A stretch of DNA of 64,000 nucleotides from Polyangiales bacterium (GTDB lineage Bacteria > Myxococcota_A > Polyangia > Polyangiales > Ga0077539), in contig JBGARZ010000009.1 of assembly GCA_044229975.1 (NCBI GenBank), forward strand, positions 155,947 to 219,946. Direction: 5' to 3'. Both the position numbers and the translations under genes were made by a program. The first letter of the stretch is position 1. Every line of letters starts with the position of its first letter. The notes beneath the pieces are model-generated. The model had not been told where the DNA came from, made no database searches, and worked only from the letters and a program-made list of their open reading frames with translations. Shown here one piece after another: positions 1 through 64,000 of this stretch.

Positions 1-208
1 CGAGCGAAAACGCCACCGCGTGCGGGTCCCCCGCGAGCACCTCGCGCGCAGCGGCGAGCGTCCCGTCGGTGCTCCCGTCGTCGACGAAGATGAGCTCGTG
101 CGTCGGCCCCTTCGCGCGCAGCCACGCGTGAATCTCCCGCAGCACCGTCGGGACGTTTTCCGCCTCGTGGTACGCGAACACCACCACCGCGAACTCCCCG
201 ATGCTCAC
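1..208 (-). CDS. Glycosyltransferase family 2, N-terminal part. The gene continues beyond the left edge of the window.
   Basis: Minus-strand translation from GTG at 206-208 reads VSIGEFAVVVFAYHEAENVPTVLREIHAWLRAKGPTHELIFVDDGSTDGT, a typical GT2 N-terminus with the DDGSTD motif. There is no stop before position 1. It is absent from the ORF track because it has no stop codon inside the window. Confidence 0.55.
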   Translation of the reverse strand, partial: MSIGEFAVVVFAYHEAENVPTVLREIHAWLRAKGPTHELIFVDDGSTDGTLAAAREVLAGDPHAVAFSL

Positions 209-241
209 GGTCGCACCTCGCAATGTCGATGTGCACGCTTG

Positions 242-464
242 GGGGCCGGGGTTGGTCGCGTCCCGCGCCTGCACCCCGGGCAAGCGAAAGCAGGCGCCCC
301 TGACGGGGCTTTCGGAAGGACGTCGCGACCGTCGTTAGCAAGCTCACGTCGCACGCCACGAATGGCGCCGAGAGGGATTGCGAATCGATTCCGGAAGCCC
401 CGAAGGGGCGCCCGCCTTCGCTTGCCCGGGGTGCAGGCGCGGGACGCGACCAGCCCCGGTCCCC
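242..464. repeat. Long imperfect palindrome. Arms of about 47 bp lie at 242-288 and 417-464, with further internal symmetry at 293-319 and 391-415.
   Basis: The reverse complement of 242-288 matches 417-464 with 2 mismatches. ORF-track entries 205..801(-) and 378..1214(+) both contain the peptide APAFACPGCRRGTRP, which is a footprint of this symmetry. It lies between the acetyltransferase stop (495) and the GT2 start (208), inside a co-directional operon. Confidence 0.8.
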
Positions 465-494
465 GAGCGTACGCATCGACCATCAGCGCCATGC

Positions 495-1022
495 TCACGC
501 CCGCATCCTCAACACCCGCGCCGGAACGCCCGCCACCACCGCGTACGCCGGCACGTCTTCGGTCACCACGGCGCCCGCGCCCACCACGGCGCCCCTGCCC
601 ACCCGAACGCCCGGCAGGATCACGCTGTTGACCCCGAGGTCGCTGTCGTCCTCGATCACCACCGCCGCCATCTCCACCGGCGAGAACAACACCGGCACCT
701 CCCTCCCCGCCTCCGCGTGAACCGACGTGATGATCTTCACCCCCGGACCGATGCCCACGCGCGCCCCGATGGTGAGTCCGCCGGCGCTGTGGAAGAAGCA
801 CTGCTGGCCGATCCAGGTCTGCTCACCAATCACCATCTCGTTGCGGTAGTAGCCCTTCAAGATCGCCTGGTGGCCCACGTACACGTTGCGGCCGAGCGAG
901 ATGTTCTCGGGGTGGAAGACCATCACCCCGGGCTCGAACACGCACCCCTCGCCCAGCGCGCGAAACTGCTCCGGCGTGAAGAGCCCGGTGCCGTGCGTTC
1001 GGTGCAGCTTCTCGGTGCTCAC
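495..1022 (-). CDS. Hexapeptide-repeat (left-handed beta-helix) acetyltransferase
   Basis: C-terminal 142 aa of ORF 495..2057(-) show hexapeptide repeats (IGARVGIGPGVKI, VGRGAVVGAGAVV). The GTG start at 1020-1022 overlaps the upstream stop in a GTGA arrangement. An ATG at 923 is an alternative start. Confidence 0.65.
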   Translation of the reverse strand: MSTEKLHRTHGTGLFTPEQFRALGEGCVFEPGVMVFHPENISLGRNVYVGHQAILKGYYRNEMVIGEQTWIGQQCFFHSAGGLTIGARVGIGPGVKIITSVHAEAGREVPVLFSPVEMAAVVIEDDSDLGVNSVILPGVRVGRGAVVGAGAVVTEDVPAYAVVAGVPARVLRMRA

Positions 1023-1954
1023 AGCGCGGGGGCTCCCGCGTCGAGGCGCGCGTCGAGCTCCGTCACGAGCTGCATCACCCGCTCGCGCGGCAGCCTCGCG
1101 CCGGGTCCCTCGCTCGCGAGCAGCGCGACGGTCTCCTGCGCGAGCAGCACCGGCAGCGCGGTGAACTCCACGAAGCCTCGCGGCGCCCCGCCCGCCTGGA
1201 GCGTGAGCACGTAGCGGGTCGCCTCCGCGAGGTCGGCGCGGGCGAGCGCGAGCACGGCCGTGCGGTCGGTGTCGGGCGGAAGGTACGTTCGGCCGTCGCG
1301 GGCGTCGTCGTCGGCGTCCTTGAGGATGTTGACCAGTTGGAGGCCCTCGCCGAAGGCCCTCGCGCGGGCGCGCAGCGGGGCCTCGACGGCGGGGGTCGCG
1401 AGCGCCGGCGCGTCGTGAACGAAGAGGTCGGTGAGCATCTCGCCGACGATGCCGGCGACCACGTAGCAGTAGCCGCGCAGGTCTTCGAGGGTCGCGAGGC
1501 GAAGCGAGCCGCGCTCGTCGCTGCGCTCGACGAAGCCGCGCATCCCCTCGGCGGTGCGGCGCGCGTGGTGGAGCACCATCGCCCGCCCCGAGGGGCTGAG
1601 GTCTTCGAGGGCGGCGAGCACCTCCGGCGTGGCGGCGAGCAGGTCGAGGTAGCCAGCGTGCTCGGTCGGGCGGCCCGCGACCCAGAGGTTGGCATCGTGG
1701 ACGGCGCGGCCGACGTTGGGCGGGTCGACGAGCAGCGCGAGGAAGTCGTCGAGGGCCAGGGCGCGGCGAGCGCGGGGCCAGACGGCGGCGTCCTCGAAGG
1801 TGTCGGCGATGCGGAAGAGCAGGTAGGCCAGGGTGACGGCGAGGCGCGTGGGCTCCGGGAGGCGGGGGATCGACAGCGCGAAGGTGCGGCTCGTGCGCTC
1901 CAACAATCCCGGGAGGTCGGTCATGGCAGCGCAGGGCGTCGTCCGGTTGGGCAC
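1019..1954 (-). CDS. Squalene/phytoene synthase family enzyme (trans-isoprenyl diphosphate synthase, head-to-head type; FDFT1/HpnC-like)
   Basis: TSRTFALSIP and YLLFRIADTFED form the first Asp-rich motif. NILKDADDDARDGRTYLP forms the second Asp-rich motif. YCYVVAGIVGEM is also present. These are characteristic of squalene/phytoene synthases. Confidence 0.8.
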   Translation of the reverse strand: MPNRTTPCAAMTDLPGLLERTSRTFALSIPRLPEPTRLAVTLAYLLFRIADTFEDAAVWPRARRALALDDFLALLVDPPNVGRAVHDANLWVAGRPTEHAGYLDLLAATPEVLAALEDLSPSGRAMVLHHARRTAEGMRGFVERSDERGSLRLATLEDLRGYCYVVAGIVGEMLTDLFVHDAPALATPAVEAPLRARARAFGEGLQLVNILKDADDDARDGRTYLPPDTDRTAVLALARADLAEATRYVLTLQAGGAPRGFVEFTALPVLLAQETVALLASEGPGARLPRERVMQLVTELDARLDAGAPAL

Positions 1955-2022
1955 CGCTTGTCAAGCGTCGGAGCGCGTAGCTTCGTTGCCCTTTCGCGCC
2001 CCGTGGGCATAGTGACACCCCT

Positions 2023-4182
2023 ATGGATTCGCTTGAGGAGCTGATCGGACAGGTCACCCGATACCACCCCGAAGCCGACGTGGGGCTGCTCCGGAGGGCC
2101 TACGAGTTCGGCGAGCACCACCACACCGGCCAGAAGCGCAAGTCCGGCGAGCGGTACTTCACCCACCCCATCGCGGTCTCCAGGATCATCACCGAGCTGC
2201 GGCTCGACTCCGCGTCTCTCTGCGCCGCGCTCCTCCACGACACCGTCGAGGACACCAAGGCCACCCTCGACGACGTGCAGCGGGAGTTTGGCGAGGAGGT
2301 CGCCTTCCTCGTCGACGGCGTCACCAAGCTGTCGAAGTTCAACTTCACTTCCAAGGAAGACGCCCAGGCGGAGAACTTCCGCAAGATGCTCCTGCACATG
2401 GCGAGCGACATCCGCGTGCTTCTGGTGAAGCTCGCCGACCGCCTCGACAACATGCGAACGCTCGAGCACATGAAGCCCGAGGCGCAGGAGCGCATCGCGC
2501 GCGAGACGCTCGACATCTACGCCCCGCTCGCCAACCGGCTCGGCATCGCGTGGATGAAGTCCGAGCTCGAAGACCTCGGCTTCAAGCACACCAACCCCGA
2601 CGGCTACAAGCTCGTCTCGGGCAAGGTCGCGGCCCTCGTCGAGCAGCGCGACGGGTACATCCACCGCACGCAGGCGATGCTCTCCGAGCGCTTCGCCGAG
2701 GCGGGCTTCAACGCCGAGGTCACCGGGCGCGTGAAGCACCTGTATTCGATCTGGCGGAAGATGCAGGCGTCCAAGAGCGAGTTCGAGCAGGTGTGGGACG
2801 TCATCGCGTTTCGCGGCGTCGTGGAGTCAGCCGCAGACTGTTACGCCGTCCTCGGCGTGGTGCACTCGCTGTTCACCCCCATCCCCGGGCGCTTCAAGGA
2901 CTACATCGCGCTGCCGAAGCCCAACGGGTACCAGTCGCTGCACACCACCGTGCTCGGCAGCGAGCGCGAGCGCATGGAGGTGCAGCTCCGCACGCGCGAC
3001 ATGCACCGCGTCGCCGAGCAGGGCATCGCCGCCCACTGGAAGTACAAAGAGCGCCCGAAAAACGTCGCGGGCCACGCCATCGACCACAAGGACGCGCAGC
3101 GCTTCCACTGGCTGCGCCAGCTCATGGAGTGGCAGCAGGAGCTGAAAGACCCGCAAGAGTTCTTGGAGAGCGTGAAGGTCGACCTCTTCCAGGACGAGGT
3201 CTACGTCTTCACACCGCGCGGGGAGATCAAGGTGTTTCCGCGGTCGGCGACGCCGGTGGACTTCGCGTTCGCGGTGCACACCACCGTCGGCTCGAAGTGC
3301 ACCGGAGCGAGGGTGAATGGGCACATCGTTCCGCTGCGGTACCAGCTGCGGTCGGGCGACGTGGTGGAGATTCTCACCGACCCCAACCGGCACCCCAACA
3401 AGGACTGGCTGGAGTTTGCGGTCACCTCACGGGCGCGCAGCAAGATCCGCAGCTACCTCCGCAACGAGCAGCGCGAGTCGGCCCTCAAGCTGGGCAAGGA
3501 CCTCATCGAGCGGGCCCTCCACGCCGCGGGCCTGAGCTTCCAGAAGGTCATGAAGACCAACGCCCTCGGCCGCGCCCTGGAAGACGCCAAGGTGCAGACC
3601 GTCGACGAGCTCATCATCCAGGTGGGCTACGGGCGATACGGCGCCGATGCGGTGGCGCGCAGCCTGGCGCCGCCCGAGAGCCTGCCGCCGCCGGAGATCA
3701 AGCAGGGAACCGTCGAGCGCGTGATGCGCAAGGTCACCGGCCGGGACAGCAACGGCATCCTGGTGGACGGCGAGACCAACATCCTGGTCCGCTTCGCGAA
3801 GTGCTGCTCGCCGCTGCCGGGTGATCAGATCGTCGGGTACATCAGCCGCGGACGGGGCATCTCGGTGCACCGCCGGGAGTGCACCAAGGGGCTCGACATC
3901 GACCCCGAGCGCCGCGTCACCGTGAGCTGGAACGAAGACGCCAAGATGTCCCGCCCGGTCACCCTGCGGATCATCACGGCCAACCGGCCAGGCATCCTCG
4001 CCGAGGTGAGCAACACCTTCTCGAAGTGCAACGTGAACATCGAAGAGGCCAACTGTCGCGCCGCGGAAGAAGAGCGCGCCGTCAACCTCTTCACCTTCAC
4101 CATCACCGACGTCAGCACCCTCAAAGGCGTCATGCGGGCTCTCAGCAAGGTGAAGGGCGTTCTTTCGGTCGACCGCGTGTAG
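2023..4182 (+). CDS. relA: Bifunctional (p)ppGpp synthetase/hydrolase RelA/SpoT
   Basis: 719 aa protein. It has an HD hydrolase region (HDTVEDT), a synthetase domain, and TGS and ACT C-terminal domains. It is collinear with Rel/SpoT proteins over its full length. Confidence 0.95.
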   Translation: MDSLEELIGQVTRYHPEADVGLLRRAYEFGEHHHTGQKRKSGERYFTHPIAVSRIITELRLDSASLCAALLHDTVEDTKATLDDVQREFGEEVAFLVDGVTKLSKFNFTSKEDAQAENFRKMLLHMASDIRVLLVKLADRLDNMRTLEHMKPEAQERIARETLDIYAPLANRLGIAWMKSELEDLGFKHTNPDGYKLVSGKVAALVEQRDGYIHRTQAMLSERFAEAGFNAEVTGRVKHLYSIWRKMQASKSEFEQVWDVIAFRGVVESAADCYAVLGVVHSLFTPIPGRFKDYIALPKPNGYQSLHTTVLGSERERMEVQLRTRDMHRVAEQGIAAHWKYKERPKNVAGHAIDHKDAQRFHWLRQLMEWQQELKDPQEFLESVKVDLFQDEVYVFTPRGEIKVFPRSATPVDFAFAVHTTVGSKCTGARVNGHIVPLRYQLRSGDVVEILTDPNRHPNKDWLEFAVTSRARSKIRSYLRNEQRESALKLGKDLIERALHAAGLSFQKVMKTNALGRALEDAKVQTVDELIIQVGYGRYGADAVARSLAPPESLPPPEIKQGTVERVMRKVTGRDSNGILVDGETNILVRFAKCCSPLPGDQIVGYISRGRGISVHRRECTKGLDIDPERRVTVSWNEDAKMSRPVTLRIITANRPGILAEVSNTFSKCNVNIEEANCRAAEEERAVNLFTFTITDVSTLKGVMRALSKVKGVLSVDRV

Positions 4183-4204
4183 TGCGTTAGCATCGCCGAC
4201 CGCG

Positions 4205-6016
4205 ATGAACCCTCGTCACGGTCTCCTCTTCCCCTTCGCTGCGCTGCTCGGATGCGCCGAGCCCGACCGCTCCCCCAACTTCAGCCGCGACGCGGGGCCC
4301 ACCTCCGACGTGATGAGCCGCATCGACGTGCAGGCCGCCGACGTGCGGCCCAACTGCGTCGAGGGGCAGATCTATTGCCAGGGCGACACCCGCTACACCT
4401 GCGACGGCGACGGGAACATCGTCGAGCGCATCGCGTGCACCGGGTCGACGCCCGTCTGCATGCAGGGCAGAGGGTGTGTGGGGTGCGTTCCGGGCACGAT
4501 GCGGTGCGACCCGACGATGCCGCTGCGCACGCAGAGCTGTCCGTCGGACGGGTCGGGGTACACCAACGGCGCGGAGTGCAACGCCGCCGAGGGAGCGACC
4601 TGCAACGCGGGCGTGTGCGTCGACCGCTGCTCCGACAGCGCCCTCGGCAACTCGTACCTCGGGTGCGACTACTGGCCGACGGTCACGCCCAACGCGGGGC
4701 TCAACCCCGCCTTCCAGTACGCCGTGGTGCTCACCAACCCGCAGACCTACGCGGTGAGGGCCACCATCACGGGCGGATCGCTCGACGCGCCGCGCACCCT
4801 GGAGCTGGCGCCCGGCGCCGTGGAGACGGTGACCCTCCCGTGGGTGGTCGACCTCGTGCAGCTCAACCCGAGCTGCATCCAGATCGGTGAGTACTGCATC
4901 CCCTGGAACGCCGCCGTCTCCGCCCTCCGCCGCGGCGGCGCGTACCACGTGCACAGCAACGGGCCCATCTCGGCCTACCAGTTCAACCCGCTGACCTTCG
5001 AGCGCATGGGGCGCTACTCGTACACCAACGACGCCTCGCTGCTCCTGCCGCAGGGCGTGCTCACGCGCCGCTACACGGCCGTGACCTGGCCCAACTTCCC
5101 GTACCAGGCGTCGGGCGAGAAGAACCCCATGACCTACTTCTTCGGCGGGTTCATCTCCGTCGTCGCCGTCACCGGGGAGAGCACCACCGTCACCGTGCGC
5201 GCCTCCACCGCGCTGCGCGCCGGGACGGGCGTCCCCGCCATTCGCGCGGGCGAGACGCGCACCTTCCAGCTCCAGCCGGGCGACGTGCTCCAGCTCGTGG
5301 GCGACGGCCGCGGCGACGTCACCGGAACCACCATCGAGTCGACCGAACCCGTCGCCGCCTTCGTCGGCCACGACTGCACCAACGTCCCGCTCGACAACCC
5401 CGCGTGCGACCACCTGGAGGAGCAGCTCCTCCCCAACGAGACCTGGGGCCGCGAGTACGTCGTCTCGGGCCTGCGCGACCGCGGAACCAACGCGCCCTCG
5501 CAGGTTCGCATCGTGTCGCGCGTCGACAACAACCAGATCACCTTCGACCCGCCGTCGGCGCACGCGCCCGCCACCCTCGGCGCGGGTCAGGTGCTGGAGT
5601 TCGCCAGCGCAGCGCACTTCGTCGTGCGCGGGACGGGCGCCTTCCTGCCGGTGCAGTTCATGCGCGGCCAGGGCTACGACCGCAGCATGGCCGGCGACCC
5701 GGCGATGGTGCTGGAGGTGCCGGTCGAGCAATACCGCACCTCGTATGATTTCACCGTGCCGTCGTCGTACGTGTCCAACTTCATCAACGTCGTGACGGCC
5801 GAGGGTGGCGCCCTGGAGATGGACGGCATGCCCCTGCGCGGTTCGTCGTCCGTGGTCGCGGGCTTCACCATCTACACGCTGCCCATCGCCCCCGGAAACC
5901 ACCACCTCCAGAGCGCCAGCGGGCAGGGCATCGGGCTCAAGGTCTACGGCGTCGCCCCGTACACCTCGTACTCCTACCCGGGCGGCCTCGATCTCCGGCA
6001 GATCACGCCCGGCTGA
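4205..6016 (+). CDS. Secreted lipoprotein with a Cys-rich N-terminal region (hypothetical)
   Basis: Lipobox LLGC. The N-terminal 150 aa are cysteine-rich. The C-terminal region is beta-rich. The gene starts directly downstream of relA. Confidence 0.6.
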   Translation: MNPRHGLLFPFAALLGCAEPDRSPNFSRDAGPTSDVMSRIDVQAADVRPNCVEGQIYCQGDTRYTCDGDGNIVERIACTGSTPVCMQGRGCVGCVPGTMRCDPTMPLRTQSCPSDGSGYTNGAECNAAEGATCNAGVCVDRCSDSALGNSYLGCDYWPTVTPNAGLNPAFQYAVVLTNPQTYAVRATITGGSLDAPRTLELAPGAVETVTLPWVVDLVQLNPSCIQIGEYCIPWNAAVSALRRGGAYHVHSNGPISAYQFNPLTFERMGRYSYTNDASLLLPQGVLTRRYTAVTWPNFPYQASGEKNPMTYFFGGFISVVAVTGESTTVTVRASTALRAGTGVPAIRAGETRTFQLQPGDVLQLVGDGRGDVTGTTIESTEPVAAFVGHDCTNVPLDNPACDHLEEQLLPNETWGREYVVSGLRDRGTNAPSQVRIVSRVDNNQITFDPPSAHAPATLGAGQVLEFASAAHFVVRGTGAFLPVQFMRGQGYDRSMAGDPAMVLEVPVEQYRTSYDFTVPSSYVSNFINVVTAEGGALEMDGMPLRGSSSVVAGFTIYTLPIAPGNHHLQSASGQGIGLKVYGVAPYTSYSYPGGLDLRQITPG

Positions 6017-6124
6017 GCCGTTGGCCCGAACCTTGTTCTATGTCCCGGTGTGACCCTGAAGAGCGAGGGTTCTGTGTCAGCGTGAGCCACACGGGCCCGA
6101 GCATTCACAGTCGGAGGTAGCGCG

Positions 6125-7417
6125 ATGAATAGACTGACGACGTTTGTGATCCTGGCGCTGGCCGTGGCGCTCGCGGGCTGTGGCCCGACCATCATCGAGG
6201 GCCGTCCGCCGGCTGAGGACGGTGGGGCGACCGGAGATGTTCCGTGGACGACCGATGTCCCACTGCCGCCGCCGCCCGACCGGCCGCCGACGTGGGACGT
6301 TCCGCCGTGGGAGGACGTCCCCAACGCGTGCACCAGCACGGCCGACTGCCTCGCGGGGACCGTGTGCCTCGGCGGCGAAGGCTGCGGCGTACCGTGGACC
6401 TGCCAGCCCGCGCTCGGTCGCCCCTGCACGGCCGACTACGTCGCCTTCTGCGGCTGCGACGGCAACACCTTCTACGGCAGCTCCACCTGCCCCGACCGGC
6501 CCTTCGCGCGACGCGGCGCGTGCGACACCGACCCGCCGCCCCCGCCGGACGGCGGCCCCGGCTTCTGCCGCCTGCCCGACGGGCGCGTGTGCCGCGTTGG
6601 CGAGATCTGCACCGCCACGGAGTGCAGCGTCTGCGTGTGCTCGGCGACGGGCGAGCTGCGCTGCTCGGGGAGCTGCGTCGACGCCGGTCCGACGCCGGTC
6701 GCCTGCCGCACCAACCGCGACTGCCCCGCCGGTGGCACCTGCGCGGGCCCCGAGGGCTGCGGCATCCCGTGGACCTGCCAGACCGGCGTCACCTGCACCC
6801 GCGACCTCGGGTACTTCTGCGCCTGCAACGGCACCACCTTCCAAGCGAGCTCCACCTGCCCCGGCCAGCCCTACCTGCACCGCGGCCCGTGCGGCATCGT
6901 TCCGCCGGACGCGGGTCCTGCGGGGTGCGCGCTGCCCGATGGTCGCGTGTGCCGCGTCGGCGAGATCTGCTCCATCGGTGAGTGCGCGTCGTGCTTCTGC
7001 GCGCCCACCGGCGAGCTGCGCTGCACCATGGGCTGCGTCGACGCCGGCCCGCCGCGCACCTGCACCATCCGCGGCGTGACCTGCGCGGTGGGCGCGCCGT
7101 GTCGCATCGACGCCTGCACCACCTGCACGTGCAGCACCGGCGGCGGTCCCACCGCGTGCGCCGTGACGCCCGGGTGCTCCTCGGATGGCGGCGTCATCGA
7201 CGCCGGTGTCGTGGACGCGGGTGGTACGCCTCCGATCTGCGCCGCACAGGACGCGCGCGGCGTCGGTGCCTGCGCGGCCTTCTTCGGCTACGCGTGGGAC
7301 GGAACGCGCTGCGTCGGCCTCGGCGGCTGCTCGTGCGCGGGCGCCGACTGCCGCGGGCTCCCGCTCGACCCGCTGACCTGCGAGCGCAACCACGCCGCCT
7401 GCCCCCGCCCGCTCTGA
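6125..7417 (+). CDS. Cys-rich secreted lipoprotein with an internal tandem duplication of about 125 aa
   Basis: Lipobox LAGCG, preceded by an SD-like GGAGG. Two collinear Cys-rich modules are present (CRLPDGRVCRVGEIC...GELRC...CVDAGP occurs twice), followed by a partial third module. Confidence 0.65.
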   Translation: MNRLTTFVILALAVALAGCGPTIIEGRPPAEDGGATGDVPWTTDVPLPPPPDRPPTWDVPPWEDVPNACTSTADCLAGTVCLGGEGCGVPWTCQPALGRPCTADYVAFCGCDGNTFYGSSTCPDRPFARRGACDTDPPPPPDGGPGFCRLPDGRVCRVGEICTATECSVCVCSATGELRCSGSCVDAGPTPVACRTNRDCPAGGTCAGPEGCGIPWTCQTGVTCTRDLGYFCACNGTTFQASSTCPGQPYLHRGPCGIVPPDAGPAGCALPDGRVCRVGEICSIGECASCFCAPTGELRCTMGCVDAGPPRTCTIRGVTCAVGAPCRIDACTTCTCSTGGGPTACAVTPGCSSDGGVIDAGVVDAGGTPPICAAQDARGVGACAAFFGYAWDGTRCVGLGGCSCAGADCRGLPLDPLTCERNHAACPRPL

Positions 7418-7453
7418 TCCGCCCGATGAGCCCTTGCGAGGGCTCTCGGACTC

Positions 7454-9568
7454 TCACCCCTCCATGGCGTCGAAGCGCGCGAAGACCGCCACGGCGTCGG
7501 CGATGCGGCCCAGCAACCGAAGCCGTGAGCCCCGCAGCTCCAGGTCGTCGACCATCACGAACACGTCCTTGAAGAGCAGGTCGATGGGCGAGCGGAGCTG
7601 CGCGATGAGGTCCATCGCCTCGGCATAGCGGCGCCCCTCCCACAACGGAGCGAGCTCCCGCCGGGTGCGCGTGAACACCTCGATGAGCTCGATTTCCCGC
7701 GGGTGCGTGAGCCGCCCGAGGTCATCCACCGTGAGCTCACCCGGCGCCTTCCCATCGCCCGCCACGTTGAACACCCGCTTGAACGCCACCATCAGATCGG
7801 CCGCCGCGGGCGTCTTCCAGAACGCCCCCAGCGCGTCGGCCCGCTCGGCCACGTCCACCGCGTCGTCGCGCCGCGCGGCCATGCACGCCGCCACCGGGTC
7901 GCGCCCGTAGCGCTCCGTCAGCAGCATCCGCAGCCGCTCGGCACAGAACTCCTCCACCACCGCCACGGCCGTCTCTCGGGTCGACTTCGCCGCCGTCGCC
8001 GCCGCGATCATCTTGCCGTTTTCGGCCGCGTAGACGTCCCACGCCGCGCCCGCGAGCGCACCCAGCGACAGCCGCGCTCCGTGGTGCAGCAGCGTGCGAA
8101 TCACGCCGCTCGCGAGGCGCCGCAGCCCGAACGGATCTTCGCTCCCTGTCGGCTTGAGCCCCACCGCGAGGCAGCCCACCAGCGTATCGATGCGGTCGAG
8201 CACCGCGACCGCCGCGCCCATCGCCGACGGCGCCACGTCGTCGCTCGCGCCCTTGGGCTGGTAGTGCTCGCCGATGGCGTCGGCCACCGCCGCGGGCTCC
8301 TCGTCGAGGCGCGCGTGGTAGGCGCCCATCTCGCCTTGCAGCTCGGGGAATTCCCCCACCGTCAACGTGACGAGGTCGGCCTTCGCCAGCATCGCCGCGC
8401 GGGCCGTCTGCACTGCGTCCACACCGAAGACAGCCGCCACCGCGGGCGCCAGCTTCTCCAGGCGTCGCGCCTTGTCGCCGTAGCTCCCGAGCTTCGCGTG
8501 GAAGACCACGCCGTCGAGGTCGGCCACGCGGGTGTGCAGCGCGCGCTGACGGTCCTGCCCCACGAAGAACGCCGCGTCGGAGAGGCGCGCGCGCATGACG
8601 TTCTCGTTGCCGCGACGGATGGTCGCCGGGTCGAGCGCCGTGTTGACCACCGTGAGGAAGAGCGGGAGCAGCCGCCCGTGGCTCGTCGTCGCGCCCGCGC
8701 GCTGCACGGCGAAGTACCGCTGGTGGCCGCGCATCACGCTCTCCACGAGCGCGTCGGGCAGCTTCAGGAACGCCTCGTCGAAGCGCCCCACCACCACGAA
8801 GGCTTCTTCCACGAGGCCGGCGACCTCGTGTTCGAGGAAGGTGTCTTCGAGGAGCGTTCCGCCTTCGGCGACGGCCGCCGCGCGGAGGGCCGCCATCATG
8901 CCCGCGCGCCGCGCCTCGACGTCGACCACGACGTGCGCCGCGGTGAGCCGCTCGACGTACCCGTGGGCGGTCGCGAGGTCGAAGCGATCGGGCGAGAGAA
9001 AGCGGTGCCCGCGCGTGTTGCGCCCCGCGGTGACGCCCGCGAAGGAAAACGGAACGACGGCGTCGTCGAGGAGCGCGACGATCCACTGCACGGGGCGGCC
9101 GAAGGCGGTGTCGAGGTCTGCCCAGCGCATGCTCTTGGCGAAGGTGATGCCCTTGCAGATGGCGCCGAGGAGGTCGGGCATGAGCGAGCGCGCGTCGACG
9201 CCCGGAGTGCGCCGTGTAGCCGACAGGTAGCGGCCCTTCGGGGTGTCCTTGATGGCGAGCGCGTCGAGGCTGAGGTTGTTCTTGCGGGCGAAGCCCTCGG
9301 CGGCCTTCGACCACGTCCCATCGGGCTGCTTCGCGGCGCTCTCGGCCGGGCCCAGCAGCTCCTCCTCACGCGGCGCGACGCCTTCGGGGACACCCTCGAC
9401 GACCACCGACAGGCGACGCGGTGTGCCCAGCGTGCGCACCGTCTCGTGGCTCAGTCCCGCGCGGGTGAGCTCGTCGATGGTCAGCTTGCGGAGCTTTTGC
9501 AGCGCGTCGTCGAGGAAGGAGGTGGGGAGTTCTTCGCAACCGATTTCCAGCAGGAGCGTCGATGCCAT
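7454..9568 (-). CDS. glyS: Glycine--tRNA ligase beta subunit
   Basis: 704 aa. LLEIGCEELP and SKAAEGFARKNNLS match GlyS N-terminal motifs. The protein is collinear with E. coli GlyS. Confidence 0.9.
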   Translation of the reverse strand: MASTLLLEIGCEELPTSFLDDALQKLRKLTIDELTRAGLSHETVRTLGTPRRLSVVVEGVPEGVAPREEELLGPAESAAKQPDGTWSKAAEGFARKNNLSLDALAIKDTPKGRYLSATRRTPGVDARSLMPDLLGAICKGITFAKSMRWADLDTAFGRPVQWIVALLDDAVVPFSFAGVTAGRNTRGHRFLSPDRFDLATAHGYVERLTAAHVVVDVEARRAGMMAALRAAAVAEGGTLLEDTFLEHEVAGLVEEAFVVVGRFDEAFLKLPDALVESVMRGHQRYFAVQRAGATTSHGRLLPLFLTVVNTALDPATIRRGNENVMRARLSDAAFFVGQDRQRALHTRVADLDGVVFHAKLGSYGDKARRLEKLAPAVAAVFGVDAVQTARAAMLAKADLVTLTVGEFPELQGEMGAYHARLDEEPAAVADAIGEHYQPKGASDDVAPSAMGAAVAVLDRIDTLVGCLAVGLKPTGSEDPFGLRRLASGVIRTLLHHGARLSLGALAGAAWDVYAAENGKMIAAATAAKSTRETAVAVVEEFCAERLRMLLTERYGRDPVAACMAARRDDAVDVAERADALGAFWKTPAAADLMVAFKRVFNVAGDGKAPGELTVDDLGRLTHPREIELIEVFTRTRRELAPLWEGRRYAEAMDLIAQLRSPIDLLFKDVFVMVDDLELRGSRLRLLGRIADAVAVFARFDAMEG

Positions 9569-9604
9569 GGCGACGCCGTGGGTACCAGAACCGCGCCCCG
9601 CCCG

Positions 9605-10564
9605 CTACACGTCCATCGGCAGCCCCGCCCGCTGCCACAGCGACGTCCCCGCCATGAAGAACAACAACAACCCCGCCCCGCCGTAGGTCACGCCGATGCA
9701 GTCCGCGCGGGTGATTCCATCGGGGCCGCGGCGCCACAGAAACGCCGCCTGCGCCAACGGCGCCACCACCATCAGCAGCTCGCGCGTGGTCACCGCGCCC
9801 GCGATGCGCGCGCCCACGAGCACCGCCACCGAGGCCGCGCAGAGCGCAAACACGATGGCCGCGCTCACCCGCGAGCCGTGCACCACCGGGTAGGTCGGGA
9901 CGCCCACCGCGCGATCGCCGTCGATGTCGCGCAGGTCGTAGAGCACCTCGAAGGTGTGCTCGAAGAGGAAGAAGAAACCCACCACGGCAGCGATGCCCGC
10001 GAGCGACATCACCCGCGGACCGTGCACTCCCAGCAGCGGGTACAGCCCCACGCTGAGCACGAACATCACGGCGCTCATGGAGTTCTTGAAGAGGTAGAGG
10101 TCCTTGAAGCGGCGCCATCCCTTTGGCGTGGGGACGATGCGGAAGCTGTACCCGAGCCCCATCAGGTGGAACACCACGCGCACCCACGCGAGCGAGCGCG
10201 GCAGCTCCATGAAGCCGTAGGCCAGCGACGCCACCAGCGCGAAGAGACAGCCCGCGACCAGGGCCTTCGCGTGGCTCGCCACGAACTCCGTCGCCGCGAT
10301 GCCGTTGAGCCGGTCTTCGTCGACGTCGGTGGCGCGGTTGAGCAGGTTCACGATGCACCAGTCGAGGCCGCAGAGCAGCGCGAGCCCGACGGGGTACGCG
10401 CCCATGAACAGGTACCCGAAGGTCACGGTGGCGCAGACCGCGATGGCCACGATGTGCAGCCGCAGCGCCGAGGCGAGGTCGTTCACGCGTCGCTCTATAC
10501 CTGCGCCCCGTGCGATGGTCACCGCCCTCCCGATGGTCGCCCTCGAACTCGCCTGCCTCGCCAT
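9605..10564 (-). CDS. UbiA-family aromatic/isoprenoid prenyltransferase (integral membrane)
   Basis: Two Asp-rich motifs (NRATDVDEDRLNG and YDLRDIDGDRAVG) and a polytopic hydrophobic profile. The start is uncertain (GTG at 10486 and ATG at 10405 are alternatives), because the annotated start overlaps the divergent gene starting at 10515. Confidence 0.7.
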   Translation of the reverse strand: MARQASSRATIGRAVTIARGAGIERRVNDLASALRLHIVAIAVCATVTFGYLFMGAYPVGLALLCGLDWCIVNLLNRATDVDEDRLNGIAATEFVASHAKALVAGCLFALVASLAYGFMELPRSLAWVRVVFHLMGLGYSFRIVPTPKGWRRFKDLYLFKNSMSAVMFVLSVGLYPLLGVHGPRVMSLAGIAAVVGFFFLFEHTFEVLYDLRDIDGDRAVGVPTYPVVHGSRVSAAIVFALCAASVAVLVGARIAGAVTTRELLMVVAPLAQAAFLWRRGPDGITRADCIGVTYGGAGLLLFFMAGTSLWQRAGLPMDV

Positions 10565-11330
10565 CCTCGCCGCCTACTTCGTCGCCCACCGTCGCGAAGC
10601 CTCGCTCCTCCGCGACGCCGCCCTCCTCGGCCTCGGCGCGCTCGTCGGTGAAGACACCATGATCCGCGCGTACGGCTTCTACTTCTACGCGCCCGAGTGG
10701 CACCTCCACGTCGACCGCGTCCCGCTGCTCATCCCGACCATCTGGGCGCCCGTGGTTCTCTCCGCCCGTGCCGTCGCTCGCGCCCTGCTGCGCTCACCCG
10801 ACGCGCCCACCTGGAAGGAGTCCGCCCTCACCGCGGCGCTCGTCACCTTCGACGCCACCCTCATCGAGCCCATCGCCGTGCGCGCCGGCCTCTGGCGCTG
10901 GACGCAGCCCGGCGTGATGCACGTCCCGCTCATCGGCATCATCGGCTGGGGCTGCTACGCCTTCGCCGCGACGTGGCTCCTGCGCGCGCTGCCCGCGGGT
11001 CGTCGGTGGCTGATGCTCCCACTATCGGTGCTGGCCTCGCACGCCATGGTGCTCGCGCTCTGGTGGGGCGCCCTCCGCTGGACGCTGCGCGCCGAGCTGC
11101 CGCTCGCGACGACGGCGCCGGTGCTGGCCTTCTTCGCGACGCTCTACACCGTCGCGGTGGTGAAGACGGGCGCCCGGCTGCCGTGGCGCGAGCTGCTGCC
11201 GCGAGCGGCGGCGACGGGCTTCTTCGCGGTGCTGCTCGCGAGCCGGGCCGATGCGGCGATGGTGCTGTGGGCGGCGATGTTCACGCCGCCGTGGCTGGTG
11301 TTCTGTGGGCGGGCGCTGCGAAGCCGCTGA
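10515..11330 (+). CDS. Integral membrane protein of unknown function, possibly related to lycopene-cyclase-domain proteins
   Basis: Internal ATG at 10515 of ORF 10299..11330. The upstream part of that ORF overlaps the UbiA gene in antisense. The protein is very hydrophobic and polytopic (about 271 aa). Confidence 0.45.
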   Translation: MVTALPMVALELACLAILAAYFVAHRREASLLRDAALLGLGALVGEDTMIRAYGFYFYAPEWHLHVDRVPLLIPTIWAPVVLSARAVARALLRSPDAPTWKESALTAALVTFDATLIEPIAVRAGLWRWTQPGVMHVPLIGIIGWGCYAFAATWLLRALPAGRRWLMLPLSVLASHAMVLALWWGALRWTLRAELPLATTAPVLAFFATLYTVAVVKTGARLPWRELLPRAAATGFFAVLLASRADAAMVLWAAMFTPPWLVFCGRALRSR

Positions 11331-11333
11331 CGA

Positions 11334-12218
11334 CTACACCCGCGCCGCCATCGCCACCGCGGCCCGCATCTCCACCAGCCCGTAGCCCGGCAGCACCTGC
11401 GGCACCGTCGCCGACTCGCCCATGCACACCACCGGGCACGACACCCGGTCGACGAGCGAGCCCACCCGCGCGCCCAACAAGCGTCGCCGCACCGACCGCC
11501 GCGGGCTCAACACCATCAGATCGGGGTCGCACTCGCGCACCAGGTCGAGCACCGCGCCGCGCCACCCGCCCGGCGACACGTGCACTCGCGCCACGCGCCC
11601 GACGCCGAGCTCGCGGGTCACCACGTCGGCCACGTCGCCCGCGTGCAGCGGCCCATCGGGCGCGCTCACGTCGCCCTCGTTGATCTCCGGAACCACATGC
11701 AGCACGTGCAGCTCTCCGCCGAGCTTCTGCGCGAGCTCCGACGCCAGCGTGAGGTACCCGGCGTCCTTCGCGGCCGGGTCGAGCCAGCACGCGATGCGGC
11801 GCGCGGGCCTTCGCACGCCTGCCGAGGGCACACCCGACCCGATGGTCCACACGGGCGCGGGGCTCGCGGCGATGAGGGCCGCGCGCGTCGAGCGGCCGAT
11901 GTGCAGCGGGCGCAGACGGTCGACGCCCGGCGCGATGAACAGGTCGACGAGGCGCTCGTGGCTATGGGCGAGCGCGGCCTCGACCACGGTGCCCGCGAAG
12001 GCCACGCGGCGCGTCCCGGCGTAGCGATCGGCCTCGGGGAAGAAGCTCGCGAGGCGGGCTTCGGCGACGGACTGGCGCACCGCGCGCGGGTCGTACGCGT
12101 GCAGCAGCGTGAGGCGCATCGCGAGGTCGTCGGCCATCTGCGCCACCGCCGGAATCGATCGAAGACACCCGTCGGTGAAGTCGGTCAGGAAGACGACCTC
12201 CATCGCTCGCTCGCTCAT
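11334..12218 (-). CDS. Universal stress protein with tandem UspA domains
   Basis: C-terminal 294 aa of ORF 11334..13340(-), starting at MSERAMEVVF. Two USP-like halves are present, with G-rich ATP-binding loops and a VVCMGES...PVLV-type ending. Confidence 0.7.
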   Translation of the reverse strand: MSERAMEVVFLTDFTDGCLRSIPAVAQMADDLAMRLTLLHAYDPRAVRQSVAEARLASFFPEADRYAGTRRVAFAGTVVEAALAHSHERLVDLFIAPGVDRLRPLHIGRSTRAALIAASPAPVWTIGSGVPSAGVRRPARRIACWLDPAAKDAGYLTLASELAQKLGGELHVLHVVPEINEGDVSAPDGPLHAGDVADVVTRELGVGRVARVHVSPGGWRGAVLDLVRECDPDLMVLSPRRSVRRRLLGARVGSLVDRVSCPVVCMGESATVPQVLPGYGLVEMRAAVAMAARV

Positions 12219-12232
12219 GGCTCGGTACCCTT

Positions 12233-13141
12233 TCAACAGACGAACCCATCCGCCGGGCGGATCTCGCGCGGCACCTTCCCCACCCGCAGCCCCTGTCGGA
12301 TGTCGATCTCGACGGCGCGCGTGAGGCCGCTCATCGACGCGTCGTCGACCGTGCTCTCGAAGGGCTCCTCGACGTCGCGGCCGATGACCTCCAGGCACAG
12401 GAAGACCGCGCTCACCAGCGTCGAAGCCAGCGGGGTCCAGAGCCCCAGCGCTCCCACCTGCCCCAGTGGCAGGAGCACCGTGTACACGCCCACCAGCACG
12501 CGCGGGAGGTGCTCGTACTGCCGCGGGAGCGGAGTGCTCTTGATGCGCTCGCAGGCGCCCTGCACGTCGCAGAGCGCGGTGAGCGTCTCGTCCATCGCCG
12601 CGAAGCGAATCGAGTCCAGGCGCCCGAGGTCGTAGAGCGCCCTCGCCCGCTCGCCCATGCGCTGGAGGATCGCGAGGGGGACGTTCTGTTGCGTGCGCAG
12701 CCACGCCACGAGCTCGGGCGGCGCGCTGGGGCGCAGCTCGGGGAAGGGGTTCTGCCCGCGCAGGTGGCAGCGCAGCGCGTGGACGTAGGTGATCTGCAGC
12801 TCCACCAGCTCGCGGCGCAGCGCGTCGTGCTCGATCTCGGAGTGCGTCGGGTCGACGAGGGTGAGCGCCTGCCGCGCGAAGGTGCGGGCGTGGTGGACCA
12901 GCGACCCCCACCGGGTGCGCGCCTCCCGCCAGCGCTCGTACGCGGATGAATTCCTCGACGCGAGGAAGACGCCGAGCGCCGCGCCCATCATCGCCAGCGG
13001 CAGGTCCGGGATGGACACCGCCTTCACGTGAAGCTGCGTGTCGAGGAGCGCGATGGCGACGTCGAACACCAGCAGCCCGAGCAGTCGCCGCCAGGCCCAG
13101 GGCGGGAGCTTCCACCAAGGGGCGTGTTCTCTCGCGGTCAT
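12233..13141 (-). CDS. Bestrophin-like/UPF0187 (YneE) family membrane protein, a putative anion channel
   Basis: Hydrophobic N-terminal helices followed by a YERWREARTRWG-type motif. The probable start is the ATG at 13141 (MTAREHAPWWKL); the ORF extends to 13276. Confidence 0.55.
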   Translation of the reverse strand: MTAREHAPWWKLPPWAWRRLLGLLVFDVAIALLDTQLHVKAVSIPDLPLAMMGAALGVFLASRNSSAYERWREARTRWGSLVHHARTFARQALTLVDPTHSEIEHDALRRELVELQITYVHALRCHLRGQNPFPELRPSAPPELVAWLRTQQNVPLAILQRMGERARALYDLGRLDSIRFAAMDETLTALCDVQGACERIKSTPLPRQYEHLPRVLVGVYTVLLPLGQVGALGLWTPLASTLVSAVFLCLEVIGRDVEEPFESTVDDASMSGLTRAVEIDIRQGLRVGKVPREIRPADGFVC

Positions 13142-13287
13142 CGACGGGAGAACTACGGCCCGCTCCGCCGCGGTTCCACCGATCGTTCGCGCGTCCTTCG
13201 ACGCCATCGGGCGGTCGCAGCGCGGGTCCGATCGGATGATCGTTCGATAGGTGAGCGCGCCCCGTTTGACGGGCACACTGTGCGTCG

Positions 13288-14724
13288 ATGAGCACGACGC
13301 CCGCGCCCGTGACCGACGAGCAACGCCCGCCCCACCTCAACCACGCGTGGTGGGCGATTCCGGGCCGCGCCGTCGTCGCCGCGCTGCTCGTGCTGGGGCT
13401 CGTCGCCCTGGAGTCCCGCTGGCACCTCGGCTACTCGCTGGGGGTCTTCTACGTGTTCCCGGTCATCCTCGCGGCGACGGTGCTGCCGCGCGGCCGGGCG
13501 ATGCTCTTCGCGGTCGCGTGCGTGTGGGCCCGCTCGTGGTTCGTGCCCGACATGTCCGCCATCGAGTACTGGCTCCGCGCGCTCATGGCCATGCTCGCCT
13601 ACGGCGGCATCGGGCTGCTCGTGGTCGAGCAGACCCGCAACCGCCGCGCCCTCGTCGCCGCCTACGACGTCCTGCGCCTGGAGAAAGAACTCCGTCAGCG
13701 CGCCGAGAAGCAGCTCCGCACCCTGGTCGAGTCCAGCCCCGCGGCCATCGTCACGCTCAACCACCGGGCCGAGGTGCTCGCCGCCAACCGCGCCGCCACC
13801 GAGCTGCTGGGCGACGCCGACGCGGAGACCCTCCTCGGGCGAGCGGTGGCCGAGCAGGTCCCGCTCTTCGCGCAGGCGCTCGCGGTGGGCGACAACACGC
13901 GCGCGCTGCGGGCCTCGGCGTCGAGCTGGGCGCGCCGCGCCGACGGGCACCCGTTTCCGGTGACGACGTGGTTCTCGACCTACGGGGAGGGCGACGAGCG
14001 CTGCCTCGCGGGCATCCTGGTGGACATGTCCGAGGAGGTCCGCGAGCGCGACCTGGAGGCGTTTCGCCAGATCAACGAGCACCACCGGCTGCTGGCCGGG
14101 ACGGTGTCCCACGAGATCCGCAACCTGTGCTCGGCCATCCGGGTGGCGCAGACCAACCTCGGGCAGCACGGCGACGTCGCGTCGACGGCCGACTACGTGG
14201 CGCTCACCGCCCTGGTGCACAGCCTCTCGAAGATCGCCTCGGTGCACCTGCGCGAGGCCTCGCGCCCCTCGGCGGCCATCGCCCGACTGCGCCACGTGGT
14301 GAAGCAGCTCCTCATCGTGGTGGAGCCCGACTGGATCGACATCGGCGGCGTCGTCCACTGGGAGCGCCCCGACGGCGACCCCTACGTCCGCGGCGACGCC
14401 AACGAGCTCATCCAGGTGCTGCTCAACCTCGCGCACAACTCCCTGCGCGCCGTGCAGGGCATCGAGAACCCGTCGCTCACCATGGTCGTCGACGTCGGCC
14501 CGCAGACCACCACCATCAGCATCATCGACAACGGCCCCGGCGTGGCCGACGTCACGGCGCTGTTTCAGCCCTTCCGTCCCGGCGCGGATGGCGCGGGCCT
14601 CGGGCTCTACACCTCGCGCGCCATCATGCGTAGCATCGACGGCGACGTGCGACACGTTCCGACCGCGACGGGTTGTCGCTTCGATGTGATCGTCCCCACC
14701 GCCCCGACGCCAGCATCACCATGA
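13288..14724 (+). CDS. Membrane-bound sensor histidine kinase
   Basis: N-terminal TM helices, a coiled coil, an H-box (GTVSHEIRNL), and N/G-box motifs of the HATPase domain (NLAHNS, DNGPG, GLGLY). Confidence 0.85.
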   Translation: MSTTPAPVTDEQRPPHLNHAWWAIPGRAVVAALLVLGLVALESRWHLGYSLGVFYVFPVILAATVLPRGRAMLFAVACVWARSWFVPDMSAIEYWLRALMAMLAYGGIGLLVVEQTRNRRALVAAYDVLRLEKELRQRAEKQLRTLVESSPAAIVTLNHRAEVLAANRAATELLGDADAETLLGRAVAEQVPLFAQALAVGDNTRALRASASSWARRADGHPFPVTTWFSTYGEGDERCLAGILVDMSEEVRERDLEAFRQINEHHRLLAGTVSHEIRNLCSAIRVAQTNLGQHGDVASTADYVALTALVHSLSKIASVHLREASRPSAAIARLRHVVKQLLIVVEPDWIDIGGVVHWERPDGDPYVRGDANELIQVLLNLAHNSLRAVQGIENPSLTMVVDVGPQTTTISIIDNGPGVADVTALFQPFRPGADGAGLGLYTSRAIMRSIDGDVRHVPTATGCRFDVIVPTAPTPASP

Positions 14725-15362
14725 CGGCCGAACCCATCAACCTCTACGTCCTCGACGACCACGCGCTCTTCCGCGAGGGGCTCCTGCGCCTCCTCGAACA
14801 CGACGCCGGCGTGCGCGTGGTGGGCAGCTCCGGGGTGATCGCCGACGCGCTGGGCCAGCTCGCGCGGCTGCGGGTCGACGTGCTCATCCTCGACTACGAC
14901 CTCGGCGACGACACGGCGCTCGCGGTGATGCGGGCGCTGCGCGAGGGCGGTTCGACGGCGCGGGTGGTGGTGGTCACGGCGGGCCTGCCCAACCACGACG
15001 CGCTGGAGCTCATCCGGCTGGGCATCTTCGGCATCTTCCACAAGCAGCACGCGCCTGACGAGCTGCTGCGGGTGATCCACGGCGTGGCCGAGGGCAAGGT
15101 GCTCATCGACCAGCAGTACCTCCAGCAGCTCATCGAGACGACGGCGCAGCACACGCCCATGCGCCCGAGCCTCACCGAGCGCGACCGGCAGGTGCTTCGG
15201 TTGCTGCTGGAGGGCTTATCCAACAAGGAGATCGCGTCGCGGCTGTCGGTGTCCGAGAGCGCCATCAAGGCGTCGCTGCAACAGCTCTTCGCGAAGACGG
15301 GCGTACGGACGCGCAGTCACCTCGTGCGCGTGGCGTTGGAGAACTTCCGCGGGGAACTGTAG
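14721..15362 (+). CDS. Response regulator, NarL/FixJ family (receiver domain plus LuxR-type HTH)
   Basis: The ATG at 14721 overlaps the histidine kinase stop (ATGA). The receiver domain has D at the LILDYDLGDD position. The C-terminal LuxR HTH reads LSNKEIASRLSVSESAIKASLQQLFAK. Confidence 0.85.
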   Translation: MTAEPINLYVLDDHALFREGLLRLLEHDAGVRVVGSSGVIADALGQLARLRVDVLILDYDLGDDTALAVMRALREGGSTARVVVVTAGLPNHDALELIRLGIFGIFHKQHAPDELLRVIHGVAEGKVLIDQQYLQQLIETTAQHTPMRPSLTERDRQVLRLLLEGLSNKEIASRLSVSESAIKASLQQLFAKTGVRTRSHLVRVALENFRGEL

Positions 15363-15402
15363 CCGTAGGAGGGAGCTCGCACGCTTCCGTCCTACGGCCC
15401 CC
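15363..15402. terminator. Candidate bidirectional terminator hairpin between convergent genes
   Basis: Inverted repeat ccgtagga...tcctacgg between the response regulator stop (15362) and the stop of the minus-strand gene (15392). The loop is long, so this is low confidence. Confidence 0.3.
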
Positions 15403-16714
15403 AGCGCACCGCGCGCGCCCTGAACCACTCCCGCACCTCGCGCGCCCTCCACGTCGGCCCCAACGCCCGCGCCACCGCCGGATCAGTCCGCGCCGGGTGC
15501 ACCTCCAACAGCCACAGCCCGCCCGGGTGCGCCCGCTGCCACGTCGGCAGCTCGCTCACCGCCACGTAGCGCGCGACCGGTCGCCCGCCCGTGTACACCG
15601 CGAGGTGGCGCTCCAGCGGGTGCGGCAACACCGACGTCTCTCCGCGGCGCTCCAGCTCCGTCGCGAAGGCCGCGAGCGAGCGCCAGTCCGCCCGGTGCTT
15701 CACCACATGCGAGTCGCGCACGGCGTCGGCGCACCCGAGCGCGCACAGCGCCACCAGCACCCGCCCGTTGCTCGCACCGCGAGCGGCCACCACCAGCCCG
15801 ACGCCGAGCGCGCCGATGGCGTACTTCGCGAGGAAGATCGGCTGCGACACCAACGACACCGCCAGCGGCAGCGCCGTGTTGGCGACGAGCACCCCACCGA
15901 GCGCGAGCGACTCCGCCCGCGGCAGCTCCCGCGCGAGCGAGCGCGCGCCCCGCCCGAAGCACCACAGCCCGAGCAGCACGTACGCCACCGCGAAGGGCCC
16001 GTCGTACAGCCACCCGAGGAGCCACGCCTTCGCATCGGGCGCGTCGATCCAGAACGCCCGCTCGACCCGCGTCACCTGCAACGCCAGCGTCGACGCCCAC
16101 GGCAGGTACGCGACCGCCACCACGGCATACGCGGCCGCGGCCTTCGCGAGCGAGCGCCGATCGCGGCGCAGCGCGACGAGCCCGAGCGCGCTGCCACCGA
16201 TGGTGAGCAGCCCGAAGACGTGGGTGTACGCGAGCGCTGTCGCCGCGACGACGAAGGCCCCCCAGCGGCCGAGCGTGGGCGACCGCAACGCGCGCACGAG
16301 CAGCGTCATCGCGAGGGCGGTGAGCGCGAGGGTGAGCGAGTACGAGCGGGCCTCGCGGGCGTAGTAGACGGCGAAGGGCGAGGTCGCCGCGAGGGCCAGC
16401 GCACCGAGGGCTTCGCGCGGCGGGAGCAGCGTTCGCGCGAGGTGATGGAGGCCCAGCACGGCGAGCATGCCGGCGACGAGTGAGAGCGAGCGCGCGGCGA
16501 GCTCGGAGGTGCCGAAGAGACGGAGCCACGCGGCCAGCAGGGCGAAGTAGAGCGGCGGGTGGACGTCGAGCGTGGTCAGGTGATGGAGCAGGTCGCGCGG
16601 CGCCATCGACGCGACGGAGACCGACGAGAGCTCGTCGAGCCAGAGGCTCTCGCGCGCGAGGCCAGGGGCGCGCAGCCCGAGGGCGACCGCGAGCAGCGCC
16701 AGCCGACGGGGCAC
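15392..16714 (-). CDS. PMT/ArnT-like (GT39/GT83-type) polytopic membrane glycosyltransferase
   Basis: 440 aa, polytopic. An N-terminal loop carries a DE motif (ESLWLDELSS). The overall profile resembles COG1807-family proteins. Its start is 5 bp from the stop of the upstream gene. Confidence 0.6.
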   Translation of the reverse strand: MPRRLALLAVALGLRAPGLARESLWLDELSSVSVASMAPRDLLHHLTTLDVHPPLYFALLAAWLRLFGTSELAARSLSLVAGMLAVLGLHHLARTLLPPREALGALALAATSPFAVYYAREARSYSLTLALTALAMTLLVRALRSPTLGRWGAFVVAATALAYTHVFGLLTIGGSALGLVALRRDRRSLAKAAAAYAVVAVAYLPWASTLALQVTRVERAFWIDAPDAKAWLLGWLYDGPFAVAYVLLGLWCFGRGARSLARELPRAESLALGGVLVANTALPLAVSLVSQPIFLAKYAIGALGVGLVVAARGASNGRVLVALCALGCADAVRDSHVVKHRADWRSLAAFATELERRGETSVLPHPLERHLAVYTGGRPVARYVAVSELPTWQRAHPGGLWLLEVHPARTDPAVARALGPTWRAREVREWFRARAVRWGP

Positions 16715-16718
16715 CAGG

Positions 16719-17522
16719 TCAGGTTCCGAAGTGCAGCCGACCGAAGCGTGACGAGCGGTGGAAGTTGCCCTGGCCCAGCACCGGCGACCACGCGAGCGAG
16801 TCGCGCTGCCCGTCGCGGAACGTGTAGAGGTTCAGCCGCCACGCATCGCCCGGCCGCGGACGATCGGTCACGCGCGACGTCACCAGCGACGCCCACGGGA
16901 TCAGCATCTCCACGGTGTACCCGCTGGAGGTGCGAGCGGTTCCGCAGGCGAGGCTCGGCTCCCAGTCTTCGTGACCGAAGTGCGTGACCCCGTTTGCGTC
17001 GGGGCCGACCGGGCGGTTGTAGTCATCGAAGCGCGTGGTCCAGCGGGCGCCGTTGGCCCCGACCTGCACCTCGAAGTACTCGCGGTTGTCGCCGAAGTCT
17101 CCGGGCTGGAGCATCACCTCGACGCCCGACGCTCCGTCCCACACATGCGCGTCTCGCTGCGTCGCGGGAAACGGGTTTTGCGGCGATCGGTCGTCCACCT
17201 CGAAGGCGATGAGCAGGCCCTGTTCGTTCCACGCGATGCGGGCGTCGCCGGTGACCTTCGAGCCCGGCGTCGGTCGCCCCGTCCCAGGGTGGACGAAGCC
17301 CTGCGCGCGCCCCGCCGTCTCCCAGATGGCCTCGTCGAGCCGCCCGTCCCAGCGCATCGCGCCGATCGCGTGGGGCGCCGTGATGGTGGGTAGTTCACCC
17401 CCCGAACGATCGGGCGTCGGCGCGCGCGGAGCCGACCTCCGGCACCCCAGGAGCCCAACCGCTAGCATCCAAAGAACCAGGGGCCGTGGGGACGCCGGAA
17501 TCGTCCGGAGCGCCGGGATCAT
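16719..17522 (-). CDS. Secreted lipoprotein, possibly with a CBM9/DOMON-like beta-sandwich (hypothetical)
   Basis: Internal start MIPALRTIPASPRPLVLWMLAVGLLGC (signal peptide plus lipobox) inside ORF 16719..18998(-). Its ATG overlaps the acylase stop in an ATGA arrangement. Confidence 0.55.
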   Translation of the reverse strand: MIPALRTIPASPRPLVLWMLAVGLLGCRRSAPRAPTPDRSGGELPTITAPHAIGAMRWDGRLDEAIWETAGRAQGFVHPGTGRPTPGSKVTGDARIAWNEQGLLIAFEVDDRSPQNPFPATQRDAHVWDGASGVEVMLQPGDFGDNREYFEVQVGANGARWTTRFDDYNRPVGPDANGVTHFGHEDWEPSLACGTARTSSGYTVEMLIPWASLVTSRVTDRPRPGDAWRLNLYTFRDGQRDSLAWSPVLGQGNFHRSSRFGRLHFGT

Positions 17523-20500
17523 CGATCCGTTCCACCGGTCGACGGCGCGGGCATCAGCACCTCGTGGCCCGTCGCCGCAGCCACCACCGACGCCGACGAG
17601 AGCAGCATCGGCAGCGCGCGGTTGCCCAGCCACAACCGCGCCTGGTCGTCGAAGTAGGGATTGCCGTTGTTGTTGAGCCCCGACTGCCCGCCCGGAATCA
17701 CGTTGCGGGCCTCGGTCGCGTCGGGCATGTCCCGGCGCAGCGACACCACCATCCGGTACGTCGGCCCCGAACCGAACGTGAACGACTCGCCGCCAAAGCC
17801 CGAGTTCGCCGCGTCGACGCCCCACTGATCGCCCGGTCGGGGGAAGCCCGGCAGCGTCAAGCGCGGGTCGCCCGCCGGCAGCCCCATCCCCAGCGGGATG
17901 CGCGTCGGCGTGATGGAGAAGCCCGACACCAGCGCGCCGAGCGACGAACCCCCGTCGAGGAAGGTCGACAAGATCGACTCGAAGCGAACGTGGTGACGCA
18001 GCCCCCAGATCCACTGGTCCATGTCGTTGGTGCCAAAGCCGCCGCGACCCGGCGCCGTCGGCGCGGTGCGCAGGAAGGTCAGCGCGCCGTCGAGGGCCGT
18101 GAGCGCCACCTCGCGGCTGGTCTCCACGGCCTCGGTGCCGAGCACGTCGAAGTACGCGCTCTCGTTGGTCGCCGGGTTGAACGACGCCAGCATCTCGGTG
18201 TTGCCCGCACCGCGTCCGCGCAGCATCCGCAGCAGCGCGCGCACCTTGCCGACGCTGCCGCCGCCGCCGTTGTCGAAGACCCCGTCGGGCAGCCGCTCGT
18301 CGTTGAACACGCCGTTGAAGAAGCGGCCCATCCACGCGTTGTGGATGGTCGTCGCGACGGCCATCTCGCGCTCGTTGGTGGCGACCGCGTGGTAGAAGGT
18401 CTCCACGCCCGACAGCGCCGGGAAGCCCGCGGTCTGCCACGCCATCAGCCGCCGCTCGACGCTCGTGTAGTCCGCCTCGTGCGCGCGCCACATCGCCGCG
18501 AGCCGCGCCTCGGCCGTGCCTGCGGCGGGCGTTCCTGCCGCCGCCGTGCGCGCCTGCGCGATGGCGTCGAGCAGCGCCGGAACCAGCACCTCGCCCAGGT
18601 TGGAGTGCGTGTCTGCCTGGATGGCCGCCATCGCGTCGCCGTCGAGGTTGCGCGCCGCCACGCCCTCGCTCAGCAGCCGGTCGAGGCGCGCCGCGCGAAA
18701 CCCGTCGTGCCACGGCCCGCCGATGTACACCGGGTCGTTGGTGAGCGAGTCGTCGCCGGTGATGTTGCCGGGCTCGTTGTTGGCCGTCTGCACGTAGCCG
18801 CGCGTCGGGTTGAGCGCGGCGGGCGTGCTGGCGAGCGGGATCGCGCACGCATACGGGTCGCTCCCGACGGTCTCGTCGATGACGCCGTCGCGCAGCGGGA
18901 TGCTGAACCCGCCGTACTGCGTCCCGTCGAGGAGCATCCGGGGGTTGGCGCCTGTCTGCCAGGTGCGGTCGGTGTTGCGCGGCAGGTACCCGCGGCACGG
19001 AACGCCCTGCCAGCCCGCGTAGTAGACCGACCCGTTGGCGTCGGCCGCGACCTGGTTGAGCGACGTGGCGAGCATCGAGCGGCTGGCCTCGCGAAACTCT
19101 TGAACCGTGCGCGCCTTGCCGAAGCCGTCGTAGGCGCGGAAGGCGTTGCCACCGTCGAGGCCGACGTAGTCGAAGCTCACGGCGGTGACGACGCCGTCGC
19201 CGTTGGTGTCGCCCGGCACCACGAGGTCGCCGAGCAGTTGCACCCGCACCTCACCGGGGACCACCGGGTCGGTGGGTCGCACGGTGCGGCCTTCGATCTG
19301 CGTGATCCAGCGGCCGTCGAAGGTGGTGTAGCGGTTCCATCGCTCGGTGCGGCCGACGCTCATGAGGGCGGGAACGTTGGCGACGGTGACGCTCTCCTCG
19401 GTGACGGTGAGCGGTCGCATCTCGCCGCGGAATCGCGTCGCGGTGGGTCGCCCCATGGCGTCGAGGACGAGCTCTTCGCGGTACCAGTCGGTGATGTCGC
19501 CGCCGAGCTGCGTGAAGCCCCACGCGACCTGCCCGTTGGTTCCCATCGCCGTCGCGGGGAGGAAGGTGAGCGCGATGCCGACCTGATGGATGTCGCCACC
19601 GCCGAGGGTCTGCGTGTCGAGGCCGATCTGGTAGAAGAGCGCGGGGATGGTGAGCGGGAGGTGCCCGTCGGCCGCGAGCAGCGTGTCGCCGCTGCGGGTG
19701 CGGTTGCCCATCACGGCCCACGAGTTGGAGCCGTAGCCCACCTCGATGTCGCGCATGAGCCGCGCCTGGATCTCGTCGAGCCGGGTCACCAGGCGATCGA
19801 GCGTCGGCCGCGGGACGTTGACGGCGACTCGACTGGGCTCGACCGCGGGCTGCGCTCCGGGGCGCGCGTTGCGGGCGGGCTGTCGTGGTGCGCGCGAGGC
19901 CATGGTGCCGGTCTCCAGGCCCCAACCGTCGGCTGAGCGCGAGGGAGCGGGCTGACGCAGCGGGTTCCAGAACTCGGGGAGGACACCCGCGGCGCGGAGC
20001 TCACCGAGGGCCTGTCCGGTGAAGTTGCCAGGGAGGTTGCGCGCGGCGCGATCGCGGTCGACGTCGTCGGTCTCGAAGCCCGACTGGTAGAGGAACGTGG
20101 TGTTCATCGCGGCGACGTCGCGCACGGTGAAGTCCTCCATGATGGCGGACGCGCGCGGGCGGCCGAGCAGCGGCGCCGCGAGGGTGTACTCGCTGGGAGA
20201 CGGGAGGGTGTTCTCGCGGGCCTGGGCGATGTACGCGTTGATGCCGTCGGCGAAGCTCTGGAAGATCGCGCGCTGCTCGGCGCTGAGGTTCGCGAGGATG
20301 CGGTCGGTGACGAAGCTCATGCCGACGCCGAGGTTCTGCTGATCGCTGGCCAGCGCCGCGTCGCCGAGCAGGGCCGAGAGCCTGCCGGTGGCGTAGCGCC
20401 GCGCGAGGTCGAGGAAGAAGAAGCGGTCGCGGGCGACGACGAAGCCGTGCGCGCGGGCGAGGTCGTTGCGGTTGCGCGCGTAGATGTGCGGAACGTTCCC

Positions 20501-20752
20501 GGCCGTGCGGAGGATGTGCACCTCGTTGGTGAGACCGGGGATGTCCCACTGCTCGGTGACGGCGACGGTGGGGAACGCGCTGGGGATGTTGCTGTCGGGC
20601 GTTCCGGGGACGTCCTCGGCGGGCGCGTCGACGGTCGGCGTGTCCATGGTGACAGGCACGTCGCGACCAGCATCCGCGGGCGGTGCGGGGTCTTCGGTGC
20701 AGGACAGGACGAGGGCGGGACAGGCGGCGAGCAGCCAGCGGAGCGTGCGCAT
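17519..20752 (-). CDS. Penicillin amidase/acylase family protein (Ntn-hydrolase, peptidase S45), possibly an AHL acylase
   Basis: SNSWAVMGNRTRSGDTLLAADGHL contains the nucleophile-Ser signature. The protein is collinear with PvdQ/QuiP-type acylases. An N-terminal lipoprotein signal is followed by a Pro/Asp-rich linker. At 1077 aa it is unusually long for the family. Confidence 0.85.
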   Translation of the reverse strand: MRTLRWLLAACPALVLSCTEDPAPPADAGRDVPVTMDTPTVDAPAEDVPGTPDSNIPSAFPTVAVTEQWDIPGLTNEVHILRTAGNVPHIYARNRNDLARAHGFVVARDRFFFLDLARRYATGRLSALLGDAALASDQQNLGVGMSFVTDRILANLSAEQRAIFQSFADGINAYIAQARENTLPSPSEYTLAAPLLGRPRASAIMEDFTVRDVAAMNTTFLYQSGFETDDVDRDRAARNLPGNFTGQALGELRAAGVLPEFWNPLRQPAPSRSADGWGLETGTMASRAPRQPARNARPGAQPAVEPSRVAVNVPRPTLDRLVTRLDEIQARLMRDIEVGYGSNSWAVMGNRTRSGDTLLAADGHLPLTIPALFYQIGLDTQTLGGGDIHQVGIALTFLPATAMGTNGQVAWGFTQLGGDITDWYREELVLDAMGRPTATRFRGEMRPLTVTEESVTVANVPALMSVGRTERWNRYTTFDGRWITQIEGRTVRPTDPVVPGEVRVQLLGDLVVPGDTNGDGVVTAVSFDYVGLDGGNAFRAYDGFGKARTVQEFREASRSMLATSLNQVAADANGSVYYAGWQGVPCRGYLPRNTDRTWQTGANPRMLLDGTQYGGFSIPLRDGVIDETVGSDPYACAIPLASTPAALNPTRGYVQTANNEPGNITGDDSLTNDPVYIGGPWHDGFRAARLDRLLSEGVAARNLDGDAMAAIQADTHSNLGEVLVPALLDAIAQARTAAAGTPAAGTAEARLAAMWRAHEADYTSVERRLMAWQTAGFPALSGVETFYHAVATNEREMAVATTIHNAWMGRFFNGVFNDERLPDGVFDNGGGGSVGKVRALLRMLRGRGAGNTEMLASFNPATNESAYFDVLGTEAVETSREVALTALDGALTFLRTAPTAPGRGGFGTNDMDQWIWGLRHHVRFESILSTFLDGGSSLGALVSGFSITPTRIPLGMGLPAGDPRLTLPGFPRPGDQWGVDAANSGFGGESFTFGSGPTYRMVVSLRRDMPDATEARNVIPGGQSGLNNNGNPYFDDQARLWLGNRALPMLLSSASVVAAATGHEVLMPAPSTGGTDR

Positions 20753-20829
20753 GGGCGCATTGGTGGCTGGGAGGGACGGGCGGCGTCAAGCACCTCGCGG
20801 GCGGTCGCGCATCTGCGGCGACGGTCCCG

Positions 20830-21606
20830 CTACCACCACTCCCAATGCCACGGCTCCGTTGGAACGGTGCGTCGAAACCCGAAGCGTCGCGCGTTGCGTT
20901 CGAGCCAGCGCAGCACGCCCGGTGAGGACGTGTTGAGGTCGAGCGCGTGGCCGCTCTGGTGGTTGGACTGACCGGGCACCGCCGCGAGGTTGCCCCGCCC
21001 GTGGCGATAGGCCCGGTAGAGCGCCTGCTGGTGGGCCATGGTGCGAAAGCCGCTGACGATGCGCAGTCGGATGCGGTCGCGCGAGGCCGCGTCGCGCATG
21101 CGGGTATAGGCCGACGCCGTGTGAACCTCGACGGGCTTGGAGTCGAGGCGCGTCACGACGATGCGCGTGGCGCGGCCTTCGACGAAGCCCTGGGCCGGCC
21201 CCTCGGGAACATCGTCGGAGGTGACGATGGAGCGGTCGCGACGACGAGGTTCGCCAGGTTCAGGCGGTGTCGCCGCGGCCATGAGCGCCCCGGCCATCGC
21301 TTCGGGGTGGATGACCACCGACCCGGCATCGGGCGTGTCGTCGAGGTCGTCCATGACCCCGTCGCCCGCGGTCTCGGGGTTGGCCTCCTGCGAGGCGACC
21401 GTTCCTGCGTCGACGGCGGCGGCCGCGACCACGACCACGCTGACCGGGGGCGCGGGCATGCGCGCGGCCTGCTGCACGCCGAGCGCGCTGCCGCCCATCA
21501 TCGCGCCCAATAGACCGCAGGTGATGGCGATGGTGACCAGCGATCCGCGCGGGCGTGGGCTCGGCGTCGGCTCGTCCTCGGGAGTCGGCGGGGTGCCTTC
21601 AGTCAT
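20830..21606 (-). CDS. Peptidase M15 (VanY/D-Ala-D-Ala carboxypeptidase-like) with an N-terminal TM anchor
   Basis: The C-terminus reads SGFRTMAHQQALY...GQSNHQSGHALDL. The probable start is the ATG at 21606 (MTEGTPP); the ORF extends to 21768. Confidence 0.7.
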   Translation of the reverse strand: MTEGTPPTPEDEPTPSPRPRGSLVTIAITCGLLGAMMGGSALGVQQAARMPAPPVSVVVVAAAAVDAGTVASQEANPETAGDGVMDDLDDTPDAGSVVIHPEAMAGALMAAATPPEPGEPRRRDRSIVTSDDVPEGPAQGFVEGRATRIVVTRLDSKPVEVHTASAYTRMRDAASRDRIRLRIVSGFRTMAHQQALYRAYRHGRGNLAAVPGQSNHQSGHALDLNTSSPGVLRWLERNARRFGFRRTVPTEPWHWEWW

Positions 21607-21828
21607 CGCTCGAAGCGGCGTGGACCGTACCACCGCTCGCGCCGCCGTCATCGCGTCAACGACGTCATGGGCGACCCGAGGTGCGTAGAACCCTACGCGC
21701 ACCGCAGAGAGTGAGGCGAAATGGCAACGCCCGAGGGTGCTCTTGACCTTCTCGGAGCAACGCGGCAATCAGGCCACTGTCGCCGCGCCGGACCACGCGC
21801 CGCGTCAGCAGACAAAGGACTCCCCAAC

Positions 21829-22443
21829 GTGTCGACGGACGGCGAACAGGCAGCAGGGTCTCCCACCTCCCGCGTCGTGAAGCGGTACAGCAACCGCAAG
21901 CTCTACGACACGGTCGAGAGCCGGTACGTCACGCTGCCGCAGATCGCGGAGTACGTCCGCCAGGGCGAGGACGTCCGCATCATCGACAACACGACGAAGG
22001 AAGACCTCACGCGCATGACGCTCGCGCAGATCCTCTACGAGGAGGAGCGCAAGCAGAGCCGGCTGCCGCTGGGGGCGTTGAAGGAGCTCTTGCATTCGTC
22101 CAGCGAGCGCATCCTGTCGGCGGTGCGCGATACCCCGATGGGCAAGCTCATCGCCCGCGGTGAGGTTGCCCCCGCGGAGCCCGTCGAGGCCGAACCGCCG
22201 CCGCCCCCTGCCCCGCCGCCCGTCGCAACACCGGCCGAGCCAGGGAGGGTGGAGAAGTTCGTCGAACAGTCGCGTGAGGCCATCGACCAGTGGCAGCACC
22301 GGGTCGACCACCAGATGAAGTCGTTCTGGGAGGGCATCAACCCGATGGCGCAGATCGAGGCCCTCCAGGCCGAGGTGAAGCGGCTCAACCAGCGGGTCGA
22401 GGTGCTCGAAGCCGAGCGCCGCGACCGCGGCTCTTCGGACTGA
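21829..22443 (+). CDS. phaR: PhaR-like polyhydroxyalkanoate synthesis repressor
   Basis: [57 protein letters not shown] matches the PhaR N-terminal DNA-binding domain (PF07879). A GTG at 21829 lies 8 nt after AAAGGA. A C-terminal coiled coil is present. Confidence 0.75.
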
Positions 22444-22517
22444 CCACCCGCACCCCGGGAATAGTTCCCCCCCTTGCCAGGGTTCCCCGCAATGCTTCCC
22501 TACGGCCGCCGAGGAAC

Positions 22518-23141
22518 ATGATGGACCCCATTCAGCGACGAAAGATCTTCGAGGCCGAGGTGCTCCCGCACCTGGACGCGATGCACCGCACGGCCACGCA
22601 GTTCACCCGCAGCTCCAGCGACGCTGACGACCTGGTGCAGGACGCCGTGGTCAAAGCGTGGCGCTTCTTCGACAGCTACGAGCGGGGCACCAACATCCGG
22701 GCCTGGCTCCTCAAGATCGTCACCAACGTCTTCTACTCCAAGCACCGCCGCAACAACCTCGAAGGCAACGTCCACGCGATGGCGACCGTCGACCCGGTCT
22801 CCGACGGGTGGATCGGCGCGTCGTCGATGAACGCCCAGCGCGAACCCGAGCGCGTCGCCGAGCGGCCGCTGCTCGAACGCTCCGTCGCCGAGGCGCTGAA
22901 GGATCTGCCGGAAGACTTCCGTCAGGTGTTGGTTCTGGTCGACGTGGAAGGGCTCACGTACCGCGAGGTCGCAGAGGCCATGAACTGCCCGATGGGCACC
23001 GTGATGTCGCGCCTGCACCGGGCGCGTCGCGCGGTGGCCGTGAAGCTGGGCATCGTGCCGGAGAAGTCCGCCGCGCCCGCCGAACAAGAGGGCGGTCAGG
23101 TGGTCGAGATGGAGTCCTTCCGTAGGCGCAAGGAGGCTTAA
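22518..23141 (+). CDS. ECF (group IV) sigma-70 family RNA polymerase sigma factor
   Basis: Sigma region 2 (DLVQDAVVKAWRFFDSY...AWLLKIVTNVFYSKHRR) and region 4 (LPEDFRQVLVLVDVEGLTYREVAEAMNCPMGTVMSRLHRAR). Confidence 0.9.
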   Translation: MMDPIQRRKIFEAEVLPHLDAMHRTATQFTRSSSDADDLVQDAVVKAWRFFDSYERGTNIRAWLLKIVTNVFYSKHRRNNLEGNVHAMATVDPVSDGWIGASSMNAQREPERVAERPLLERSVAEALKDLPEDFRQVLVLVDVEGLTYREVAEAMNCPMGTVMSRLHRARRAVAVKLGIVPEKSAAPAEQEGGQVVEMESFRRRKEA

Positions 23142-23144
23142 CGG

Positions 23145-23945
23145 ATGAGCGTGAGCTGCGAACAGGCCACGCGGTGGACCGACGCTTGGATCGACGGTGA
23201 GCTCGACCCCAGCGCGGCGCTGCTGATCGAAGACCACATGGCCGGCTGCGGTTGTTGCCGCGCCGAGGCCGACATGATCCGCAAGCTGAAGCGGGGGCTC
23301 GGGGCGCTGCGCGAAGACTGCGCGCCCACGGCGCTGCGCTACCGCATCACGGCGGCGCTCGACGCGTGCGACCGCGAGCAGGAGGCCGAGCGGGCGTCGG
23401 TGGTGCGCAAGAAGCACGCGCGCAACTTCGCCCTGGCGGGCGCGGCGCTGGCGGGCGTGGTGATGGCCAACGGCTTCAAGCAGCGCGCGGCGGTTCCGGT
23501 GACGGCGGCGGGCATGCTCCCGGTGGTGGAAGACATCGCCAACCGGCACGCGCGCGAGCTGCCGGTGGAGGTCACCAACAGCGACCCCGCGGCGGTGAGC
23601 CAGTGGTTTCGCGGCAAGCTCGACATCCCGGTGCGGCCGGTGACCTTCCGCGGGAGCCAGGCGCGGCTCGTCGGCGCGCGCATCTCCAACGTGCAGAACC
23701 AGATGGCCGCGGCGCTCTACTACGACGTCGACGGTCGGCGGATGACGGTGTTCGTGTTCGACCACACGCTGATGCCGCGCACGGTGGAGTCGACGGCGAT
23801 GGTGCAGGGGCGGCCGGTGTATGTGACCTCGTCGCACGGCTACACGGTGACCTTCACCGAGCAGCAGGGCATCGGGTACGCGATCGCGTCCGATCTGCCG
23901 CCGCAGGAGTGCGCTCGCATCGTGGCTCGCGCCGAGATGCGGTAG
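23145..23945 (+). CDS. Anti-sigma factor (ZAS-type zinc-binding N-terminus, one TM helix, extracytoplasmic domain)
   Basis: Starts 4 bp after the ECF sigma stop. It carries an HxxxCxxC motif ([10 protein letters not shown]) and a TM segment ([14 protein letters not shown]). Confidence 0.75.
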
Positions 23946-24033
23946 TCGCTCAGCGCTATCCCACCGGGCGCTCGTCTGGGGTACACCTTCGCGCCGGGCC
24001 GCTGACGGCCCGCGAGAAGGATCGGGACGAGTC

Positions 24034-25437
24034 ATGACGGTGGTGAGCATCGAACACGCGCTCTCGGGCAAGGTGGCGCCGGGCAGCGAGATCACGGTCC
24101 GGGGTTGGGTGCGTACGCGCCGCGACTCCAAGGCCGGGCTGTCGTTCGTGAGCGTGAGCGACGGGTCGTGCTTCGCGGCGCTCCAGGTGGTGGCCCAGGG
24201 GACGCTCGCCAATTACGAGTCGGAGCTCAAGCGCCTCACCGCGGGCTGCGCCGTGGTCGCGACGGGCACGCTCGTCGCGTCGCAGGGCAAGGGGCAGAGC
24301 TTCGAGATCCAGGCGACCTCCATCGAGGTCGTGGGCTGGGTCGACGACCCGGAGACGTACCCGATCCAGCCCAAGGCCCACTCGCTGGAGTACCTCCGCG
24401 AGGTGGCCCACCTGCGGCCGCGCACCAACCTCTTCGGCGCCGTCGCGCGCATGCGTCACTGCCTCGCACAGGCGGTGCACCGCTTCTTCCACGAGCGCGG
24501 GTTCTTCTGGGTCAACACGCCCATCGTGTCGACGTCGGACGCCGAGGGGGCGGGGCAGATGTTCCGCCTGTCGACGCTCGACCTGATGAACCTCCCGCGC
24601 ACCGAGTCGGGCGCCATCGACTTCTCCAAGGACTTCTTCGGCAAGGAAGCCTTCCTCACCGTGTCGGGGCAACTCAACGTCGAGGGCTACTGCCTCGCGC
24701 TGAGCAAGGTCTACACGTTCGGCCCGACCTTCCGCGCCGAGAACAGCAACACGCCGCGGCACCTCGCCGAGTTCTGGATGATCGAGCCCGAGGTGGCCTT
24801 CAACGACCTCGACGCCAACGCGGCGCTCGCCGAGGACTTCCTCAAGTACCTGTTTCGCGCGGTGATGGCCGAGCGCGCGGACGACCTGGCGTTCATCGCC
24901 GAGCGGGTGCAGCCCGACGCGATCACGCGCTTGCAGACCTTCGTCGACGCGCCCTTCGAGCGCATCGAGTACACCGAGGCCATCAAGCTGCTGAAGGCGG
25001 CCAGGAAGAAGAAGTTCGAGTTCCCGGTGGAGTGGGGTCTCGACCTCCAGACCGAACACGAGCGCTGGCTCACCGAGGAGCACGTCGGCCGCCCGGTGGT
25101 GGTGATGAACTACCCCGAGCAGATCAAGTCGTTCTACATGCGGCTCAACGACGACGGGAAGACCGTCGCGGCGATGGACGTGCTCGCCCCCGGCATCGGC
25201 GAGATCATCGGCGGGTCGCAGCGCGAGGAGCGCATCGACATCCTCGACAAGCGCATCGCGCAGTTCGGTCTCAACCCCGATCACTACCAGTGGTACCGGG
25301 ACTTCCGCCGCTACGGCACGGTGCCCCACGCGGGCTTCGGCCTCGGGTTCGAGCGGCTCGTGGTCTACGTGTGCGGGCTGTCGAACATCCGCGACGCCAT
25401 TCCGTACCCGCGCGCCGCCGGCCAGGCGGAGTTCTGA
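24034..25437 (+). CDS. asnS: Asparagine--tRNA ligase
   Basis: 467 aa, collinear with E. coli AsnS (about 60% identity by eye). Motifs include [31 protein letters not shown] and [14 protein letters not shown]. Confidence 0.95.
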
Positions 25438-25443
25438 CCCGCG

Positions 25444-26301
25444 ATGCGCCGACGCGTCCCGCTCGGCACCGACGAGAAGCTCTTCCGCGCGATGCACCGC
25501 CGGATGCTCGACGACCCCCGCCCCGTCCCCCCGTGGAACCTCCTCGACCCCGCGCGCATCCCCGACGCCCTCCGCGAGAAGGTGCGGGCGGGGTGGGCCG
25601 CGCGCGTCGAGGCGGAGTACCGCTCGATGGTGGTGTTCGGTGAGCTCATCGCGCGCTTCCCCGAGGTGGGCCTGCCCCTCGAAGTGAGCTGCGCCGCCTC
25701 GCGGTTGCTGCAAGACGAGGCGCGCCACACGGAGCTGTGCGCCCGCGTCGCCGAAGCCTTCGGCGGCCACGACGAGGCCACGCTCGACCCCGCGCACCTG
25801 CGCCTCGTCGACGATCAGCTCCCCGCGCACCTCTTCGTCGCGCGCTGGACGGCGTCGATGTTCTGCGTCGGCGAGGCGGCCTCTGTCGGGCTGCTCGGCG
25901 TGCTCCGCGACGGCGCCACCGACCCGTGCGTGGCGTCGGTGCTCGACACGCTCCTGCGCGACGAGGTGCTCCACGACCGCTTCGGGTGGGCGCTCGCGCG
26001 TCTGGTCTTTCCGCTGCTCACGGACGACGAGCGCGAGTGGCTCGGGGCCGACCTCGCGTTCGCCTTCGCCCACTACGACGCGATGGACGCCGGCTGCCTG
26101 CGGCCCGACGGCGGCGAGATCCCCGCCGCGCCAGAGGTGCCCGAAGACCCGGCCGCCGTCGCGCTCGGCCTCGGCTCGCGGTGGCGGTTCGCGCCCGCGT
26201 TCTACCGGCGCATCGACGAGGTCATCCTGCCGTCGTTCGTGGCGCTGGGGGTGCCCGCGTACGAGGCGTGGGCGCTGCGCCACGAGGCCGCTCCGCGCTG
26301 A
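25444..26301 (+). CDS. Ferritin-like di-iron-carboxylate domain protein (hypothetical)
   Basis: Two E...ExxH pairs (EAEY...QDEARH and GEAAS...RDEVLH) in predicted helices. Starts 7 bp after asnS. Confidence 0.45.
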   Translation: MRRRVPLGTDEKLFRAMHRRMLDDPRPVPPWNLLDPARIPDALREKVRAGWAARVEAEYRSMVVFGELIARFPEVGLPLEVSCAASRLLQDEARHTELCARVAEAFGGHDEATLDPAHLRLVDDQLPAHLFVARWTASMFCVGEAASVGLLGVLRDGATDPCVASVLDTLLRDEVLHDRFGWALARLVFPLLTDDEREWLGADLAFAFAHYDAMDAGCLRPDGGEIPAAPEVPEDPAAVALGLGSRWRFAPAFYRRIDEVILPSFVALGVPAYEAWALRHEAAPR

Positions 26302-26311
26302 CTCGCCGCCG

Positions 26312-26932
26312 CTACTGCCCTCCGCAGAACACCCCGGCGACGCGGCGGAAGCGCTCGGCGAAGCTCCCATCGAGCGCGCACACCGCGGCGCCCGCGAGCT
26401 CGGGGCAGCGCAGCGTCTCCACCGACGCGCACGCCGTCGACCGGGCGCGCGCCACGCATCCAACGCTCTCATCACCGCACGCGGCGCAGGACGACTCGGC
26501 GCAGTCGATGGCGTTCTGCTCGCGCACGCCGCACCCATCGGGGCGGTGGTCGCCGAGCACCAGCGCGACGCAACCCGCGACGTTGAGCCGCACCTCGCCG
26601 CGCGCAGCCAGCAAGGGACCGGTCCCCGTCGCGGCGGGCGAGAGGCACCGCGCGCAGTCGGCGTGCTTCGCGACGAACTGCTGACATCGGATGGGCAGCG
26701 ACGCCGGATCGAGACAGTTCGCCGCGTAGGCGTCGAGCTCCTCGGCGGTGCAGACGCGCATCGCGCTCTGTGGCGTGACTGCCGGCGCTGCGCTCTCGCC
26801 ATCGCCGGGATCGCAGGCATCCACCACGCTCGCGTCGCTCGCGTCGCGCGGGGCGGCCGCATCCTGCGGGAAGGGATCGGAGGAGCACGCAGCGAGCGCG
26901 GTGAGCGCGAAGCACGCGCGCCAGGACGTCAC
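26312..26932 (-). CDS. Cys-rich secreted lipoprotein (hypothetical)
   Basis: GTG start at 26930-26932 overlapping the upstream stop (GTGA). Signal peptide and lipobox read VTSWRACFALTALAACSS. About 20 Cys residues. It is the C-terminal segment of ORF 26312..27883(-). Confidence 0.5.
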   Translation of the reverse strand: MTSWRACFALTALAACSSDPFPQDAAAPRDASDASVVDACDPGDGESAAPAVTPQSAMRVCTAEELDAYAANCLDPASLPIRCQQFVAKHADCARCLSPAATGTGPLLAARGEVRLNVAGCVALVLGDHRPDGCGVREQNAIDCAESSCAACGDESVGCVARARSTACASVETLRCPELAGAAVCALDGSFAERFRRVAGVFCGGQ

Positions 26933-28092
26933 GGGATCTCGAGTTTGTAGACGGTGGTGCCGATGGCGTAGCCGGTGCGATCGCCCACGAAGCGGAAGCG
27001 GTTGATGTACGCGCCGAGGCCCATGGCGGGCTCCCACGTCGCGCCGCCGTCGGTGGTGCGGTACGCGGGACGGCCCGCGGCTTCGCCGCCGATCCAGCCG
27101 ATGTCTTCGGTGATGAAGCCCACCCCGAGCGCGGCGTACGGCCCCGGAACAAAGGGCATCTCGGTCCAGGTGCGACCGCCGTCCGTGGTCTTGATGAACG
27201 ACGACGGCGTCATTCCGAAGGTGAGCACCGCGGCGTACCCGACGCGCGCCGACGGGAACGACAGCTTCCAGCACATCTCGCCGGTGGCCGTCGAGCGAAA
27301 CGCCGTGTCCCACGACGCGCCGCCGTCGGCGGTGTGCAGGATCACGCAGCGCGAGCTCGCGCCCGTCGACGACGCCCCGGTGACCCAGCCCTCCATCGGG
27401 TTGATGAAGTGGGCGTCGACGAGCATCGCGATGTGCTCGGAGATGTCGGTGGACTCCCAGGTCGCGCCGCCGTCGGTCGTGCGAAGGAAGAAGCTCGGAC
27501 CGCCGACGCGACCGGTGGCGATGATGTTCTGCGCGTCGAGCTGGTTGAAGTTGCAGATGCCTACCGGAGACTCGCCCGTGATCGAGGTGACCGGCGTGAG
27601 GGTCGCGCCGCCGTTGATGGTCGCGTAGAGCGGCACCGTGTCGGTGACGCCGGGGTAGTAGCCCGGCCCGATGTTGGCGACGAAGCCCCTGTTCTCGTCG
27701 AGGAAGGTGACCGCGCGGAAGTAGGTTCCGCGTTGGTTGATGAGGCGCGCCCAGGTGTCGCCGCCGTCGTCGGTGTGGAACATCTGGCCCTGCCCGTTGA
27801 CGCTCCATCCGACGCGGGGGTTGATGAAGTAGACGTCGTCCTGCTTGCCCGCGATGGTGGGCGCGCTCGGGAGGCGACGCCACGTCGCCGCGAGGATGTC
27901 GTCACGCGTGGGCCCCGGCACGACCACATCGACCGCGACGTCGGGCGTCACGTCGACGACGACGGGCACATCCCCGGCGGGGCGATCGACGGCAGGGACA
28001 TCGACCCCGGCATCGACGGGCGCCGCGGGCGTGGGCGAGCTGCACGCGGCGAGGACCAGAAGGAGGGTGGAGACGAGAGATGCGGGGCGCAT
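26929..28092 (-). CDS. BNR/Asp-box repeat beta-propeller lipoprotein (Ycf48/sialidase-like fold)
   Basis: Lipobox LAACSS. Five SxDxGxTW-type BNR motifs (TDDGGDTW, TTDGGATWES, TADGGASWD, TTDGGRTWT, TTDGGATWE). Confidence 0.75.
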   Translation of the reverse strand: MRPASLVSTLLLVLAACSSPTPAAPVDAGVDVPAVDRPAGDVPVVVDVTPDVAVDVVVPGPTRDDILAATWRRLPSAPTIAGKQDDVYFINPRVGWSVNGQGQMFHTDDGGDTWARLINQRGTYFRAVTFLDENRGFVANIGPGYYPGVTDTVPLYATINGGATLTPVTSITGESPVGICNFNQLDAQNIIATGRVGGPSFFLRTTDGGATWESTDISEHIAMLVDAHFINPMEGWVTGASSTGASSRCVILHTADGGASWDTAFRSTATGEMCWKLSFPSARVGYAAVLTFGMTPSSFIKTTDGGRTWTEMPFVPGPYAALGVGFITEDIGWIGGEAAGRPAYRTTDGGATWEPAMGLGAYINRFRFVGDRTGYAIGTTVYKLEIP

Positions 28093-28127
28093 AGCCCGCG
28101 ACGTGTACCGCGGTGCCTGGCGCGCGA

Positions 28128-29063
28128 CTAGCGGGCGGGTTGGCGTGCAGGTCGACCGTCGCGCCCAGCTCGCATTGTGACCTGGCGGCGCGGCGCGCGG
28201 AGGAAGGTCGCCCGCAGCACGGCGCCGTCCTGCTCGAACACGACCGGAGCCGGGTCTTCCGCGGGCGCAGATTCGGTCGACGGAGGCACCCGTCCCGGCG
28301 CGCCGAAGACCCGGCGCGGGGGAGTTCCGTCGGCGAGCTCAAACACCCCGTCGTCTTGCTGCACGCCACGCGCGAAGAGGGCGCCGTCGGGCGCGTACGC
28401 CGGCGACGTGAAGGTCTCCATCGCCTCGACGTGACCGTCCGCCGCGCGAATCACCCAGAGCCCGCAGCTCCCCACCGCGACCTGCGCGCCGTCTGGCCTC
28501 CACATGACCGTGATGTTCGCGCCCGCGTCCTGGGTCACCCGCGCGCGCTGCCCGTTCGCGCCGATAAACCACACCTCGCGGTGACACACGTCGCCGCACG
28601 AGAAGATGGCCGAGAACACCGCCGCACCGCTCGTCGCGCGACCGAGCCGCGCCTCGGTGACGACCCGCGCGTTGGGCACCGCCCCGCGGACGCCGCGGGC
28701 TTCGACCGTCGCGCTCGCGTTGCCGCCGCCCACGCTGGCGTTGTCGTCGACGAAGGTCACGCGCTCACCGTCGGCCAGCGTGAGGTCGGGTCCGCTCGCG
28801 GGGTGCAGGGTGACGGTTCCGCCGGGCTGCTCGGCCATGATGACCCCACTCGCGCCGAGGGGGTTGGCCACCGAGAACACCGGCGCAGGCGCAGCAACGG
28901 GCGCGCCCGCATCGACGACGGGCGCCTCGGCGACCACGGGTGTCGGGGTGGCAACGGGCGCTGCGACGGGAGGCGGGGTGCTGGCGCAGGCGCCGGTGAG
29001 AGCGAGGGCGAGGGTCCAGCGGCGGTGGGTCGAGGTCACGGTGGCCGCGGAAGATAGAGGCAC
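28128..29063 (-). CDS. Secreted lipoprotein (hypothetical)
   Basis: Signal peptide plus lipobox (ALALTGACAST). A Pro/Ala-rich linker is followed by a beta-rich domain. Co-directional with the BNR operon. Confidence 0.55.
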   Translation of the reverse strand: MPLSSAATVTSTHRRWTLALALTGACASTPPPVAAPVATPTPVVAEAPVVDAGAPVAAPAPVFSVANPLGASGVIMAEQPGGTVTLHPASGPDLTLADGERVTFVDDNASVGGGNASATVEARGVRGAVPNARVVTEARLGRATSGAAVFSAIFSCGDVCHREVWFIGANGQRARVTQDAGANITVMWRPDGAQVAVGSCGLWVIRAADGHVEAMETFTSPAYAPDGALFARGVQQDDGVFELADGTPPRRVFGAPGRVPPSTESAPAEDPAPVVFEQDGAVLRATFLRAPRRQVTMRAGRDGRPARQPAR

Positions 29064-29090
29064 CGCGGGTGCCGTGTCGACGGCGGTGGC

Positions 29091-29444
29091 TCAGCGAAAT
29101 CGCAGCTGCGCGTAGGCGGGCCGATGGTCGGATCCGACGAAGCCTCCGAGCGCTCGCTCCTCGGTCACGAGGTGCGTCGAGTGCAGCACGTGGTCGATGG
29201 TGATGCGCCCGATCCAGGGCATCTCCGCGGGCCACGACGGCTGCACCCCGCGGCCTCGCAGCGAGTCGACGAGCCCCGTCACCTCGCGCAGTGAGCGCAG
29301 CGGTCGCGACCACGGCATCGCGTTGAGATCGCCGACCACGAGCGTCGGCTGCCCGCGCGCGACGACGCGCGTGAACAACCCGTCGCTGCACATGCAATCG
29401 CGAACGTGACGACCAGGGTCGATGAGTGGGTGCGCATGGAGCAA
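29091..29444 (-). pseudogene. Truncated endonuclease/exonuclease/phosphatase (EEP) family remnant. Only the C-terminal third is present.
   Basis: The ORF carries the late EEP motifs (GDLNAMP, IDHVLHS, GSDHRP) but lacks the N-terminal catalytic Glu/Asp region. No EEP-like sequence is found in any upstream frame across 29445-29797. Confidence 0.5.
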
Positions 29445-29797
29445 CGGAGAGGATGCCGTCCGTCGCGGGTCGTCAAGCCGCGATCGGCGAAGAGAGAGCG
29501 GGTCGTGCGAGACCTTTGCCTTGTCTCTCCTCTGACCCTTGCGACCCCAGGGCGTCCTTGCGGTTGGTTTGGCCGCAGCCCTTCACATCCCCAGTGGAGA
29601 GGCACGAGTACGGTCAGGCCAACGTGGGCACGAGGGACGTCCCCAGGCGACCTGCAACGGCGGCCCTCGGTGCGAGGGAGCCCACCACGCGCTCCGCAAC
29701 AGCCTCCCTCGCACGCTGATGACCCTGCTGCGCATCCCGCAACAGCCGCCCTCGACCCGCTCACGCCCTCCGGTCGTGCAGGTGTACTCCTTCGTCC

Positions 29798-31558
29798 ATG
29801 GATTACGACCTGCTCGTCACTGGCGGAACCCTCATCGATGGCACCGGCGCCCCTGCCCGCCGCGCCGACGTCGCCGTCCGCGACGGCCTCATCGTCGCCG
29901 TCGGTGACTGCCCCGGCACCGCCGCGCGCACCATCGACGCCGCGGGCGCCATCGTCACGCCCGGCTTCGTCGACATCCACTGCCACTACGACGGCCAGGT
30001 CTCCTGGGACCCGACGCTCTCCCCTTCGGCCGCCCACGGCGTCACCACCTGCGTCATCGGCAACTGCGGCGTCGGCTTCGCCCCCGTCCACGCTCGCGAC
30101 CGCGCGCGCCTCATCGCGCTCATGGAGGGCGTCGAGGACATCCCCGGCTCCGCGCTCGCGGAGGGCATCCACTGGCAGTGGGAGTCGTTTCCCGAGTACA
30201 TGGACGCGCTCGCCGCGACGCCGCGGAGCATCGACGTGCTCACGCAGGTTCCGCACGACGCGCTGCGGGTCTATGTGATGGGCGACCGCGCCGTCGCCCA
30301 CGGCGTCGCCACCGACGACGACATCGTTCGCATGCGAACCATCGTCCGCGAAGCCCTCCTCGCCGGCGCCGCGGGCTTCACCACCGGGCGCTCGGACAAC
30401 CACCGCGCCGTCACGGGGGACGCCACGCCTGCGTCCGAGGTCGACGCCCGCGAGCTCGTCGGCATCGCCGCCGCCTTCGATGGTCTCAACCACGGCGTGG
30501 TGCAGGCCGTCAGCGACTTCGACATGGCCACCGGGCCCGATCGCTTCGACGCCGAGTTCGACCTGCTGGAGCGCATGGCCGAGGGCGCCGCGGGCCATCC
30601 GCTCTCCATCTCGCTCATGCAGCGCGACATGGAACCCGACCAGTGGCGACGCATCCTCGCCCGCGTCGAAGCGGCCGATGCGCGCGGCGTCCCGATGCGC
30701 GTGCAGGTCGCCCCGCGGGCCATCGGCGTGCTCCTCGGGCTCGAAGCGACCTTCAATCCCTTCATGGGCTTTCCTTCGTACAAGCGCATTGCCCTCCTGC
30801 CGCTCGCCGAGCGCGTCGCTGCCATGCGTGATCCGGCCTTCAAGGCGCAGCTCCTCACCGAGAAGTCCGAGCGGCTCGCGGGCGACGGCAGCCCGATTCC
30901 TCCGCTCGCCGACGTGCTGCTCGCGCGCATCGAGATGGTCGCGCTGCGTCTCTTCCGTCTCGGCGCTCGCCCCGAGTACGAGCCCTCGGTCGAGCAGTCG
31001 CTCTACGCCGAGGCGCAGGCGTCGGGCCGTCCTCCGCTCGATGTTCTGTACGACGCGCTGCTCGGCCACGATGGTCGCGAGCTGCTGTACTTCCCGCTCT
31101 ACAACTACACGGAGTTCTCGCTCGACAACGTGCGCACGATGATGGGCCACCGCCTCGCGCTCGTCGGCCTCTCCGACGGCGGCGCCCACGTCGGAACCGT
31201 CTGCGACGCCAGCTACGCCACCTTCGCGTTGACCCACTGGGCGCGCGATCGGGCGGAGGGGAAGATCCCGCTGGAGCGACTGGTTCAGCAGCTCTGCCAC
31301 GACACCGCGCGCTACATCGGGTTGCGCGATCGCGGGACGGTCGTCGTGGGGCAGCGGGCTGATCTCAACGTCATCGACCTGGAGAAGCTTGCACTGCACC
31401 GCCCGCGCATGGCGGCCGACCTGCCCGCGGGCGGCAAGCGTCTGGTGCAGGACGCGACGGGCTACCGCGCGACGACGGTGGCGGGCGAGGTGATCGTGGA
31501 GGGTGATCGGATGACCGACGCGCGGCCCGGGCGGCTGGTTCGCATGGGGCAGGCGTAA
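29798..31558 (+). CDS. N-acyl-D-amino-acid deacylase (D-aminoacylase) family amidohydrolase
   Basis: 586 aa. N-terminus reads LVTGGTLIDGTG...PGFVDIHCHYDGQ (metal-binding HxH). Collinear with the Amidohydro_3/D-aminoacylase family. Confidence 0.9.
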   Translation: MDYDLLVTGGTLIDGTGAPARRADVAVRDGLIVAVGDCPGTAARTIDAAGAIVTPGFVDIHCHYDGQVSWDPTLSPSAAHGVTTCVIGNCGVGFAPVHARDRARLIALMEGVEDIPGSALAEGIHWQWESFPEYMDALAATPRSIDVLTQVPHDALRVYVMGDRAVAHGVATDDDIVRMRTIVREALLAGAAGFTTGRSDNHRAVTGDATPASEVDARELVGIAAAFDGLNHGVVQAVSDFDMATGPDRFDAEFDLLERMAEGAAGHPLSISLMQRDMEPDQWRRILARVEAADARGVPMRVQVAPRAIGVLLGLEATFNPFMGFPSYKRIALLPLAERVAAMRDPAFKAQLLTEKSERLAGDGSPIPPLADVLLARIEMVALRLFRLGARPEYEPSVEQSLYAEAQASGRPPLDVLYDALLGHDGRELLYFPLYNYTEFSLDNVRTMMGHRLALVGLSDGGAHVGTVCDASYATFALTHWARDRAEGKIPLERLVQQLCHDTARYIGLRDRGTVVVGQRADLNVIDLEKLALHRPRMAADLPAGGKRLVQDATGYRATTVAGEVIVEGDRMTDARPGRLVRMGQA

Positions 31559-31584
31559 CGGCGCACAGTCCCCCAAAATGACGA

Positions 31585-31612
31585 AACCCCTTCCGGGGAA
31601 GGGGTTTCGCGG
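31585..31612. terminator. GC-rich perfect hairpin (about 12 bp stem), likely a bidirectional terminator
   Basis: gaaaccccttcc gg ggaaggggtttc. On the minus strand it is followed by TCATTTT. It lies between the D-aminoacylase stop and the tRNA-like fragment. Confidence 0.55.
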
Positions 31613-31656
31613 TACCGGCGGTCGGACTTGAACCAACGACCTGAGGATTATGATTC
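31609..31656 (-). other. tRNA-Met-like 3' fragment: anticodon-loop region, variable loop, T-arm and acceptor 3' strand, with no 5' half
   Basis: The minus strand reads gggaatcataatcctc AGGTC GTTGG TTCAAGT CCGAC CGCCGGT A. That is CAT in a degenerate anticodon stem, then the T-arm GTTGG-TTCAAGT-CCGAC, then a 7 nt acceptor 3' strand and discriminator A. It matches the E. coli tRNA-fMet 3' half (AAGGTCGTCGGTTCAAATCCGGC). No complementary 5' acceptor strand (ACCGGCG) or D-arm exists upstream. Confidence 0.55.
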
Positions 31657-31767
31657 CCAGGGGCGAGGTGAGCGGGGAGTGCGGTTTTCACCGTGGAAGG
31701 GTGACGGGCGGTCGAAGCGGCGGGAGGGGATTTCCCCGGATGTTCCCCGCGGGAAGAGGCGGGGGTG

Positions 31768-32719
31768 AGTTCACCCGGACTGGCAATCAGCTTCCGCGGG
31801 CAGAACGTCTTCAACCTCGCCCTCCTGGCCGCCGCGCTCGGCTGCCTCGTGTGCATCGTCGTCCCGCCCGACACGACGCCGGTCTTCCTCGCGATGATCG
31901 TGCTCGGCGCCCTGACCGGTGTCCTCATGGTGCTCCCCATCGGCGGGGGCGGAGATGCCAGTCGTCGTGTCGCTCCTGAACTCCTACGCGGGCCTGGCGG
32001 CCTGCGCTACGGGCTTCGCGATCGACAACAATATCCTCATCGTCGCTGGGGCTCTCGACGCTGCGAGCGGGCTCATCCTCTCGATCGCGATGAGCAAGGC
32101 GATGAACCGCTCGTTCTCGAACGTCCTGTTCGGCGCCTCCGGCGCGCCGCCCGCCGCGGGGAGCGCGGCGAAGGGACCCGAGGGCGAGATGACGCCCATC
32201 GAGCCCGAGGACGCCGCGCTGCACCTCGCGTTCGCCGGCCACATGATCCTCGTGCCCGGGTACGGCCTCGCCTTCTCGCAGGCGCAGCACCGGGCGCGCG
32301 AGCTCGCCGACTTCATCGAGAAGCACGGCGGGGATGTGAAGTTCGCGATCCACCCGGTCGCGGGCCGCATGCCGGGGCACATGAACGTGCTCCTGGCCGA
32401 GGCGGGCGTCCCCTACGAGAAGCTTGTCGACATGGAGGATGTGAACGCCCGGTTCGCCGAGACGGACGTGGTTGTTGTCGTGGCGCAAACGACGTCGTCA
32501 ACCCCGGCAGCGAAGACGAATCCGGCGTCTCCGATCTACGGCATGCCCATCCTCCACGTCGCCGAGGCGAAGAGTGTTCTCGTGCTCAAGTGCGGGTGCG
32601 GCGTCGCGAGCATCGAGAACGAGCTGTTCGTCGACCCCAAGACGTTGATGCTCTTCGGCGACGCGAAGCAGTCGCTTGCGCGCCTGGCCGCCGAGGTCAG
32701 CGCAGCCACGTCGGGGTGA
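31768..32719 (+). pseudogene. pntB: NAD(P) transhydrogenase subunit beta (pntB) pseudogene: 5'-truncated and carrying three indels
   Basis: ORFs 31765..32724 and 31919..32719 together encode PntB from about TM helix 7 to the C-terminus (PIGGG...MPVVVSLLNSYAGLAA...HMNVLLAEAGVPYEKL...SPIYGMPILHVAEAKSVLVLK...LFGDAKQS). A +1 frame switch occurs at a G-run near 31930. The conserved GANDVVNP is encoded out of frame between two compensating indels near 32478 and 32503. The N-terminal 200 aa or so and pntA are absent. Confidence 0.7.
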
Positions 32720-33096
32720 GGTGACGATCCGCGAGAGGCGACCTGCGGCCACCGGGATGCCGGTCGCGCCGCGGCGTCTGTGGAGTCAGCGTCCTTGGCC
32801 ACCGCGGTGGCTAAGGACATTTCTGATCCCATCACCGACGCCCGTCCCCAGCACACCGACGAGGACCATCGACGAGACCTCGCCACGGCGCCTCGCCGAC
32901 GATGGACCTCATACGTGAGAGCCGTCGCCAACCGTGACGAGGACGCTCACAATCGCTGGACCAGTTTTCGGGGTGCAGGTCAACTGTAGTACTAGAAAAA
33001 GCGAACATTGTGGATTGTACGATCGAAACCCCGCGCGTTCGCACGACTGTTTCCAGTAGCCATTGACAATCAGCGCCCTGCTCGCAGAAGTCCTGT

Positions 33097-34056
33097 GTGC
33101 GTTCGTTGCCCTTTCGCTCGCTGCGCGTGTTCGTCGCGACGCTCCCTGCGCACATCCCGCCCGAGGCCGCGCCCTTCCTCAGCGTGGACGGCAGCGTCCC
33201 CGGTGCCGCCTTCACCTGGGACCACCACATCACCGGCGAGCCAATCAACCTCGACGCCATGCCACTCGTCGTCGACGCGAGCGCGGTGCGGGGCGTCGGC
33301 ACGACCTGGGCGGACACCGACGCGCTGGCCTGCGTCGTTGCGATCATGGCAGGCGGAGCGAGCGGCCTCCCTCTCGATGCTCTCGCCGTGCTGCGAGCGG
33401 CCTCGCATCGTTGCGACCACCTCGTTCCTCTCGCCGGGGTGGATCCCGAGGTCGACCGCCGCGGGCTCGGGCTGCTCGGCTGGGTCAGCGACACGATCGC
33501 GGCGGCGACCGACGAGCGCGCGAGCGAGACCTTCGCGCGCGTCTGCGGCGCGATCGCGGACGACATCGCCGCCGGACGCGCGTTGCCCTGCGACTCGTCC
33601 AGCCGTGACGCCATGGCGATCGCGGCGGCCCGCCTCGACGCGGAGCGCCGCATCGAGCGGCGTGAGCGCCTCGCCATCGTCGATCTCCGCGGTCGCGCGC
33701 GCCTGGCGCCGGAGGCGTACTACTCCCGCGTCGAGCAGCAGGTGGTGATCACGGTCGACGATCACCCGCTCCGAGGATTCGCCTACACCGTCGGCGCCAA
33801 CCCCTTCGCGCGGACGCTTGCCACGGACCTGCGGTCCTGCCTCGCGGCGCTCGCGGAGGCCGAGTTCGCGCACGGCCCACCGGCGCTCCTCGCGCGGTCC
33901 GGACCCGGGTCCGAGAACTGGGGCGGTCGAGCGACGGTCTTCGGGTCACCCTGGAACTACGGCTCGCGCCTCGCCCCCGACGTCGTCGCGCAGATCATCG
34001 ACCGCGAGCTCGACGCCCGTGAGTCGAGGTCGGGTGTCGGGACGGGTCACGAGTAG
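33097..34056 (+). CDS. Hypothetical protein
   Basis: High third-position GC in this frame. The overlapping minus-strand ORFs are Arg-rich artefacts. No confident domain is recognised. The start may be an internal GTG. Confidence 0.45.
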   Translation: MRSLPFRSLRVFVATLPAHIPPEAAPFLSVDGSVPGAAFTWDHHITGEPINLDAMPLVVDASAVRGVGTTWADTDALACVVAIMAGGASGLPLDALAVLRAASHRCDHLVPLAGVDPEVDRRGLGLLGWVSDTIAAATDERASETFARVCGAIADDIAAGRALPCDSSSRDAMAIAAARLDAERRIERRERLAIVDLRGRARLAPEAYYSRVEQQVVITVDDHPLRGFAYTVGANPFARTLATDLRSCLAALAEAEFAHGPPALLARSGPGSENWGGRATVFGSPWNYGSRLAPDVVAQIIDRELDARESRSGVGTGHE

Positions 34057-34940
34057 CAGGGAAACCGAGAGTCGCACTTTGGACAGTGCACCGAGAGCTT
34101 CTTGCGCGTCTCGGGAACGCGGAGGCCCTGCCAGCAGCACGGGCACTGAAACGTGATCCGATCCGCGGCCGGGGTCGTCGGCTGGTCGTCATTGGACAGC
34201 GCCCTCGCGAGGCGCTCGTACCACGGACGCATGACGAACGGACGGGCACCGAGTTCGCGCCGGTACCGGGCGCGCCCCGACGAGAACACACTGGAGACGA
34301 AGCCGCGGTCGAGCAGCGACGACGAGTCGCAGCCGTAGAGGGCATCCCGACGCGCCAGGATGTATGCGAACTCGTCCAGCGAGAGGTACCCGAACCCCTG
34401 GATGCGCTCCGGGAAGACGCTCTCACCGAAGAAGTTCACGCCGCTCGGCGCGCTGTCGAGCATGGGTGTCGGGGTCGAGGCGTTGAGAATCGTCGGCCCA
34501 AAGCCGAGGTACGCCGCGGTCGTGTCGGTGAGCACCTCGTTCTCGAAGACGACCGGGAAACCCACGCCGTTGCGGTGAAGGAAGATGTGCGCGATCTCGT
34601 GGGCGAGAATGGCCGCGATGGCCTTGGGGTCGGAGCGGTGCCGGGCCTGGATCTCTACGAAGATCTCGTTGGCGGCCGAGATCTCCACCTGCCCTGCAGG
34701 CACGAGGGACGCACAAAACGTGACGACGATCGTGGCGACTCGGAGGTCGTAGTGGTCGGCGATGCGCCGGGCGAGGCGCTGCGTGCCGATGACCGGGTCG
34801 CGGGCGATCTCGCCCGCCGAAGAACCGAGCTGAAAGGTCTCGGGAAAGCTCCGCATGCGCGCGGATCCGAGCGTCTGGTAGAGCGCGTTGACGGCCTTTG
34901 CGACCAGGTCAAGGTGTTCGAAACCGCGCATCGAGTGCAT
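34047..34940 (-). CDS. HExxH zinc-metallopeptidase-like protein with a C-terminal zinc ribbon
   Basis: The ATG at 34940 lies 5 nt after GGAGG. It carries HEIAHIF (HExxH) and a C-terminal CPCCW...HCPKCD Cys4 motif. It is the internal part of ORF 34047..35171(-). Confidence 0.6.
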   Translation of the reverse strand: MHSMRGFEHLDLVAKAVNALYQTLGSARMRSFPETFQLGSSAGEIARDPVIGTQRLARRIADHYDLRVATIVVTFCASLVPAGQVEISAANEIFVEIQARHRSDPKAIAAILAHEIAHIFLHRNGVGFPVVFENEVLTDTTAAYLGFGPTILNASTPTPMLDSAPSGVNFFGESVFPERIQGFGYLSLDEFAYILARRDALYGCDSSSLLDRGFVSSVFSSGRARYRRELGARPFVMRPWYERLARALSNDDQPTTPAADRITFQCPCCWQGLRVPETRKKLSVHCPKCDSRFPCYS

Positions 34941-35062
34941 ACGACCTCCAGGTCCGAGCCACACGGTCCGCGCCGACGGTTCGGCGAGATCTCGTGGTCT
35001 CGAAGGGAAGACCGCACCCGCGGGGGCCAACCTGACGGAATGGTGGTCGAATGTGGCGCGGG

Positions 35063-36166
35063 TCAGTGCGCGAACAGCTCGATCGAGTCGTCGAAGCGCC
35101 GTCCGTCGCTGGCGACCACGCTCACCTCGAACCGCCTCGTGTTCGGTTCGCGGTCCGCCTTGACGGTCCACGTCCCGGAGACGTCTGGCTTCCTCTCCGT
35201 CACCCCGTGCAGGGAGATCTCTGCCAGGTGCTCACCCGCTATCGGTGTCGCGGAGAACTCGATGCGGTCTTTGAAGATCCGCACGAGCGCGACGACCTCG
35301 ACGTCGGGCAACAATCCGAGGCTGCGGGTCAGTTCGGGCTCGTCCTCCCGGGTTGGCTCCGAGGACGCCGCCAGGACTTGTCGAACTTCGATGCGGAGTG
35401 GGCCTTCGGTCGCTCGACCAGCGTTCCGGCGGGACCGCTTCCAGCGGTACGCCGTCAGGCTCAGCGCCTCCCCACTGAACTCCAGCATCTCCAGACCCGC
35501 GTCGAGGGTCTCGCCGAACTCCCTGCTCCGGGCCGCGAATCCCTCCACCCACGCGCGGTGATACCCGCCGGTCAGGTACTCGATTGCCGCGGTGTCGGTC
35601 GGACCCAGGTGCCCTGGCAGGTCGTCAGGGACCGGCAACCGATCGATGAGGGGAGAGGCCAGCCGCCCCGCCCCGGGGGCCGACCCGCATCGCCATATCC
35701 ATGCTTCCGTCGTCGCGAGCGCTCGGCGTCCCCCGAGCGCGTCAAGGATGCTCTCCTCGTCCGCGCTGCGCCCGATCTGCCGCTCGAGCTCTCGCAAGAG
35801 TTGGGTCAGATCGACGAACCCCGCCAGGGATTCGGGGGCCACGTCCTGCGCGTGAGCAGTCCAGGAGACCGCCAGCACCAGGCTCTCCGCTTGATCACAT
35901 GTCTTGACCCGATGGGAGAGTTTCGGTTCGTCGAAGGACCTCTCCAGTTCGCTCAAGCACGCGAGCAGCGCCCTCTCCAGTTCCGTTGCGCTGAGGACCC
36001 TGAGCCAGTTCGACCACACCGCGCTGAGCGGAACGTCGATCCGAAGCGCGTCTCCTGCGAGCGTGAGCCCGTCGATGAACGGACGGCCCGCGCTCGCTGC
36101 CGGGGACGAGTCCAGGAGCGAAGCCCTGAGTGCTCTGAAGAACGGCGTTGTAACCTGGCTCATCAC
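35063..36166 (-). CDS. Hypothetical protein (367 aa)
   Basis: Protein-like composition; the antisense ORF 35051..36358(+) is Arg-rich. Its ATG overlaps the upstream stop (ATGA at 36163-36166). Confidence 0.55.
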   Translation of the reverse strand: MMSQVTTPFFRALRASLLDSSPAASAGRPFIDGLTLAGDALRIDVPLSAVWSNWLRVLSATELERALLACLSELERSFDEPKLSHRVKTCDQAESLVLAVSWTAHAQDVAPESLAGFVDLTQLLRELERQIGRSADEESILDALGGRRALATTEAWIWRCGSAPGAGRLASPLIDRLPVPDDLPGHLGPTDTAAIEYLTGGYHRAWVEGFAARSREFGETLDAGLEMLEFSGEALSLTAYRWKRSRRNAGRATEGPLRIEVRQVLAASSEPTREDEPELTRSLGLLPDVEVVALVRIFKDRIEFSATPIAGEHLAEISLHGVTERKPDVSGTWTVKADREPNTRRFEVSVVASDGRRFDDSIELFAH

Positions 36167-37767
36167 ACATCTCCTCTGCTCTTCGGTGCGCGCTGCGCGT
36201 CAGCGTTCGTCTGCTCGACGTCCAGGCGTAGGGAGTCCAGACGGCGCTTGATCTCTTCCGCCGCCAGACGGGTCAACCCGAAATCCTGCGGCGCATCGTC
36301 GGGAGAGCGGCCGCCGCCGATCGTGTCCGCGACCCTGATCTCGAAGGCCAGCTCCTGAAACCACGCGCGGATTGACGTCTTCGAGAAGACATCCTCCAAG
36401 GTCTGTTTCTTGGGACATGGCACTCGTTGCTGGATGGCCGCGGCGGTGTAGCCCAGGAGCATCGCCCTCCCGATGGCCTCGGCCACGGCCTTGTATCGAG
36501 GCCCCGCCGTCTCCGAGCCAGCCTTGCCGACACGGAGACGATCAAGGTGCGTGAGATCGGCGGCAGCTCCCTCGCTCCACAGGCGCCGCGCCGCCAGCAT
36601 GATCTCCACCTCCGCCTGTATTGTGAGCTGCTCCGCAGTACGCTTCAGGCAATCTCGGAGCTCAGCGCTCTTCAGTCCGTAGCGAACGAGGATGGCGTCC
36701 TCCGATCGCCCCTCGGCGGACGCTCGGGCTACCGCGAGGTCGCGCGCCAGGTCTTCGACCTCGTCCCGCCATTGCCTCGCCTTCGCATGCACGGCGTCGA
36801 AGTGCTCTGACAGATCATCTCGCTCTCCTGCGAGAATGGATGTGGCGAGATCCAGCATCTCTTCGTTCAGCGTGATTCTCCCGTTGATCCTGCCGACGCT
36901 GGCGGTCACAACAGCCTTCTGCTCCTTGAAGACATGCTCGGCCTTGACGAGCAGCAGGTCGCCTCGAAGATCGTCCGGGGTCTGCCGTGCGGCACGCGCC
37001 TGGGCGTCGAGCTCACCCGGCAGCTCCAGGAGGTCGATGAGCCCCCTCGGGAGGTCCCCGACCTGGAGCAGGCGGCCGAGCTCCGACGCCCTCGCGGCCA
37101 GCGCGTCGTCCACCTTCTCCGATGGAACTTCATGACGTCGGGCGAAGTCATCGCGGAGCCCTCTGCGAAGAACCGCAAAGTCGGCCCACGTCTTCGCTCC
37201 ACCGACGGTCGTCGGCATCTTCCATCGACCGAGCTCCTCGAAGGCGCGCCAGGCCCAGACGACCGCGTTGCTCCGGCTGATGATCTTGTCGGCGTTGACT
37301 CGCGTCAGGCCAAACGCCGCCGCGAGGTCATCGCGGGACTCGCCCAGCACGTCGGCGAGCACGATCTTCACGTCTCGATGGGGGAGATCAAGCAAGGCGG
37401 CGAGTGGCAGGTCCGAGACCGATGGCGGCCGTTCATCTCCCAACGAGCGACGGGCTGTCTCTTCGTCGTCGTCTCTGTCTTCGTCGCCCTCGCGCGTCAG
37501 GTGGTGGTCGCGCTCACGGAGATCGTCTTGTCGCGTCGATAGACTCAGGAGCCTCTTCTTGGCCACCCACAGCAGCAGCGCGCGAGGATTCGGGTGAACC
37601 AGGAGCTGATTGCCGTTCGCAAGCTTGAAGCAGGCGTTTTGGAACGCGTCGTCGGCGTCGGGATTACCAGGATGTCGCCGCGCAAAGACCGCGCGGGCCT
37701 CCTGGATCACCTTGTTCAGCTCCCTGTCCCGCTGGTCCATCGCTCTTACCATCTCCGATGGGCTCAT
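36163..37767 (-). CDS. ECF-sigma-like protein (sigma-70 regions 2 and 4) with a roughly 380 aa C-terminal helical extension
   Basis: DADDAFQNACFKLANG...RALLLWVAKKRLLSLSTRQ resembles sigma region 2. LPHRDVKIVLADVLGESRDDLAAAFGLTRVNADKIISRSNAVVWAW resembles sigma region 4. A long coiled-coil/helical tail follows. The probable start is the ATG at 37767 (MSPSEMV); the ORF extends to 37896. Confidence 0.6.
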   Translation of the reverse strand: MSPSEMVRAMDQRDRELNKVIQEARAVFARRHPGNPDADDAFQNACFKLANGNQLLVHPNPRALLLWVAKKRLLSLSTRQDDLRERDHHLTREGDEDRDDDEETARRSLGDERPPSVSDLPLAALLDLPHRDVKIVLADVLGESRDDLAAAFGLTRVNADKIISRSNAVVWAWRAFEELGRWKMPTTVGGAKTWADFAVLRRGLRDDFARRHEVPSEKVDDALAARASELGRLLQVGDLPRGLIDLLELPGELDAQARAARQTPDDLRGDLLLVKAEHVFKEQKAVVTASVGRINGRITLNEEMLDLATSILAGERDDLSEHFDAVHAKARQWRDEVEDLARDLAVARASAEGRSEDAILVRYGLKSAELRDCLKRTAEQLTIQAEVEIMLAARRLWSEGAAADLTHLDRLRVGKAGSETAGPRYKAVAEAIGRAMLLGYTAAAIQQRVPCPKKQTLEDVFSKTSIRAWFQELAFEIRVADTIGGGRSPDDAPQDFGLTRLAAEEIKRRLDSLRLDVEQTNADAQRAPKSRGDV

Positions 37768-37921
37768 CCGACGAACCCGCGCCGACGCTCTCAGCTTCTC
37801 TGACACGGCACAAGGGCCGCCTCTCACCGCTAGACGCCGCGCGTCGGGGGCAATCTGACAGGCCGCCCGATTCGCCTTCGACGCTGCGTCGCCCACGTCA
37901 GATCAGCACCTCGAAGTTCGG

Positions 37922-40165
37922 TTGATGGAGCGGAGGCGCAACATGCCCAACGCTCAACGTCACCCCATCATCTTCGCCCTAGTCGCCGTCGTCGTTCCTG
38001 CCACCGCATCGGCCGTGTGCTTCACCCCGGTTCGCTCCGACGCTCCGCGCGGGGTCACCCAGTCCGCCAACCTCTCCTCGTCGTGGCGTCTCAACCCGCG
38101 GTGCGAGTACGCCCTCTCCGTCAACGGACCCTTCCGGGCGCCCCCCGCGGAGCTCGTCGGGCCGCGGCCGGTCGCGCTCGCCGCGCTCCTCGATGCCTTC
38201 ACGCCAACTGGCGGCACCCCCGCCGTGCAGGTCGTGGCGCGACTGCGCACCGGCGCTCGTACGCTCGAGACGGTCATCCGCTCCTCGTGTGTCGACACCC
38301 TTGGGACGGCTCTGCGCCCCTTCGAGGTGACCGCCGCCAACGGGACGTCCACCCTCCGCTGGAGCCGCCCCCTCGTCACCACCTGCGGCGCTCAGCGCAC
38401 CAGCTTCCGTCTGGTGCCCCACGGCTCCGCGACGCCGGCGCCGTTCGTCCGTCTCGGCGCAGAGCCGACGATCGACGCCGCGCACCCGACCCTTCGTAGT
38501 CCGTTCGGCACGTACGACCTCTACGGCGCGGCCCTTGACGCCCCGACGACGGGCTACCTCATCGGCACCCTCGTCCTTGATGAAGGTCGCACCGCAGGAC
38601 AGCAGGTGTTTGGCGCCGCCGCCCCCAGCCCCGCCGTGTCCCTGGGTGTCGGCCCCGACGGTCCGGTCGACATCATCGCTGACCACGGTTCGGTGTTCGG
38701 CGCCGAGCTCTGCACCGCGGCGCACGCCCGGCACGTGTCCTACAGCGTCCTCGGCGCCGATGCGCCTCAGGGCGCACCGGTGCGCGCGCCTGGGGATCGA
38801 CTCACGGTGATCCAAGAGCTCGTCGATCACGTGATGCGCGAGCGGCACGGCGAACAGGGTGCTCACCTCGTGCCCGACCTCGCCGACTGGGAGGCCGTCC
38901 GAACGCACGGCATGGTCTGCCTCTCGACGTCATACCAGGCACCGGCGACGGGCCCGTTCACGCTGGCCAATCACTACTGCGCGCGCCTTCGAGACATCGT
39001 TCATCCGGTGACCAGCCTCGTGCCCGCCGGTGAGACCTTGACGGTCTCGCGTCACGTCACGGAGGTGACCCCAACCCGGGTGACCGCGGGGCTGTACACC
39101 TCCGAAACCCTCGCGTTTGCCGCGACGCCCGAGGCCGCGGAAGCCCAGGTCCCGATGGTCCTCCAGCGCCAGGATCAGATCAAGGTGACGGCCTCCGGTC
39201 GCGCCCTCGTGACCATCCGCACCGAGGGCGGGCAGCCTGTCTGCGAAGAGCTCACGGCCAACCAGCCCCTGACCCTGACGCATACGGGGCTCGCCTCGGT
39301 GGTGATCGCGCGGAACGGATGCACGACCTTCGAGCGCAGCGCAGGCTTCGAGCGCAGCGCAGGCTTCGCGCTGCAACGCATCGTCGTGCTCGATCCGGCC
39401 ACCGACTGGCAACCCATCGGACTTGAGCAGACCACCTGGGCGGCGGTCTCGTCCGAGCGCGACGCCGCGCAGTTCGTGCCGGGCGTGCACGCCCCCCACT
39501 TCGCGCTGCGGCTCACCCCGCTCGCCGTCACCACGGAGCCGCCCGGCGCGTCGTCGCAGCGCTTCGTCGGCGATCTCCCGGTCAACCCGCGGTGGGACCG
39601 CGCCGACGCGCCGCTCACGAGCCGCCTCGTCGTGCTGCTCACCCGCGACTCCGCGTGCCCCCGATCCGACACCGCCACCGTCGACCCGGCGCGCGTGTCC
39701 GCGGGGGGAGTCGTGTTCGCGCACCTGGCCGAGTCGACGCGGGACGGCGTCCGCTGCCTCGCTCGCGCGCCGCTTCGCCTGCGTGCGCCGCTCGCCGTGA
39801 CCCCCGGCGGCGGGCGTTTCTCCGTGGGAGTGCTCGGCGACCTGTGGTTCGGCCCCTCGACCGACTTTGACCGCGGGTTCGTGGGCCTCGCCTACGACGT
39901 GTTCTACGCCCGCTTGAGCTTCTCGCCGGGGCCTGTGGAGCTCGGGGTCGAGGCCGCCGTGCAGGGCGTCGTCAACGTCCCCTTCGACGAGCCGCGCGAC
40001 GTCAACGTCGGCGTCTCGGGAGCGCTCCGGGGCACCATCGGGGGGTTCGGCGAGGCGCGCCGCCTGCCCCGCCTGCTGGGCTGCGGCGTCCGCTGGAACA
40101 CCCCTCTCTCCTTCGGCTCCCCACCCGCTGTGGAAGCCTTTTGCCACATCCACCTGTCGTTCTGA
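37922..40165 (+). CDS. Secreted hypothetical protein (747 aa)
   Basis: Signal peptide IIFALVAVVVPATASA. No recognised domain. Contains the 18 bp tandem duplication at 39329-39364. Confidence 0.55.
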   Translation: MMERRRNMPNAQRHPIIFALVAVVVPATASAVCFTPVRSDAPRGVTQSANLSSSWRLNPRCEYALSVNGPFRAPPAELVGPRPVALAALLDAFTPTGGTPAVQVVARLRTGARTLETVIRSSCVDTLGTALRPFEVTAANGTSTLRWSRPLVTTCGAQRTSFRLVPHGSATPAPFVRLGAEPTIDAAHPTLRSPFGTYDLYGAALDAPTTGYLIGTLVLDEGRTAGQQVFGAAAPSPAVSLGVGPDGPVDIIADHGSVFGAELCTAAHARHVSYSVLGADAPQGAPVRAPGDRLTVIQELVDHVMRERHGEQGAHLVPDLADWEAVRTHGMVCLSTSYQAPATGPFTLANHYCARLRDIVHPVTSLVPAGETLTVSRHVTEVTPTRVTAGLYTSETLAFAATPEAAEAQVPMVLQRQDQIKVTASGRALVTIRTEGGQPVCEELTANQPLTLTHTGLASVVIARNGCTTFERSAGFERSAGFALQRIVVLDPATDWQPIGLEQTTWAAVSSERDAAQFVPGVHAPHFALRLTPLAVTTEPPGASSQRFVGDLPVNPRWDRADAPLTSRLVVLLTRDSACPRSDTATVDPARVSAGGVVFAHLAESTRDGVRCLARAPLRLRAPLAVTPGGGRFSVGVLGDLWFGPSTDFDRGFVGLAYDVFYARLSFSPGPVELGVEAAVQGVVNVPFDEPRDVNVGVSGALRGTIGGFGEARRLPRLLGCGVRWNTPLSFGSPPAVEAFCHIHLSF
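39329..39364. repeat. Perfect 18 bp tandem duplication (ttcgagcgcagcgcaggc repeated twice)
   Basis: It encodes ERSAGFERSAGF in the 747 aa secreted protein. Confidence 0.85.
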
Positions 40166-40176
40166 AGAGGTCCATC

Positions 40177-41334
40177 ATGCGTCGATCGAAGCTGTTTCAT
40201 GGGCTCGTGTTCGTGACCGTCGTCGGCTGCGGTGCCGGCCCCCGTCCGGTCGCTGTCTCGGGGCTAGACCTCGCGGGGCGCAACGTTGCGGCCCGCACCG
40301 CCTCGGCGCCTGGCGCGCGGGGAGGCACCGCCACCACGCCTGGGGTCGACCCGGTGGATCAACGGGCGATCGTCGATCGGGAGAGCGCGAGCATTGCGCG
40401 CCGTCTACCAATCTGGGAGACGGTCCGCGGGGCCGAGCTCCTCGAGCGCATCCGCGTGGTGCTGGGCAACACGTGCGAGGTCGCCGCGCTGGAGCGGGGC
40501 GGCGTGGTGGACCCGTACCACTGGCGTATCCAGTGCGCGGCGGACACCTTCTTCGGCCTGGGTGAGTTCTCGCAGGAGCGAGCGCGGAGCGGAGTGAGTT
40601 GCCCGCTCGCGTCCGGCGCCATCGCGCTCTCGCCCTGGGCCTGCGTCGGGCGACTGCTCGCCGAAACGCTGACAACCGGAGATCCCGCGGACCGGCCCAG
40701 TGGCCTCGATCTGCTGTTCGTCGGCAGCGTGGACCTCGTCCCGATCCACCTCCGCGGGTCGGGGGAGGACGTGTACGACGCGTGTGCCGAGGAGCGCGCA
40801 CAGGTGGGGCCCGTTGGCGGCTGGATCCCTGTCTCGGTCGAGGCGGCAGGGGCGGAGACGGACCGGCGTCGGGGCCCGCTCCATCTGCTGATGAACGACC
40901 AATTGTCGTTCTGCCGGGCTCTACACACGCAACGGACCGTCGTCCAGGCGATGGGGTCGGCGGGTCGTCATACGCGGGTCGCTTCGGTGGGCGCCGGCAC
41001 GCGCTGGTACGAGGCGCATCCCCAACGGTGCATCGGCGAGGACTGCCGGGCCGCGCGGCGCATCGATGTCGACCTGCGGTTCACCGTGGACGCCGATCGG
41101 GCGCAGTCGGGGTGCCGGTCGATTGACCCCCGCGACAGCCAGCAGGTGCTCGCCTGCTACGAGCGCAACAGCCAGGCGTACGGCGCGCGCCTGACGCCGC
41201 AAGTGCCGCACACGGGGGCGTTCCCGCTGTTCGTGAGCCGGGGCGCGGCGACATCGGACATCGTCCACGTCCAGCGGCTGGACGCGGCGCTGGGGCCGGA
41301 CTCGCGGGTGGTGGATGAGCTGATCCTGCGGTGA
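40177..41334 (+). CDS. Lipoprotein (hypothetical)
   Basis: The ATG at 40177 follows GAGGT. Lipobox VVGCGAG. Starts 12 bp after the upstream secreted-protein gene. Confidence 0.6.
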   Translation: MRRSKLFHGLVFVTVVGCGAGPRPVAVSGLDLAGRNVAARTASAPGARGGTATTPGVDPVDQRAIVDRESASIARRLPIWETVRGAELLERIRVVLGNTCEVAALERGGVVDPYHWRIQCAADTFFGLGEFSQERARSGVSCPLASGAIALSPWACVGRLLAETLTTGDPADRPSGLDLLFVGSVDLVPIHLRGSGEDVYDACAEERAQVGPVGGWIPVSVEAAGAETDRRRGPLHLLMNDQLSFCRALHTQRTVVQAMGSAGRHTRVASVGAGTRWYEAHPQRCIGEDCRAARRIDVDLRFTVDADRAQSGCRSIDPRDSQQVLACYERNSQAYGARLTPQVPHTGAFPLFVSRGAATSDIVHVQRLDAALGPDSRVVDELILR

Positions 41335-41443
41335 GCGTGGGCCACGACTTCCCTGACTATCATCGTGCATGTCCGTCGTAGTCAATGCAGCGGGGCACTC
41401 TTCACCTAACGGTCGTGCGGTCGCCTGGAGACAAGCCCTCTCC

Positions 41444-44400
41444 TCAAGGAGAGTCGATGGAAACCGCGCGACAAGCGGTGGCGGGAGCCCAGGCGTCAGT
41501 AAGACTCAACGAGGGGAGATCGAGGGGGATGACATCCAGGGAGTCGCGGCAGATACGAAAATTGGTTCGACGAAGGACATCGGTGATGGCAGGAGCCACG
41601 GCGGCGGCGGGCGCTTCAGTCTGCCACAACCGCGCGAGATGATCATTTGCCCCCGTGACCAGAAGCCTCCCGTCGGGCGAAAAGGCCACCGATGTGACTT
41701 GCAGTGCATGGCCTCGGAAGGCGTGGAGTAGGCGCCAGGTACCCACTTCCCAGACCCGCGCCGTAAGATCGTCTGATCCGCTGACCAGTCTTGTTCCGTC
41801 GGGGGAAAAGGCGATCGCCGCGATCCCTCCGTTGTGCCCTCGCAATGCTTGGAGATGGCGTCCGCTCCCTGCTTCCCAGATGCGCACGGTAGAATCTCGA
41901 GAGCCTGTAACCAACCGCGTCCCATCGGGAGAAAATGTTGCTGCTGTTATCGAATCTGTGTGGCCGTGTAGGGAGTAACGCGGACGACCCGTGGCAGCGT
42001 CCCAGACCTCCGCAGTTTGAGCGGCGGATCCGGCAATCACTTGTTTCCCGTCCGGAGAGAATCCAATAGCGTAGACCCATGACTGAAGACCTTGGACGGA
42101 CCGCAGTAGACGCCATGTATCCGTTTCCCATATCTGCGCGTCACGACCGGAGAAGCACACGATCAGCCGCGATCCGTCGGGAGAAAGTGCCATCGCCGTT
42201 ATCGCACTACCATCTCCTTCCAGAACGTGGACCAAGCGACCGGTACCCGTCTCCCAGACTCGTACGGTGGAATCCCAAGACCCCGTCAACACACGCGTTC
42301 CGTCCGACGAAAATGCCATGGAACTAATCCTCCACGTATGTCCCTCAAGAGAGTGAAGGGGACGTCCAGTGGCGGCATCCCAGATTCGCGCAGTGTGGTC
42401 TTCGGAACCAGTGCCGATCCATCTTCCATTGGGCGAGAAAGCCACTGCCGTGACCGATTGGGAGTGTCCCTGAAAAGTGCGGAGCATGTGTTGGGGTCCC
42501 GCTTCCCAGATGCGCCCAGTGCGATCTTCGGAAGCCGTGGCAATTCGCCCCCCATCACGCGAGAATGCCACCGCAGTGATTGGCCCGGTATGCCCATGGA
42601 GGATATCGAGCAAGCGCCCACTGGTGTCCCATATTTTCACCAAACTTTCGTCATCCCCGGTAGCCAGTCGTTCTCCGTCTGGTGAAAAAGCGATGGCACG
42701 GACCGATCCATCATGTCGAAGATCACAAAGTGCGGAGCCATCGACTGCCCAGATGCGCGCGGCGTGAAAGCCGTGCTGAGTAGCTAGCAGGCGACCGTCT
42801 GGCGAAAATACGATCGCATCGGCACCGTTCATTTCCGTCATGAGAACGCGAAGCGAATGCCCGGTACTGACGTCCCAGATTCGCATGCTGTTATCCGTGG
42901 ATGTCGTAGCCAACAACGCTCCGCTGGGGGAGAAGGCTATCGCCTGGATGTGGTCGGTGTGCCCCTCAAGAAGATGGAGTAGGTGCCCGGTGGTCACGTC
43001 CCAGATTCGCGCGTTGGAGTCCGAACAGCCAGTGGCTATTCGTGTGCCATCAGGCGAGAATTTCATGCCACGAACCAAGTCATGATGGGTCAGAGAATTT
43101 ATTGCCTGTCCAGTTTCAGTTTCCCAAATCCGCACGCCATAATCAAATGACGCGGTGGCAAGCCTTGACCCGTCAGGCGAGAATGTCACATCATAAACCA
43201 CTCGATCAAACCCCGTAAGGGACCGAAGTAGACGTCCAGCATTAGCGTCCCAGATCCGAGCGGTAAAGTCATGAGACGCGGTGGCCAGTCTTGTTCCGTC
43301 AGATGAAAAAGCGATCGCAACGATTTTATCACGGTGCCCTTCCAGGGAGTGGAGCAATTGCCCTGTGTGTGCATCCCAGATTCGTGCCGTGTGATCCTCG
43401 GATGCGGTCACCAATCGTGTCCCGTCGGGCGAGAACTCCATCGCCGTGATGCCTGCGGTGTGCCCGCGAAGCACCCGAGCGATGGGGTGATCATCGCGCT
43501 CGATGACGTCCGCGTGAGCGGTGACGCCCCGCAAATCCAGCTTCCTCTCCTGTTGGGCCGCGGCGACCATCATCACCGCGGCTTCCGTCGGCGCGTGGTT
43601 CGCGCTCAGTTCTCGCGCCCGTGCCAACAGCAACTGGTACTTTCCAACCTCTCGTTCGCGCCGCGCTTTTCGCCACTGCACTCCGGCCACCGCTGCGAAC
43701 GTCGCAAGCGACGCCACCACGATGGCGATGGCGCCCACGCCGCGGCGCCACCTCCTCCGCTCCTTCGCCTGGCTACCCGCGACGAACGCCGCCTCGTCGG
43801 TCGTCAGCCTCGGCGTCGTGCGAGACCGCCACGCCACGATCTCTGCCAGCACTGTACCCTGCGACAGCAGATCCTCCCGCCGCCCGCTCCGTACCCACGC
43901 ACGCGTCGCCTCGGACACGCGTGCCCGCTGGGCGTGGCCTTCGACGTCCTCGACCCTCCAGCCCTGTAGCGTCTTCCACTGCGTCAGCAGCGCCTCGTGC
44001 GCCAGTTCGATCGTGGCCGCGCCTCTCGCGTCGACCGCCGACGTCAGCAGTCGCGCCTCGACCAGCGCGTCGATCACCGACTCCGCCACAGCCCTGTCAC
44101 TGACGCGCGCGAGTAGCTCCGCGCGCGGCATCGTCACCCGCGTGCCCTCTGATGACACCAGCGCCAGCATCACCTCCCGCGCCGCCGTCGCCCGCGGACC
44201 GGACTCGGCCCCGACCGTCTTGTCTGCATAGCGTGTCAGCGCGCCGACTACGCCCCCCAACGCCTTATAGGCCTCCGCCGTCAGTACTCGGTTCTCCTTG
44301 CAGTCTTCCCAGAGGAGGTCGGCCGTGAACTGCAACACGGGCAGCGTCGCCGGGCCGGTCTTGGCCTCGGCCACCATCCGCTCGACCAGCCCCTCATCGA

Positions 44401-45967
44401 ACCGCGCCCCGAAGCGCCGTGCCGGGGCCACGAGCGCCGCCGTCAGCGACTCGTCATCGGGCGTGCGAACGTTGACCATCGAGCGCATGTGCAGCGGCGC
44501 GAGTGCTGCCAGGTCGCCCAGCCGACCGAAGAAGTCCTCGCGCACGACGTAGACCACGCGCAGCGATCCCTTCGCGTCCACGGCCAGCGCCGCCAGTGCC
44601 TCGGCAAAACGCGCGCTCGCCTCGGGTGACGCACCCATGGTGAACAGCTCCTCGCCCTGGTCGACCACCACGACGACGCCGCGGTCTCGCGCCTGCGCCC
44701 ACGCGGCCACCGCCCCCGCCAACGCGACGGGTGTCTCCGGCGCACCCCCGTCGTCGAATCCGTCGAGCGCGCGCCGCAGCGCCGCCAGCAGCGCTCCCCA
44801 TGGGTCTTGCGAAGGGCGGCACAAGACCATCGACGTAAGCGGCCCCGCGGTCCGATACGCCTCGCGCACCGCGAGCCCTCGACGCTCCAGCGCCGGGCCG
44901 ACCCCCGCTTCCAGGAGGGAGGTCTTTCCGCTGCCGCTCGGTCCGAGTACGGTCACGAACGCTGTCTCGCGAATGCAGTGGGTCAGTTGATCCACCAGCT
45001 CCTCGCGCCCGAAGAAGAGCTCGGCGTCTGCGCGATGGAAGGCCTGCAGTCCGCGATAGGGCCGGTGCAGGATGGCGCCGCTCTGCGACTCCGCCGCGAC
45101 ATTGCTGACCGTCAGTCGCTCGTGCAGCCTCGGCCACACGGCGGGCTCAGAGTATTCGTCGCCCGAGGGGAGCGACAGATAGGTACCCGCGTCCTTCTTC
45201 CCGCCTTCGAGGAAGAACACCGCCAGCACCACGCTGTCGGTCGTGACGGCCCGCACCCGGACCACCGGGTCCAGCGTGACCAGCAACCGCCCGGCGGCGT
45301 CGACGAGGACCGCTTGCCCGCTCGGAAGGGCCTGACCCGCCTCCGCCAGGTCGAGGCGTCGCGACTGACCGTTGTAGGCAGTGATGCCTTTCAACCAGCG
45401 CGCCGACCGACTCTTCCCGGTTGGCACCACTAGGCGCACGGGCTCGATGAGGGGCATGAGCGCCGTGAGAACACGCTGCATCGCTGGGACGGTGCGCCCG
45501 GTGAGCGCCAGCACCTGCGCAAGTTCGGCCTTGAAGGGGTGAGCGGTCTCGTTGCGGAGCGCTACCAGGGCGTCGAGGTCATCAACCGCGGTGGAGCGCG
45601 AGTCGTGGTAAAGCCGAACCAGCTCGGGGAACGGATGGGCGATGGGGTCATGCCGCCAGGGACGGAGCAGCTCACGCGCCAGCTCGTGCCAACCTCCGCC
45701 TGTGAGGTGGCTCGATGAGAGGGTTTGCAGCAGCGCGCGCACCCTCGCCGGGTCGCCTCCCGGCCCGGCACCGCGCTCGATGCGAACGGAGAGGGCGAGG
45801 GCGGCCAGGAAGCGTTGCACCGTGAAGAAGACATTGAGCGTAGCCAGTAGGTATTCGTGAGGGTTCTCTGCCCCTTCGGCCCGCCAGAGCGCGTCTGCGA
45901 TGGGCGAGGGCCACGTGGACGTGATGATGTCGACGAGGCCAGTGTCGAGACGAGCGGGGTTGGACAT
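41444..45967 (-). CDS. STAND P-loop NTPase with an N-terminal HEPN-like (Rx4H) domain and about 14 C-terminal WD40 repeats
   Basis: The ATG at 45967 lies 7 nt after AAGGAG. PYRGLQAFHRADAELFFGRE...VLGPSGSGKTSLL is the Walker A region. hhhhD(Q)GEE is the Walker B region. A TM segment is present. About 14 repeats of about 42 aa follow, each of the GH...SPDG...ASxDxTARIWD type. The N-terminal 330 aa are paralogous to the N-terminus of the 51232 protein and include LVALRNETAH. Confidence 0.85.
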   Translation of the reverse strand: MSNPARLDTGLVDIITSTWPSPIADALWRAEGAENPHEYLLATLNVFFTVQRFLAALALSVRIERGAGPGGDPARVRALLQTLSSSHLTGGGWHELARELLRPWRHDPIAHPFPELVRLYHDSRSTAVDDLDALVALRNETAHPFKAELAQVLALTGRTVPAMQRVLTALMPLIEPVRLVVPTGKSRSARWLKGITAYNGQSRRLDLAEAGQALPSGQAVLVDAAGRLLVTLDPVVRVRAVTTDSVVLAVFFLEGGKKDAGTYLSLPSGDEYSEPAVWPRLHERLTVSNVAAESQSGAILHRPYRGLQAFHRADAELFFGREELVDQLTHCIRETAFVTVLGPSGSGKTSLLEAGVGPALERRGLAVREAYRTAGPLTSMVLCRPSQDPWGALLAALRRALDGFDDGGAPETPVALAGAVAAWAQARDRGVVVVVDQGEELFTMGASPEASARFAEALAALAVDAKGSLRVVYVVREDFFGRLGDLAALAPLHMRSMVNVRTPDDESLTAALVAPARRFGARFDEGLVERMVAEAKTGPATLPVLQFTADLLWEDCKENRVLTAEAYKALGGVVGALTRYADKTVGAESGPRATAAREVMLALVSSEGTRVTMPRAELLARVSDRAVAESVIDALVEARLLTSAVDARGAATIELAHEALLTQWKTLQGWRVEDVEGHAQRARVSEATRAWVRSGRREDLLSQGTVLAEIVAWRSRTTPRLTTDEAAFVAGSQAKERRRWRRGVGAIAIVVASLATFAAVAGVQWRKARREREVGKYQLLLARARELSANHAPTEAAVMMVAAAQQERKLDLRGVTAHADVIERDDHPIARVLRGHTAGITAMEFSPDGTRLVTASEDHTARIWDAHTGQLLHSLEGHRDKIVAIAFSSDGTRLATASHDFTARIWDANAGRLLRSLTGFDRVVYDVTFSPDGSRLATASFDYGVRIWETETGQAINSLTHHDLVRGMKFSPDGTRIATGCSDSNARIWDVTTGHLLHLLEGHTDHIQAIAFSPSGALLATTSTDNSMRIWDVSTGHSLRVLMTEMNGADAIVFSPDGRLLATQHGFHAARIWAVDGSALCDLRHDGSVRAIAFSPDGERLATGDDESLVKIWDTSGRLLDILHGHTGPITAVAFSRDGGRIATASEDRTGRIWEAGPQHMLRTFQGHSQSVTAVAFSPNGRWIGTGSEDHTARIWDAATGRPLHSLEGHTWRISSMAFSSDGTRVLTGSWDSTVRVWETGTGRLVHVLEGDGSAITAMALSPDGSRLIVCFSGRDAQIWETDTWRLLRSVQGLQSWVYAIGFSPDGKQVIAGSAAQTAEVWDAATGRPRYSLHGHTDSITAATFSPDGTRLVTGSRDSTVRIWEAGSGRHLQALRGHNGGIAAIAFSPDGTRLVSGSDDLTARVWEVGTWRLLHAFRGHALQVTSVAFSPDGRLLVTGANDHLARLWQTEAPAAAVAPAITDVLRRTNFRICRDSLDVIPLDLPSLSLTDAWAPATACRAVSIDSP

Positions 45968-46123
45968 CTGCACTCCTTGAGAAGCCTGCGTCGCGGAGGG
46001 TAGACGGCTTCGACGACGGATCGCGGTGGATTGCGCCGCATTCACGACCTCGCACCGCAGCTCGTCAGGTTGGCCCCCGAGAGGTGCGTCTACGCATCGA
46101 CCCCCCAATCGGAGGAAAACCCA

Positions 46124-46777
46124 ATGGCCCCGCACCGCTCCAACGTCATCCACCTACACGACCGCCCCGCCGAGAGCGCGGAGCCCACGACCCGCTCCTC
46201 GGCTCCCGCCCCAAGGAAGAACGTGACATGGCTGGGTGTGGGCCCGGTCGCTCTCTCGGCGCCGACCCCTCGCGCGGCCGCGACGCCTCCTCCGGTGCCC
46301 CCGCCCCGGTCGAAAGTCGGGGCGCGTCCCGTGTCGCCTCCGCCCGCGACCACGACAGCCCGTCCTGACCCCAAGGCGGCGCCCCCCCGGGCGGCGCCGC
46401 CGCGCGGCCCGGTGAAGGTTCAGCAGTCACCCACCGGGTCGCTGATCATCACCAGCTCCGACGGGACGGGGCGCATCGTGGTGATCCGACCGCCTCCCAT
46501 CGAGGCGCCGACACTGCGTCGCGAGTCCTCTGTCGAAGCGCCGACGCTGCGCCGCGAGTCCCCCGTCGAGGCGCCGACGCTGCGCCGGGCTCCGTCCAAG
46601 CGCGCGCGCGTCGACCATGGGTTCGGGTCGCCGTTTGCGCCCCTGCCAGACCAGCCCCGTGCGGTCCCGGTCGAGCCGCCCAACCGCGCGATGCTCGCCC
46701 TCCTGGCGGCGATCATCGCCCTCCTGACGACACTCGTCGTGCTCACGATAGTGGTGCTGTTCGGAGGCCTCCGATGA
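46124..46777 (+). CDS. Proline-rich tail-anchored membrane protein carrying 33 bp tandem repeats
   Basis: The ATG at 46124 lies 7 nt after GGAGGA. The protein is Pro/Ala-rich and low-complexity. The C-terminal TM helix reads MLALLAAIIALLTTLVVLTIVVLFGGL. Three repeats of (V/I)EAPTLRRES. Confidence 0.5.
   Translation: MAPHRSNVIHLHDRPAESAEPTTRSSAPAPRKNVTWLGVGPVALSAPTPRAAATPPPVPPPRSKVGARPVSPPPATTTARPDPKAAPPRAAPPRGPVKVQQSPTGSLIITSSDGTGRIVVIRPPPIEAPTLRRESSVEAPTLRRESPVEAPTLRRAPSKRARVDHGFGSPFAPLPDQPRAVPVEPPNRAMLALLAAIIALLTTLVVLTIVVLFGGLR
46497..46595. repeat. Three imperfect 33 bp tandem repeats
   Basis: tcgaggcgccgacactgcgtcgcgagtcctctg, then tcgaagcgccgacgctgcgccgcgagtcccccg, then tcgaggcgccgacgctgcgccgggctccg. 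Confidence 0.75.
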
Positions 46778-46825
46778 CGCCTCGCATGGCCGGGTGGCAA
46801 CGGGCACGGCGCGAAAGGTGATGCC

Positions 46826-47179
46826 GTGGCTTCCCCCGGAATCCCCATCGTCGTGCCCGCCATCCTCGCTCCCGTGGGGCGCGAACCACCGCCCGCGGAG
46901 TTCGTCGGCAGTTGCCGCCTCGGGCTGCTGCCGGACGTCCCCACCATCGCGTTGCTGCGGGTGTACCGACGGCACGTCGAGCTCCTCGTCACGCCGGTCG
47001 CCTCCGTGGACATACGAGCGGTGACCTTGAATGGGCGGCGAGCGACCGATCCAGACGCGCAGAGCGGGACCTGGCGAGTGACTGTCTACCGTCATGGTCG
47101 CGGTCTCGCGCTGTCGCTGAGCGTGGAGATGAACGACGGGGGGCGCTTCCAGGAGCAGATCGAACTCGTCCTCGGTTAG
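46826..47179 (+). CDS. Small hypothetical protein (117 aa)
   Basis: GTG start. Balanced, protein-like composition. It fits exactly between neighbouring genes in the co-directional array. Weak call. Confidence 0.35.
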   Translation: MASPGIPIVVPAILAPVGREPPPAEFVGSCRLGLLPDVPTIALLRVYRRHVELLVTPVASVDIRAVTLNGRRATDPDAQSGTWRVTVYRHGRGLALSLSVEMNDGGRFQEQIELVLG

Positions 47180-47192
47180 CCTCCGGGCACCT

Positions 47193-49106
47193 ATGAGATT
47201 CGAGAGGTTCCTACAGTTCGTCGCGAAGCTCGGCACGACCCTCGCCTCGTACGAACGCGCCGAGGTGCTGAGTCAGTGGATGGAGATGCAGCTCGAAGCG
47301 CGGCGCTTCCGGGGCGTCGACGAGGTTCATCGACGACAGATCCTCGCCGCCCTGCAGCGCTGCGGCGCCTCCGACCAGCAACGAACCTACGCGGCCCTGC
47401 TGCTGCCCTCGCCGCACCTGCCGGCGATGTCGACGGGCGAGGCGTGGCTCCTGCTGGCCGGCGCCGAAGGGGGCTTCGTGACCCGCATGCAGGCGCGTCG
47501 GCCGGGTCATCAAGAGGAGGGTCTGACGCTTCTGCCCGACTCCCAGGTGGCGCTGGCAGAGGCTTCCGAGGGGCTTCTTCGGTCCCTCGCGGATCTCGGC
47601 ATGGGAGGACCCAGACAATCATCTATCAGCCTCGGTATCGCTCGGGTTGACGACTTCGTGATGCCGGACCAGGTCACGGGCGCATCCCTGGGCCTGGCCA
47701 CCTGCATCGCCCACCTGTCAGCCTGGACCGAACAGCCGACGCTGGCGCACGTCGTCGGCTCCGCGATCGTCGATGCCCGGGGGAACCTCCACAAGGTGCA
47801 CAACATCCGTGAAAAGATCGAGGCGCTGCGGCTCCGCTGGCCGATGGTCACCCACCTGGTGGTCGCGAGCGATCAGACCGACGCCCCCGAGGACCAGGGC
47901 GTGACGGTGATCCATTGTGATTCCCTCGAACAGGCGTGGGGCCACTTCGGCCTCTCGTTGAACGGAGTTCTCGCTCCGCTTCCCGTCGATGAACTCCGGT
48001 CGAGGATCGACCGCCTTCCATTGGAGCGATCGAACATCGGCGACCGGGAGACTTGGTCGAAGCTCGCCCTCGATGCGCTCAGCTGGTCCGCCGCGATCGA
48101 GATCGTGCTCAGGTCCGCCGACCTGCCTCAACAGGGCGTAGACGATCTGCGAAGTTATCAGTTCAAGGCATTGGGCTTCGCCGCGCTGTTCGCGTTGCAG
48201 GCGGGGGACACGAGGGCCGCGAGCCGACACCTCGACGCGCTCGACGCCATGATCCAGCGAGGCGAGGCGAGGTGGGACGACGTGGAACTCGAGGTCCGCG
48301 TGTCCGTCGCGATCACCCAGGCCGGCGCCGCCATCGCGCGCCAGACCGACGCCCTCGGCCATGCCAGGGAGGCGGTCAAGCTCGCGGAGGGGCTCGGTGG
48401 TCGGCTCCGTCGGCGCCTGCTCGGGAAGGCGATAGGGACTTTGGGGCGGGCCATTCTTCACGGCGGCGATCCAGCGGGCGCCTGCGACACGTTGAGGGAG
48501 GCGGTGCAGTTCCAACGGACCAACGAACCGGAGGAGGAGGCGCGCTCCCTCTGCTACGTCGCGACGGCCGTTCGGATGGCCGGCGACCCTGCGGCGGCCC
48601 TCGTGCAAGTTCTCACGGGGTTGGAGCTCACCGCGAAGCGTTCGGTGTTCCTGTCGTCGAGGACCACGCGCATGTACCTCCACCTCGAGAAGGGTCGTTG
48701 CGAGCTCGCGCTTGGTCGCTGGCCAGACGCGCTGGCCTCGTTTGACGTGGTGATCGGCGAGGGCAGGCGGGGGCCGACCGAGGAAACCGAAGAGAGGCCC
48801 AAGCGGGACCATGACTACCCCAAGCTGGGCGCGCTGCGCGGCCGGGCCAGCGCCCTCTACGAGATGGGAAGCCGGCGAACGGCCCTAGCCTATTGGAAGC
48901 GCTGCCTCATGGTGGCCGAAGCAGAATCGAATGGCACCGCGACCGGGCAGATCGCGGCGCTGGCGTTGGCCGATCTCCGGCTGACCGGCGACGTTGAGTT
49001 GTACCGGGACCTCGACGCGCAGATCGCCAGCGCATGGAACCGGCATTGGGGGATGGACGCCGACGAGGAGCGGATGCGGCAGACGGTACATAGGGCGGTC
49101 TACTGA
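47193..49106 (+). CDS. Protein with a Lon-like (peptidase S16) Ser-Lys protease domain and a C-terminal TPR-like helical repeat region
   Basis: Residues about 157-225 read PDQVTGASLGLATCIAHLSAWTEQPTLAHVVGSAIVDARGNLHKVHNIREKIEALRLRWPMVTHLVVA. This aligns with the E. coli Lon catalytic region [64 protein letters not shown]. Ser (GASLG) and Lys (REKIEA) occupy the catalytic positions. The C-terminal 330 aa are helical repeats. Confidence 0.6.
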   Translation: MRFERFLQFVAKLGTTLASYERAEVLSQWMEMQLEARRFRGVDEVHRRQILAALQRCGASDQQRTYAALLLPSPHLPAMSTGEAWLLLAGAEGGFVTRMQARRPGHQEEGLTLLPDSQVALAEASEGLLRSLADLGMGGPRQSSISLGIARVDDFVMPDQVTGASLGLATCIAHLSAWTEQPTLAHVVGSAIVDARGNLHKVHNIREKIEALRLRWPMVTHLVVASDQTDAPEDQGVTVIHCDSLEQAWGHFGLSLNGVLAPLPVDELRSRIDRLPLERSNIGDRETWSKLALDALSWSAAIEIVLRSADLPQQGVDDLRSYQFKALGFAALFALQAGDTRAASRHLDALDAMIQRGEARWDDVELEVRVSVAITQAGAAIARQTDALGHAREAVKLAEGLGGRLRRRLLGKAIGTLGRAILHGGDPAGACDTLREAVQFQRTNEPEEEARSLCYVATAVRMAGDPAAALVQVLTGLELTAKRSVFLSSRTTRMYLHLEKGRCELALGRWPDALASFDVVIGEGRRGPTEETEERPKRDHDYPKLGALRGRASALYEMGSRRTALAYWKRCLMVAEAESNGTATGQIAALALADLRLTGDVELYRDLDAQIASAWNRHWGMDADEERMRQTVHRAVY

Positions 49107-49242
49107 ACAGGGGTTGACTGCTCCGGAGGGCCCGGCACCACGACGTCAGATCGGCCCCGGGGTTCGGAGTCCTACGAGTGTTCGGAGACGACGAAGGTCG
49201 TTCCGGGCCGTGGTGGACGGGCTTCGTGCCGGAGGTGTCGTG

Positions 49243-49566
49243 ATGGACCTGTTTCAGTGGCTGTTCGTTTTTCTTCCCTTCGTGGCGTTCTTCTTCTTGG
49301 TGGCGAAGGCCGCGGGCGTAGCGCCGGGTGAAAGCGCCCCGCGCGCCAACTCCCCAATCACACCGCGCCCGTCCTTCGGCAGTCGGGTTCCGAACGACGA
49401 GGAGGCGATCCTGCACCGCCGGCTTCGGAACATGCTGCTCGGTGACGACAATGCCGTCGCTCGCCTGGTGCAGTACGAGCTGTCGACGGGTGGGTGCCGA
49501 ACGAGGACTGCGGCCTACGAGCGCGCCATCGGACGCATCCATGTAGACAACGTTCGTTTCGACTGA
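49243..49566 (+). CDS. Small membrane protein (107 aa, hypothetical)
   Basis: The ATG at 49243 lies 5 nt after GGAGGTG. N-terminal TM helix WLFVFLPFVAFFFLVA. Confidence 0.4.
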   Translation: MDLFQWLFVFLPFVAFFFLVAKAAGVAPGESAPRANSPITPRPSFGSRVPNDEEAILHRRLRNMLLGDDNAVARLVQYELSTGGCRTRTAAYERAIGRIHVDNVRFD

Positions 49567-49653
49567 GCGGTCTCGCGCTCCGGCGGGACGACTACTGTCC
49601 GCGTCAGTTCGCCCCTCACCCAAAGCGTCTGGTGGATCGAACCGGAGACCGCC

Positions 49654-51189
49654 ATGTCACAACTCGATCCCGTCCTCCTCCGCGATACCCGTGCGTACCT
49701 CCTGCTTCGTCTCGGCCGCTGTGCCGAGGTGGATCGCTGCATGGAGCGCCTCGTCAACGCTGCCACCCAGCTGCCCTCGCAGGTCGACCCGGCCGACAGC
49801 CGACAGCGTTGGTTCCACCGCGCTCGTCGGATGTCGGCGGGATTCGGAGAGATCACACGCAAGTTGGTCGACGACCTCCCCTGGGTTCCGCTGCCCGAGG
49901 GGGTCGAGGCTCTTGCTGCGACGCTCCGGCGCGAGCTCACCCCCATTGCCCGTGAGGTGTTGGCGCTGAGGTTTTCACTGGGCTTCGGCGAGCCGTCGAT
50001 CGCCGATCTGATCAACCAGTCGGTCGCGGAGGTCGAGCTCACGTTGGGCGCGGCGATCGGCGTGGCGCGACTCACGATCGGGAGCTTCCACGCGCCGCTC
50101 GGGCTGCTGTTGGGGGCGGTCTTCCGCCTCGACCCGGACCGGGTTCCCTCAATCGGTGACCAGTCGATCGCCGCGGTGGGAGAGGTGATCGACGGTCGAT
50201 ACCGCATAGAGGGCCTGCTCGGTCGCGGCGCCTCGGCGCAGGTCTTCCTGGCCTCCGATCTGCAAATCCGGGGACATCAGGTCGCCCTCAAGCTCATGCG
50301 ACAACCCGTGAGCGATGCGATGGTCGCCGACGCGATACGGCGAGAGTTGGAGATCCTGGCGAGCCTCTGGCATCCGTCGGTGGTGCAGTTGAGGGGGAAC
50401 GGACAACACCGCGGGCGTATCTACCTGACGATGCCGTTTCTCCACGGAGAGACGCTCGCGAATCGGATCGCGCGCCACCCGGCAGGTCTGGGCCGCGCCG
50501 AGGCGCAGCGCATCTTCGTCGCGCTCGCCGGCGCTCTTTCGGCCATCCACGGCGTCGGCGTCCGACACCAGGACCTAAAGCCGCAGAACATCTATCTCGC
50601 GACGATCCCGGGAAGCCTGGAGGAGCATCCGTTGATCCTCGACCTCGGTGTCGCTGCGCGTCACGACGAGCTCGTCGCCGCGGGGACGCCTCCGTACATG
50701 GCACCGGAGGTCGCGCAGGACTTCCTGGCTTCAACCTACGCCGGGGACGCGGCGCGAGTGAGTGAGAAGGCGGACATCTACTCGCTGGCCTCGTGCCTGG
50801 TCGAGGCGCTCGCCCCAGACATCTTCGTTGGACTCGTCGGCGCCGGCGCCTCCCCCGACGCGCTCTTCGAGCGGCGCGCGTCGGGCGTGCTCCCGCGCTG
50901 GACCGACCACCGCCTGTCCGACCTGGCGTCGTCGCTGAGCCGCTGGATGGCGGCCGCGCCTGAGGCTCGGCCGGACGCGGTCGTGTTCGCGCGGGAGCTG
51001 TCCGTCCTCACGGCGCACCCGGGGCGACGCGCGGCCCGGAGGTGGTTCGCGCGGCGGGTGCGCGGCCCGTCCGCAGCGGTCGCAGGCGCGGTAGGGGATT
51101 GGTGGGGCCGCGTGGTTCCAGGCCCTCTGGGGGCTTCGCCTGGTAGCCATCCGTCGACGCCTGAGGCGTCGACGTCAACAGTTGTGTAG
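49654..51189 (+). CDS. Ser/Thr protein kinase with an N-terminal sigma-70 region-4-like HTH
   Basis: N-terminus TPIAREVLALRFSLGFGEPSIADLINQSVAEVELTLGAA resembles sigma region 4. The kinase domain has GRGASAQVF, VALK, HQDLKPQN, DLG, APE and DIYSLA. Confidence 0.85.
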   Translation: MSQLDPVLLRDTRAYLLLRLGRCAEVDRCMERLVNAATQLPSQVDPADSRQRWFHRARRMSAGFGEITRKLVDDLPWVPLPEGVEALAATLRRELTPIAREVLALRFSLGFGEPSIADLINQSVAEVELTLGAAIGVARLTIGSFHAPLGLLLGAVFRLDPDRVPSIGDQSIAAVGEVIDGRYRIEGLLGRGASAQVFLASDLQIRGHQVALKLMRQPVSDAMVADAIRRELEILASLWHPSVVQLRGNGQHRGRIYLTMPFLHGETLANRIARHPAGLGRAEAQRIFVALAGALSAIHGVGVRHQDLKPQNIYLATIPGSLEEHPLILDLGVAARHDELVAAGTPPYMAPEVAQDFLASTYAGDAARVSEKADIYSLASCLVEALAPDIFVGLVGAGASPDALFERRASGVLPRWTDHRLSDLASSLSRWMAAAPEARPDAVVFARELSVLTAHPGRRAARRWFARRVRGPSAAVAGAVGDWWGRVVPGPLGASPGSHPSTPEASTSTVV

Positions 51190-51231
51190 GGTCGGACAGG
51201 TGAGGGGCCGGGACATTGGAGAAGACGGGCA

Positions 51232-54200
51232 GTGATCGATACTGACGTGAGCTCGTTCGAGGCGGTGTTGAGACGAGCGCGGGCGGAGTTTCCGGTGCCG
51301 ATCGCCGATGCGGTGGTCGAATACGAGGGCACACGAGATCCACACGAGCGGATGCTCAAGCTGGTGGAGTTGTTCCGGGCGGCGCTTCGAATGGTGGCCA
51401 CGTGCGCGCTCGCAGCAAGGCTGAGCGTGGGACCTGGGCCGAAGGGGGAAGACGAGCGTCGAGCCGTTGCACTCCTTGAGGAGCTACGACGCCGATCGTT
51501 GACAGACGGCCAGTGGATCGAGCTGACGCGAGAGCTTTTGAGGCCTTGGCGGCTCGCGGCATTGGACCATCCGCTGCCTGAGCTGGTGCACGGATTCGAT
51601 GCGCGGGGTGGTCGCATGGCGCTGTGCTTCGAGACGTTGGTAGCGCTCCGCAATGAGGTACTGCACGGTCCGCGACTCAAGGGCCCCCCACGCCCCATGG
51701 AGGAGATCGTGGGACACCTCATACCCGCACTGGAGGAGAGCCTCGTACTGCTCGCGCCTGTCTGGGCGCGGGTACGGCTGGTCGTGGTGCTCGCGCAACG
51801 TAGCGCGAGCGGTGTACCGCTCGCATGGGAGCTCGTTGGGCAGACGCCGCCGCGCGGCCGTTGGCGCACGATCACGATTCCAGGGACCGAGAGCGTCGAG
51901 GCAGGCGCCGCGATACTGGTCAATGGATCGGGCGCGATGGTTCTCGCGATGAGCGTGGCGCTGGTGGTGCGGCGACCCAGCCCTGGAGCGGTAGAGGAGA
52001 CCTTCTTCCTGGACGGTGGCGAGAAGGGCGAGGCGCGGTACATGGCGCTGCCATCGCCCGCGGTGCTGATGGTGGCCGGTGCATGGGCACAGTTCCGACT
52101 GTCGATGGTGCCAGAGCCTGAAGTGAGCGCGAGCGATAGGGCAGTTCCTGATCGGCCGTACCGGGGACTCGAGAGCTTCGGACCGGAACATGCTGTGCTC
52201 TTCGTGGGCCGGGAGACCCTGATTGAGGCCCTGGCCAATCGCGTTCGGCGGTATGGCCTTGTAACCGTCACCGGGCCGAGCGGCGCTGGGAAGACGTCAC
52301 TGCTTCGGGCAGGCATTGGACCCGAGTTGGCACGTCGCAATCGTCAGCCTGCGCGCGGCGCCCGGTCCCGCAATGGCGATGTCGGGTTGGATTACCATAT
52401 GGTATATGTGCGCCCTGGGGTGAACCCTTGGGGAAGCCTACTGCGTGCGTTGGAACGCGAGTTGACAGACTGGAGAAGTCCGGACGCGGCAGTGCACGAA
52501 GCCGCGACAGGGCTGGCCGCGTCGCTTCGCACGTACGCGCGCGAGCGACGGTGCCGGGTGGTGCTGGCGCTCGACCAGGCGGAGGAGTTGTTCACGTTGA
52601 GAGCGGACATGGAACAGCGCGCGATGTGGGGCGCGCTGCTGATGGGCCTCGGCGAGGACGACGAAGGGCCGACGCGGGTCGTGCTGTCGCTACGTGAGGA
52701 CTGGATCTCGCTGATGGCAACGCTGCCGCACGTAGGTGCGCTGGTGGGGCGTCAGGTCGAGGTGGTGAACCGACCCGACCGGGAGGCGCTAATCCGGGTC
52801 CTGGTAGAACCAGCAGAGCGCTTCGGAGCGCGCTACGAGGAGGGCCTGGTCGACACGATGGTCGACGAGGTGGGAGAGACTCCAGCCGCGCTGGCCTTGC
52901 TACAGTTCACGGCCGATCGATTGTGGGAGATCGGGCATGACGATCGACGGTTGACGCGAGAGGAGTACAAGGCCATCGGCGGAGTCAAGGGCTCGCTGGG
53001 ACGACACGCCGATGAAGAGCTGGCAAGGATGACGACGAGTGAACAGCGCACGGCGCGGGAGCTATTGATTGGAATGGTGACAGCGGCGTGGACGCGATCT
53101 GCGCGGCTGGAGGAGGAGTTGATCGAGGCGGTATCGCGGAAGGACGCGCAGGCGGTTCTGGAGAAGTTGACGGCGGCGCGGCTGGTGACGCGGCAGGACA
53201 ACCCAGCGACGGTGGAGATCGTGCACGAGGCGCTGCTCACGCACTGGCCGCGAATGCAGGCGTGGCGGGCGGAGGACGAGGAGGGAGTGGTCTGGCGGGC
53301 GCGACTGCGGGAGGCCGTGCGGGACTGGAATCGAAGCGGGAATGCGAAGGCGTGGTTGTGGGGCGAAGATGTGTTGGCTGGCTTGGCGCTCTGGGAGGGT
53401 GAGCGGGCCCAGATTTACGGAGCGGACGAGCGCCGATTCATCGAAGCGAGCTGGCGGAAGGTGCGCCAGGCGAACCAACGGCTCTGGATGATGGTCGCCG
53501 GCGTGATGGCGGTGCTTGCGGGAATCAGCGCGTTCGCCACAGTGCAGTGGCGGAAGGCGCGGAGCCAGGGAAAAGTAGCAAGTCAGCGAGAGGGGGAGGC
53601 GCGTCGAGCAGAGAGGGGGATGGAGTACCGCTCGTTGCTCGCGAGTGCCCGAAGGCTGGAACTGGACGGGAACAATGACAAGGCGCTCGCCATGTGGCTG
53701 GCGGTGCTGGATCGAGAGACAGCATTGGAAGTCAACGCCCACGACGGACTGGAACGGCTGCTCCTGTGGCGTGACCTTGCCAACAACGGCAATGGCACAT
53801 ACTTGCTCCAAGGGCACCAAGGTGAGGTGTCCTCGACGACGTTCTCGCCCGACGGTCGGCGCGTCGTCACCGCGTCCAGCGATCAGACTGCCCGGGTGTG
53901 GGAGGTCGAGACCGGGCGATTGCTGGCTACCCTCCAAGGACATAGAGACATTGTGCACTCGGCGACGTTCTCGCCCGATGGACGGCGCGTCGTCACCGCG
54001 TCCAGTGATCAGACCGCCCGGGTGTGGGAGGTCGAGACCGGGCGATTGCTGGCTATCCTCCAAGGGCATAGAGACATTGTGCGCTCGGCGACGTTTTCGC
54101 CCGACGGACAGCACGTCGTCACTGCGTCCGGCGATCGAACCGCCCGGGTGTGGGAGGCTGGGAGTGGACGCCTGCTTACCACCCTCCAGGGGCATCAAGG

Positions 54201-56073
54201 CTCCGTTGTGTCAGCGGTGTTCTCGCCCGACAGCCAGCGCATCGTCTCCGCGTCAACGGATCGCACGGCGAGGATATGGGACGCTGAGAACGGGCGATTG
54301 CTCACCACCCTCCAAGGACACCAGGCAGAGGTATCCGCCGCAACATTCTCGCCCAACGGGCAAAGGGTTGCTACCGCATCTCGCGATCGCACGGCGAGGA
54401 TATGGGACGTCGAAAACGGACGACTGATCGCCACTCTCCAGGGGCACCAAGCCAGGGTATCCTCTGCAGCGTTCTCACCCAACGGACGACGCCTCGTGAC
54501 CGCTTCTGGCGATCAAACCGCAGGGGTGTGGGAAGTTGAGAGCGGACGATTGCTCACAGCTTTTCAAGGGCACCAAGGGCCGGTATTCTCTGCGACGTTC
54601 TCGTCCGATGGACAACGAGTCGCAACCGCTTCTGACGATCAAACCGCGCGGGTGTGGGAGGTCGAGAGCGGGCGATTGCTTGCCACCCTTAGGGGGCACC
54701 AAGGATCGGTATTCTCCGCAACATTCTCGCCCGAGGGACGACGCGTCGCAACCGCTTCCCGCGATCAAACCGCACGGGTGTGGGAGGTCGAGAGCGGGCG
54801 ATTGCTCACGACGCTCCAAGGGCATCCACAGAGAATGAGTTTTGCGCACTTTTCGCCCGATGGCCAACGAATCGCCGCCGTGTATGGCGATCTTACGGCG
54901 CGGGTCTGGGAAGCTGGCACCGGCCAATTGCTCTATGCTCTCCAAGGGAATCAAGGCGAGATGCTCTCCGCGACGTTCTCGCGGAATAGTCGGTGGATCG
55001 TTACCACCTCTCGGGACACCATCGCACGGGTGTGGGAGGCCAGAAGCGGACAGCTACTTGCTACTCTTCGAGGAGGTACAGAGATCATACACTCGGCGGC
55101 GTTCTCGCCCGACGGTCGATGGATCGTCACCACGTCGAGCGATTGTGCGGCGAGAGTCTGGGAAACCGAGAGCGGTCAACTGGTCGCTACACTCCAAGGA
55201 CACCTGAACTGGGTCAGTTCCGCGGCGTTTTCGCCAGACGGCCAACGGGTTGTCACCGCCTCAATCGATCGCACGACAAGGATATGGAATGCCATGGACG
55301 GTGTTCAGATTGCCGTGCTTGAAGGGCATCAAGATGGGGTGACATCCGCGGCGTATTCGCCAGACGGTCGGAGGGTCGTGACTGCGTCAAACGATCACAC
55401 GGCAAGGGTTTGGGGGGTCGAAGGCGGGCGCCTCCCGGTCACTATGCGGGGACATGTGGGACCAGTGCTCTCCGCAATGTTCTCACCCACTGGGCGAACC
55501 ATCGCTACCCAGGGCCTCAATGACACCGTACGAGTGTGGGACGCTGACAGTGGACAGACGCTCACTACACTTGCTGCATCAGCCAGTGAGATAAGCTCCT
55601 CCTCGTTCTCGACGGATGGGCAGCGAATCGTCACGGTGTCTGCCGAAGACGGCGCTGCAGTTGTCTGGGGAACCAGAGGTGGGCGTCGACTGTTTACGTT
55701 CCAAAGAGGTCCTGGGAGAGTGAACTCCGCCGCGTTTTCGCCAGATGGACGGCGGGTCGTCACCGCATCTTCGGATGGGACTGCGAATGTGTGGGATGCC
55801 GTGGTTCTCACCCCTCCCTTGCTTGCTCGCTGGTTCTTCAGTCGAACCAACTTTCGTGTCTGCCGCAACTCCCTTGACGTCATCGCCGTCGACGTCCCCT
55901 CTCTCCCCAGGATCCGCAACAGTCCCTGGGCGACCGATGAGGAGTGCCGCCGCACCGCGCTCTCTCCCAGTGTGCACACCCCCACCGCTCCGCCTGCTAC
56001 CGATGCAGGTCTACTCCCTGATGGAGCACTCTCTCGCCCGTCGCGCAGCACCACCCCGCCCGCCGTCCGTTGA
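51232..56073 (+). CDS. STAND P-loop NTPase with an N-terminal HEPN-like (Rx4H) domain and 14 C-terminal WD40 repeats; paralogue of the 41444..45967 protein
   Basis: GTG start 10 nt after GGAGA. PYRGLESFGPEHAVLFVGRE...VTGPSGAGKTSLL is the Walker A region. LDQAEE is the Walker B region. A TM segment is present. Fourteen repeats of 42 aa follow, each of the LQGHxxxVxSAxFSPDGxRVVTASxDxTARVWE type. The N-terminus contains LVALRNEVLH. Confidence 0.85.
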   Translation: MIDTDVSSFEAVLRRARAEFPVPIADAVVEYEGTRDPHERMLKLVELFRAALRMVATCALAARLSVGPGPKGEDERRAVALLEELRRRSLTDGQWIELTRELLRPWRLAALDHPLPELVHGFDARGGRMALCFETLVALRNEVLHGPRLKGPPRPMEEIVGHLIPALEESLVLLAPVWARVRLVVVLAQRSASGVPLAWELVGQTPPRGRWRTITIPGTESVEAGAAILVNGSGAMVLAMSVALVVRRPSPGAVEETFFLDGGEKGEARYMALPSPAVLMVAGAWAQFRLSMVPEPEVSASDRAVPDRPYRGLESFGPEHAVLFVGRETLIEALANRVRRYGLVTVTGPSGAGKTSLLRAGIGPELARRNRQPARGARSRNGDVGLDYHMVYVRPGVNPWGSLLRALERELTDWRSPDAAVHEAATGLAASLRTYARERRCRVVLALDQAEELFTLRADMEQRAMWGALLMGLGEDDEGPTRVVLSLREDWISLMATLPHVGALVGRQVEVVNRPDREALIRVLVEPAERFGARYEEGLVDTMVDEVGETPAALALLQFTADRLWEIGHDDRRLTREEYKAIGGVKGSLGRHADEELARMTTSEQRTARELLIGMVTAAWTRSARLEEELIEAVSRKDAQAVLEKLTAARLVTRQDNPATVEIVHEALLTHWPRMQAWRAEDEEGVVWRARLREAVRDWNRSGNAKAWLWGEDVLAGLALWEGERAQIYGADERRFIEASWRKVRQANQRLWMMVAGVMAVLAGISAFATVQWRKARSQGKVASQREGEARRAERGMEYRSLLASARRLELDGNNDKALAMWLAVLDRETALEVNAHDGLERLLLWRDLANNGNGTYLLQGHQGEVSSTTFSPDGRRVVTASSDQTARVWEVETGRLLATLQGHRDIVHSATFSPDGRRVVTASSDQTARVWEVETGRLLAILQGHRDIVRSATFSPDGQHVVTASGDRTARVWEAGSGRLLTTLQGHQGSVVSAVFSPDSQRIVSASTDRTARIWDAENGRLLTTLQGHQAEVSAATFSPNGQRVATASRDRTARIWDVENGRLIATLQGHQARVSSAAFSPNGRRLVTASGDQTAGVWEVESGRLLTAFQGHQGPVFSATFSSDGQRVATASDDQTARVWEVESGRLLATLRGHQGSVFSATFSPEGRRVATASRDQTARVWEVESGRLLTTLQGHPQRMSFAHFSPDGQRIAAVYGDLTARVWEAGTGQLLYALQGNQGEMLSATFSRNSRWIVTTSRDTIARVWEARSGQLLATLRGGTEIIHSAAFSPDGRWIVTTSSDCAARVWETESGQLVATLQGHLNWVSSAAFSPDGQRVVTASIDRTTRIWNAMDGVQIAVLEGHQDGVTSAAYSPDGRRVVTASNDHTARVWGVEGGRLPVTMRGHVGPVLSAMFSPTGRTIATQGLNDTVRVWDADSGQTLTTLAASASEISSSSFSTDGQRIVTVSAEDGAAVVWGTRGGRRLFTFQRGPGRVNSAAFSPDGRRVVTASSDGTANVWDAVVLTPPLLARWFFSRTNFRVCRNSLDVIAVDVPSLPRIRNSPWATDEECRRTALSPSVHTPTAPPATDAGLLPDGALSRPSRSTTPPAVR
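53808..54183. repeat. Three near-identical 126 bp tandem WD40 repeat units inside the 51232 gene
   Basis: Units at 53808, 53932 and 54058 are more than 95% identical over their last ~95 nt. They diverge mainly in a roughly 20 nt patch encoding HQGEVSST, HRDIVHSA and HRDIVRSA. Confidence 0.8.
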
Positions 56074-56131
56074 TCGCGGCGCTCGTGCGACAGCGGCCTG
56101 ACCTGCTCGCCCCGAAGCCCATGCTTGCGCT

Positions 56132-57850
56132 ATGAGGGAACCGATGCCACGCCCATCCGCTGCTCCCCCGGCGTCAACCTTCCTCGCACAGCGCTGCGTC
56201 GCCGGGCGCTACGACGTCGTCGGCGCCCTCGACTCGGCGTCGAACCGGGGACGCCTCTTCACCTTCGCTGGCCGAGATCGCGAGACTGGTGACGGCGTGC
56301 TGATCTGTCAGCTTAAGCCGCTCTTCGCGCGCGACCCCAACGTGCGACGCGAACTGGCCGAAGGCGTGGCGAAGTCTGCGCTGCTCTCGCACCCTTCGAT
56401 TCGCGAGGTGCTCGCCTCGGAAATCGGGGACGGCACGGCGTTCTACGTCACCCGCTCTCTCGACGGGCAGACGGTGTCGCGGCGTCTGCGAGGCGGCGCG
56501 ATTTTCACGGAGCGGGAAGTGGTGCTCACCGCCAAGTCCCTGCTGGGAGCCCTGGTGCACGCTCACGAGCGCGGTGTGGTCTTCGGTGGCATCAAGCCAT
56601 CGAACGTCCTGCTGCGTCCCTCTCGCTGCGAAGGAATGCTGGTGGACCTGCCCCGTCCGCCCCTGGACGTGGCCGGCCTCACCCACGCCGCAGCGTATCT
56701 CGAGATCCCGCAAGATTGTGCGCCGGAGGTCCTCGCGACAGGCCGCTTCGACGCGCGTGCGGACCTCTACGGAGTCGGCGTGGTGATGTGGCAGATGGCG
56801 ACCGGTACCCTGGCATTTCGAGACCATCCGAACCTCGCCGACGTCCTGTCACTCGTGATCGAGGAGGGACTCCCCCCAGCCGAATCGGTGAACCCTGACC
56901 TCCATCCCGCTTTGGCCCGGTTGATCGCCCGGGCGACGGCACGCGATCCCGAGGAGCGCTTCGTCTCGGCAGCGGCCATGTTCACTGCGCTCGGCAAGCT
57001 CCCCACGCGAAACGCACCTCTGGTGTCGCCGCAGCGCCTCGACGCGCTCGTGCGCTCCTCGTTTCCGCAGCCCATCGCGCGCACCTATGCTTCCATCGAC
57101 GAGCGGGCAGGGGAGGACGAGCGCCTCGGGCGTCTCATCGACACCACTCACGTCGCCGTCCAGCTCGTCGCGTCACTGGTCATCATGGACCGACACCGCC
57201 AGGGTCTCCCCCCGCTACCCCTCACGAAGACGCCCGTCCCCTTCGCCCGACCCGCGCTCGGGCACTGGGTGTCGGTCGTGCGGGCGAACGCACTCGACCC
57301 CACCGGCGTGCTCCCGCAATTGCACCGCGCGCTGCTGGAAGACGACCAGCACGCGCACCTCCTACGGACGGCGATGGATCGTCTCGTCGAGGTGCGCAAC
57401 CAGTGCCGACACGGGAGTTCCCTGCCCGCCGCCGGATCGCGGCGTCTGCGGACCGATGCGAAGCCGCACCTGCTGACGATGCTCCGCCAGCTGCTCCTCC
57501 TGCGCGACCACACCCTCGTCGTCGTGGACGACATCGACTTTGCCGACGAGGGCTTCGAGTATGTGGTCCGCCCGCTGCGCGGCATGGTCGCGTCGCAACT
57601 GCAGGTCCGAGTCCGTGCGGCCGAGCGCTTCAAGCAGCACCACCTCTGCTTCGCGGATCACGACTTGGTGCCGCGAGTCGACCTGTACCCCCTCGTTCGC
57701 TGGAAGGACTGCCCGCGTTGCGACACGCAGGAGGTCTTCTTCTACGAGTCGGCGGGGGACGAGCGCGTGCACTACGTCTCCTACGACCACGGTCACTCCA
57801 TGAGCGACCCCGACATCCTGCCCGCTTTCCGGACGCTCGGGCTGCTCTGA
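56132..57850 (+). CDS. Pseudokinase (catalytic HRD replaced by FGG) with a C-terminal HEPN-like (Rx4H) domain; RNase L/Ire1-like architecture
   Basis: Kinase-fold landmarks are retained (VLICQLK, HPSIREV, GIKPSNVLL, CAPEVL, DLYGVGVVMWQMATG). The Gly-loop is degenerate. HRD is replaced by VFGGIKPSN and DFG by VDLPRP. The C-terminal 250 aa are homologous to the STAND N-terminal domains and include LVEVRNQCRH. Confidence 0.7.
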   Translation: MREPMPRPSAAPPASTFLAQRCVAGRYDVVGALDSASNRGRLFTFAGRDRETGDGVLICQLKPLFARDPNVRRELAEGVAKSALLSHPSIREVLASEIGDGTAFYVTRSLDGQTVSRRLRGGAIFTEREVVLTAKSLLGALVHAHERGVVFGGIKPSNVLLRPSRCEGMLVDLPRPPLDVAGLTHAAAYLEIPQDCAPEVLATGRFDARADLYGVGVVMWQMATGTLAFRDHPNLADVLSLVIEEGLPPAESVNPDLHPALARLIARATARDPEERFVSAAAMFTALGKLPTRNAPLVSPQRLDALVRSSFPQPIARTYASIDERAGEDERLGRLIDTTHVAVQLVASLVIMDRHRQGLPPLPLTKTPVPFARPALGHWVSVVRANALDPTGVLPQLHRALLEDDQHAHLLRTAMDRLVEVRNQCRHGSSLPAAGSRRLRTDAKPHLLTMLRQLLLLRDHTLVVVDDIDFADEGFEYVVRPLRGMVASQLQVRVRAAERFKQHHLCFADHDLVPRVDLYPLVRWKDCPRCDTQEVFFYESAGDERVHYVSYDHGHSMSDPDILPAFRTLGLL

Positions 57851-57960
57851 TCCAACGGCCAGGATTCGCTTCGAGGTCGACGCCCGACGTCAGGTTGGGC
57901 CGGTCATCGACGGTCTATCTGGCAGGGGCCGACAACGGGCTCGGCCAGATTGGAGTATCG

Positions 57961-58566
57961 ATGAACAAGATTCAGTACATCATCGCCCTCGTCCTCTCTC
58001 TCGGTGCGAGCGTGGTGCTCCCCACGACCACGTACGCCCAGGAGGCGCCAACCGACGAGGGGAGTCCGCAGGAGAACAGCGACGGTGTCTCCGAGGCCCT
58101 CGACCGCTTCGAATCGCGCCTGCGTGAGCTCGCGACCGAAGAGAACGCGCCCGAGGTCATCGCACGACTCGACGACGTCCCAACCGACACCGTGGTCGAT
58201 GAAGATCGATTCCGTGCCCTGATCAGGGAGTACACGGTGCGCTCTCTCCTGGCCTCGACCTCCGCCGCGACGGTCGGTGAGGACAACGTTGTGCCCATCC
58301 AGCAGACGCTCCAGCGCGCCGCCGCCGCGCACGGTGACCGCTTGGTGCGGGCGCTCACCAGGCTCCACGCGCAGCACGGTGACGCCTGCTACGAGCAGGC
58401 GCGCACCCTGATCGAAGACGCCGCAGATCCCGACGTCGAGGTCTCCAGCCTCGGCCAGCAGGTGATCGCGCTGTCCGAGGCGCTCCGGTCGGAGGATGAC
58501 CCGGACACCTCGGAGCGGGTGCTCCTCGAAGGGGTCCGGCTGTTGCGGAACGCGTCCGGGCGCTGA
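57961..58566 (+). CDS. Small secreted acidic protein (hypothetical)
   Basis: The ATG at 57961 follows GGAGT. Signal peptide MNKIQYIIALVLSLGASVVLPTTTYAQE. It is the C-terminal part of ORF 57403..58566. Confidence 0.5.
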   Translation: MNKIQYIIALVLSLGASVVLPTTTYAQEAPTDEGSPQENSDGVSEALDRFESRLRELATEENAPEVIARLDDVPTDTVVDEDRFRALIREYTVRSLLASTSAATVGEDNVVPIQQTLQRAAAAHGDRLVRALTRLHAQHGDACYEQARTLIEDAADPDVEVSSLGQQVIALSEALRSEDDPDTSERVLLEGVRLLRNASGR

Positions 58567-58846
58567 GACGCCCCCAATCCTCCAACGCGTCTGCAGTTCG
58601 TCTCGCGCCAGAAGGGGTTTCGACACGAACGGCAGGCGGATTGCGGGCAAGCAGAGACACTGGTACCTCTGTCGCGCGACGGCGGGGCTTAGCGCTCGGC
58701 GGACTCGGTACGAAACGGCAATCACCTGCACCACCGCCAACCACCATCCGCCAGCGGGCTGACGCGACAGTGTGTGGATGGGTCGTCACCGATCGACACG
58801 ATCCACGCGTCCCCGGCCGTTCTTTCCCCGACAGAAAGACTCTCGC

Positions 58847-59755
58847 ATGCAGCCCTTTGAGCTCATCAGACCAACCACGGGCAACTCTCTCCTGCCACCG
58901 GACAAGCCGATCGTACTATCGGCAGAGGACCCGATTCGCGGTGACCCTGCGTGCGTCCCCTATGTGCTCGATGCGTCCTTGGCCGTCGCGATCAACACGG
59001 CCATCGCCGTCGACCAGCCGTTGCTTGTCACAGGCGAGCCAGGCTGTGGCAAGACGACCCTCGCCTGGGCGATCGCCAGCCAACTCGGCACCACGGTCGA
59101 GGCCTTCCACGTGAAGTCCACTTCCACGGCGCGTGACCTGCTCTACAGCATGGACAATCTGCGCCGATTCCACGACGCGAACTCGAAGGTGGAACTCGCG
59201 GGTGAGCCGCGACACTACCTTCGGCTCGAAGCCCTCGGGCGGGCGTTTACCGCGGACGTCACCCGAGTCGTGCTCATCGACGAGATCGACAAGGCACCGC
59301 GCGATCTCCCCAACGACCTCCTCCGCGAGCTCGACGAGAAGGCCTTCACCATCGTGGAGACGGGAGAGGTGGTGCGGCAGCGGGTGCCTCAAGTGATCGT
59401 GATCACCAGCAACCGCGATCGGCAGCTGTCGGATGCGTTTCTGCGCCGCTGCGTCTACGCGCACATTCCCTTCCCGAGCCCGGAAGTCCTGGTCAAGGTC
59501 ATCGCGGCGCATGCGGGAGCACGGGGCGTGGGCGTCGATCTCGTCGACGCGGCCGTGCGGCGTTTTGGCGAGCTGCGCGACAGCGGGCTGGAAAAGAAGC
59601 CCGCGACGAGCGAACTCCTCGCGTGGGTGCTGGTGCTGCATCGACGAGGAACCACCGCGGCGTCGATCGAAGAGTGCCCGCTCGGTGCCCTGCCCGGACT
59701 CGAGCTGTTGGTGAAAACACCGGAGGACCTTCACCGGATCGTCGCGCAGGGGTGA
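58847..59755 (+). CDS. MoxR-family AAA+ ATPase
   Basis: Walker A reads LLVTGEPGCGKTTLAWA. Walker B reads VVLIDEIDKAPRDLPNDLLRELDE. Sensor motifs VIVITSNR and LSDAFLRRCVYAHIPFP are present. It is the internal ATG of ORF 58772..59755. Confidence 0.85.
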   Translation: MQPFELIRPTTGNSLLPPDKPIVLSAEDPIRGDPACVPYVLDASLAVAINTAIAVDQPLLVTGEPGCGKTTLAWAIASQLGTTVEAFHVKSTSTARDLLYSMDNLRRFHDANSKVELAGEPRHYLRLEALGRAFTADVTRVVLIDEIDKAPRDLPNDLLRELDEKAFTIVETGEVVRQRVPQVIVITSNRDRQLSDAFLRRCVYAHIPFPSPEVLVKVIAAHAGARGVGVDLVDAAVRRFGELRDSGLEKKPATSELLAWVLVLHRRGTTAASIEECPLGALPGLELLVKTPEDLHRIVAQG

Positions 59756-59785
59756 CCTGAGCGGAGGACAGGGAGAGAAGGTTCG

Positions 59786-61186
59786 TTGAGCGCTCAACCA
59801 ATAGACGACCGCGAGGAGTTGCGGCGCTGGGTCACCAAGGTCGCGATCGCCCGCGCGGGCGGCGACCGGGACAACGTTGCGCGCTGTGTCTCGGCGCTAG
59901 CGGAGGGCGTCCTTCGTCTCGCGTTGAAACGACAGGTCCCTGAGCCCATCTACGACCGCGCGTTGCAGGCCGTGCTCAAGGGGAAACAACGCCGGCCGAC
60001 GCTGGGCGACTATGTGCAAGTCTATGCGATGTGCCAGCCAGACCCTTCCTGTCGCCTGCCGACGGTCGATCTGGGCCTCATCCGGCGGCTCCCGCTGGTA
60101 CGAAATGCGGGACAGCACTTTGGTCTATCCGAGCCGGAGAACCTGACCTCACCCGTCGAGGTCTACGTGGAGGCGATCCGGCCGCTGGCCCTGGCCATCG
60201 AGGTGTTCGACGACGAAGAACTCACGGCCCTGGAGCACGGCCCGACCGATCTCCCCGTCCGCCTCACGCTCGATCGGGTGCCACAGCGCGAAGAGCTTTC
60301 CGGGTTCCTTCGGGATGCGAGGGGGCGCGACCGGCGGCTGATCGCTCTTTGGCTCGAAGGCGAGACGCGACAGGGCGTTCGTACGTACTACGAACGAATC
60401 TGTCATGAACTCGCGGAACAGCGGATCACTATCGAGCAACAGATCGAAGGCGAGGATGGCAGCGCCGCCGGCCGTGGCGTCCGCTGGGCGAGGGGTCTGG
60501 CTGATCCGGCCTCGCGCCTGACGTCGCTGATCGAGTCCCTGATGCGTTCCCTCACGACAAGATTGCCGGGAGAGTCAAGGCTCCCTCCTCCGCCAGTCGA
60601 ACGGCTCTCCCTGCATGGAAAGCCGAACGCGCGTTGGGACGAGTGGCTGGATGGGCTGGCGGAGGTGTTGTGGAAGAAGGCTCGTCTCCGCCGGATGCTG
60701 GTGCGCCACGTCGTCGGTCCAGACGAGCGAATCCATCGTTCCGACGAGGCTGTCGTTGGCCGTTATCTGGAGCTCGTGTGGGGTCGCGTCGCGGTGCTCA
60801 TGCGCACGTCGAGGGGCTCGGACATCCGTGTCGTGCTCTCCTTCGAAGTGGAGCGTAGTCGTCTCATTCTGGGAGGGCCGCGTGGCCCGTGGCGCAGCGT
60901 GCTGCGAGCGCTCAGGCAGTGGTGGGAGCGGCGATCCCTGGCAGCGATGCGGGCGCGGCTCGAATCAACGCGCCTTGGCGAAGGCCCGTTGGCGGTAGCG
61001 CTGTCGCCACTCGCGGGCGTACCTGTCGATGCCATCACGAAGGAACTGCGAGATCGCGGCTTCCCCCGAAGTCGACTCGCCGAGACGGCGGCGGATCTCT
61101 GGTACGAGACCGACTGTGGGCGCTACGAGGAGTTGATCGAAAAGATCCCTGAGCGCCTGGACCGTGACGAGGACGAGGGGCGGTGA
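59786..61186 (+). CDS. Hypothetical protein (466 aa) with an N-terminal HEPN-like (Rx4H) domain
   Basis: The N-terminal 150 aa align with the STAND N-terminal domains and include LPLVRNAGQH. It lies between the MoxR ATPase gene and the VWA protein gene. The C-terminal part is of unknown function. Confidence 0.5.
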   Translation: MSAQPIDDREELRRWVTKVAIARAGGDRDNVARCVSALAEGVLRLALKRQVPEPIYDRALQAVLKGKQRRPTLGDYVQVYAMCQPDPSCRLPTVDLGLIRRLPLVRNAGQHFGLSEPENLTSPVEVYVEAIRPLALAIEVFDDEELTALEHGPTDLPVRLTLDRVPQREELSGFLRDARGRDRRLIALWLEGETRQGVRTYYERICHELAEQRITIEQQIEGEDGSAAGRGVRWARGLADPASRLTSLIESLMRSLTTRLPGESRLPPPPVERLSLHGKPNARWDEWLDGLAEVLWKKARLRRMLVRHVVGPDERIHRSDEAVVGRYLELVWGRVAVLMRTSRGSDIRVVLSFEVERSRLILGGPRGPWRSVLRALRQWWERRSLAAMRARLESTRLGEGPLAVALSPLAGVPVDAITKELRDRGFPRSRLAETAADLWYETDCGRYEELIEKIPERLDRDEDEGR

Positions 61187-63999
61187 GCGTCTCGCTCGAC
61201 GCACTCCTCCATGCCCTGCAAGGAGAGGGCTTTCAGATCGGCGTCGACGACCATTTGCGGCTGGGGCGTCTGCTCGCGAACTTCTCCGGCGACCACGATG
61301 CATGGCGGTTCGCTGTACGCTCGTTGCTGGCCCGGACACCCAACGCGATCGAGACCTTCGACGCGGTGTTTGCGCGTGTTGGGGGACCCTGGCCGACGCC
61401 CACCTCGACGGAGGATCATGCGACGGTCCGCTCGCCGCCCAGATCTGCGACACGTAGACGCGTGGTGCCCTGGGCGCTCCTCCTCATACTCGCAGCCCTC
61501 GCGACTGCGTGGCTCCTGGCGCGCGTCGACCGGCCGACGACGTTCGGAAGGTCACCTGATGCGGGGAGTGAGGGTGAAACACCGGTCGTCATCTCGCTCG
61601 ATGCCGGTCGGGCGCGGGCCTACGACGCATCGGTCTCGCGAGACGTGGAGGTTGTCGACTCGGGGCCGATCGACGCCGTGGCTCCCGTCGAGGCTCGGCC
61701 CCACCTGCTAGAGAGCCCAACTCGGTTGTCGAAGTCCCTCACCGTCGACCAGAGACGCGACCTTGAAGACGGGTTTCCGGCAGCTCCCACGTTGCCGCGC
61801 TCGGTACGGTGGGCGGGGCTGGTGGCGCTGGTCTCTGCGCTGGTGGGGGCGGGATCATGGATTGCGCGTCGGCGCGGCATGCGGGCGCTGCAGCGGGGGC
61901 CCTGGCATCTCGTGCTACGAGTGCCCGAAGAACTGGGCGTCCCGTCGTGGCCGAAGCGAACAGTGTACGCTGTGGCAGACGCGCTGGCGCTGATTCCCAC
62001 GGGCACGACGGAAGAGGAACTCGATGTCGACGCCACCATCGACGCGACCGTCGCGACTGGGGGCTACCTCGCTCCACGTTATGTGCAGCGTGCAGGCGTC
62101 CCGAGCGTCGCTTTCGTACTCGACAATTCTTCGGCCTCGCGCGCGTGGCGGACCCTCTTCGAAGACCTCTCGCGCCGCGTGGGGAGGGCGGGCATCGAGG
62201 TCGAACGGTGGACCTCGCAGGCTCATGAGCCGCGGCTTCGCGACGAAGAAGGGCGCCCTGCTGCGGGGGGCGAACGTACGCTGCTAGAGGGTGTCGATCG
62301 CGTGGTGGTGTTTGGCGACGACGCGAACCGTACTGCGCAGTCCAGCGATCGTAGCGGCCGAAACGTCGAAACGCGGGTACTCCGTCTGTTTCCCAATCGT
62401 CCTGCGACGGAGGCTCCGACGGACGCCGTCATCGCGTGGATGAGAGGTGAGCGCCCCAGAGCACGACCGATAGGGGCTGCGCGTCCTCCCGCGCGGCTCC
62501 TGGCGCTCGATACACCACCATCGGAGAGCCTGGAGCAGGTGCGGAACTTTGTCGGCGCTGAAGCGTGGCGGGTCTTGCAAGTGGCGTCACTCGCACCGGT
62601 CCCCCACCCCGGCGTGATCGACTGGCTGGTCGATGCGCTTCAACTCCCTTACCCCGAGAGCGGCCGACTGAAGGTATTGTCACTACCGTGGTTCGCCGAA
62701 GGTCGCTGGCCGACCGGATGGGCGTCCGCGGCGCTGGCGTCACTACGCGCGGACGAGCCTGCGTTCGCGGCGCGCGCTGGTGACGCATGGACGCGGTTGT
62801 TTGCCCGGATGGTTCCAGCTTCGGACGGCCACGCCCGAGCGTTGTGGTCAGCCCACGCTCGATCAGCGGGGACAGGCGCAACTGACGTCTTGGAGAACCC
62901 AGGTGGCCGCAGACTAAGAATGTTGGCATGGGTGGCGGGCGGTCTGACCGTGTGCGCGCTGATGCTCGTGACGGTCTCGGCGTGGCGGTGGCGCCAGGAG
63001 AGGCGAGCGTGGGAACAACTGGTGGCGATGCCCCGTCCGATCGTTGGCGGGATGCCTATCGCGGTCCTGGAGGCGGCCTGTTGGGCGGGAGAGCCGAGAC
63101 CGTGCGTCGCGCTCGGTATCCGGGTCGAGACCGGTCTTGGGATCACGCGGCCGGAGGTTCCAGTCGGCGAGACGCCAACGAGTGAATCGCTCGCTCGTCG
63201 GTGGTATCAGCGTGCCTGCGACCTTGGGAGCGGACGCGGCTGCTGGCGGGTCGGCGTGTTGATGGAGCGCGCGCTCAACCGCGACCCCGCGGCTGAGCCG
63301 TCACCGGTCGCAGCGATCACGTCCATGTACGATGAGGCATGTCGAAAGGGCGAGCGGCCGGCGTGCCTGGGACGAGGCTTCATCGTCGACGACCAACGGT
63401 GTCCAGCATCGACGGCATTCGTGGCAAGCGAATCGTTCCTACAGGGTTCTCCCTTCGGACCGGGCGACGAGGAGCGATTTCGCAACAGCGGTCCGCTGTC
63501 TGCTGGCGCGCGAGACGAGCACCCTCAACGCCAGGTGACCCTCTCGTCGTATTGTATCGATAGGCGGGAGGTGAGTGTTCGGGAGTATCGGGCATGCGTG
63601 GAGGCGGGCGCGTGCCGACCGGCGCATCAGATGCCGTGGCGGCAGGAGGGCGGCGAGCTACTTCCTCCTTTGTCGGGACACATGTGCAATGATCGGGCAG
63701 CGGGCGGAGAGCTCGACGGGCATCCAGTCAACTGTACCGACTGGTCGATGGCCGTCGACTATTGCCGGTGGCGGGGAGCGCGCCTGCCAACCGAGGCCGA
63801 GTGGGAGCTGGCGGCGGGGAGTGGTGATGGATTCCCTTGGGGGAGCGTCGCGGTCGGTCCGGGTCTGCTCAACGTCTGCGGCACCGAGTGTGCGGAGGGG
63901 GTCGGCGAGTATGAAGAGAACGTTCCCACGATGTATTCCGAGAGTGACGGGTATCCTGGTACCGCGCCGGTTGGCAGCTTCCCCGCGGGGGCCTCATCC
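61183..63999 (+). CDS. Large membrane protein with VWA (MIDAS DxSxS), Sel1-like repeats and a C-terminal FGE-sulfatase (formylglycine-generating-enzyme-like) domain; partial, continues beyond the window end
   Basis: Open frame of 939 codons from GTG at 61183 (GTGA overlap with the upstream stop) to the window end, with no stop codon. It is not in the ORF track for that reason. VAFVLDNSSAS is a VWA MIDAS motif. Two or three TM helices are present. Sel1-like repeats read WYQRACDLGSGRGCWRVGVLMERAL and MYDEACRKGERPACLGRGF. The FGE domain reads PVNCTDWSMAVDYCRWRGARLPTEAEWELAAGSGDGFPWG. Confidence 0.7.
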   Translation, partial: MSVSLDALLHALQGEGFQIGVDDHLRLGRLLANFSGDHDAWRFAVRSLLARTPNAIETFDAVFARVGGPWPTPTSTEDHATVRSPPRSATRRRVVPWALLLILAALATAWLLARVDRPTTFGRSPDAGSEGETPVVISLDAGRARAYDASVSRDVEVVDSGPIDAVAPVEARPHLLESPTRLSKSLTVDQRRDLEDGFPAAPTLPRSVRWAGLVALVSALVGAGSWIARRRGMRALQRGPWHLVLRVPEELGVPSWPKRTVYAVADALALIPTGTTEEELDVDATIDATVATGGYLAPRYVQRAGVPSVAFVLDNSSASRAWRTLFEDLSRRVGRAGIEVERWTSQAHEPRLRDEEGRPAAGGERTLLEGVDRVVVFGDDANRTAQSSDRSGRNVETRVLRLFPNRPATEAPTDAVIAWMRGERPRARPIGAARPPARLLALDTPPSESLEQVRNFVGAEAWRVLQVASLAPVPHPGVIDWLVDALQLPYPESGRLKVLSLPWFAEGRWPTGWASAALASLRADEPAFAARAGDAWTRLFARMVPASDGHARALWSAHARSAGTGATDVLENPGGRRLRMLAWVAGGLTVCALMLVTVSAWRWRQERRAWEQLVAMPRPIVGGMPIAVLEAACWAGEPRPCVALGIRVETGLGITRPEVPVGETPTSESLARRWYQRACDLGSGRGCWRVGVLMERALNRDPAAEPSPVAAITSMYDEACRKGERPACLGRGFIVDDQRCPASTAFVASESFLQGSPFGPGDEERFRNSGPLSAGARDEHPQRQVTLSSYCIDRREVSVREYRACVEAGACRPAHQMPWRQEGGELLPPLSGHMCNDRAAGGELDGHPVNCTDWSMAVDYCRWRGARLPTEAEWELAAGSGDGFPWGSVAVGPGLLNVCGTECAEGVGEYEENVPTMYSESDGYPGTAPVGSFPAGASS

Positions 64000-64000
64000 A

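Follow-up and report, generated by a model that had tools for sequence, protein, structure and literature searches.

A 3' fragment of a tRNA-Met gene within a conserved 161-nt unit, a possible scar of an island attachment site in a Polyangiales genome

We find that the 3' portion of a tRNA-Met-like gene on the minus strand of the window (the whole stretch of DNA analysed, 64,000 nt, about 70% G+C) belongs to a 161-nt unit which is conserved in a second myxobacterium, and that this unit lies beside the point at which synteny with close relatives stops. We suggest, at roughly even odds (about 0.5), that the unit is the scar of an attachment (att) junction, left by an island that has since eroded, in which a conserved arm from the island is followed by a tRNA-Met core and a flank; an ordinary scar of this kind, with an arm conserved beyond expectation, is the likeliest case. 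The preliminary description of this DNA had reported an orphan 3' half of a tRNA gene next to a terminator hairpin and had read it as an att-site remnant or a deletion scar. Its observation is confirmed, and its interpretation is partly supported.

The features referred to below are as follows, with L025 denoting the locus of the second myxobacterium (GCA_030692645.1, a myxobacterial MAG of 74% G+C).

29798–31558, plus strand: amidohydrolase gene (N-acyl-D-amino-acid deacylase type), the last gene syntenic with relatives, convergent with the tRNA piece
31561–31564: end of homology to the closest relatives (L001, L146–L148; 94% nucleotide identity), 3–6 nt past the amidohydrolase stop codon
31582–31609, minus strand: GC-rich, terminator-like hairpin, beginning 2 nt past C75 (31611), with the tail UCAUUUU at 31581–31575
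31611–31658, minus strand: 3' portion of a probable elongator-type tRNA-Met(CAU), positions 28–73 plus CC, recognized from the sequence, Rfam, our own model and BLAST
31612–31772, minus strand: the whole conserved unit, 161 nt, with its counterpart at 2542–2382 of L025
31659–31688, minus strand: poorly conserved linker, about 65% identical to L025 (model alignments)
31689–31772, minus strand: 5' arm of the unit, 89% identical to L025 (blastn, nhmmer)
31773–31790: junction between unit and pntB, set by the limits of the two homologies and the reading frame, at most about 18 nt
31791–32719, plus strand: pntB remnant (NAD(P) transhydrogenase beta subunit), starting at about codon 153 of 460, frameshifted, with the C-terminal 266 codons open
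33097–34056, plus strand: 319-aa gene of an orphan family, the sole gene in common with the L025 locus (70% amino acid identity)

The tRNA-Met fragment and its missing 5' half

Read along the minus strand, the fragment consists of an anticodon arm (CUGGGA-AUCAUAA-UCCUC), a variable loop (AGGUC), a T-arm (GUUGG-UUCAAGU-CCGAC), a 3' acceptor strand (CGCCGGU), A and CC, so that in tRNA numbering it comprises positions 28–75, with G28 at 31658, A73 at 31613 and CC at 31612–31611. All pairs of the T-arm (GTTGG-TTCAAGT-CCGAC in the DNA, 31637–31621) are formed, one of them as G-U; the variable loop (AGGTC) occupies 31642–31638 and the acceptor strand (CGCCGGT) 31620–31614. The anticodon CAT (31652–31650) stands in a loop, AUCAUAA, that carries U33, above a stem (GGGA/UCCU) in which four of the five pairs are present and T27xC43 is mismatched. 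Both arms are thus of the kind expected in a functional tRNA gene, and the T-arm, variable loop, acceptor strand with discriminator and CAT loop named in the preliminary description are all found on the minus strand.

What a functional gene would have in addition is lacking. There is no seven-pair acceptor stem, since neither ACCGGCG nor GCCGGCG occurs at the right place and the best nearby candidates form 4–5 of 7 pairs, and there is no D-arm with G18 G19, the model alignment skipping this arm and leaving only a vestigial GCTC. ARAGORN found zero tRNA genes in the whole 64-kb window, both by default and at an 80% threshold. No Rfam family matched, nothing in the tRNA piece reaching the gathering score, and the Rfam tRNA model aligned with the piece (positions 21–71, 19.9 bits) only once the sequence was cut at the 5' break. 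A covariance model for tRNA-Met, which we based on 13 intact genes for this tRNA together with a gene from a phage and ran blind over the 64 kb, returned a single match (31610–31695, minus strand, 38.4 bits, E = 1.3e-7), and BLAST matches of the piece include annotated tRNA-Met genes. Considering the ARAGORN and Rfam results together with the single covariance match, the tRNA origin of the piece is far beyond chance and its 5' half is truly absent, as had been described: ARAGORN, pattern searches and model alignments agree that there is neither a D-arm nor a proper 5' acceptor strand, and pattern searches for the 5' half elsewhere in the window were likewise negative. Within the window an exact 21-mer and an exact 31-mer of the piece occur once each, and searches for a second core or att copy, by strings allowing up to 3 mismatches, by the covariance model and by nhmmer, detected none.

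The piece had been likened to the 3' half of tRNA-fMet. That it is the 3' portion of a CAU tRNA gene stands, but its sequence (A32, U72 and A73, and no initiator-tRNA trio G29–G31/C39–C41) indicates the elongator Met type, so that 'fMet' is not the best label, an Ile2-type CAU tRNA being possible as well. The elongator label follows from A32, G1-U72 and A73, which are common with the matched tRNA-Met genes, themselves without initiator-tRNA features. The pattern GGGAATCATAATCCTNNGGTCNNNGGTTCNANTCC occurs at a minimum of 120 places in species-representative genomes; among the matches listed, one is interrupted by the end of its contig, and the other 119 are complete tRNA-Met(CAU) genes, all from Alphaproteobacteria or Bdellovibrionota. 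In these elongator genes the anticodon arm, GGGAAUCAUAAUCCU, is the same as in the piece, and they also share with it a variable loop of 5 nt that ends in GGUC, the T-loop UUCAAGU, U72 (in a G1-U72 pair in the genes) and A73. The piece differs from them in having its own T-stem (GTTGG/CCGAC) and acceptor strand, in lacking positions 1–27, in the 27:43 mismatch and in ending in CCG instead of CCA, the full CCA being encoded by neither the window copy nor L025. Since T-stem and acceptor strand differ from those of the matched genes and yet keep their pairing, the piece descends from a distinct tRNA that was once functional.

Such a parent did not emerge from two exact-match scans, which are weak as negatives because both query strings contain the variable T-loop base 59, so that a parent differing there would be missed: a 25-mer covering T-arm and acceptor had 0 matches in 185,579 GTDB species genomes, and a 22-mer matched, in JGI metagenomes, nothing but tRNA-Leu genes from low-G+C organisms, whose T-loop and acceptor agree with those of the piece by chance. 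In phage, plasmid and IMG/VR searches the tRNA part alone was matched, at 80–89% identity.

Hairpin beyond the 3' end

The hairpin just beyond the fragment has perfect arms of 13 nt (31582–31594 and 31597–31609), effectively 12 bp with a 4-nt loop, and a predicted energy of -22.1 kcal/mol. A terminator hairpin had been described here, and it is present, although its coordinates lie 3 nt further left and its arms measure 13 nt. A GC-rich stem-loop followed by a U tract is what defines an intrinsic terminator; the hairpin has both, if with an imperfect tract, and the likeness to intrinsic (Rho-independent) terminators extends to the 12–13 bp stem, the short loop and the U-rich tail placed after the 3' end of an RNA gene; on the other hand, the tail is interrupted (UCAUUUU) and a simple scanner did not list the hairpin, which we call a putative terminator. 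L025 has at the same place an equally strong hairpin of unrelated sequence, so that both copies carry a hairpin 1–5 nt from the 3' end.

A conserved 161-nt unit

The preliminary description treated the DNA upstream of the fragment as about 110 nt of G-rich filler. It is nothing of the kind, being part of a unit that aligns ungapped with L025 by blastn over 161 nt at 86% identity (23 differences). L025 had been taken into the comparison for its 70%-identical homologue of the window gene at 33097–34056, and the tRNA-Met covariance model finds its copy as well. Identity is uneven along the unit: 89% in the 5' 88 nt, 65% in the next 26 nt and 91% in the tRNA 3' part, beyond which homology stops exactly at A73–C74, that is, at the tRNA 3' end. 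The arm contains a 31-nt invariant block, CCCGCGGGGAACATCCGGGGAAATCCCCTCC, within which there are small palindromes and, side by side in direct orientation, two CGGGGAA(C)ATCC motifs. Traces of the 5' half of a tRNA survive in the linker (GCTC where the D-stem would be and a partial acceptor complement), but no functional D-arm or acceptor strand. ARAGORN reports no tRNA in L025 either.

In every frame the 23 differences are spread 8/8/7 over the three codon positions, an evenness that rules out a protein-coding reading and from which we conclude that the unit is non-coding. The arm folds no better than shuffled sequences (z = 0.04 in L025 and -1.9 in the window; -1.3 for the whole 236 nt), and the two sequences available for covariation contain 0 two-sided and 2 one-sided compatible changes.

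The copies known are two, those in the window and in L025. The unit was recovered by nhmmer (E = 7.8e-32) in a single copy in the window, and no further copies were found in the window, the other compared loci or IMG/VR; the arm had no match in phage, plasmid and IMG/VR searches. A search by way of spurious ORF translations among 1.84 billion representative proteins gave two matches of six short stretches each, which we read as low-complexity.

Synteny break and neighbouring genes

Synteny with relatives reaches as far as the amidohydrolase gene. The amidohydrolase has relatives at 98, 97 and 95% identity, the best named ones in Polyangiales MAGs; the closest relative, L001 (GCA_044228995.1), matches window positions 21742–31561 at 91–97% identity and diverges 3 nt past the stop codon, and in a second set of close relatives (L146–L148) the homology ends at 31564. 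Beyond the break every relative carries different DNA. In L003 a block of IgGFc-binding and RelA genes directly follows the amidohydrolase gene, and in L002 the same block follows after two extra genes; in the window this block lies at 1–6017, inverted with respect to L002 and L003, and a search for an inverted repeat between the two places where such an inversion would have joined, near 7.4 kb and 31.56 kb, was negative. None of five relatives (0/5) has a tRNA 3' of the amidohydrolase gene, and none has pntA at the site. From the homology ends at 31561–31564, the differing neighbours and the absence of a tRNA in the relatives, we conclude that the site is a rearrangement hotspot and that its break, being further left than the hairpin, does not coincide with the truncation of the tRNA. 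The recombination breakpoint proposed earlier is therefore real, and it is its placement at the tRNA that has to be given up.

To the right of the break, G+C falls from about 0.71 to about 0.67, and the variable region is rich in STAND NTPase, kinase and AAA genes. In both loci the 319-aa gene is found on the side of the arm, 5' of the unit, and in the same relative orientation; its best non-self match is 75% identical. Window ORFs between 33 and 41 kb have no match in Pfam, PHROGs or PADLOC, and the 319-aa gene has none in NCBIfam either; a 784-aa protein of L025 has none in Pfam, NCBIfam, PADLOC or PDB sequences.

The pntB remnant

That pntB is 5'-truncated, as first described, is borne out: nucleotide homology to the intact pntAA-pntAB-pntB locus L006 (80% identity) runs from 31791 to 32697, and the Pfam PNTB match begins at profile position 151. 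There is a +1 frameshift within the G5 run at 31945–31949, which could be a sequencing error. The closest non-self proteins are 79–82% identical and the next ones, at 73%, are alphaproteobacterial. Considering that a full-length PNTB (about 460 aa) following pntAA-pntAB is not encoded here and that no pntA lies upstream, pntB is a remnant here. Since the remnant abuts the 5' limit of the unit (31773–31790), one later event would have joined pntB codon ~150 to the unit, and this event may have cut the unit's own 5' end too. Among 120 tRNA-Met loci in other genomes, none (0/120) has pntB nearby.

Origin of the unit

We propose that the unit is the surviving attR-like junction of an integrative island whose target for recombination was an elongator tRNA-Met gene, with the anticodon loop as the sublocation. 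The stretch 31772–31659 would be the island's own arm; 31658–31611, from the anticodon stem to the 3' end of the tRNA, would be the core, the block that such islands duplicate; and the hairpin would be the terminator following the tRNA end. Related islands would carry related arms and the same core, which could account for a unit 86% identical in a second myxobacterium where the rest, beyond the tRNA 3' end, differs. Later erosion, by a deletion or an illegitimate join, may have fused the arm to pntB at codon ~150, with the integrase and the intact tRNA copy lost or outside the window, and what is left would now occupy a rearrangement hotspot immediately 3' of the amidohydrolase gene. The anatomy, the conservation, the loss of synteny and the lack of a coding signal are shown; that a recombinase would bind the conserved arm, and that integration took place at all, we infer.

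Several observations argue for an att junction. Conservation is one-sided, stopping at A73–C74 and giving way to unrelated hairpins, which is the expectation for an element arm and core followed by host flank; this one-sidedness, the shared 319-aa gene on the arm side and a synteny break beside unshared DNA all favour it. So does the arm, which is non-coding, folds no better than shuffles, has no compensatory changes and holds the two direct motifs in its invariant block, and so do the orphan tRNA-Met 3' pieces found by an integrase or an AlpA-family gene on plasmids (L020 and L022, see below). By the standards that Islander applies to genomic islands, the 3' fragment begins at the anticodon stem, as an att sublocation should, and the DNA to the right of 31561–31564 has no close orthologues in relatives, as variable presence demands. 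Islander recorded a 3' tDNA fragment in 3760 of 3919 mapped islands and an anticodon-centred att site in 2083 of them (PMC4383910), and element integration is reported to be a pervasive source of partial tRNA genes (PMC9897764). On our analysis, an att scar here would match the commonest class of island att site.

Against an att junction stand the lack of an integrase within 32 kb, of a partner copy, of a parent tRNA match and of a full CCA, and the number of copies, two only. No recombinase, excisionase or phage-type protein was found in the ORFs between 31.5 and 64 kb that have coding-like third-codon-position G+C, nor was any seen among the L025 neighbours in the recorded Pfam matches of all called genes and in new scans of six. 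An intact tRNA or second core copy is present neither in the 64-kb window nor in the 18 kb that L025 offers on its right-hand side. Because five of five relatives have no tRNA downstream of the amidohydrolase gene, the hairpin side is not recognizable as native tRNA flank. The att-site remnant of the preliminary description is thus still the best reading, but one that has to do without integrase, second copy or intact tRNA in the 32 kb to the right.

An earlier reservation was that the fragment might prove to be part of a conserved non-tRNA element, which would have told against a tRNA remnant. In part this is the case, in that the unit is conserved in L025; such conservation fits an att arm with its core, and it also opens another reading, the main rival, which we hold to be unlikely, namely that the unit is an undescribed myxobacterial non-coding RNA gene of ~165 nt with small 5' hairpins, a tRNA-Met-like 3' domain and its own intrinsic terminator. 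Such a gene would be linked with gene sets of variable make-up that resemble defence islands, the 319-aa family among them, its product being perhaps a tRNA mimic or decoy. Consistent with this, the unit keeps 86% nucleotide identity against 70% amino acid identity for the sole shared protein, its substitutions are non-coding in pattern, and the unrelated strong hairpins 1–5 nt past both copies suggest that a function was kept and not a sequence. The T-arm is fully paired, in both copies the acceptor 3' strand has a possible pairing partner in CACGG(U/C)G (31695–31689), and nine of ten arm differences fall outside predicted stems, the tenth being a G-U/G-C change. The stem/loop pattern, however, has p ~0.07 on a structure picked after the fact and from two copies only; the arm is no more stable than its shuffles, two-sided compensatory changes number zero, and the differences in the anticodon stem break pairs. 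Moreover, the 26-nt stretch in the place of the D-arm is the least conserved part, no Rfam family matches, and no promoter-like site was found, nor any upstream promoter sequence common to the two copies.

We consider it quite unlikely that an ordinary tRNA-Met gene was simply broken by illegitimate recombination of the kind that cut pntB, in which case the conserved DNA upstream would be its old leader or an unrelated intergenic element, and the truncation would have been passed on by vertical descent or carried along with the surrounding DNA. The setting is suited to such an accident, given a hotspot at which four relatives each have a neighbour of their own, the inversion relative to L002 and L003, a second truncated gene 130 nt away and the lack of an integrase, and traces of a 5' half do survive in the linker (GCTC and, in L025, six of the seven acceptor pairs). 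Neutral remnants are nevertheless unlikely to stay at 86–91% identity between genomes whose shared protein reaches no more than 70%; since the aberrant 5' region is common to both copies, the break is older than their split and has been kept since; and the boundary of good conservation falls at the anticodon stem.

The deletion scar of the preliminary description, in which one deletion would have taken the tRNA 5' half, the intervening DNA, pntA and the 5' half of pntB, has next to no probability. Two truncated genes do lie close together, with the pntB junction abutting the unit, but 113 nt of DNA that is neither tRNA nor pntB separate them, and these 113 nt recur with the same truncated piece in L025, where pntB is absent; this match refutes a single deletion, and the relatives without tRNA or pntA at the site and the 120 tRNA-Met loci speak against it too. 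Equally improbable is a complete but unusual tRNA gene, intron-containing or D-arm-less, which we reject: ARAGORN at 60% with introns does propose a 'tRNA-Val' (31611–31883, 182-nt intron), and ACCGGCG, the exact acceptor-strand complement, occurs at 31883–31877, but the prediction is contrived, altering the anticodon and placing its D-arm-less 5' part inside DNA 80% identical to pntB coding sequence, and with nothing at default or 80%, failed 5'-half pattern searches and nearby acceptor pairing of 4–5/7, the search proposed earlier, low thresholds and introns included, yields no credible complete cloverleaf.

If the unit is indeed an att scar, it is a routine footprint of island integration that marks the edge of a variable region, and the 161-nt arm and core could serve as a probe for a family of tRNA-Met-targeting islands in Polyangiales-like genomes. 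To our knowledge such islands have barely been described in these genomes. Should the unit instead be an RNA gene, it would represent a family of tRNA-like RNAs that is new and associated with neighbourhoods of conflict systems, which would be more interesting, although the family would be known from two copies only. For annotation there is a caution, namely that the 'filler' beside a fragment of a tRNA may tell more than the fragment itself.

Comparison with known systems

The tRNA-like domain of tmRNA and the Y-RNA-like YrlA both place a T-arm and an acceptor-like 3' end on a non-tRNA body. The unit resembles them only if it is read as an RNA gene, a T-arm and acceptor-like end then being joined to a non-tRNA body; it differs from tmRNA in the presence of an anticodon-like CAU hairpin, and from both in having no Rfam match, no convincing acceptor helix and no encoded CCA.

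Closer in kind are orphan tRNA-Met 3' pieces on two conjugative plasmids, one (L020) on p186_1 of Bradyrhizobium sp. 186, beside an IS3 element and a tyrosine integrase, and the other (L022) on plasmid 1 of Polaromonas JS666, near an AlpA-family gene. Like the window copy, they are 3' parts of tRNA-Met of similar extent and with the same type of anticodon arm, and ARAGORN finds no cloverleaf in them; unlike it, they are carried on mobile replicons and have a recombinase or regulator gene for a neighbour, and their flanks do not resemble the 113-nt arm.

Finally, displaced 3' tDNA fragments stand at the ends of tyrosine-integrase islands and prophages that occupy tRNA genes at the anticodon-centred att sublocation (Reiter 1989 and Williams 2002, as quoted in PMC4383910). 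The window departs from these in that an intact tRNA-Met partner and an integrase were not found within 32 kb, in that the 'empty' site of the relatives is without a tRNA, and in that a truncated pntB has become joined to the putative arm. It agrees with them in that the fragment, about 46–48 nt, begins with the anticodon stem, extends to the 3' end and sits at a boundary between conserved and variable DNA, and in that a conserved non-coding arm points toward the variable DNA while the other side is unrelated between genomes.

Apparent rearrangement on the 3′ side of the amidohydrolase gene

Comparison with close relatives shows that the DNA immediately 3′ of the stop codon of the amidohydrolase gene, the last gene syntenic with the relatives' loci, is different in each of the four close-relative contexts examined. 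The stretches compared were:

window 31559–31565
relative's locus L001, 11762–11880
relative's locus L146, 6876–7085
relative's locus L002, 11768–12230

In addition, the ends of two independent assemblies fall about 210 nt past this stop codon. The 3′ side of the gene looks like a hotspot for insertion or rearrangement.

A larger displacement is also apparent. In L003, a relative at 85 % identity, a block encoding IgGFc-binding and RelA-SpoT proteins directly follows the amidohydrolase gene (L003 11759–17484), and in L002, likewise at 85 % identity, two extra genes lie between gene and block (L002 14443–18511), whereas in the window the block occupies 1–6017, inverted and about 25 kb to the left of the amidohydrolase gene (comparison spanning 29782–31561). 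The changed orientation and distance imply an inversion or similar rearrangement with one end near 6–7.4 kb of the window; no repeat common to both rearrangement junctions was found.

The tRNA fragment and the pntB remnant

Orphan 3′ pieces of tRNA-Met genes, lacking a complete cloverleaf, are also carried by two conjugative plasmids:

L020 2982–3049, Bradyrhizobium sp. 186 plasmid p186_1, adjoining an IS3 element and a tyrosine integrase gene
L022 2975–3044, Polaromonas JS666 plasmid 1, near an AlpA-family gene

Each of these two pieces probably represents the att site of an integrative element. The 22-mer GGTTCAAGTCCGACCGCCGGTA, comprising the T-loop and acceptor 3′ strand of the window's fragment, matched 12 JGI metagenome contigs (L008–L019; G+C low to moderate, 28–52 %), each time in a tRNA-Leu(CAA/UAA) gene or a cut piece of one. 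An exact match to the last 20–25 nt of a tRNA does not identify its isotype.

In the pntB remnant, the C-terminal part is open over 266 codons (window 31919–32719, plus strand) with a very high third-position G+C of 0.91, and a 254-aa product (P0121) starting at an internal Met is present in the public protein collection. The frameshift upstream of this open frame falls within a G5 homopolymer; a sequencing error may account for it.

Neighbouring genes and their contexts

In the myxobacterial locus L025, which shares the conserved unit, the gene directly upstream of that unit on the same strand is:

L025 2596–4950, minus strand, gene for a 784-aa protein

The two are separated by 54 nt containing a perfect 8-bp hairpin, and no family was detected for the protein in Pfam, NCBIfam, PADLOC or PDB sequences.

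The 319-aa orphan protein (window 33097–34056) belongs to a family with invariant WDHH, DxDA and GSENWGGRATVFGSPWN motifs, without a match in Pfam, PHROGs, NCBIfam or PADLOC. Its gene contexts vary among the window, L149, L023 and L025: in L149 (1507–9710 and 10001–10921) it directly follows a CRISPR array with some 110 repeats, and a kinase gene and type III cas genes lie downstream; in L023 it lies near one AIPR and one DUF4258 gene; and in L025 it stands within a PP2C/VWA/kinase/AAA gene row.

Further along the window, Ser/Thr kinase genes and an AAA_5 ATPase gene are interspersed with a pair of genes for giant, paralogous nSTAND1 NTPase-WD40 proteins of 1569 and 1613 aa, and the G+C falls to 0.58 at 42–43 kb. 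The row comprises:

window 41444–46153, minus strand
window 49654–51189, plus strand
window 51232–56073, plus strand
window 56132–57850, plus strand
window 58772–59755, plus strand

This region looks like a gene neighbourhood of the conflict or defence type.

Follow-up and report, generated by a model that had tools for sequence, protein, structure and literature searches.

HEPN domains, among them the DUF4145-type HEPN of RAZR (PMC13017515), carry an Rx4-6H motif at the end of helix 3 (PMC3710099, section 7), and HEPN-STAND-TPR fusions were listed in a 2013 survey (Anantharaman et al. 2013, PMC3710099). The KEN domains of eukaryotes are circularly permuted HEPN domains (PMC3710099). On STAND NTPases, the N-terminal position is typically that of the effector, and C-terminal repeats (WD40, dCache) supply the sensor (PMC8195603, PMC13581612). 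In effector-associated domains (EADs), one and the same domain is found on a STAND N terminus and on a separate neighboring protein (PMC7159879, PMC8195603), and MoxR-vWA-VMAP ternary systems consist of a MoxR AAA+ ATPase, a vWA protein, and a VMAP with a VMAP-C domain (PMC7159879). The locus described here lies in a window of 64,000 nucleotides (the whole stretch of DNA that was analyzed) and encodes two STAND proteins and a kinase-like protein that share a module. With moderate confidence, we regard the shared regions as three paralogues of an uncatalogued, widespread HEPN-type module that would serve as an NLR-like effector and is also carried by a pseudokinase. The features that bear on this proposal are as follows.

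41444-45967, minus strand: gene for STAND1
41444..45103, minus strand: rest of STAND1, with nSTAND1 NTPase (aa 303-698), TM-like helix (aa ~742-765), and WD40 propellers
45104..45967, minus strand: module copy D1, the N-terminal 288 aa of STAND1 (BLASTP, profiles, AF2 model with pLDDT 94.5)
45443-45967, minus strand: helical HEPN-like half of D1, aa 1-175 (AF2 model)
aa 178-275 of D1, minus strand: beta-rich half (AF2 model)
45539-45559, minus strand: motif LRNETAH of STAND1, in copy D1
45539-45556, minus strand: R138-N139-x3-H143 of the D1 motif
49654..51189, plus strand: 511-aa Ser/Thr kinase (Pfam Pkinase E 5.8e-29; motif scan), immediately upstream of STAND2
51232-56073, plus strand: gene for STAND2
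51232..52110, plus strand: module copy D2, the N-terminal ~293 aa of STAND2 (BLASTP, profiles)
51646-51666, plus strand: motif LRNEVLH of STAND2, in copy D2
52111..56073, plus strand: rest of STAND2, with nSTAND1 NTPase (aa 309-705), TM-like helix (aa ~750-773), and WD40 propellers
56132..56986, plus strand: kinase-like domain of a 572-aa protein (Pfam Pkinase E 2.7e-14)
56987..57850, plus strand: module copy D3, the C-terminal ~287 aa of the 572-aa pseudokinase protein (BLASTP, profiles)
57392-57412, plus strand: motif VRNQCRH of the kinase-like 572-aa protein, in copy D3

Both STAND proteins are members of nSTAND1 (PF20703), with 314 bits for STAND1 and 310 bits for STAND2 against a cut-off of 27.1 (E 2.8e-93 and 3.4e-92, respectively). 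The WD40 repeats of STAND1 match at E 7e-144, the WD40 propellers of STAND2 include identical tandem units, and the TM-like helices of both proteins come from a hydropathy scan. The 511-aa kinase upstream of STAND2 is probably active, since its VALK, HQD, DLG, and APE motifs are present. The database copy of the 572-aa protein begins at 56144.

The initial annotation had singled out an [LV]RNxxxH motif in four proteins of the window, and all four instances are real and lie where it placed them; scanning the complete window in all six frames for [LVIM]RN...H returns eight matches, four of which are these sites. It had further read the four surrounding regions as one shared domain of about 150 aa. 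For the N termini of STAND1 and STAND2 and the C terminus of the kinase-like protein, homology proved stronger than claimed, and for the N terminus of a 466-aa protein it fell away. Judged from alignments and profiles, D1, D2, and D3 are paralogues of one two-part module, and the real unit measures about 280 aa, with a helical part and a beta-rich part. D1 and D2 share 36% identity over 261 aa (BLASTP E 2e-40). A profile of STAND-type copies from which the window sequences were excluded matches D3 over its full length (E 1e-24), and the converse profile, also built with window sequences excluded, matches D1 (E 3e-10) and D2 (E 2e-8), the E-values of these non-circular profiles being scaled to a database size of 1.8e9 proteins. 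The family HMM scores D1 at E 1e-80, D2 at 7e-79, and D3 at 7e-51, with matches in the helical half as well as in the beta half.

An exhaustive profile search put the size of the family at 1,253 representatives at E<=1e-3; that search alone found the relatives, and a word-indexed homologue search with D1 as the query returned none. Pfam-A, NCBIfam, and PADLOC hold no model for the module, a Pfam search with the copies of the window gave no family at E<=10, and the PDB, searched by sequence and by profile, returned nothing. One relative has a dCache-type sensor in place of WD40 and others are fused to HEAT-like repeats or to a methyltransferase, which indicates that the module pairs with varied partners. 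Neighbors in related loci include vWA, trypsin, TIR, FGE-sulfatase, and toxin genes. Module proteins of ~300 aa that seemed to stand alone among the matches were set aside, since most of them come from STAND genes that are cut short or broken up: the sequences of P0045 and P0049 run out within the first part of nSTAND1, and an nSTAND1 open reading frame comes directly after P0126.

The first ~175 residues of the module are, on balance, best explained as an extended HEPN-type helical bundle and the next ~100 as a beta-rich domain. In the AF2 model of D1, R138 and N139 close the helix 127-141 and H143 opens the loop before the helix 149-169, a placement that coincides with the location given for Rx4-6H (PMC3710099). 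Relatives show sub-threshold Pfam matches to HEPN_RiboL-PSP (three members), Cthe2314, Swt1, and Abi_C, all of them HEPN-clan models; the best HEPN_RiboL-PSP match reaches E 0.0022 and 18 bits against a 28-bit cut-off, and the five matches that were located (RiboL-PSP, Cthe2314, and Swt1) are centered on the motif. No HEPN-clan Pfam model reaches threshold with either the window copies or the relatives, and Foldseek against the PDB gave no match below E 0.04. The best structural neighbor of the module is Roquin (PDB 4txa, 4qik), at 10-11% sequence identity. In the Foldseek comparison with the PDB, the beta half had weak, nonsignificant matches to tandem Tudor domains, and the acidic helix-2 residue of many HEPN families was not identified in the module. 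The HEPN-like reading of the initial annotation thus stands for the three homologous copies, on fold class, motif site, and sub-threshold HEPN-clan matches, and fails as a statement about one domain in four proteins.

Conservation of the Arg and His in relatives, which had been proposed as a check, was largely found when counted in a module alignment of 138 sequences: outside the kinase-STAND fusions, the Arg is present in 74/77 copies and the His in 72/77. The STAND N-terminal class has the Arg in 67/70 and the His in 65/70, and the pseudokinase class has Arg, Asn, and His each in 7/7. Across the family, the motif is not invariant as had been supposed: it is spaced as Rx4H or Rx6H, the latter in most STAND copies, and it is lost in a large clade of kinase-module-STAND fusions (Arg in 17/56, His essentially absent), in which the structural residues P20, P22, A24, W93, G194, L232, P234, and F251 stay invariant. 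Altogether, about 40% of the aligned copies are without the Arg/His pair, which implies a function of the fold for which the pair is not needed. The kinase domains give a complementary picture. In the 572-aa protein, motif scans find HRD replaced by FGG (VVFGGIKPSN) and DFG by DLP, and its kinase domain is predicted to be a pseudokinase. All six proteins of the C-terminal class with a detectable kinase motif, that of the window included, pair an intact Arg/His motif with a dead kinase, in which FG[GN] stands in place of HRD and DFG is either replaced by [DG][LF]P or undetected; the kinase motif was not found in two further proteins of this class, P0114, whose N terminus is methyltransferase-like, and P0144. 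In the fusions with a recognizable kinase motif, HRD and D[FL]G retain their catalytic Asp and the Arg/His motif is eroded, with the single exception of P0098. In these alignments, then, the pattern is reciprocal, a dead kinase going with an intact HEPN motif and a live kinase with an eroded one. Motif loss that coincides with an intact kinase is what one would expect if an effector occurs in both an active and an inactive form.

We infer that the module has RNase activity. On the nSTAND1-TM-WD40 proteins, it sits where an NLR-like receptor has its N-terminal effector. The WD40 sensor would bind a ligand, the NTPase would oligomerize, and the N-terminal HEPN domains would be brought together and unite their two motifs in the composite site on which HEPN RNases, as metal-independent enzymes, depend. 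Cleavage of RNA would then lead to growth arrest or abortive infection, which would give the locus a role in defense. In the pseudokinase protein, the kinase-like domain may control pairing of the nuclease, as a bacterial analogue of the RNase L/Ire1 design. A fuller model would make this large HEPN family a dedicated RNase effector of membrane-anchored nSTAND1-WD40 receptors that has also been captured by a pseudokinase as a counterpart of RNase L/Ire1, would hold each protein strictly to either kinase or HEPN activity, and would let the three copies of this locus form mixed HEPN pairs, with the pseudokinase protein recruited to, or regulating, activated STAND oligomers. We offer it tentatively and doubt that all of its parts hold together.

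The module could instead be a noncatalytic regulatory or adaptor domain on an HEPN-like scaffold, pairing STAND and pseudokinase homotypically as effector-associated or Death-like domains do, or coupling an upstream domain to the NTPase, with the Arg and His serving binding or structure. Three copies on different proteins within 16 kb do resemble the EAD-coupling principle (PMC7159879), but each of the five related loci examined has a single copy, so several co-located copies are not a conserved feature. A coupling role would also suit the 56 of 138 aligned copies that sit between an active kinase and the NTPase with Arg/His lost and the structural residues all kept. The HEPN domain of Roquin, the nearest structural neighbor, is a scaffold that is split by an inserted ROQ domain and is not known to be catalytic; Roquin differs from the module proteins in being a eukaryotic RNA-binding protein of unrelated architecture. 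Set against these points, at least 72 of the 77 nonfusion copies retain Arg and His, whether spaced as Rx4H or as Rx6H, and loss of the motif tracks exactly with another intact enzyme, the kinase. Whereas EADs are small adaptors without catalytic-type motifs, the module has 280 aa and a conserved Arg/His pair; for this reason, and because no EAD or Death-like Pfam model matches, we rejected its membership among these adaptors and consider a purely noncatalytic role unlikely. We judge it decidedly improbable that the module is a ligand-sensing domain that binds a nucleotide or small molecule and gates the NTPase or pseudokinase, with the beta half forming part of the site. The beta-rich half is without an assigned function, copies of the pseudokinase class show a CxxC...H..GH arrangement there that could bind metal (CPRC...YDHGH in D3), and the combination with a dCache-type sensor, HEAT-like repeats, or a methyltransferase would be in keeping with such a domain. 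However, the WD40 or dCache repeats of the STAND proteins already provide a sensor and leave the N terminus as the typical place of an effector (PMC8195603, PMC13581612), and structure comparison found no likeness to known ligand-binding folds. The HEPN-type effector remains our preferred reading of the three copies.

The fourth motif belongs to a MoxR-like operon with these features.

58772..59755, plus strand: MoxR-like AAA+ ATPase (AAA_5; Pfam AAA_5 E 4e-14), immediately upstream of the 466-aa protein
59786-61186, plus strand: gene for the 466-aa protein
59786..60241, plus strand: N-terminal ~150 aa of the 466-aa protein, a putative minimal HEPN-like helical domain and not a member of the module family
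60098-60118, plus strand: motif VRNAGQH in the N terminus of the 466-aa protein (R106-N107-x3-H111)
61183..64000, plus strand: start only of a 1321-aa protein (TM-like segments, FGE-sulfatase domain), whose gene overlaps the 466-aa gene at its stop and continues past the window

The three further sequence blocks that the initial annotation saw in all four regions are absent from the 466-aa protein. Its N terminus aligns with the other three regions at a best BLASTP E of 0.05 over 30 aa, and comparison with the module gives an hhalign probability of 0.2% and family-profile E-values of ~1e8. A serious but less likely possibility is that an unrelated helical domain contains VRNAGQH by chance. It would accord with this lack of similarity to the module and with searches in which neither the full-length protein nor its N terminus had a Pfam match or any homologue (word-indexed, genome, and metagenome-contig searches), as well as with single-sequence models of which four out of five have a pLDDT of 35-55 and the one usable model (pLDDT 72) falls below 50 in the motif segment. 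Yet the six-frame background predicts such a motif only ~0.015 times in a protein this long, which makes VRNAGQH suggestive without being evidence of paralogy, and in the best model it lies between a helix and the last long helix. Going by that medium-confidence model, the N terminus is at best, and probably, an independent minimal HEPN-like domain. The 466-aa protein had also been described as MoxR/VWA-associated, and we found no vWA domain in the operon. Models for vWA and VMAP-C/M had no match in the 466-aa or the 1321-aa protein, and with no vWA or VMAP-C domain we rejected membership in the VMAP ternary systems. The MoxR-like ATPase matches the NCBIfam MadB-family ATPase at E 6e-24, below the cut-off of that model; a genome scan with it turned up nothing but a RuvB locus (L002) of no relevance here. 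No Rfam family had a match in the window.

Should the module prove to be an active RNase, more than 1000 nSTAND1-WD40 clusters (50% identity) whose N termini are now unannotated would gain an effector function. A prokaryotic pseudokinase-HEPN design parallel to RNase L/Ire1 would, if true, offer a simple bacterial system for the gating of an HEPN nuclease by a kinase fold, and the reciprocal pattern makes a clean, testable prediction of the effector domain in each architecture. A new Pfam/HEPN-clan entry could be started from the module alignment, to the benefit of defense-island annotation.

We know of no HEPN family in which a conserved ~100-aa beta-rich domain always stands behind the bundle. 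In other respects, the module resembles the HEPN superfamily (PMC3710099): its bundle is all-alpha and up-down, an insert separates helices 2 and 3, helix 3 ends in an Rx4-6H motif whose Arg is followed by a polar residue, one family comprises both active and inactive versions, the module is fused to STAND NTPases, and it lies in neighborhoods of conflict systems. It departs from the superfamily in the extra N-terminal helices of its bundle and in its specific partner, an nSTAND1 protein that has a TM-like helix and WD40. With RNase L and Ire1, the pseudokinase protein shares a kinase-fold domain directly followed by an HEPN-type domain, and the bacterial C-terminal class, in which the HEPN motif is kept, has lost kinase catalytic residues as RNase L has. 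Unlike RNase L and Ire1, the module proteins have no ankyrin or lumenal sensor domains and carry a beta-rich domain after the HEPN part. In contrast to KEN, no permutation is evident, as the helix order looks canonical in the D1 model, and no sequence relationship was found; in the PDB search, no KEN or RNase L chain matched by sequence. The pseudokinase-module protein is most likely an analogue of RNase L and Ire1 that arose by an independent fusion, rather than a member of their family.

Three proteins of the locus, the two STAND NTPases and a 572-aa kinase-like protein, share a module of about 280 aa in which a HEPN-like helical half is followed by a beta-rich half. The initial annotation had proposed a single HEPN-like domain of about 150 aa, marked by an [LV]RNxxxH motif, in these three proteins and in a fourth of 466 aa. 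The window is GC-rich (0.61-0.73), and genes in the module region were called from third-position GC content together with Pfam matches.

41444-45967, minus strand: STAND1, nSTAND1 plus WD40
47193-49106, plus strand: TPR protein
49654-51189, plus strand: Ser/Thr kinase, 511 aa
51232-56073, plus strand: STAND2, nSTAND1 plus WD40
56132-57850, plus strand: kinase-like protein, 572 aa
~57961-58566, plus strand: small ORF with a signal-peptide-like start
58772-59755, plus strand: MoxR-like AAA_5 ATPase
59786-61186, plus strand: 466-aa protein
61183 to beyond the window end (64000), plus strand: FGE-sulfatase-domain gene (complete protein, 1321 aa)

A six-frame scan found the motif in all four proteins where it had been placed; the window as a whole has only eight matches to [LVIM]RN...H, these four included. 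Elsewhere, only one more in-frame match falls within an ORF whose base composition looks coding, VDLRNHMQHV at 11685-11705 (plus strand), inside ORF 11580-12635. The N-termini of STAND1 (D1) and STAND2 (D2) are 36% identical across 261 aa (E 2e-40), and the C-terminus of the 572-aa protein (D3) is about 25% identical to both across 155-167 aa. In a multiple alignment all three match across about 280 aa, through the helical and the beta-rich parts, so the unit is larger than first proposed. Against circularity, profiles were built from database relatives alone, with the window copies left out. The STAND-type profile matched D3 end to end (E 1e-24, database size set to 1.8 billion), and the pseudokinase-type profile matched D1 (E 3e-10) and D2 (E 2e-8). 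Run over the six-frame translation of the window, the family HMM found exactly three copies. For the N-terminus of the 466-aa protein (D4) there was no significant match to D1-D3, E was ~1e8 with every profile, and hhalign gave a probability of 0.2% between the module family and the whole protein; D4 is thus not a fourth copy. The idea of one domain in four proteins thus holds for D1-D3, with which D4 has only the short motif in common.

The AlphaFold2 model of D1, built on a 39-sequence alignment, is very confident (pLDDT 94.5, pTM 0.93). Its helices (9-18, 21-31, 36-65, 74-85, 90-104, 114-121, 127-141, and 149-169) are followed by nine strands (178-275) and a last helix. Helix 127-141 ends with R138 and N139, and H143 is at the start of the loop before helix 149-169.

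Structural matches of the D1 model
4txa, Roquin-1 N-terminal region (HEPN plus ROQ): 11.5
4qik, Roquin-1 ROQ construct: 10.7
1wwp, TTHA0636: 8.4
8xdj, HEPN toxin: 8.3
1jog, HI0074: 8.1
2hsb, AF0298: 7.1
5yep, SO_3166: 6.9
7ae2, HEPN toxin: 6.8
6tug, Csm6: 6.8
1ylm, YutE: 6.5

D1 fits the HEPN superfamily both in the position of the motif and in its insert between helices 2 and 3, where inserts are typical (PMC3710099, section 7). When 39 family members were scanned singly against Pfam, HEPN_RiboL-PSP was the sole family to recur (in three members, E 0.0022 at best), and HEPN_Cthe2314, Abi_C, and HEPN_Swt1 each matched weakly once; all were under gathering scores. In the ten members whose scans gave match positions, the RiboL-PSP, Cthe2314, and Swt1 matches cover the motif and its flanking helices (the Abi_C match is not among these). 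The HEPN-like reading therefore stands for D1-D3, where we consider a HEPN-type fold and motif highly probable, and does not extend to D4 as a module copy.

No homologue of the 466-aa protein could be detected in any of the searchable collections, and neither Pfam, NCBIfam, nor PADLOC gave a match. Of five single-sequence AlphaFold2 models of D4 (residues 1-175), one was usable (pLDDT 72) and four scored 35-55. In the usable model the motif segment itself falls below 50; R106-H111 lie at a helix end, with a loop and then the final long helix after them. Its structural matches include AF0298 (7.9), Csm6 (7.8), sacsin HEPN (7.5), AbiA (7.4), Roquin (7.0 and 6.9), the LinB C-terminal domain (6.6), and further Csm6 chains, as well as TT1696, Csx1-Crn2, HI0074, HepS, and ST0689. 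By chance, about 0.015 motif occurrences are expected in a protein of this size (six-frame scan). D4 is probably an independent, minimal HEPN-like domain.

The neighbors of D4 were also inspected. No vWA domain was detected in the MoxR-like operon, so a classical MoxR-vWA-VMAP system is ruled out. The ATPase, whose true start may be the ATG at 58847, matches the NCBIfam MadB family AAA-type ATPase (E 6e-24) far below the cut-off (85 bits versus 475) and is weakly similar to the anti-phage ATPase IteA. Between the pseudokinase and MoxR-like genes, the small ORF encodes a product of about 200 aa whose N-terminus (MNKIQYIIALVLSLGASVVLPTTTYAQE) resembles a signal peptide and whose body is acidic and of low complexity; it has no family match. 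The 1321-aa gene, complete in locus L001 (1908-5873), overlaps the stop codon of the 466-aa gene; its product combines an FGE-sulfatase domain (E 2.7e-45) with three TM-like segments and a Sel1-like stretch, and matches TonB_C weakly.

The module is not recognized by Pfam-A, NCBIfam, or PADLOC. Searching 1.84 billion cluster representatives exhaustively with the HMM returned 1,253 module proteins at E<=1e-3, of which 357 reached E<=1e-10. Among the best 150 of the 1,253, three main architectures occur: the module at the N-terminus of nSTAND1-WD40 proteins (~1,500 aa), a class that includes apparent stand-alone proteins of ~300 aa, most of which come from STAND genes that are truncated or split; an N-terminal kinase followed by module and nSTAND1-WD40 (~1,750-1,850 aa); and kinase-like proteins of ~560 aa with the module at the C-terminus. 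Rarer forms are tandem arrays and fusions with HEAT-like repeats, a methyltransferase, or a dCache sensor replacing WD40. Some relatives carry several modules in a single chain, and not all of their repeats keep an intact motif, others having a degenerate one: P0099 (1412 aa), where the family profile matches five stretches and two pass the full-length filter, and P0139 (1423 aa), ordered module, active kinase, TM, module.

Conservation of the motif differs among these classes. Arg138 and His143 are kept in the STAND N-terminal class (67/70 and 65/70), and Arg138, Asn139, and His143 in all seven pseudokinase C-terminal copies, whereas the kinase-module-STAND fusions keep Arg138 in 17 of 56 and practically lack His143. 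The structural-looking residues P20, P22, A24, W93, G194, L232, P234, and F251 are invariant across all three classes. In most STAND copies the motif is MRK(S/A)ETVAHG, an Rx6H form, and the window STANDs belong to the RNxxxH minority. All six C-terminal-class proteins with a recognizable kinase motif, among them the window protein (VVFGGIKPSN, DLP), have HRD changed to FG[GN] and keep RNxxxH; five have [DG][LF]P in place of DFG, for which no counterpart was found in the sixth. Fusions with a recognizable kinase motif still have D[FL]G and the catalytic Asp of the HRD motif (which reads HCD in one), and their module motif is eroded; P0098 is the one exception. The state of the motif is thus reciprocal to that of the kinase. 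A pair of residues with a catalytic or other specific function would be expected to behave in this way if it became dispensable once another enzyme domain was the effector. The beta half of the pseudokinase class also carries CxxC followed by H..GH (CPRC ... YDHGH at ~57700-57830, plus strand, in the window; also in P0059, P0060, P0068, P0089, P0144, and P0114), absent from STAND-class copies, which could be a zinc or metal site.

Six genomic contexts of module relatives were examined. Two pseudokinase-module genes adjoin, respectively, a TPR-guanylate cyclase gene and an ARPP-1 gene, and a third lies among TIR_2, WD40, and ParE-toxin genes; a module-nSTAND1-dCache gene adjoins vWA, trypsin, and FGE-sulfatase genes; one relative has an nSTAND1 ORF directly 3' of the module ORF; and one long nSTAND1-WD40 relative has no annotated neighbors. 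All five related loci with DNA (two being copies of the same gene) hold a single module copy, so the presence of three copies is particular to this locus and is not a conserved design of the system. The same observation weakens an alternative in which the module serves as a homotypic adaptor.

We favor an effector role, in which the C-terminal repeats of the STANDs would recognize a ligand and NTP-driven oligomerization would draw the N-terminal HEPN domains together. The composite site of HEPN RNases requires a dimer (PMC3710099, PMC13017515), and induced proximity would therefore be a natural switch. In the pseudokinase protein, by analogy with RNase L, the dead kinase fold would control how the HEPN domains pair; more speculatively, the neighboring 511-aa kinase, which keeps VALK, HQD, DLG, and APE, might feed into this regulation. 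We infer this mechanism; our confidence in the explanation of the module as a whole, RNase activity included, is somewhat better than even.

Each STAND also has one strongly hydrophobic TM-like helix, with basic residues on both flanks, between the nSTAND1 NTPase and the WD40 repeats (STAND1, 43672-43743, minus strand, aa ~742-765; STAND2, 53479-53550, plus strand, aa ~750-773). Because this predicted helix separates the two parts, the membrane may lie between the HEPN/NTPase part and the WD40 sensor. The STAND2 WD40 array (~53800-55900, plus strand) contains near-identical 42-aa tandem units, one stretch ending in.SA being present twice. Third-position GC is 0.71-0.72 in both STAND genes versus 0.82-0.95 in their neighbors, and there are dips in GC content at 42-44 kb and at 54-56 kb; the WD40 region of STAND1 lies at 41444-43600 (minus strand). 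The repeat units and low third-position GC suggest recent repeat turnover or foreign origin.

Three aspects appear to be new. One is the module family, which is large, has no entry in the domain libraries, and joins HEPN to a constant beta domain. Another is that the family is linked almost exclusively to nSTAND1. The third is the bacterial pseudokinase-HEPN architecture with reciprocal inactivation, of which a full-text literature search found no description. HEPN effectors on STAND NTPases are already a known theme (PMC3710099, Table 1; PMC8195603), and the module is therefore a new family within that theme and not a new principle.

Follow-up and report, generated by a model that had tools for sequence, protein, structure and literature searches.

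RNase L and Ire1 couple an N-terminal kinase fold to a C-terminal HEPN-fold ribonuclease domain, the KEN domain. RNase L keeps its nucleotide-binding motifs and binds ATP. HEPN domains of the Swt1/Abi2/RiboL-PSP type have been reported in fusion with STAND ATPases and zinc ribbons, and kinase or pseudokinase fusions are not among the HEPN partners of that census (Anantharaman et al. 2013, PMC3710099). The same work places the HEPN motif at the end of helix 3 or in the loop to helix 4, with a polar residue after the Arg. Another described system, RAZR (PD-T7-4), joins a zinc finger and a DUF4145 HEPN RNase in a single polypeptide; its zinc ribbon is N-terminal and of the Cys4 type, its HEPN motif is Rx7H, and phage ring proteins activate it (PMC13017515). 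A bacterial pseudokinase–HEPN fusion was not found described in the literature searched.

The gene discussed here lies in the window, the whole 64,000-nucleotide stretch that was analysed, and encodes a dead protein kinase followed by a C-terminal module with a HEPN-like and an all-beta part (Table 1). With moderate confidence, we predict the product to be a two-part regulated HEPN endoribonuclease effector. The open reading frame proposed in the initial annotation is real and fits its description. Starting at M5 would give the 568-aa protein P0001, of which an identical copy is present in public assemblies. The gene is kept in relatives as full-length homologs of 31–39% identity, and thus is not an isolated pseudogene. 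In the full-length AF2 model (pTM 0.87) the module directly extends the kinase C-lobe through a short ordered linker (pLDDT 89–97), a junction predicted by the model to be rigid. The DNA of the locus is high in GC, and the source genome is myxobacterium-like.

Table 1. Coordinates of the features discussed, in positions of the window.
Feature	Position	Strand	Basis or remark
Pseudokinase–HEPN/Zn module protein gene	56132..57850	+	572 aa, ORF list; alternative start 56144 = M5
Catalytically dead kinase domain of the Hanks type (aa ~22-290)	56195..57001	+	
Catalytic-loop remnant FGGIKPSN (HRD to FGG; catalytic Asp to Gly)	56582..56605	+	Translation, alignment to active kinases
DFG-equivalent DLP (aa 172-174)	56645..56653	+	Translation and clade alignment
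Helical part of the module, HEPN-like (aa 300-459); carries [FY]PxPIA and RPSLGxW, motifs of the family	57029..57508	+	
RNQCRHG, the Rx4H motif (Arg followed by polar Asn) and predicted active site of the RNase	57395..57415	+	
All-beta subdomain (aa 461-572), probable zinc site	57512..57847	+	AF2 secondary structure
C527-x2-C530, putative zinc ligands	57710-57721	+	
H553-G-H555, putative zinc ligands	57788-57796	+	
Upstream neighbour: module, nSTAND1 NTPase and 16 WD40	51232..56073	+	58-nt gap to the pseudokinase–module gene
Second paralog, 1569 aa: module, nSTAND1 and 12 WD40	41444..46153	-	Module HMM E 2e-29, Pfam
Ser/Thr kinase K511, looks catalytically intact (HQDLKPQN, DLG, VALK)	49654..51189	+	Pfam Pkinase E 6e-29

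The C-terminal 250 aa had been read as a single HEPN-like domain carrying the Rx4H motif. The HEPN-like part of this reading stands on fold, motif position and sub-threshold profile matches; the single domain does not, as the region divides into a HEPN and a beta/zinc subdomain. The AF2 model of the module (pLDDT 91.3, pTM 0.90) contains a four-helix HEPN core; in the full-length model, R422-N423-x3-H427 occupies the end of helix 408–427, before the loop to helix 433–453. This is the position given in the HEPN census, and the other HEPN hallmark examined was found as well. The motif lies within LVEVRNQCRHG (aa 418–428), and its Arg, Asn and His are conserved in 98, 96 and 99% of 113 family sequences that share only ~20–25% identity, which is far above chance. 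A point against the HEPN effector reading is that a Glu conserved in 84% of the module family has given way to His or Gln in the clade of the protein discussed here.

Profile searches brought sub-threshold Pfam matches in relatives to HEPN_Swt1 (9.6e-4), HEPN_RiboL-PSP (4.6e-3, two members), HEPN_AbiU2 and HEPN_Apea. Four of the five weak HEPN matches were mapped and all centre on the Rx4H motif; in these relatives every HEPN Pfam model stays below its curated threshold. At E ≤ 10, Pfam returned nothing on the C-terminal 283 aa of the protein, on the N-terminal domain of the STAND protein or on the N-terminus of X466. Similarly, NCBIfam run on 24 family members gave nothing relevant, the best match of the module profile among all PDB sequences was at chance level (E 0.56), and Foldseek of the module against the PDB gave nothing below E 0.08. 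As no profile model reaches threshold, the family escapes current Pfam, NCBIfam and PADLOC. Collectively, the module probably represents a HEPN-superfamily family of its own that is new.

The beta subdomain has no significant Foldseek match, the weak ones being ribosomal uL2-like barrels. C527, C530 and H555 are conserved in 93, 89 and 90% of the family alignment and C-G-H replaces H-G-H in relatives, a pattern that probably denotes a zinc site of the Cys2-His2/Cys3-His type. The module resembles Swt1/Abi2/RiboL-PSP HEPN domains in its R-N-x3-H motif type, where its weak profile matches also fall, in the kinds of its partners (STAND, TPR and a Zn-binding element) and in its setting of conflict systems or multicellular bacteria. 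It differs from them by its own [FY]PxPIA and RPSLGxW motifs and by an obligatory beta subdomain of ~110 aa. With RAZR, whose activity is set by higher-order assembly, the protein shares a divergent HEPN and a zinc-binding domain in one chain. The order, however, is reversed: the protein carries a C-terminal Cys2-His2/Cys3-His site and a kinase fold, whereas RAZR contains no kinase. Neither a DUF4145 match nor an N-terminal Cys4 ribbon was found in the pseudokinase protein.

The module recurs in the window. As the initial annotation had noticed, the STAND protein encoded immediately upstream carries it too (BLASTP to the pseudokinase-linked module E 2e-4, module HMM E 2e-27), at aa ~3–288 (nt 51238–52095), with RNEVLHG at 51649–51669. 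A second paralog sits 10 kb away, its module at nt 45113–45958 and its RNETAH at 45539–45556. Neither STAND copy carries the zinc ligands. The two STAND proteins are 38% identical over 1570 aa and place the module at the N-terminal effector end, ahead of an nSTAND1 NTPase (Pfam E 3e-92 and 3e-93, respectively) and a C-terminal repeat sensor. They thereby share the layout of Avs-type STAND/NLR-like ATPases, unlike the pseudokinase protein, which carries no NTPase. nSTAND1–WD40 proteins with the module as effector are putative in defence; PADLOC matches only their P-loop and WD40 parts, and in the window as a whole only kinase, P-loop and WD40 parts. The gene of the kinase K511 ends 43 nt before the upstream STAND gene, and K511 is a possible operon partner. 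X466 was considered as a fourth copy of the module and rejected as unproven (hhalign probability 1.7%).

If the protein works like the characterised HEPN RNases, an endoribonuclease site, composite and metal-independent, would be created when two modules meet. As a folded domain, the pseudokinase would serve as a scaffold, its surface most plausibly used for sensing, docking or dimerisation. The C-terminal half would pack rigidly on its C-lobe, and the pseudokinase would gate the pairing of modules. In both STAND neighbours, the same pairing would be gated by ligand-driven oligomerisation of nSTAND1–WD40. As the expected output, RNA would be cut in the manner of growth-arrest, abortive-infection or programmed-death systems.

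The module could instead be a non-catalytic, HEPN-like homotypic adaptor that docks the pseudokinase onto the STAND oligomer and cuts no RNA. This is unlikely given the genomic distribution of the family. The adjacency to a STAND–WD40 gene, which had been called striking, is not conserved: it is absent in the five other contexts of pseudokinase–module genes, all six contexts differ, and in relatives no further module copy lies within 10 kb of the gene. Further, the module of the protein is nearer to other pseudokinase-clade modules (38% identity) than to that of the adjacent STAND protein (17–25%), and many family members are stand-alone proteins of ~290 aa. Near-invariance of R/N/H at the catalytic position in ~110 diverse sequences would also be unexpected for a pure adaptor.

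Somewhat less likely still is that the module acts as a ligand or nucleotide sensor, with its partners as outputs and the dead kinase as a scaffold modulating K511. The module stands N-terminal to active kinases, SIR2 and FGE-sulfatase-like domains and C-terminal to GGDEF, fusions that make a sensor or adaptor role possible; in proteins with the module ahead of the kinase, the kinases are mostly intact. Protein-kinase genes lie near the gene in three of the six contexts (K511 in the window, L001 and the P0002 contig), and in one relative the gene overlaps a cyclase gene by 4 nt. Kinase genes are, however, very abundant in these phyla, so that such proximity is weak evidence. Against a sensor, the module follows REC, cNMP-binding, FHA and CHASE2 domains, which are classic inputs, as well as Macro and ORC/Cdc6-like ATPase domains, and thus occupies the usual place of an output. 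It sits at the effector end of the STAND proteins, and its conserved motif is the catalytic one of HEPN domains.

A more elaborate proposal, to which we give a low probability, is that the pseudokinase protein and the adjacent module–nSTAND1–WD40 protein form one machine, an NLR–pseudokinase–RNase resistosome. Plant ZAR1, which works with pseudokinase adaptors, offers an analogue. In it, the dead kinase would act as decoy or adaptor: either an invader protein or K511 would bind or modify it, and heterodimerised HEPN modules would wire it to the STAND oligomer, so that the RNase site would form only once sensor and decoy have both reported. With such a machine, a multicellular-type bacterium would have invented the logic of RNase L independently.

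The kinase half has a protein kinase fold (Pfam Pkinase on aa 82–279, E 2.7e-14). The landmarks quoted in the initial annotation were found where it had put them, namely VLICQLK (K62), HPSIREV, VFGGIKPSN (aa 150–158), DLP, APE and helix-F DLYGVGVVMWQMATG. The alphaC Glu is doubtful: its position aligns to an invariant G78, and the neighbouring E77 is not conserved in homologs. Alignment to the active neighbour K511 sets FGG under HRD/HQD and xLP under DFG unambiguously.

The conclusion that this is a pseudokinase is upheld, and the whole clade shares the loss of catalytic residues. FG[GN]xK is the rule, and three divergent variants, FDNLK, FGHIT and FGKLV, also lack the HRD Asp; this Asp and the Gly-rich loop are missing from all ~12 alignable members. 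The DFG Asp is not conserved, homologs having G/A/T/M-L/F-P followed by [KR]PP and the two most divergent members L or I at the DFG position. No conserved Glu stands at the alphaC position, where the four closest sequences all have Gly, and the beta3 Lys position is K or R. APE, the helix-F Asp and the helix-I Arg, which are structural residues, are invariant. From these substitutions, the kinase half is predicted to lack phosphotransfer and probably nucleotide binding too. Its nearest kinases are PknB, StkP and PknA, and it is a bacterial PknB-like kinase.

A kinase fold, followed across a rigid junction by a HEPN-fold Rx4H extension, is indeed the order of domains in RNase L and Ire1, as had been proposed; like that of RNase L, the kinase is dead, and by analogy regulated HEPN oligomerisation would be the expected output. 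The specific relationship that had been suggested is not supported. The kinase half is PknB-like rather than of the Ire1/RNase L lineage, and the HEPN half falls outside KEN both by profile (no Ribonuc_2-5A match at the Pfam cutoff above) and by structure ranking. Further, no solved structure has this two-domain arrangement. Alignments to solved chains end at 282 residues or fewer, and a kinase–KEN match spanning both domains was not obtained. The protein also carries an extra beta/Zn subdomain, and it is without the ankyrin or lumenal sensor domains. Unlike RNase L, it has lost the nucleotide-binding motifs; with the Gly-rich loop and alphaC Glu gone, the DFG Asp not conserved and K or R at the beta3 position, the nucleotide-driven dimerisation that had been envisaged is unlikely to transfer.

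“RNase L/Ire1-like” is hence correct only as an analogy, and the likeness to RNase L is evidently convergent, built from bacterial parts and not homologous. A second clade with the same domain order has independently dead kinases (HRN, GFE), and the pseudokinase–HEPN combination evidently arose independently of RNase L/Ire1, and probably recurrently. True homology, through a bacterial ancestor or the transfer of a kinase–KEN unit, would account for the shared domain order, the Rx4H motif, the rigid kinase–nuclease junction and a pseudokinase as in RNase L, and is nevertheless very improbable on the PknB affinity of the kinase half and the profile and structure results for the module. As remote is the chance of an active kinase with alternative catalytic residues. 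WNK-type kinases are an atypical case in which catalytic residues have moved, and K155, N158 in the catalytic loop and APE are conserved, but the Gly-rich loop, alphaC Glu, HRD Asp and DFG Asp, four of the five canonical elements, are lost at once, and the fifth, the beta3 Lys, is K or R. The HRD/DFG replacements are non-acidic in nearly every clade member, one having an Asp next to the HRD position, in FDNLK.

If the module is an active RNase, it would present a new effector class for annotating STAND/NLR-like and signalling proteins in Myxococcota, Planctomycetota and their relatives. A pseudokinase–HEPN design so far deemed a eukaryotic speciality would have been assembled independently, probably twice, from PknB-like kinases. 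The protein would also offer a tractable case of a dead kinase gating a HEPN RNase without nucleotide binding. With REC, cNMP-binding, FHA, Macro, GGDEF, CHASE2 and active kinases among the partners, RNA cleavage would be suggested as a common signalling output, one not confined to phage defence.

As to the extent of the family, a scan of GTDB with four full-length proteins recovered only one full-length relative, which comes from a MAG of the Planctomycetota; the representatives do not include the source genome. A word-indexed search with the C-terminal 283 aa alone returned no homolog despite the presence of an identical protein, which marks a limit of sensitivity. P0125 (3173 aa, E 7e-35) was discarded as an artefact of 24 identical 93-aa repeats worth ~6 bits each. 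The exhaustive search with the C-terminal domain recovered the module family, which comprises ~168 cluster representatives at 50% identity.

The C-terminal unit of the 572-aa target protein (hereafter the module) is best read as an HEPN endoribonuclease whose activity would be gated by a partner domain. The C-terminal 283 aa have no Pfam match even at E <= 10, and neither NCBIfam nor PADLOC has a model for the module. When phmmer was run exhaustively over 1.84 billion cluster representatives, 169 proteins matched at E <= 1e-3, one of them a repeat artefact: P0125 (3173 aa, rank 6, E 7e-35) is a false positive with 24 identical 93-aa tandem repeats contributing ~6 bits each. Among family members the conserved unit of ~270 aa occurs in four settings, namely at the C-terminus of ~440-760 aa proteins, at the N-terminus of proteins of ~400 to ~1700 aa, internally in certain large proteins, and as stand-alone proteins of ~290 aa. 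Across 113 sequences with ~20-25% mutual identity, P312, P314 and A316 ([FY]PxPIA), G377 and W379 (RPSLGxW), G484, P520, C527, C530 and H555 are near-invariant, and R422, N423, H427 and G428 are conserved at 98%, 96%, 99% and 85%.

The AlphaFold2 model of the module, from a 24-sequence alignment (pLDDT 91.3, pTM 0.90), has a helical N-terminal part and an all-beta C-terminal part. The structures listed for it are TTHA0636 (9.0), the HEPN toxin 8xdj (8.8), AF0298 (8.6), HI0074 (8.4), sacsin HEPN (8.1), Csm6 (8.0) and HepT (7.9), with LsoA and RnlA lower. The RN...H motif straddles the point where one long helix ends and the loop towards the following helix begins. The 2013 HEPN census (PMC3710099) describes Rx4-6H at the corresponding place, where helix 3 gives way to the loop leading into helix 4, and there too the Arg is followed by a polar residue. 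Individual members gave sub-threshold Pfam matches to HEPN_Swt1 (9.6e-4), HEPN_RiboL-PSP (4.6e-3, 0.24), HEPN_AbiU2 and HEPN_Apea, the last three coinciding with the RN...H motif when mapped in stand-alone members. The initial annotation had called this domain HEPN-like; the term is accepted here at the level of modelled fold and motif, though the family passed no curated HEPN profile threshold and searching PDB sequences with its profile turned up nothing significant. For the beta subdomain no structure matched significantly; its conserved C-x2-C ... [C/H]-G-H suggests a putative zinc site.

Fusions of HEPN RNases with STAND ATPases and with regulatory domains are already well known (PMC3710099; PMC8195603; PMC13581612), and RAZR, a zinc-finger HEPN RNase, was recently characterised (PMC13017515). 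The module family itself, unmodelled and with its own motifs and an obligatory, putatively zinc-binding beta subdomain, appears to be new, as do its repeated fusions to bacterial pseudokinases, which parallel RNase L by convergence. No description of either was found in the literature searched, the coverage of which was incomplete.

Features of the target gene and its neighbourhood in the window
Feature	Position	Strand	Remarks
Target ORF	56132-57850	+	572 aa encoded
HRD-equivalent F151-G152-G153	56582-56590	+	inside FGGIKPSN; alignment, confirmed by translation
DFG-equivalent D172-L173-P174		+	alignment, confirmed by translation
Upstream nSTAND1-WD40 protein	51232-56073	+	N-terminal module 51238-52095, family HMM E 2e-27; 58 nt from target
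Paralog, 1569 aa	41444-46153	-	N-terminal module 45113-45958, family HMM E 2e-29; nSTAND1, 12 WD40 repeats
K511 Ser/Thr kinase	49654-51189	+	intact-looking (HQDLKPQN, DLG, VALK)
637-aa protein	47193-49106	+	upstream of the kinase-STAND-pseudokinase gene run
201-aa acidic protein	57961-58566	+	directly 3' of target
AAA_5/MoxR-like ATPase	58772-59755		
X466, 466-aa protein	59786-61186	+	3' of the ATPase

The window is chromosomal DNA whose genes include RelA/SpoT and GlyS. GlyS shares 75% identity with a 'Deltaproteobacteria' MAG and 59-62% with Polyangiales MAGs, which points to an uncultured, probably Polyangia-like member of the Myxococcota as the source. The family HMM finds three copies of the module in the window, one of them in the target. 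A second bears out the earlier claim that the upstream STAND-WD40 protein carries the same domain as the target; the 1569-aa paralog is 38% identical to this STAND. Both STAND-borne modules keep RN...H and have lost the CxxC...GH zinc ligands, which are ~90% conserved elsewhere in the family. With 43 nt between the end of the K511 kinase gene and the STAND gene downstream, kinase, STAND and target may be co-transcribed. That the module is a catalytically inert adaptor which links the target to the adjacent STAND is unlikely; contexts of relatives showed no conserved linkage of target-type genes to STAND and no second module nearby, their neighbours being VWA, AAA-FtsH-like, kinase, cyclase, phosphatase or housekeeping genes. 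Further, the target module is 38% identical to other pseudokinase-clade modules versus 17-25% to that of the neighbouring STAND.

The module's partner domains are protein kinase (21 proteins), Macro, REC and TPR (7 each), ORC/Cdc6-like ATPase (5), cNMP-binding and squalene-cyclase-like (4 each), FHA and double zinc ribbon (3 each), GGDEF, CHASE2 and FGE-sulfatase (2 each) and SIR2 (1). It mostly occupies the output position in signalling proteins and the effector position in STAND NTPases; that it is itself a sensor domain is quite improbable. This placement, together with the conserved catalytic-type motif, favours the gated endoribonuclease. In the target the gating partner would be a dead kinase, probably a docking or dimerisation scaffold, with activation presumably driven by dimerisation in response to a biological trigger.

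The Met5-start version of the target (568 aa) is unchanged in public assemblies. Pfam places its protein kinase domain at aa 82-279 (E 2.7e-14), and PADLOC kinase models cover aa 22-294. Alignment with K511, whose catalytic motifs look intact, and with 24 other module-fused kinase domains placed both substitutions named in the initial annotation, HRD to FGG and DFG to DLP. The Gly-rich loop is missing and the beta3 position is K62. The weak point was the proposed alphaC Glu: the canonical column is an invariant Gly, and the neighbouring Glu varies among homologs. That the kinase half is an atypical active kinase is very hard to credit.

Three full-length homologs (31-39% identity) and further cluster representatives share G[VI]xFG[NG]xK[PST]xN and x-L-P-[KR]-P-P; divergent variants (FDNLK, FGHIT, FGKLV) likewise lack the HRD Asp. 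In this clade the beta3 residue is K or R and the Gly-loop is gone, but the structural invariants persist (Pro/Glu of APE, the helix-F Asp, the helix-I Arg). The gene is conserved in relatives and is not an isolated pseudogene, and the pseudokinase state is, judging from these motifs, selected and not decay. A second clade with identical domain order carries other changes (HRN, GFE). Where the kinase precedes the module it is inactivated by one of two sets of changes, FG[GN]/xLP or HRN/GFE, which suggests at least two origins for the fusion of a dead kinase to the module. Module-first proteins with a kinase downstream mostly keep HRD, DFG, ALK and GxGxxG. Usually all catalytic motifs are kept in P0182, P0183, P0192, P0228, P0241, P0258 and P0168, the exception being P0183, where DRD replaces HRD and APE is missing.

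The full-length target model has a pTM of 0.87 and a well-ordered junction (aa 281-310, pLDDT 89-97), an order which implies that the module is a rigid 'kinase extension' and not a tethered domain. Judged from the models, the target does resemble RNase L/Ire1 in design. RNase L still binds nucleotide, whereas the target clade lacks the Gly-loop, alphaC Glu and DFG Asp. The architecture proposed initially holds as a parallel in domain order. The kinase is nearest to bacterial Hanks kinases by sequence and structure (phmmer against PDB: PknB 2e-17, then StkP and PknA). In the full-length structure search the longest alignment of any chain covered no more than 282 residues, and the best 60 listed included neither RNase L nor Ire1. 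The HEPN census records KEN in eukaryotes only, joined to eukaryotic kinases (PMC3710099); true homology of the target to RNase L is most improbable.

Several neighbours deserve mention. K511 has a weak sigma-70 region-4-like HTH at aa 93-131 (E 0.11). The 637-aa protein, with weak TPR matches and a weak Lon proteolytic-domain match at aa ~158-247 (GASLGLA ... K; PDB 1xhk E 0.027, PADLOC SAVED_LON E 0.06), may be a Lon-like protease-TPR protein. The 201-aa acidic protein has an N-terminal signal-peptide-like segment; no homolog was found beside relatives, and the relative P0124 is followed by a 198-aa gene. X466 has no Pfam match and contains RPTLGDY (aa 69-75) and RNAGQH (aa 114-119), the ~45-aa spacing being that of RPSLGxW/RNxxxH in the module; a diverged HEPN that lacks the beta part and works with an AAA+ ATPase is one reading, unproven as hhalign gives it a probability of only 1.7%. 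On the P0124 contig (JGI 3300047160), the pseudokinase-module gene overlaps an upstream TPR and adenylate/guanylate cyclase gene by 4 nt, a possible sign that the two are translationally coupled, the partner being a generator of nucleotide signals. On the contig of the homolog P0003 (L001, 309-11032), the relative is surrounded by a VWA_2 protein, a 720-aa kinase and a 1117-aa AAA/REC/FtsH-peptidase protein, a set reminiscent of vWA-MoxR/FtsH conflict systems (PMC7159879).
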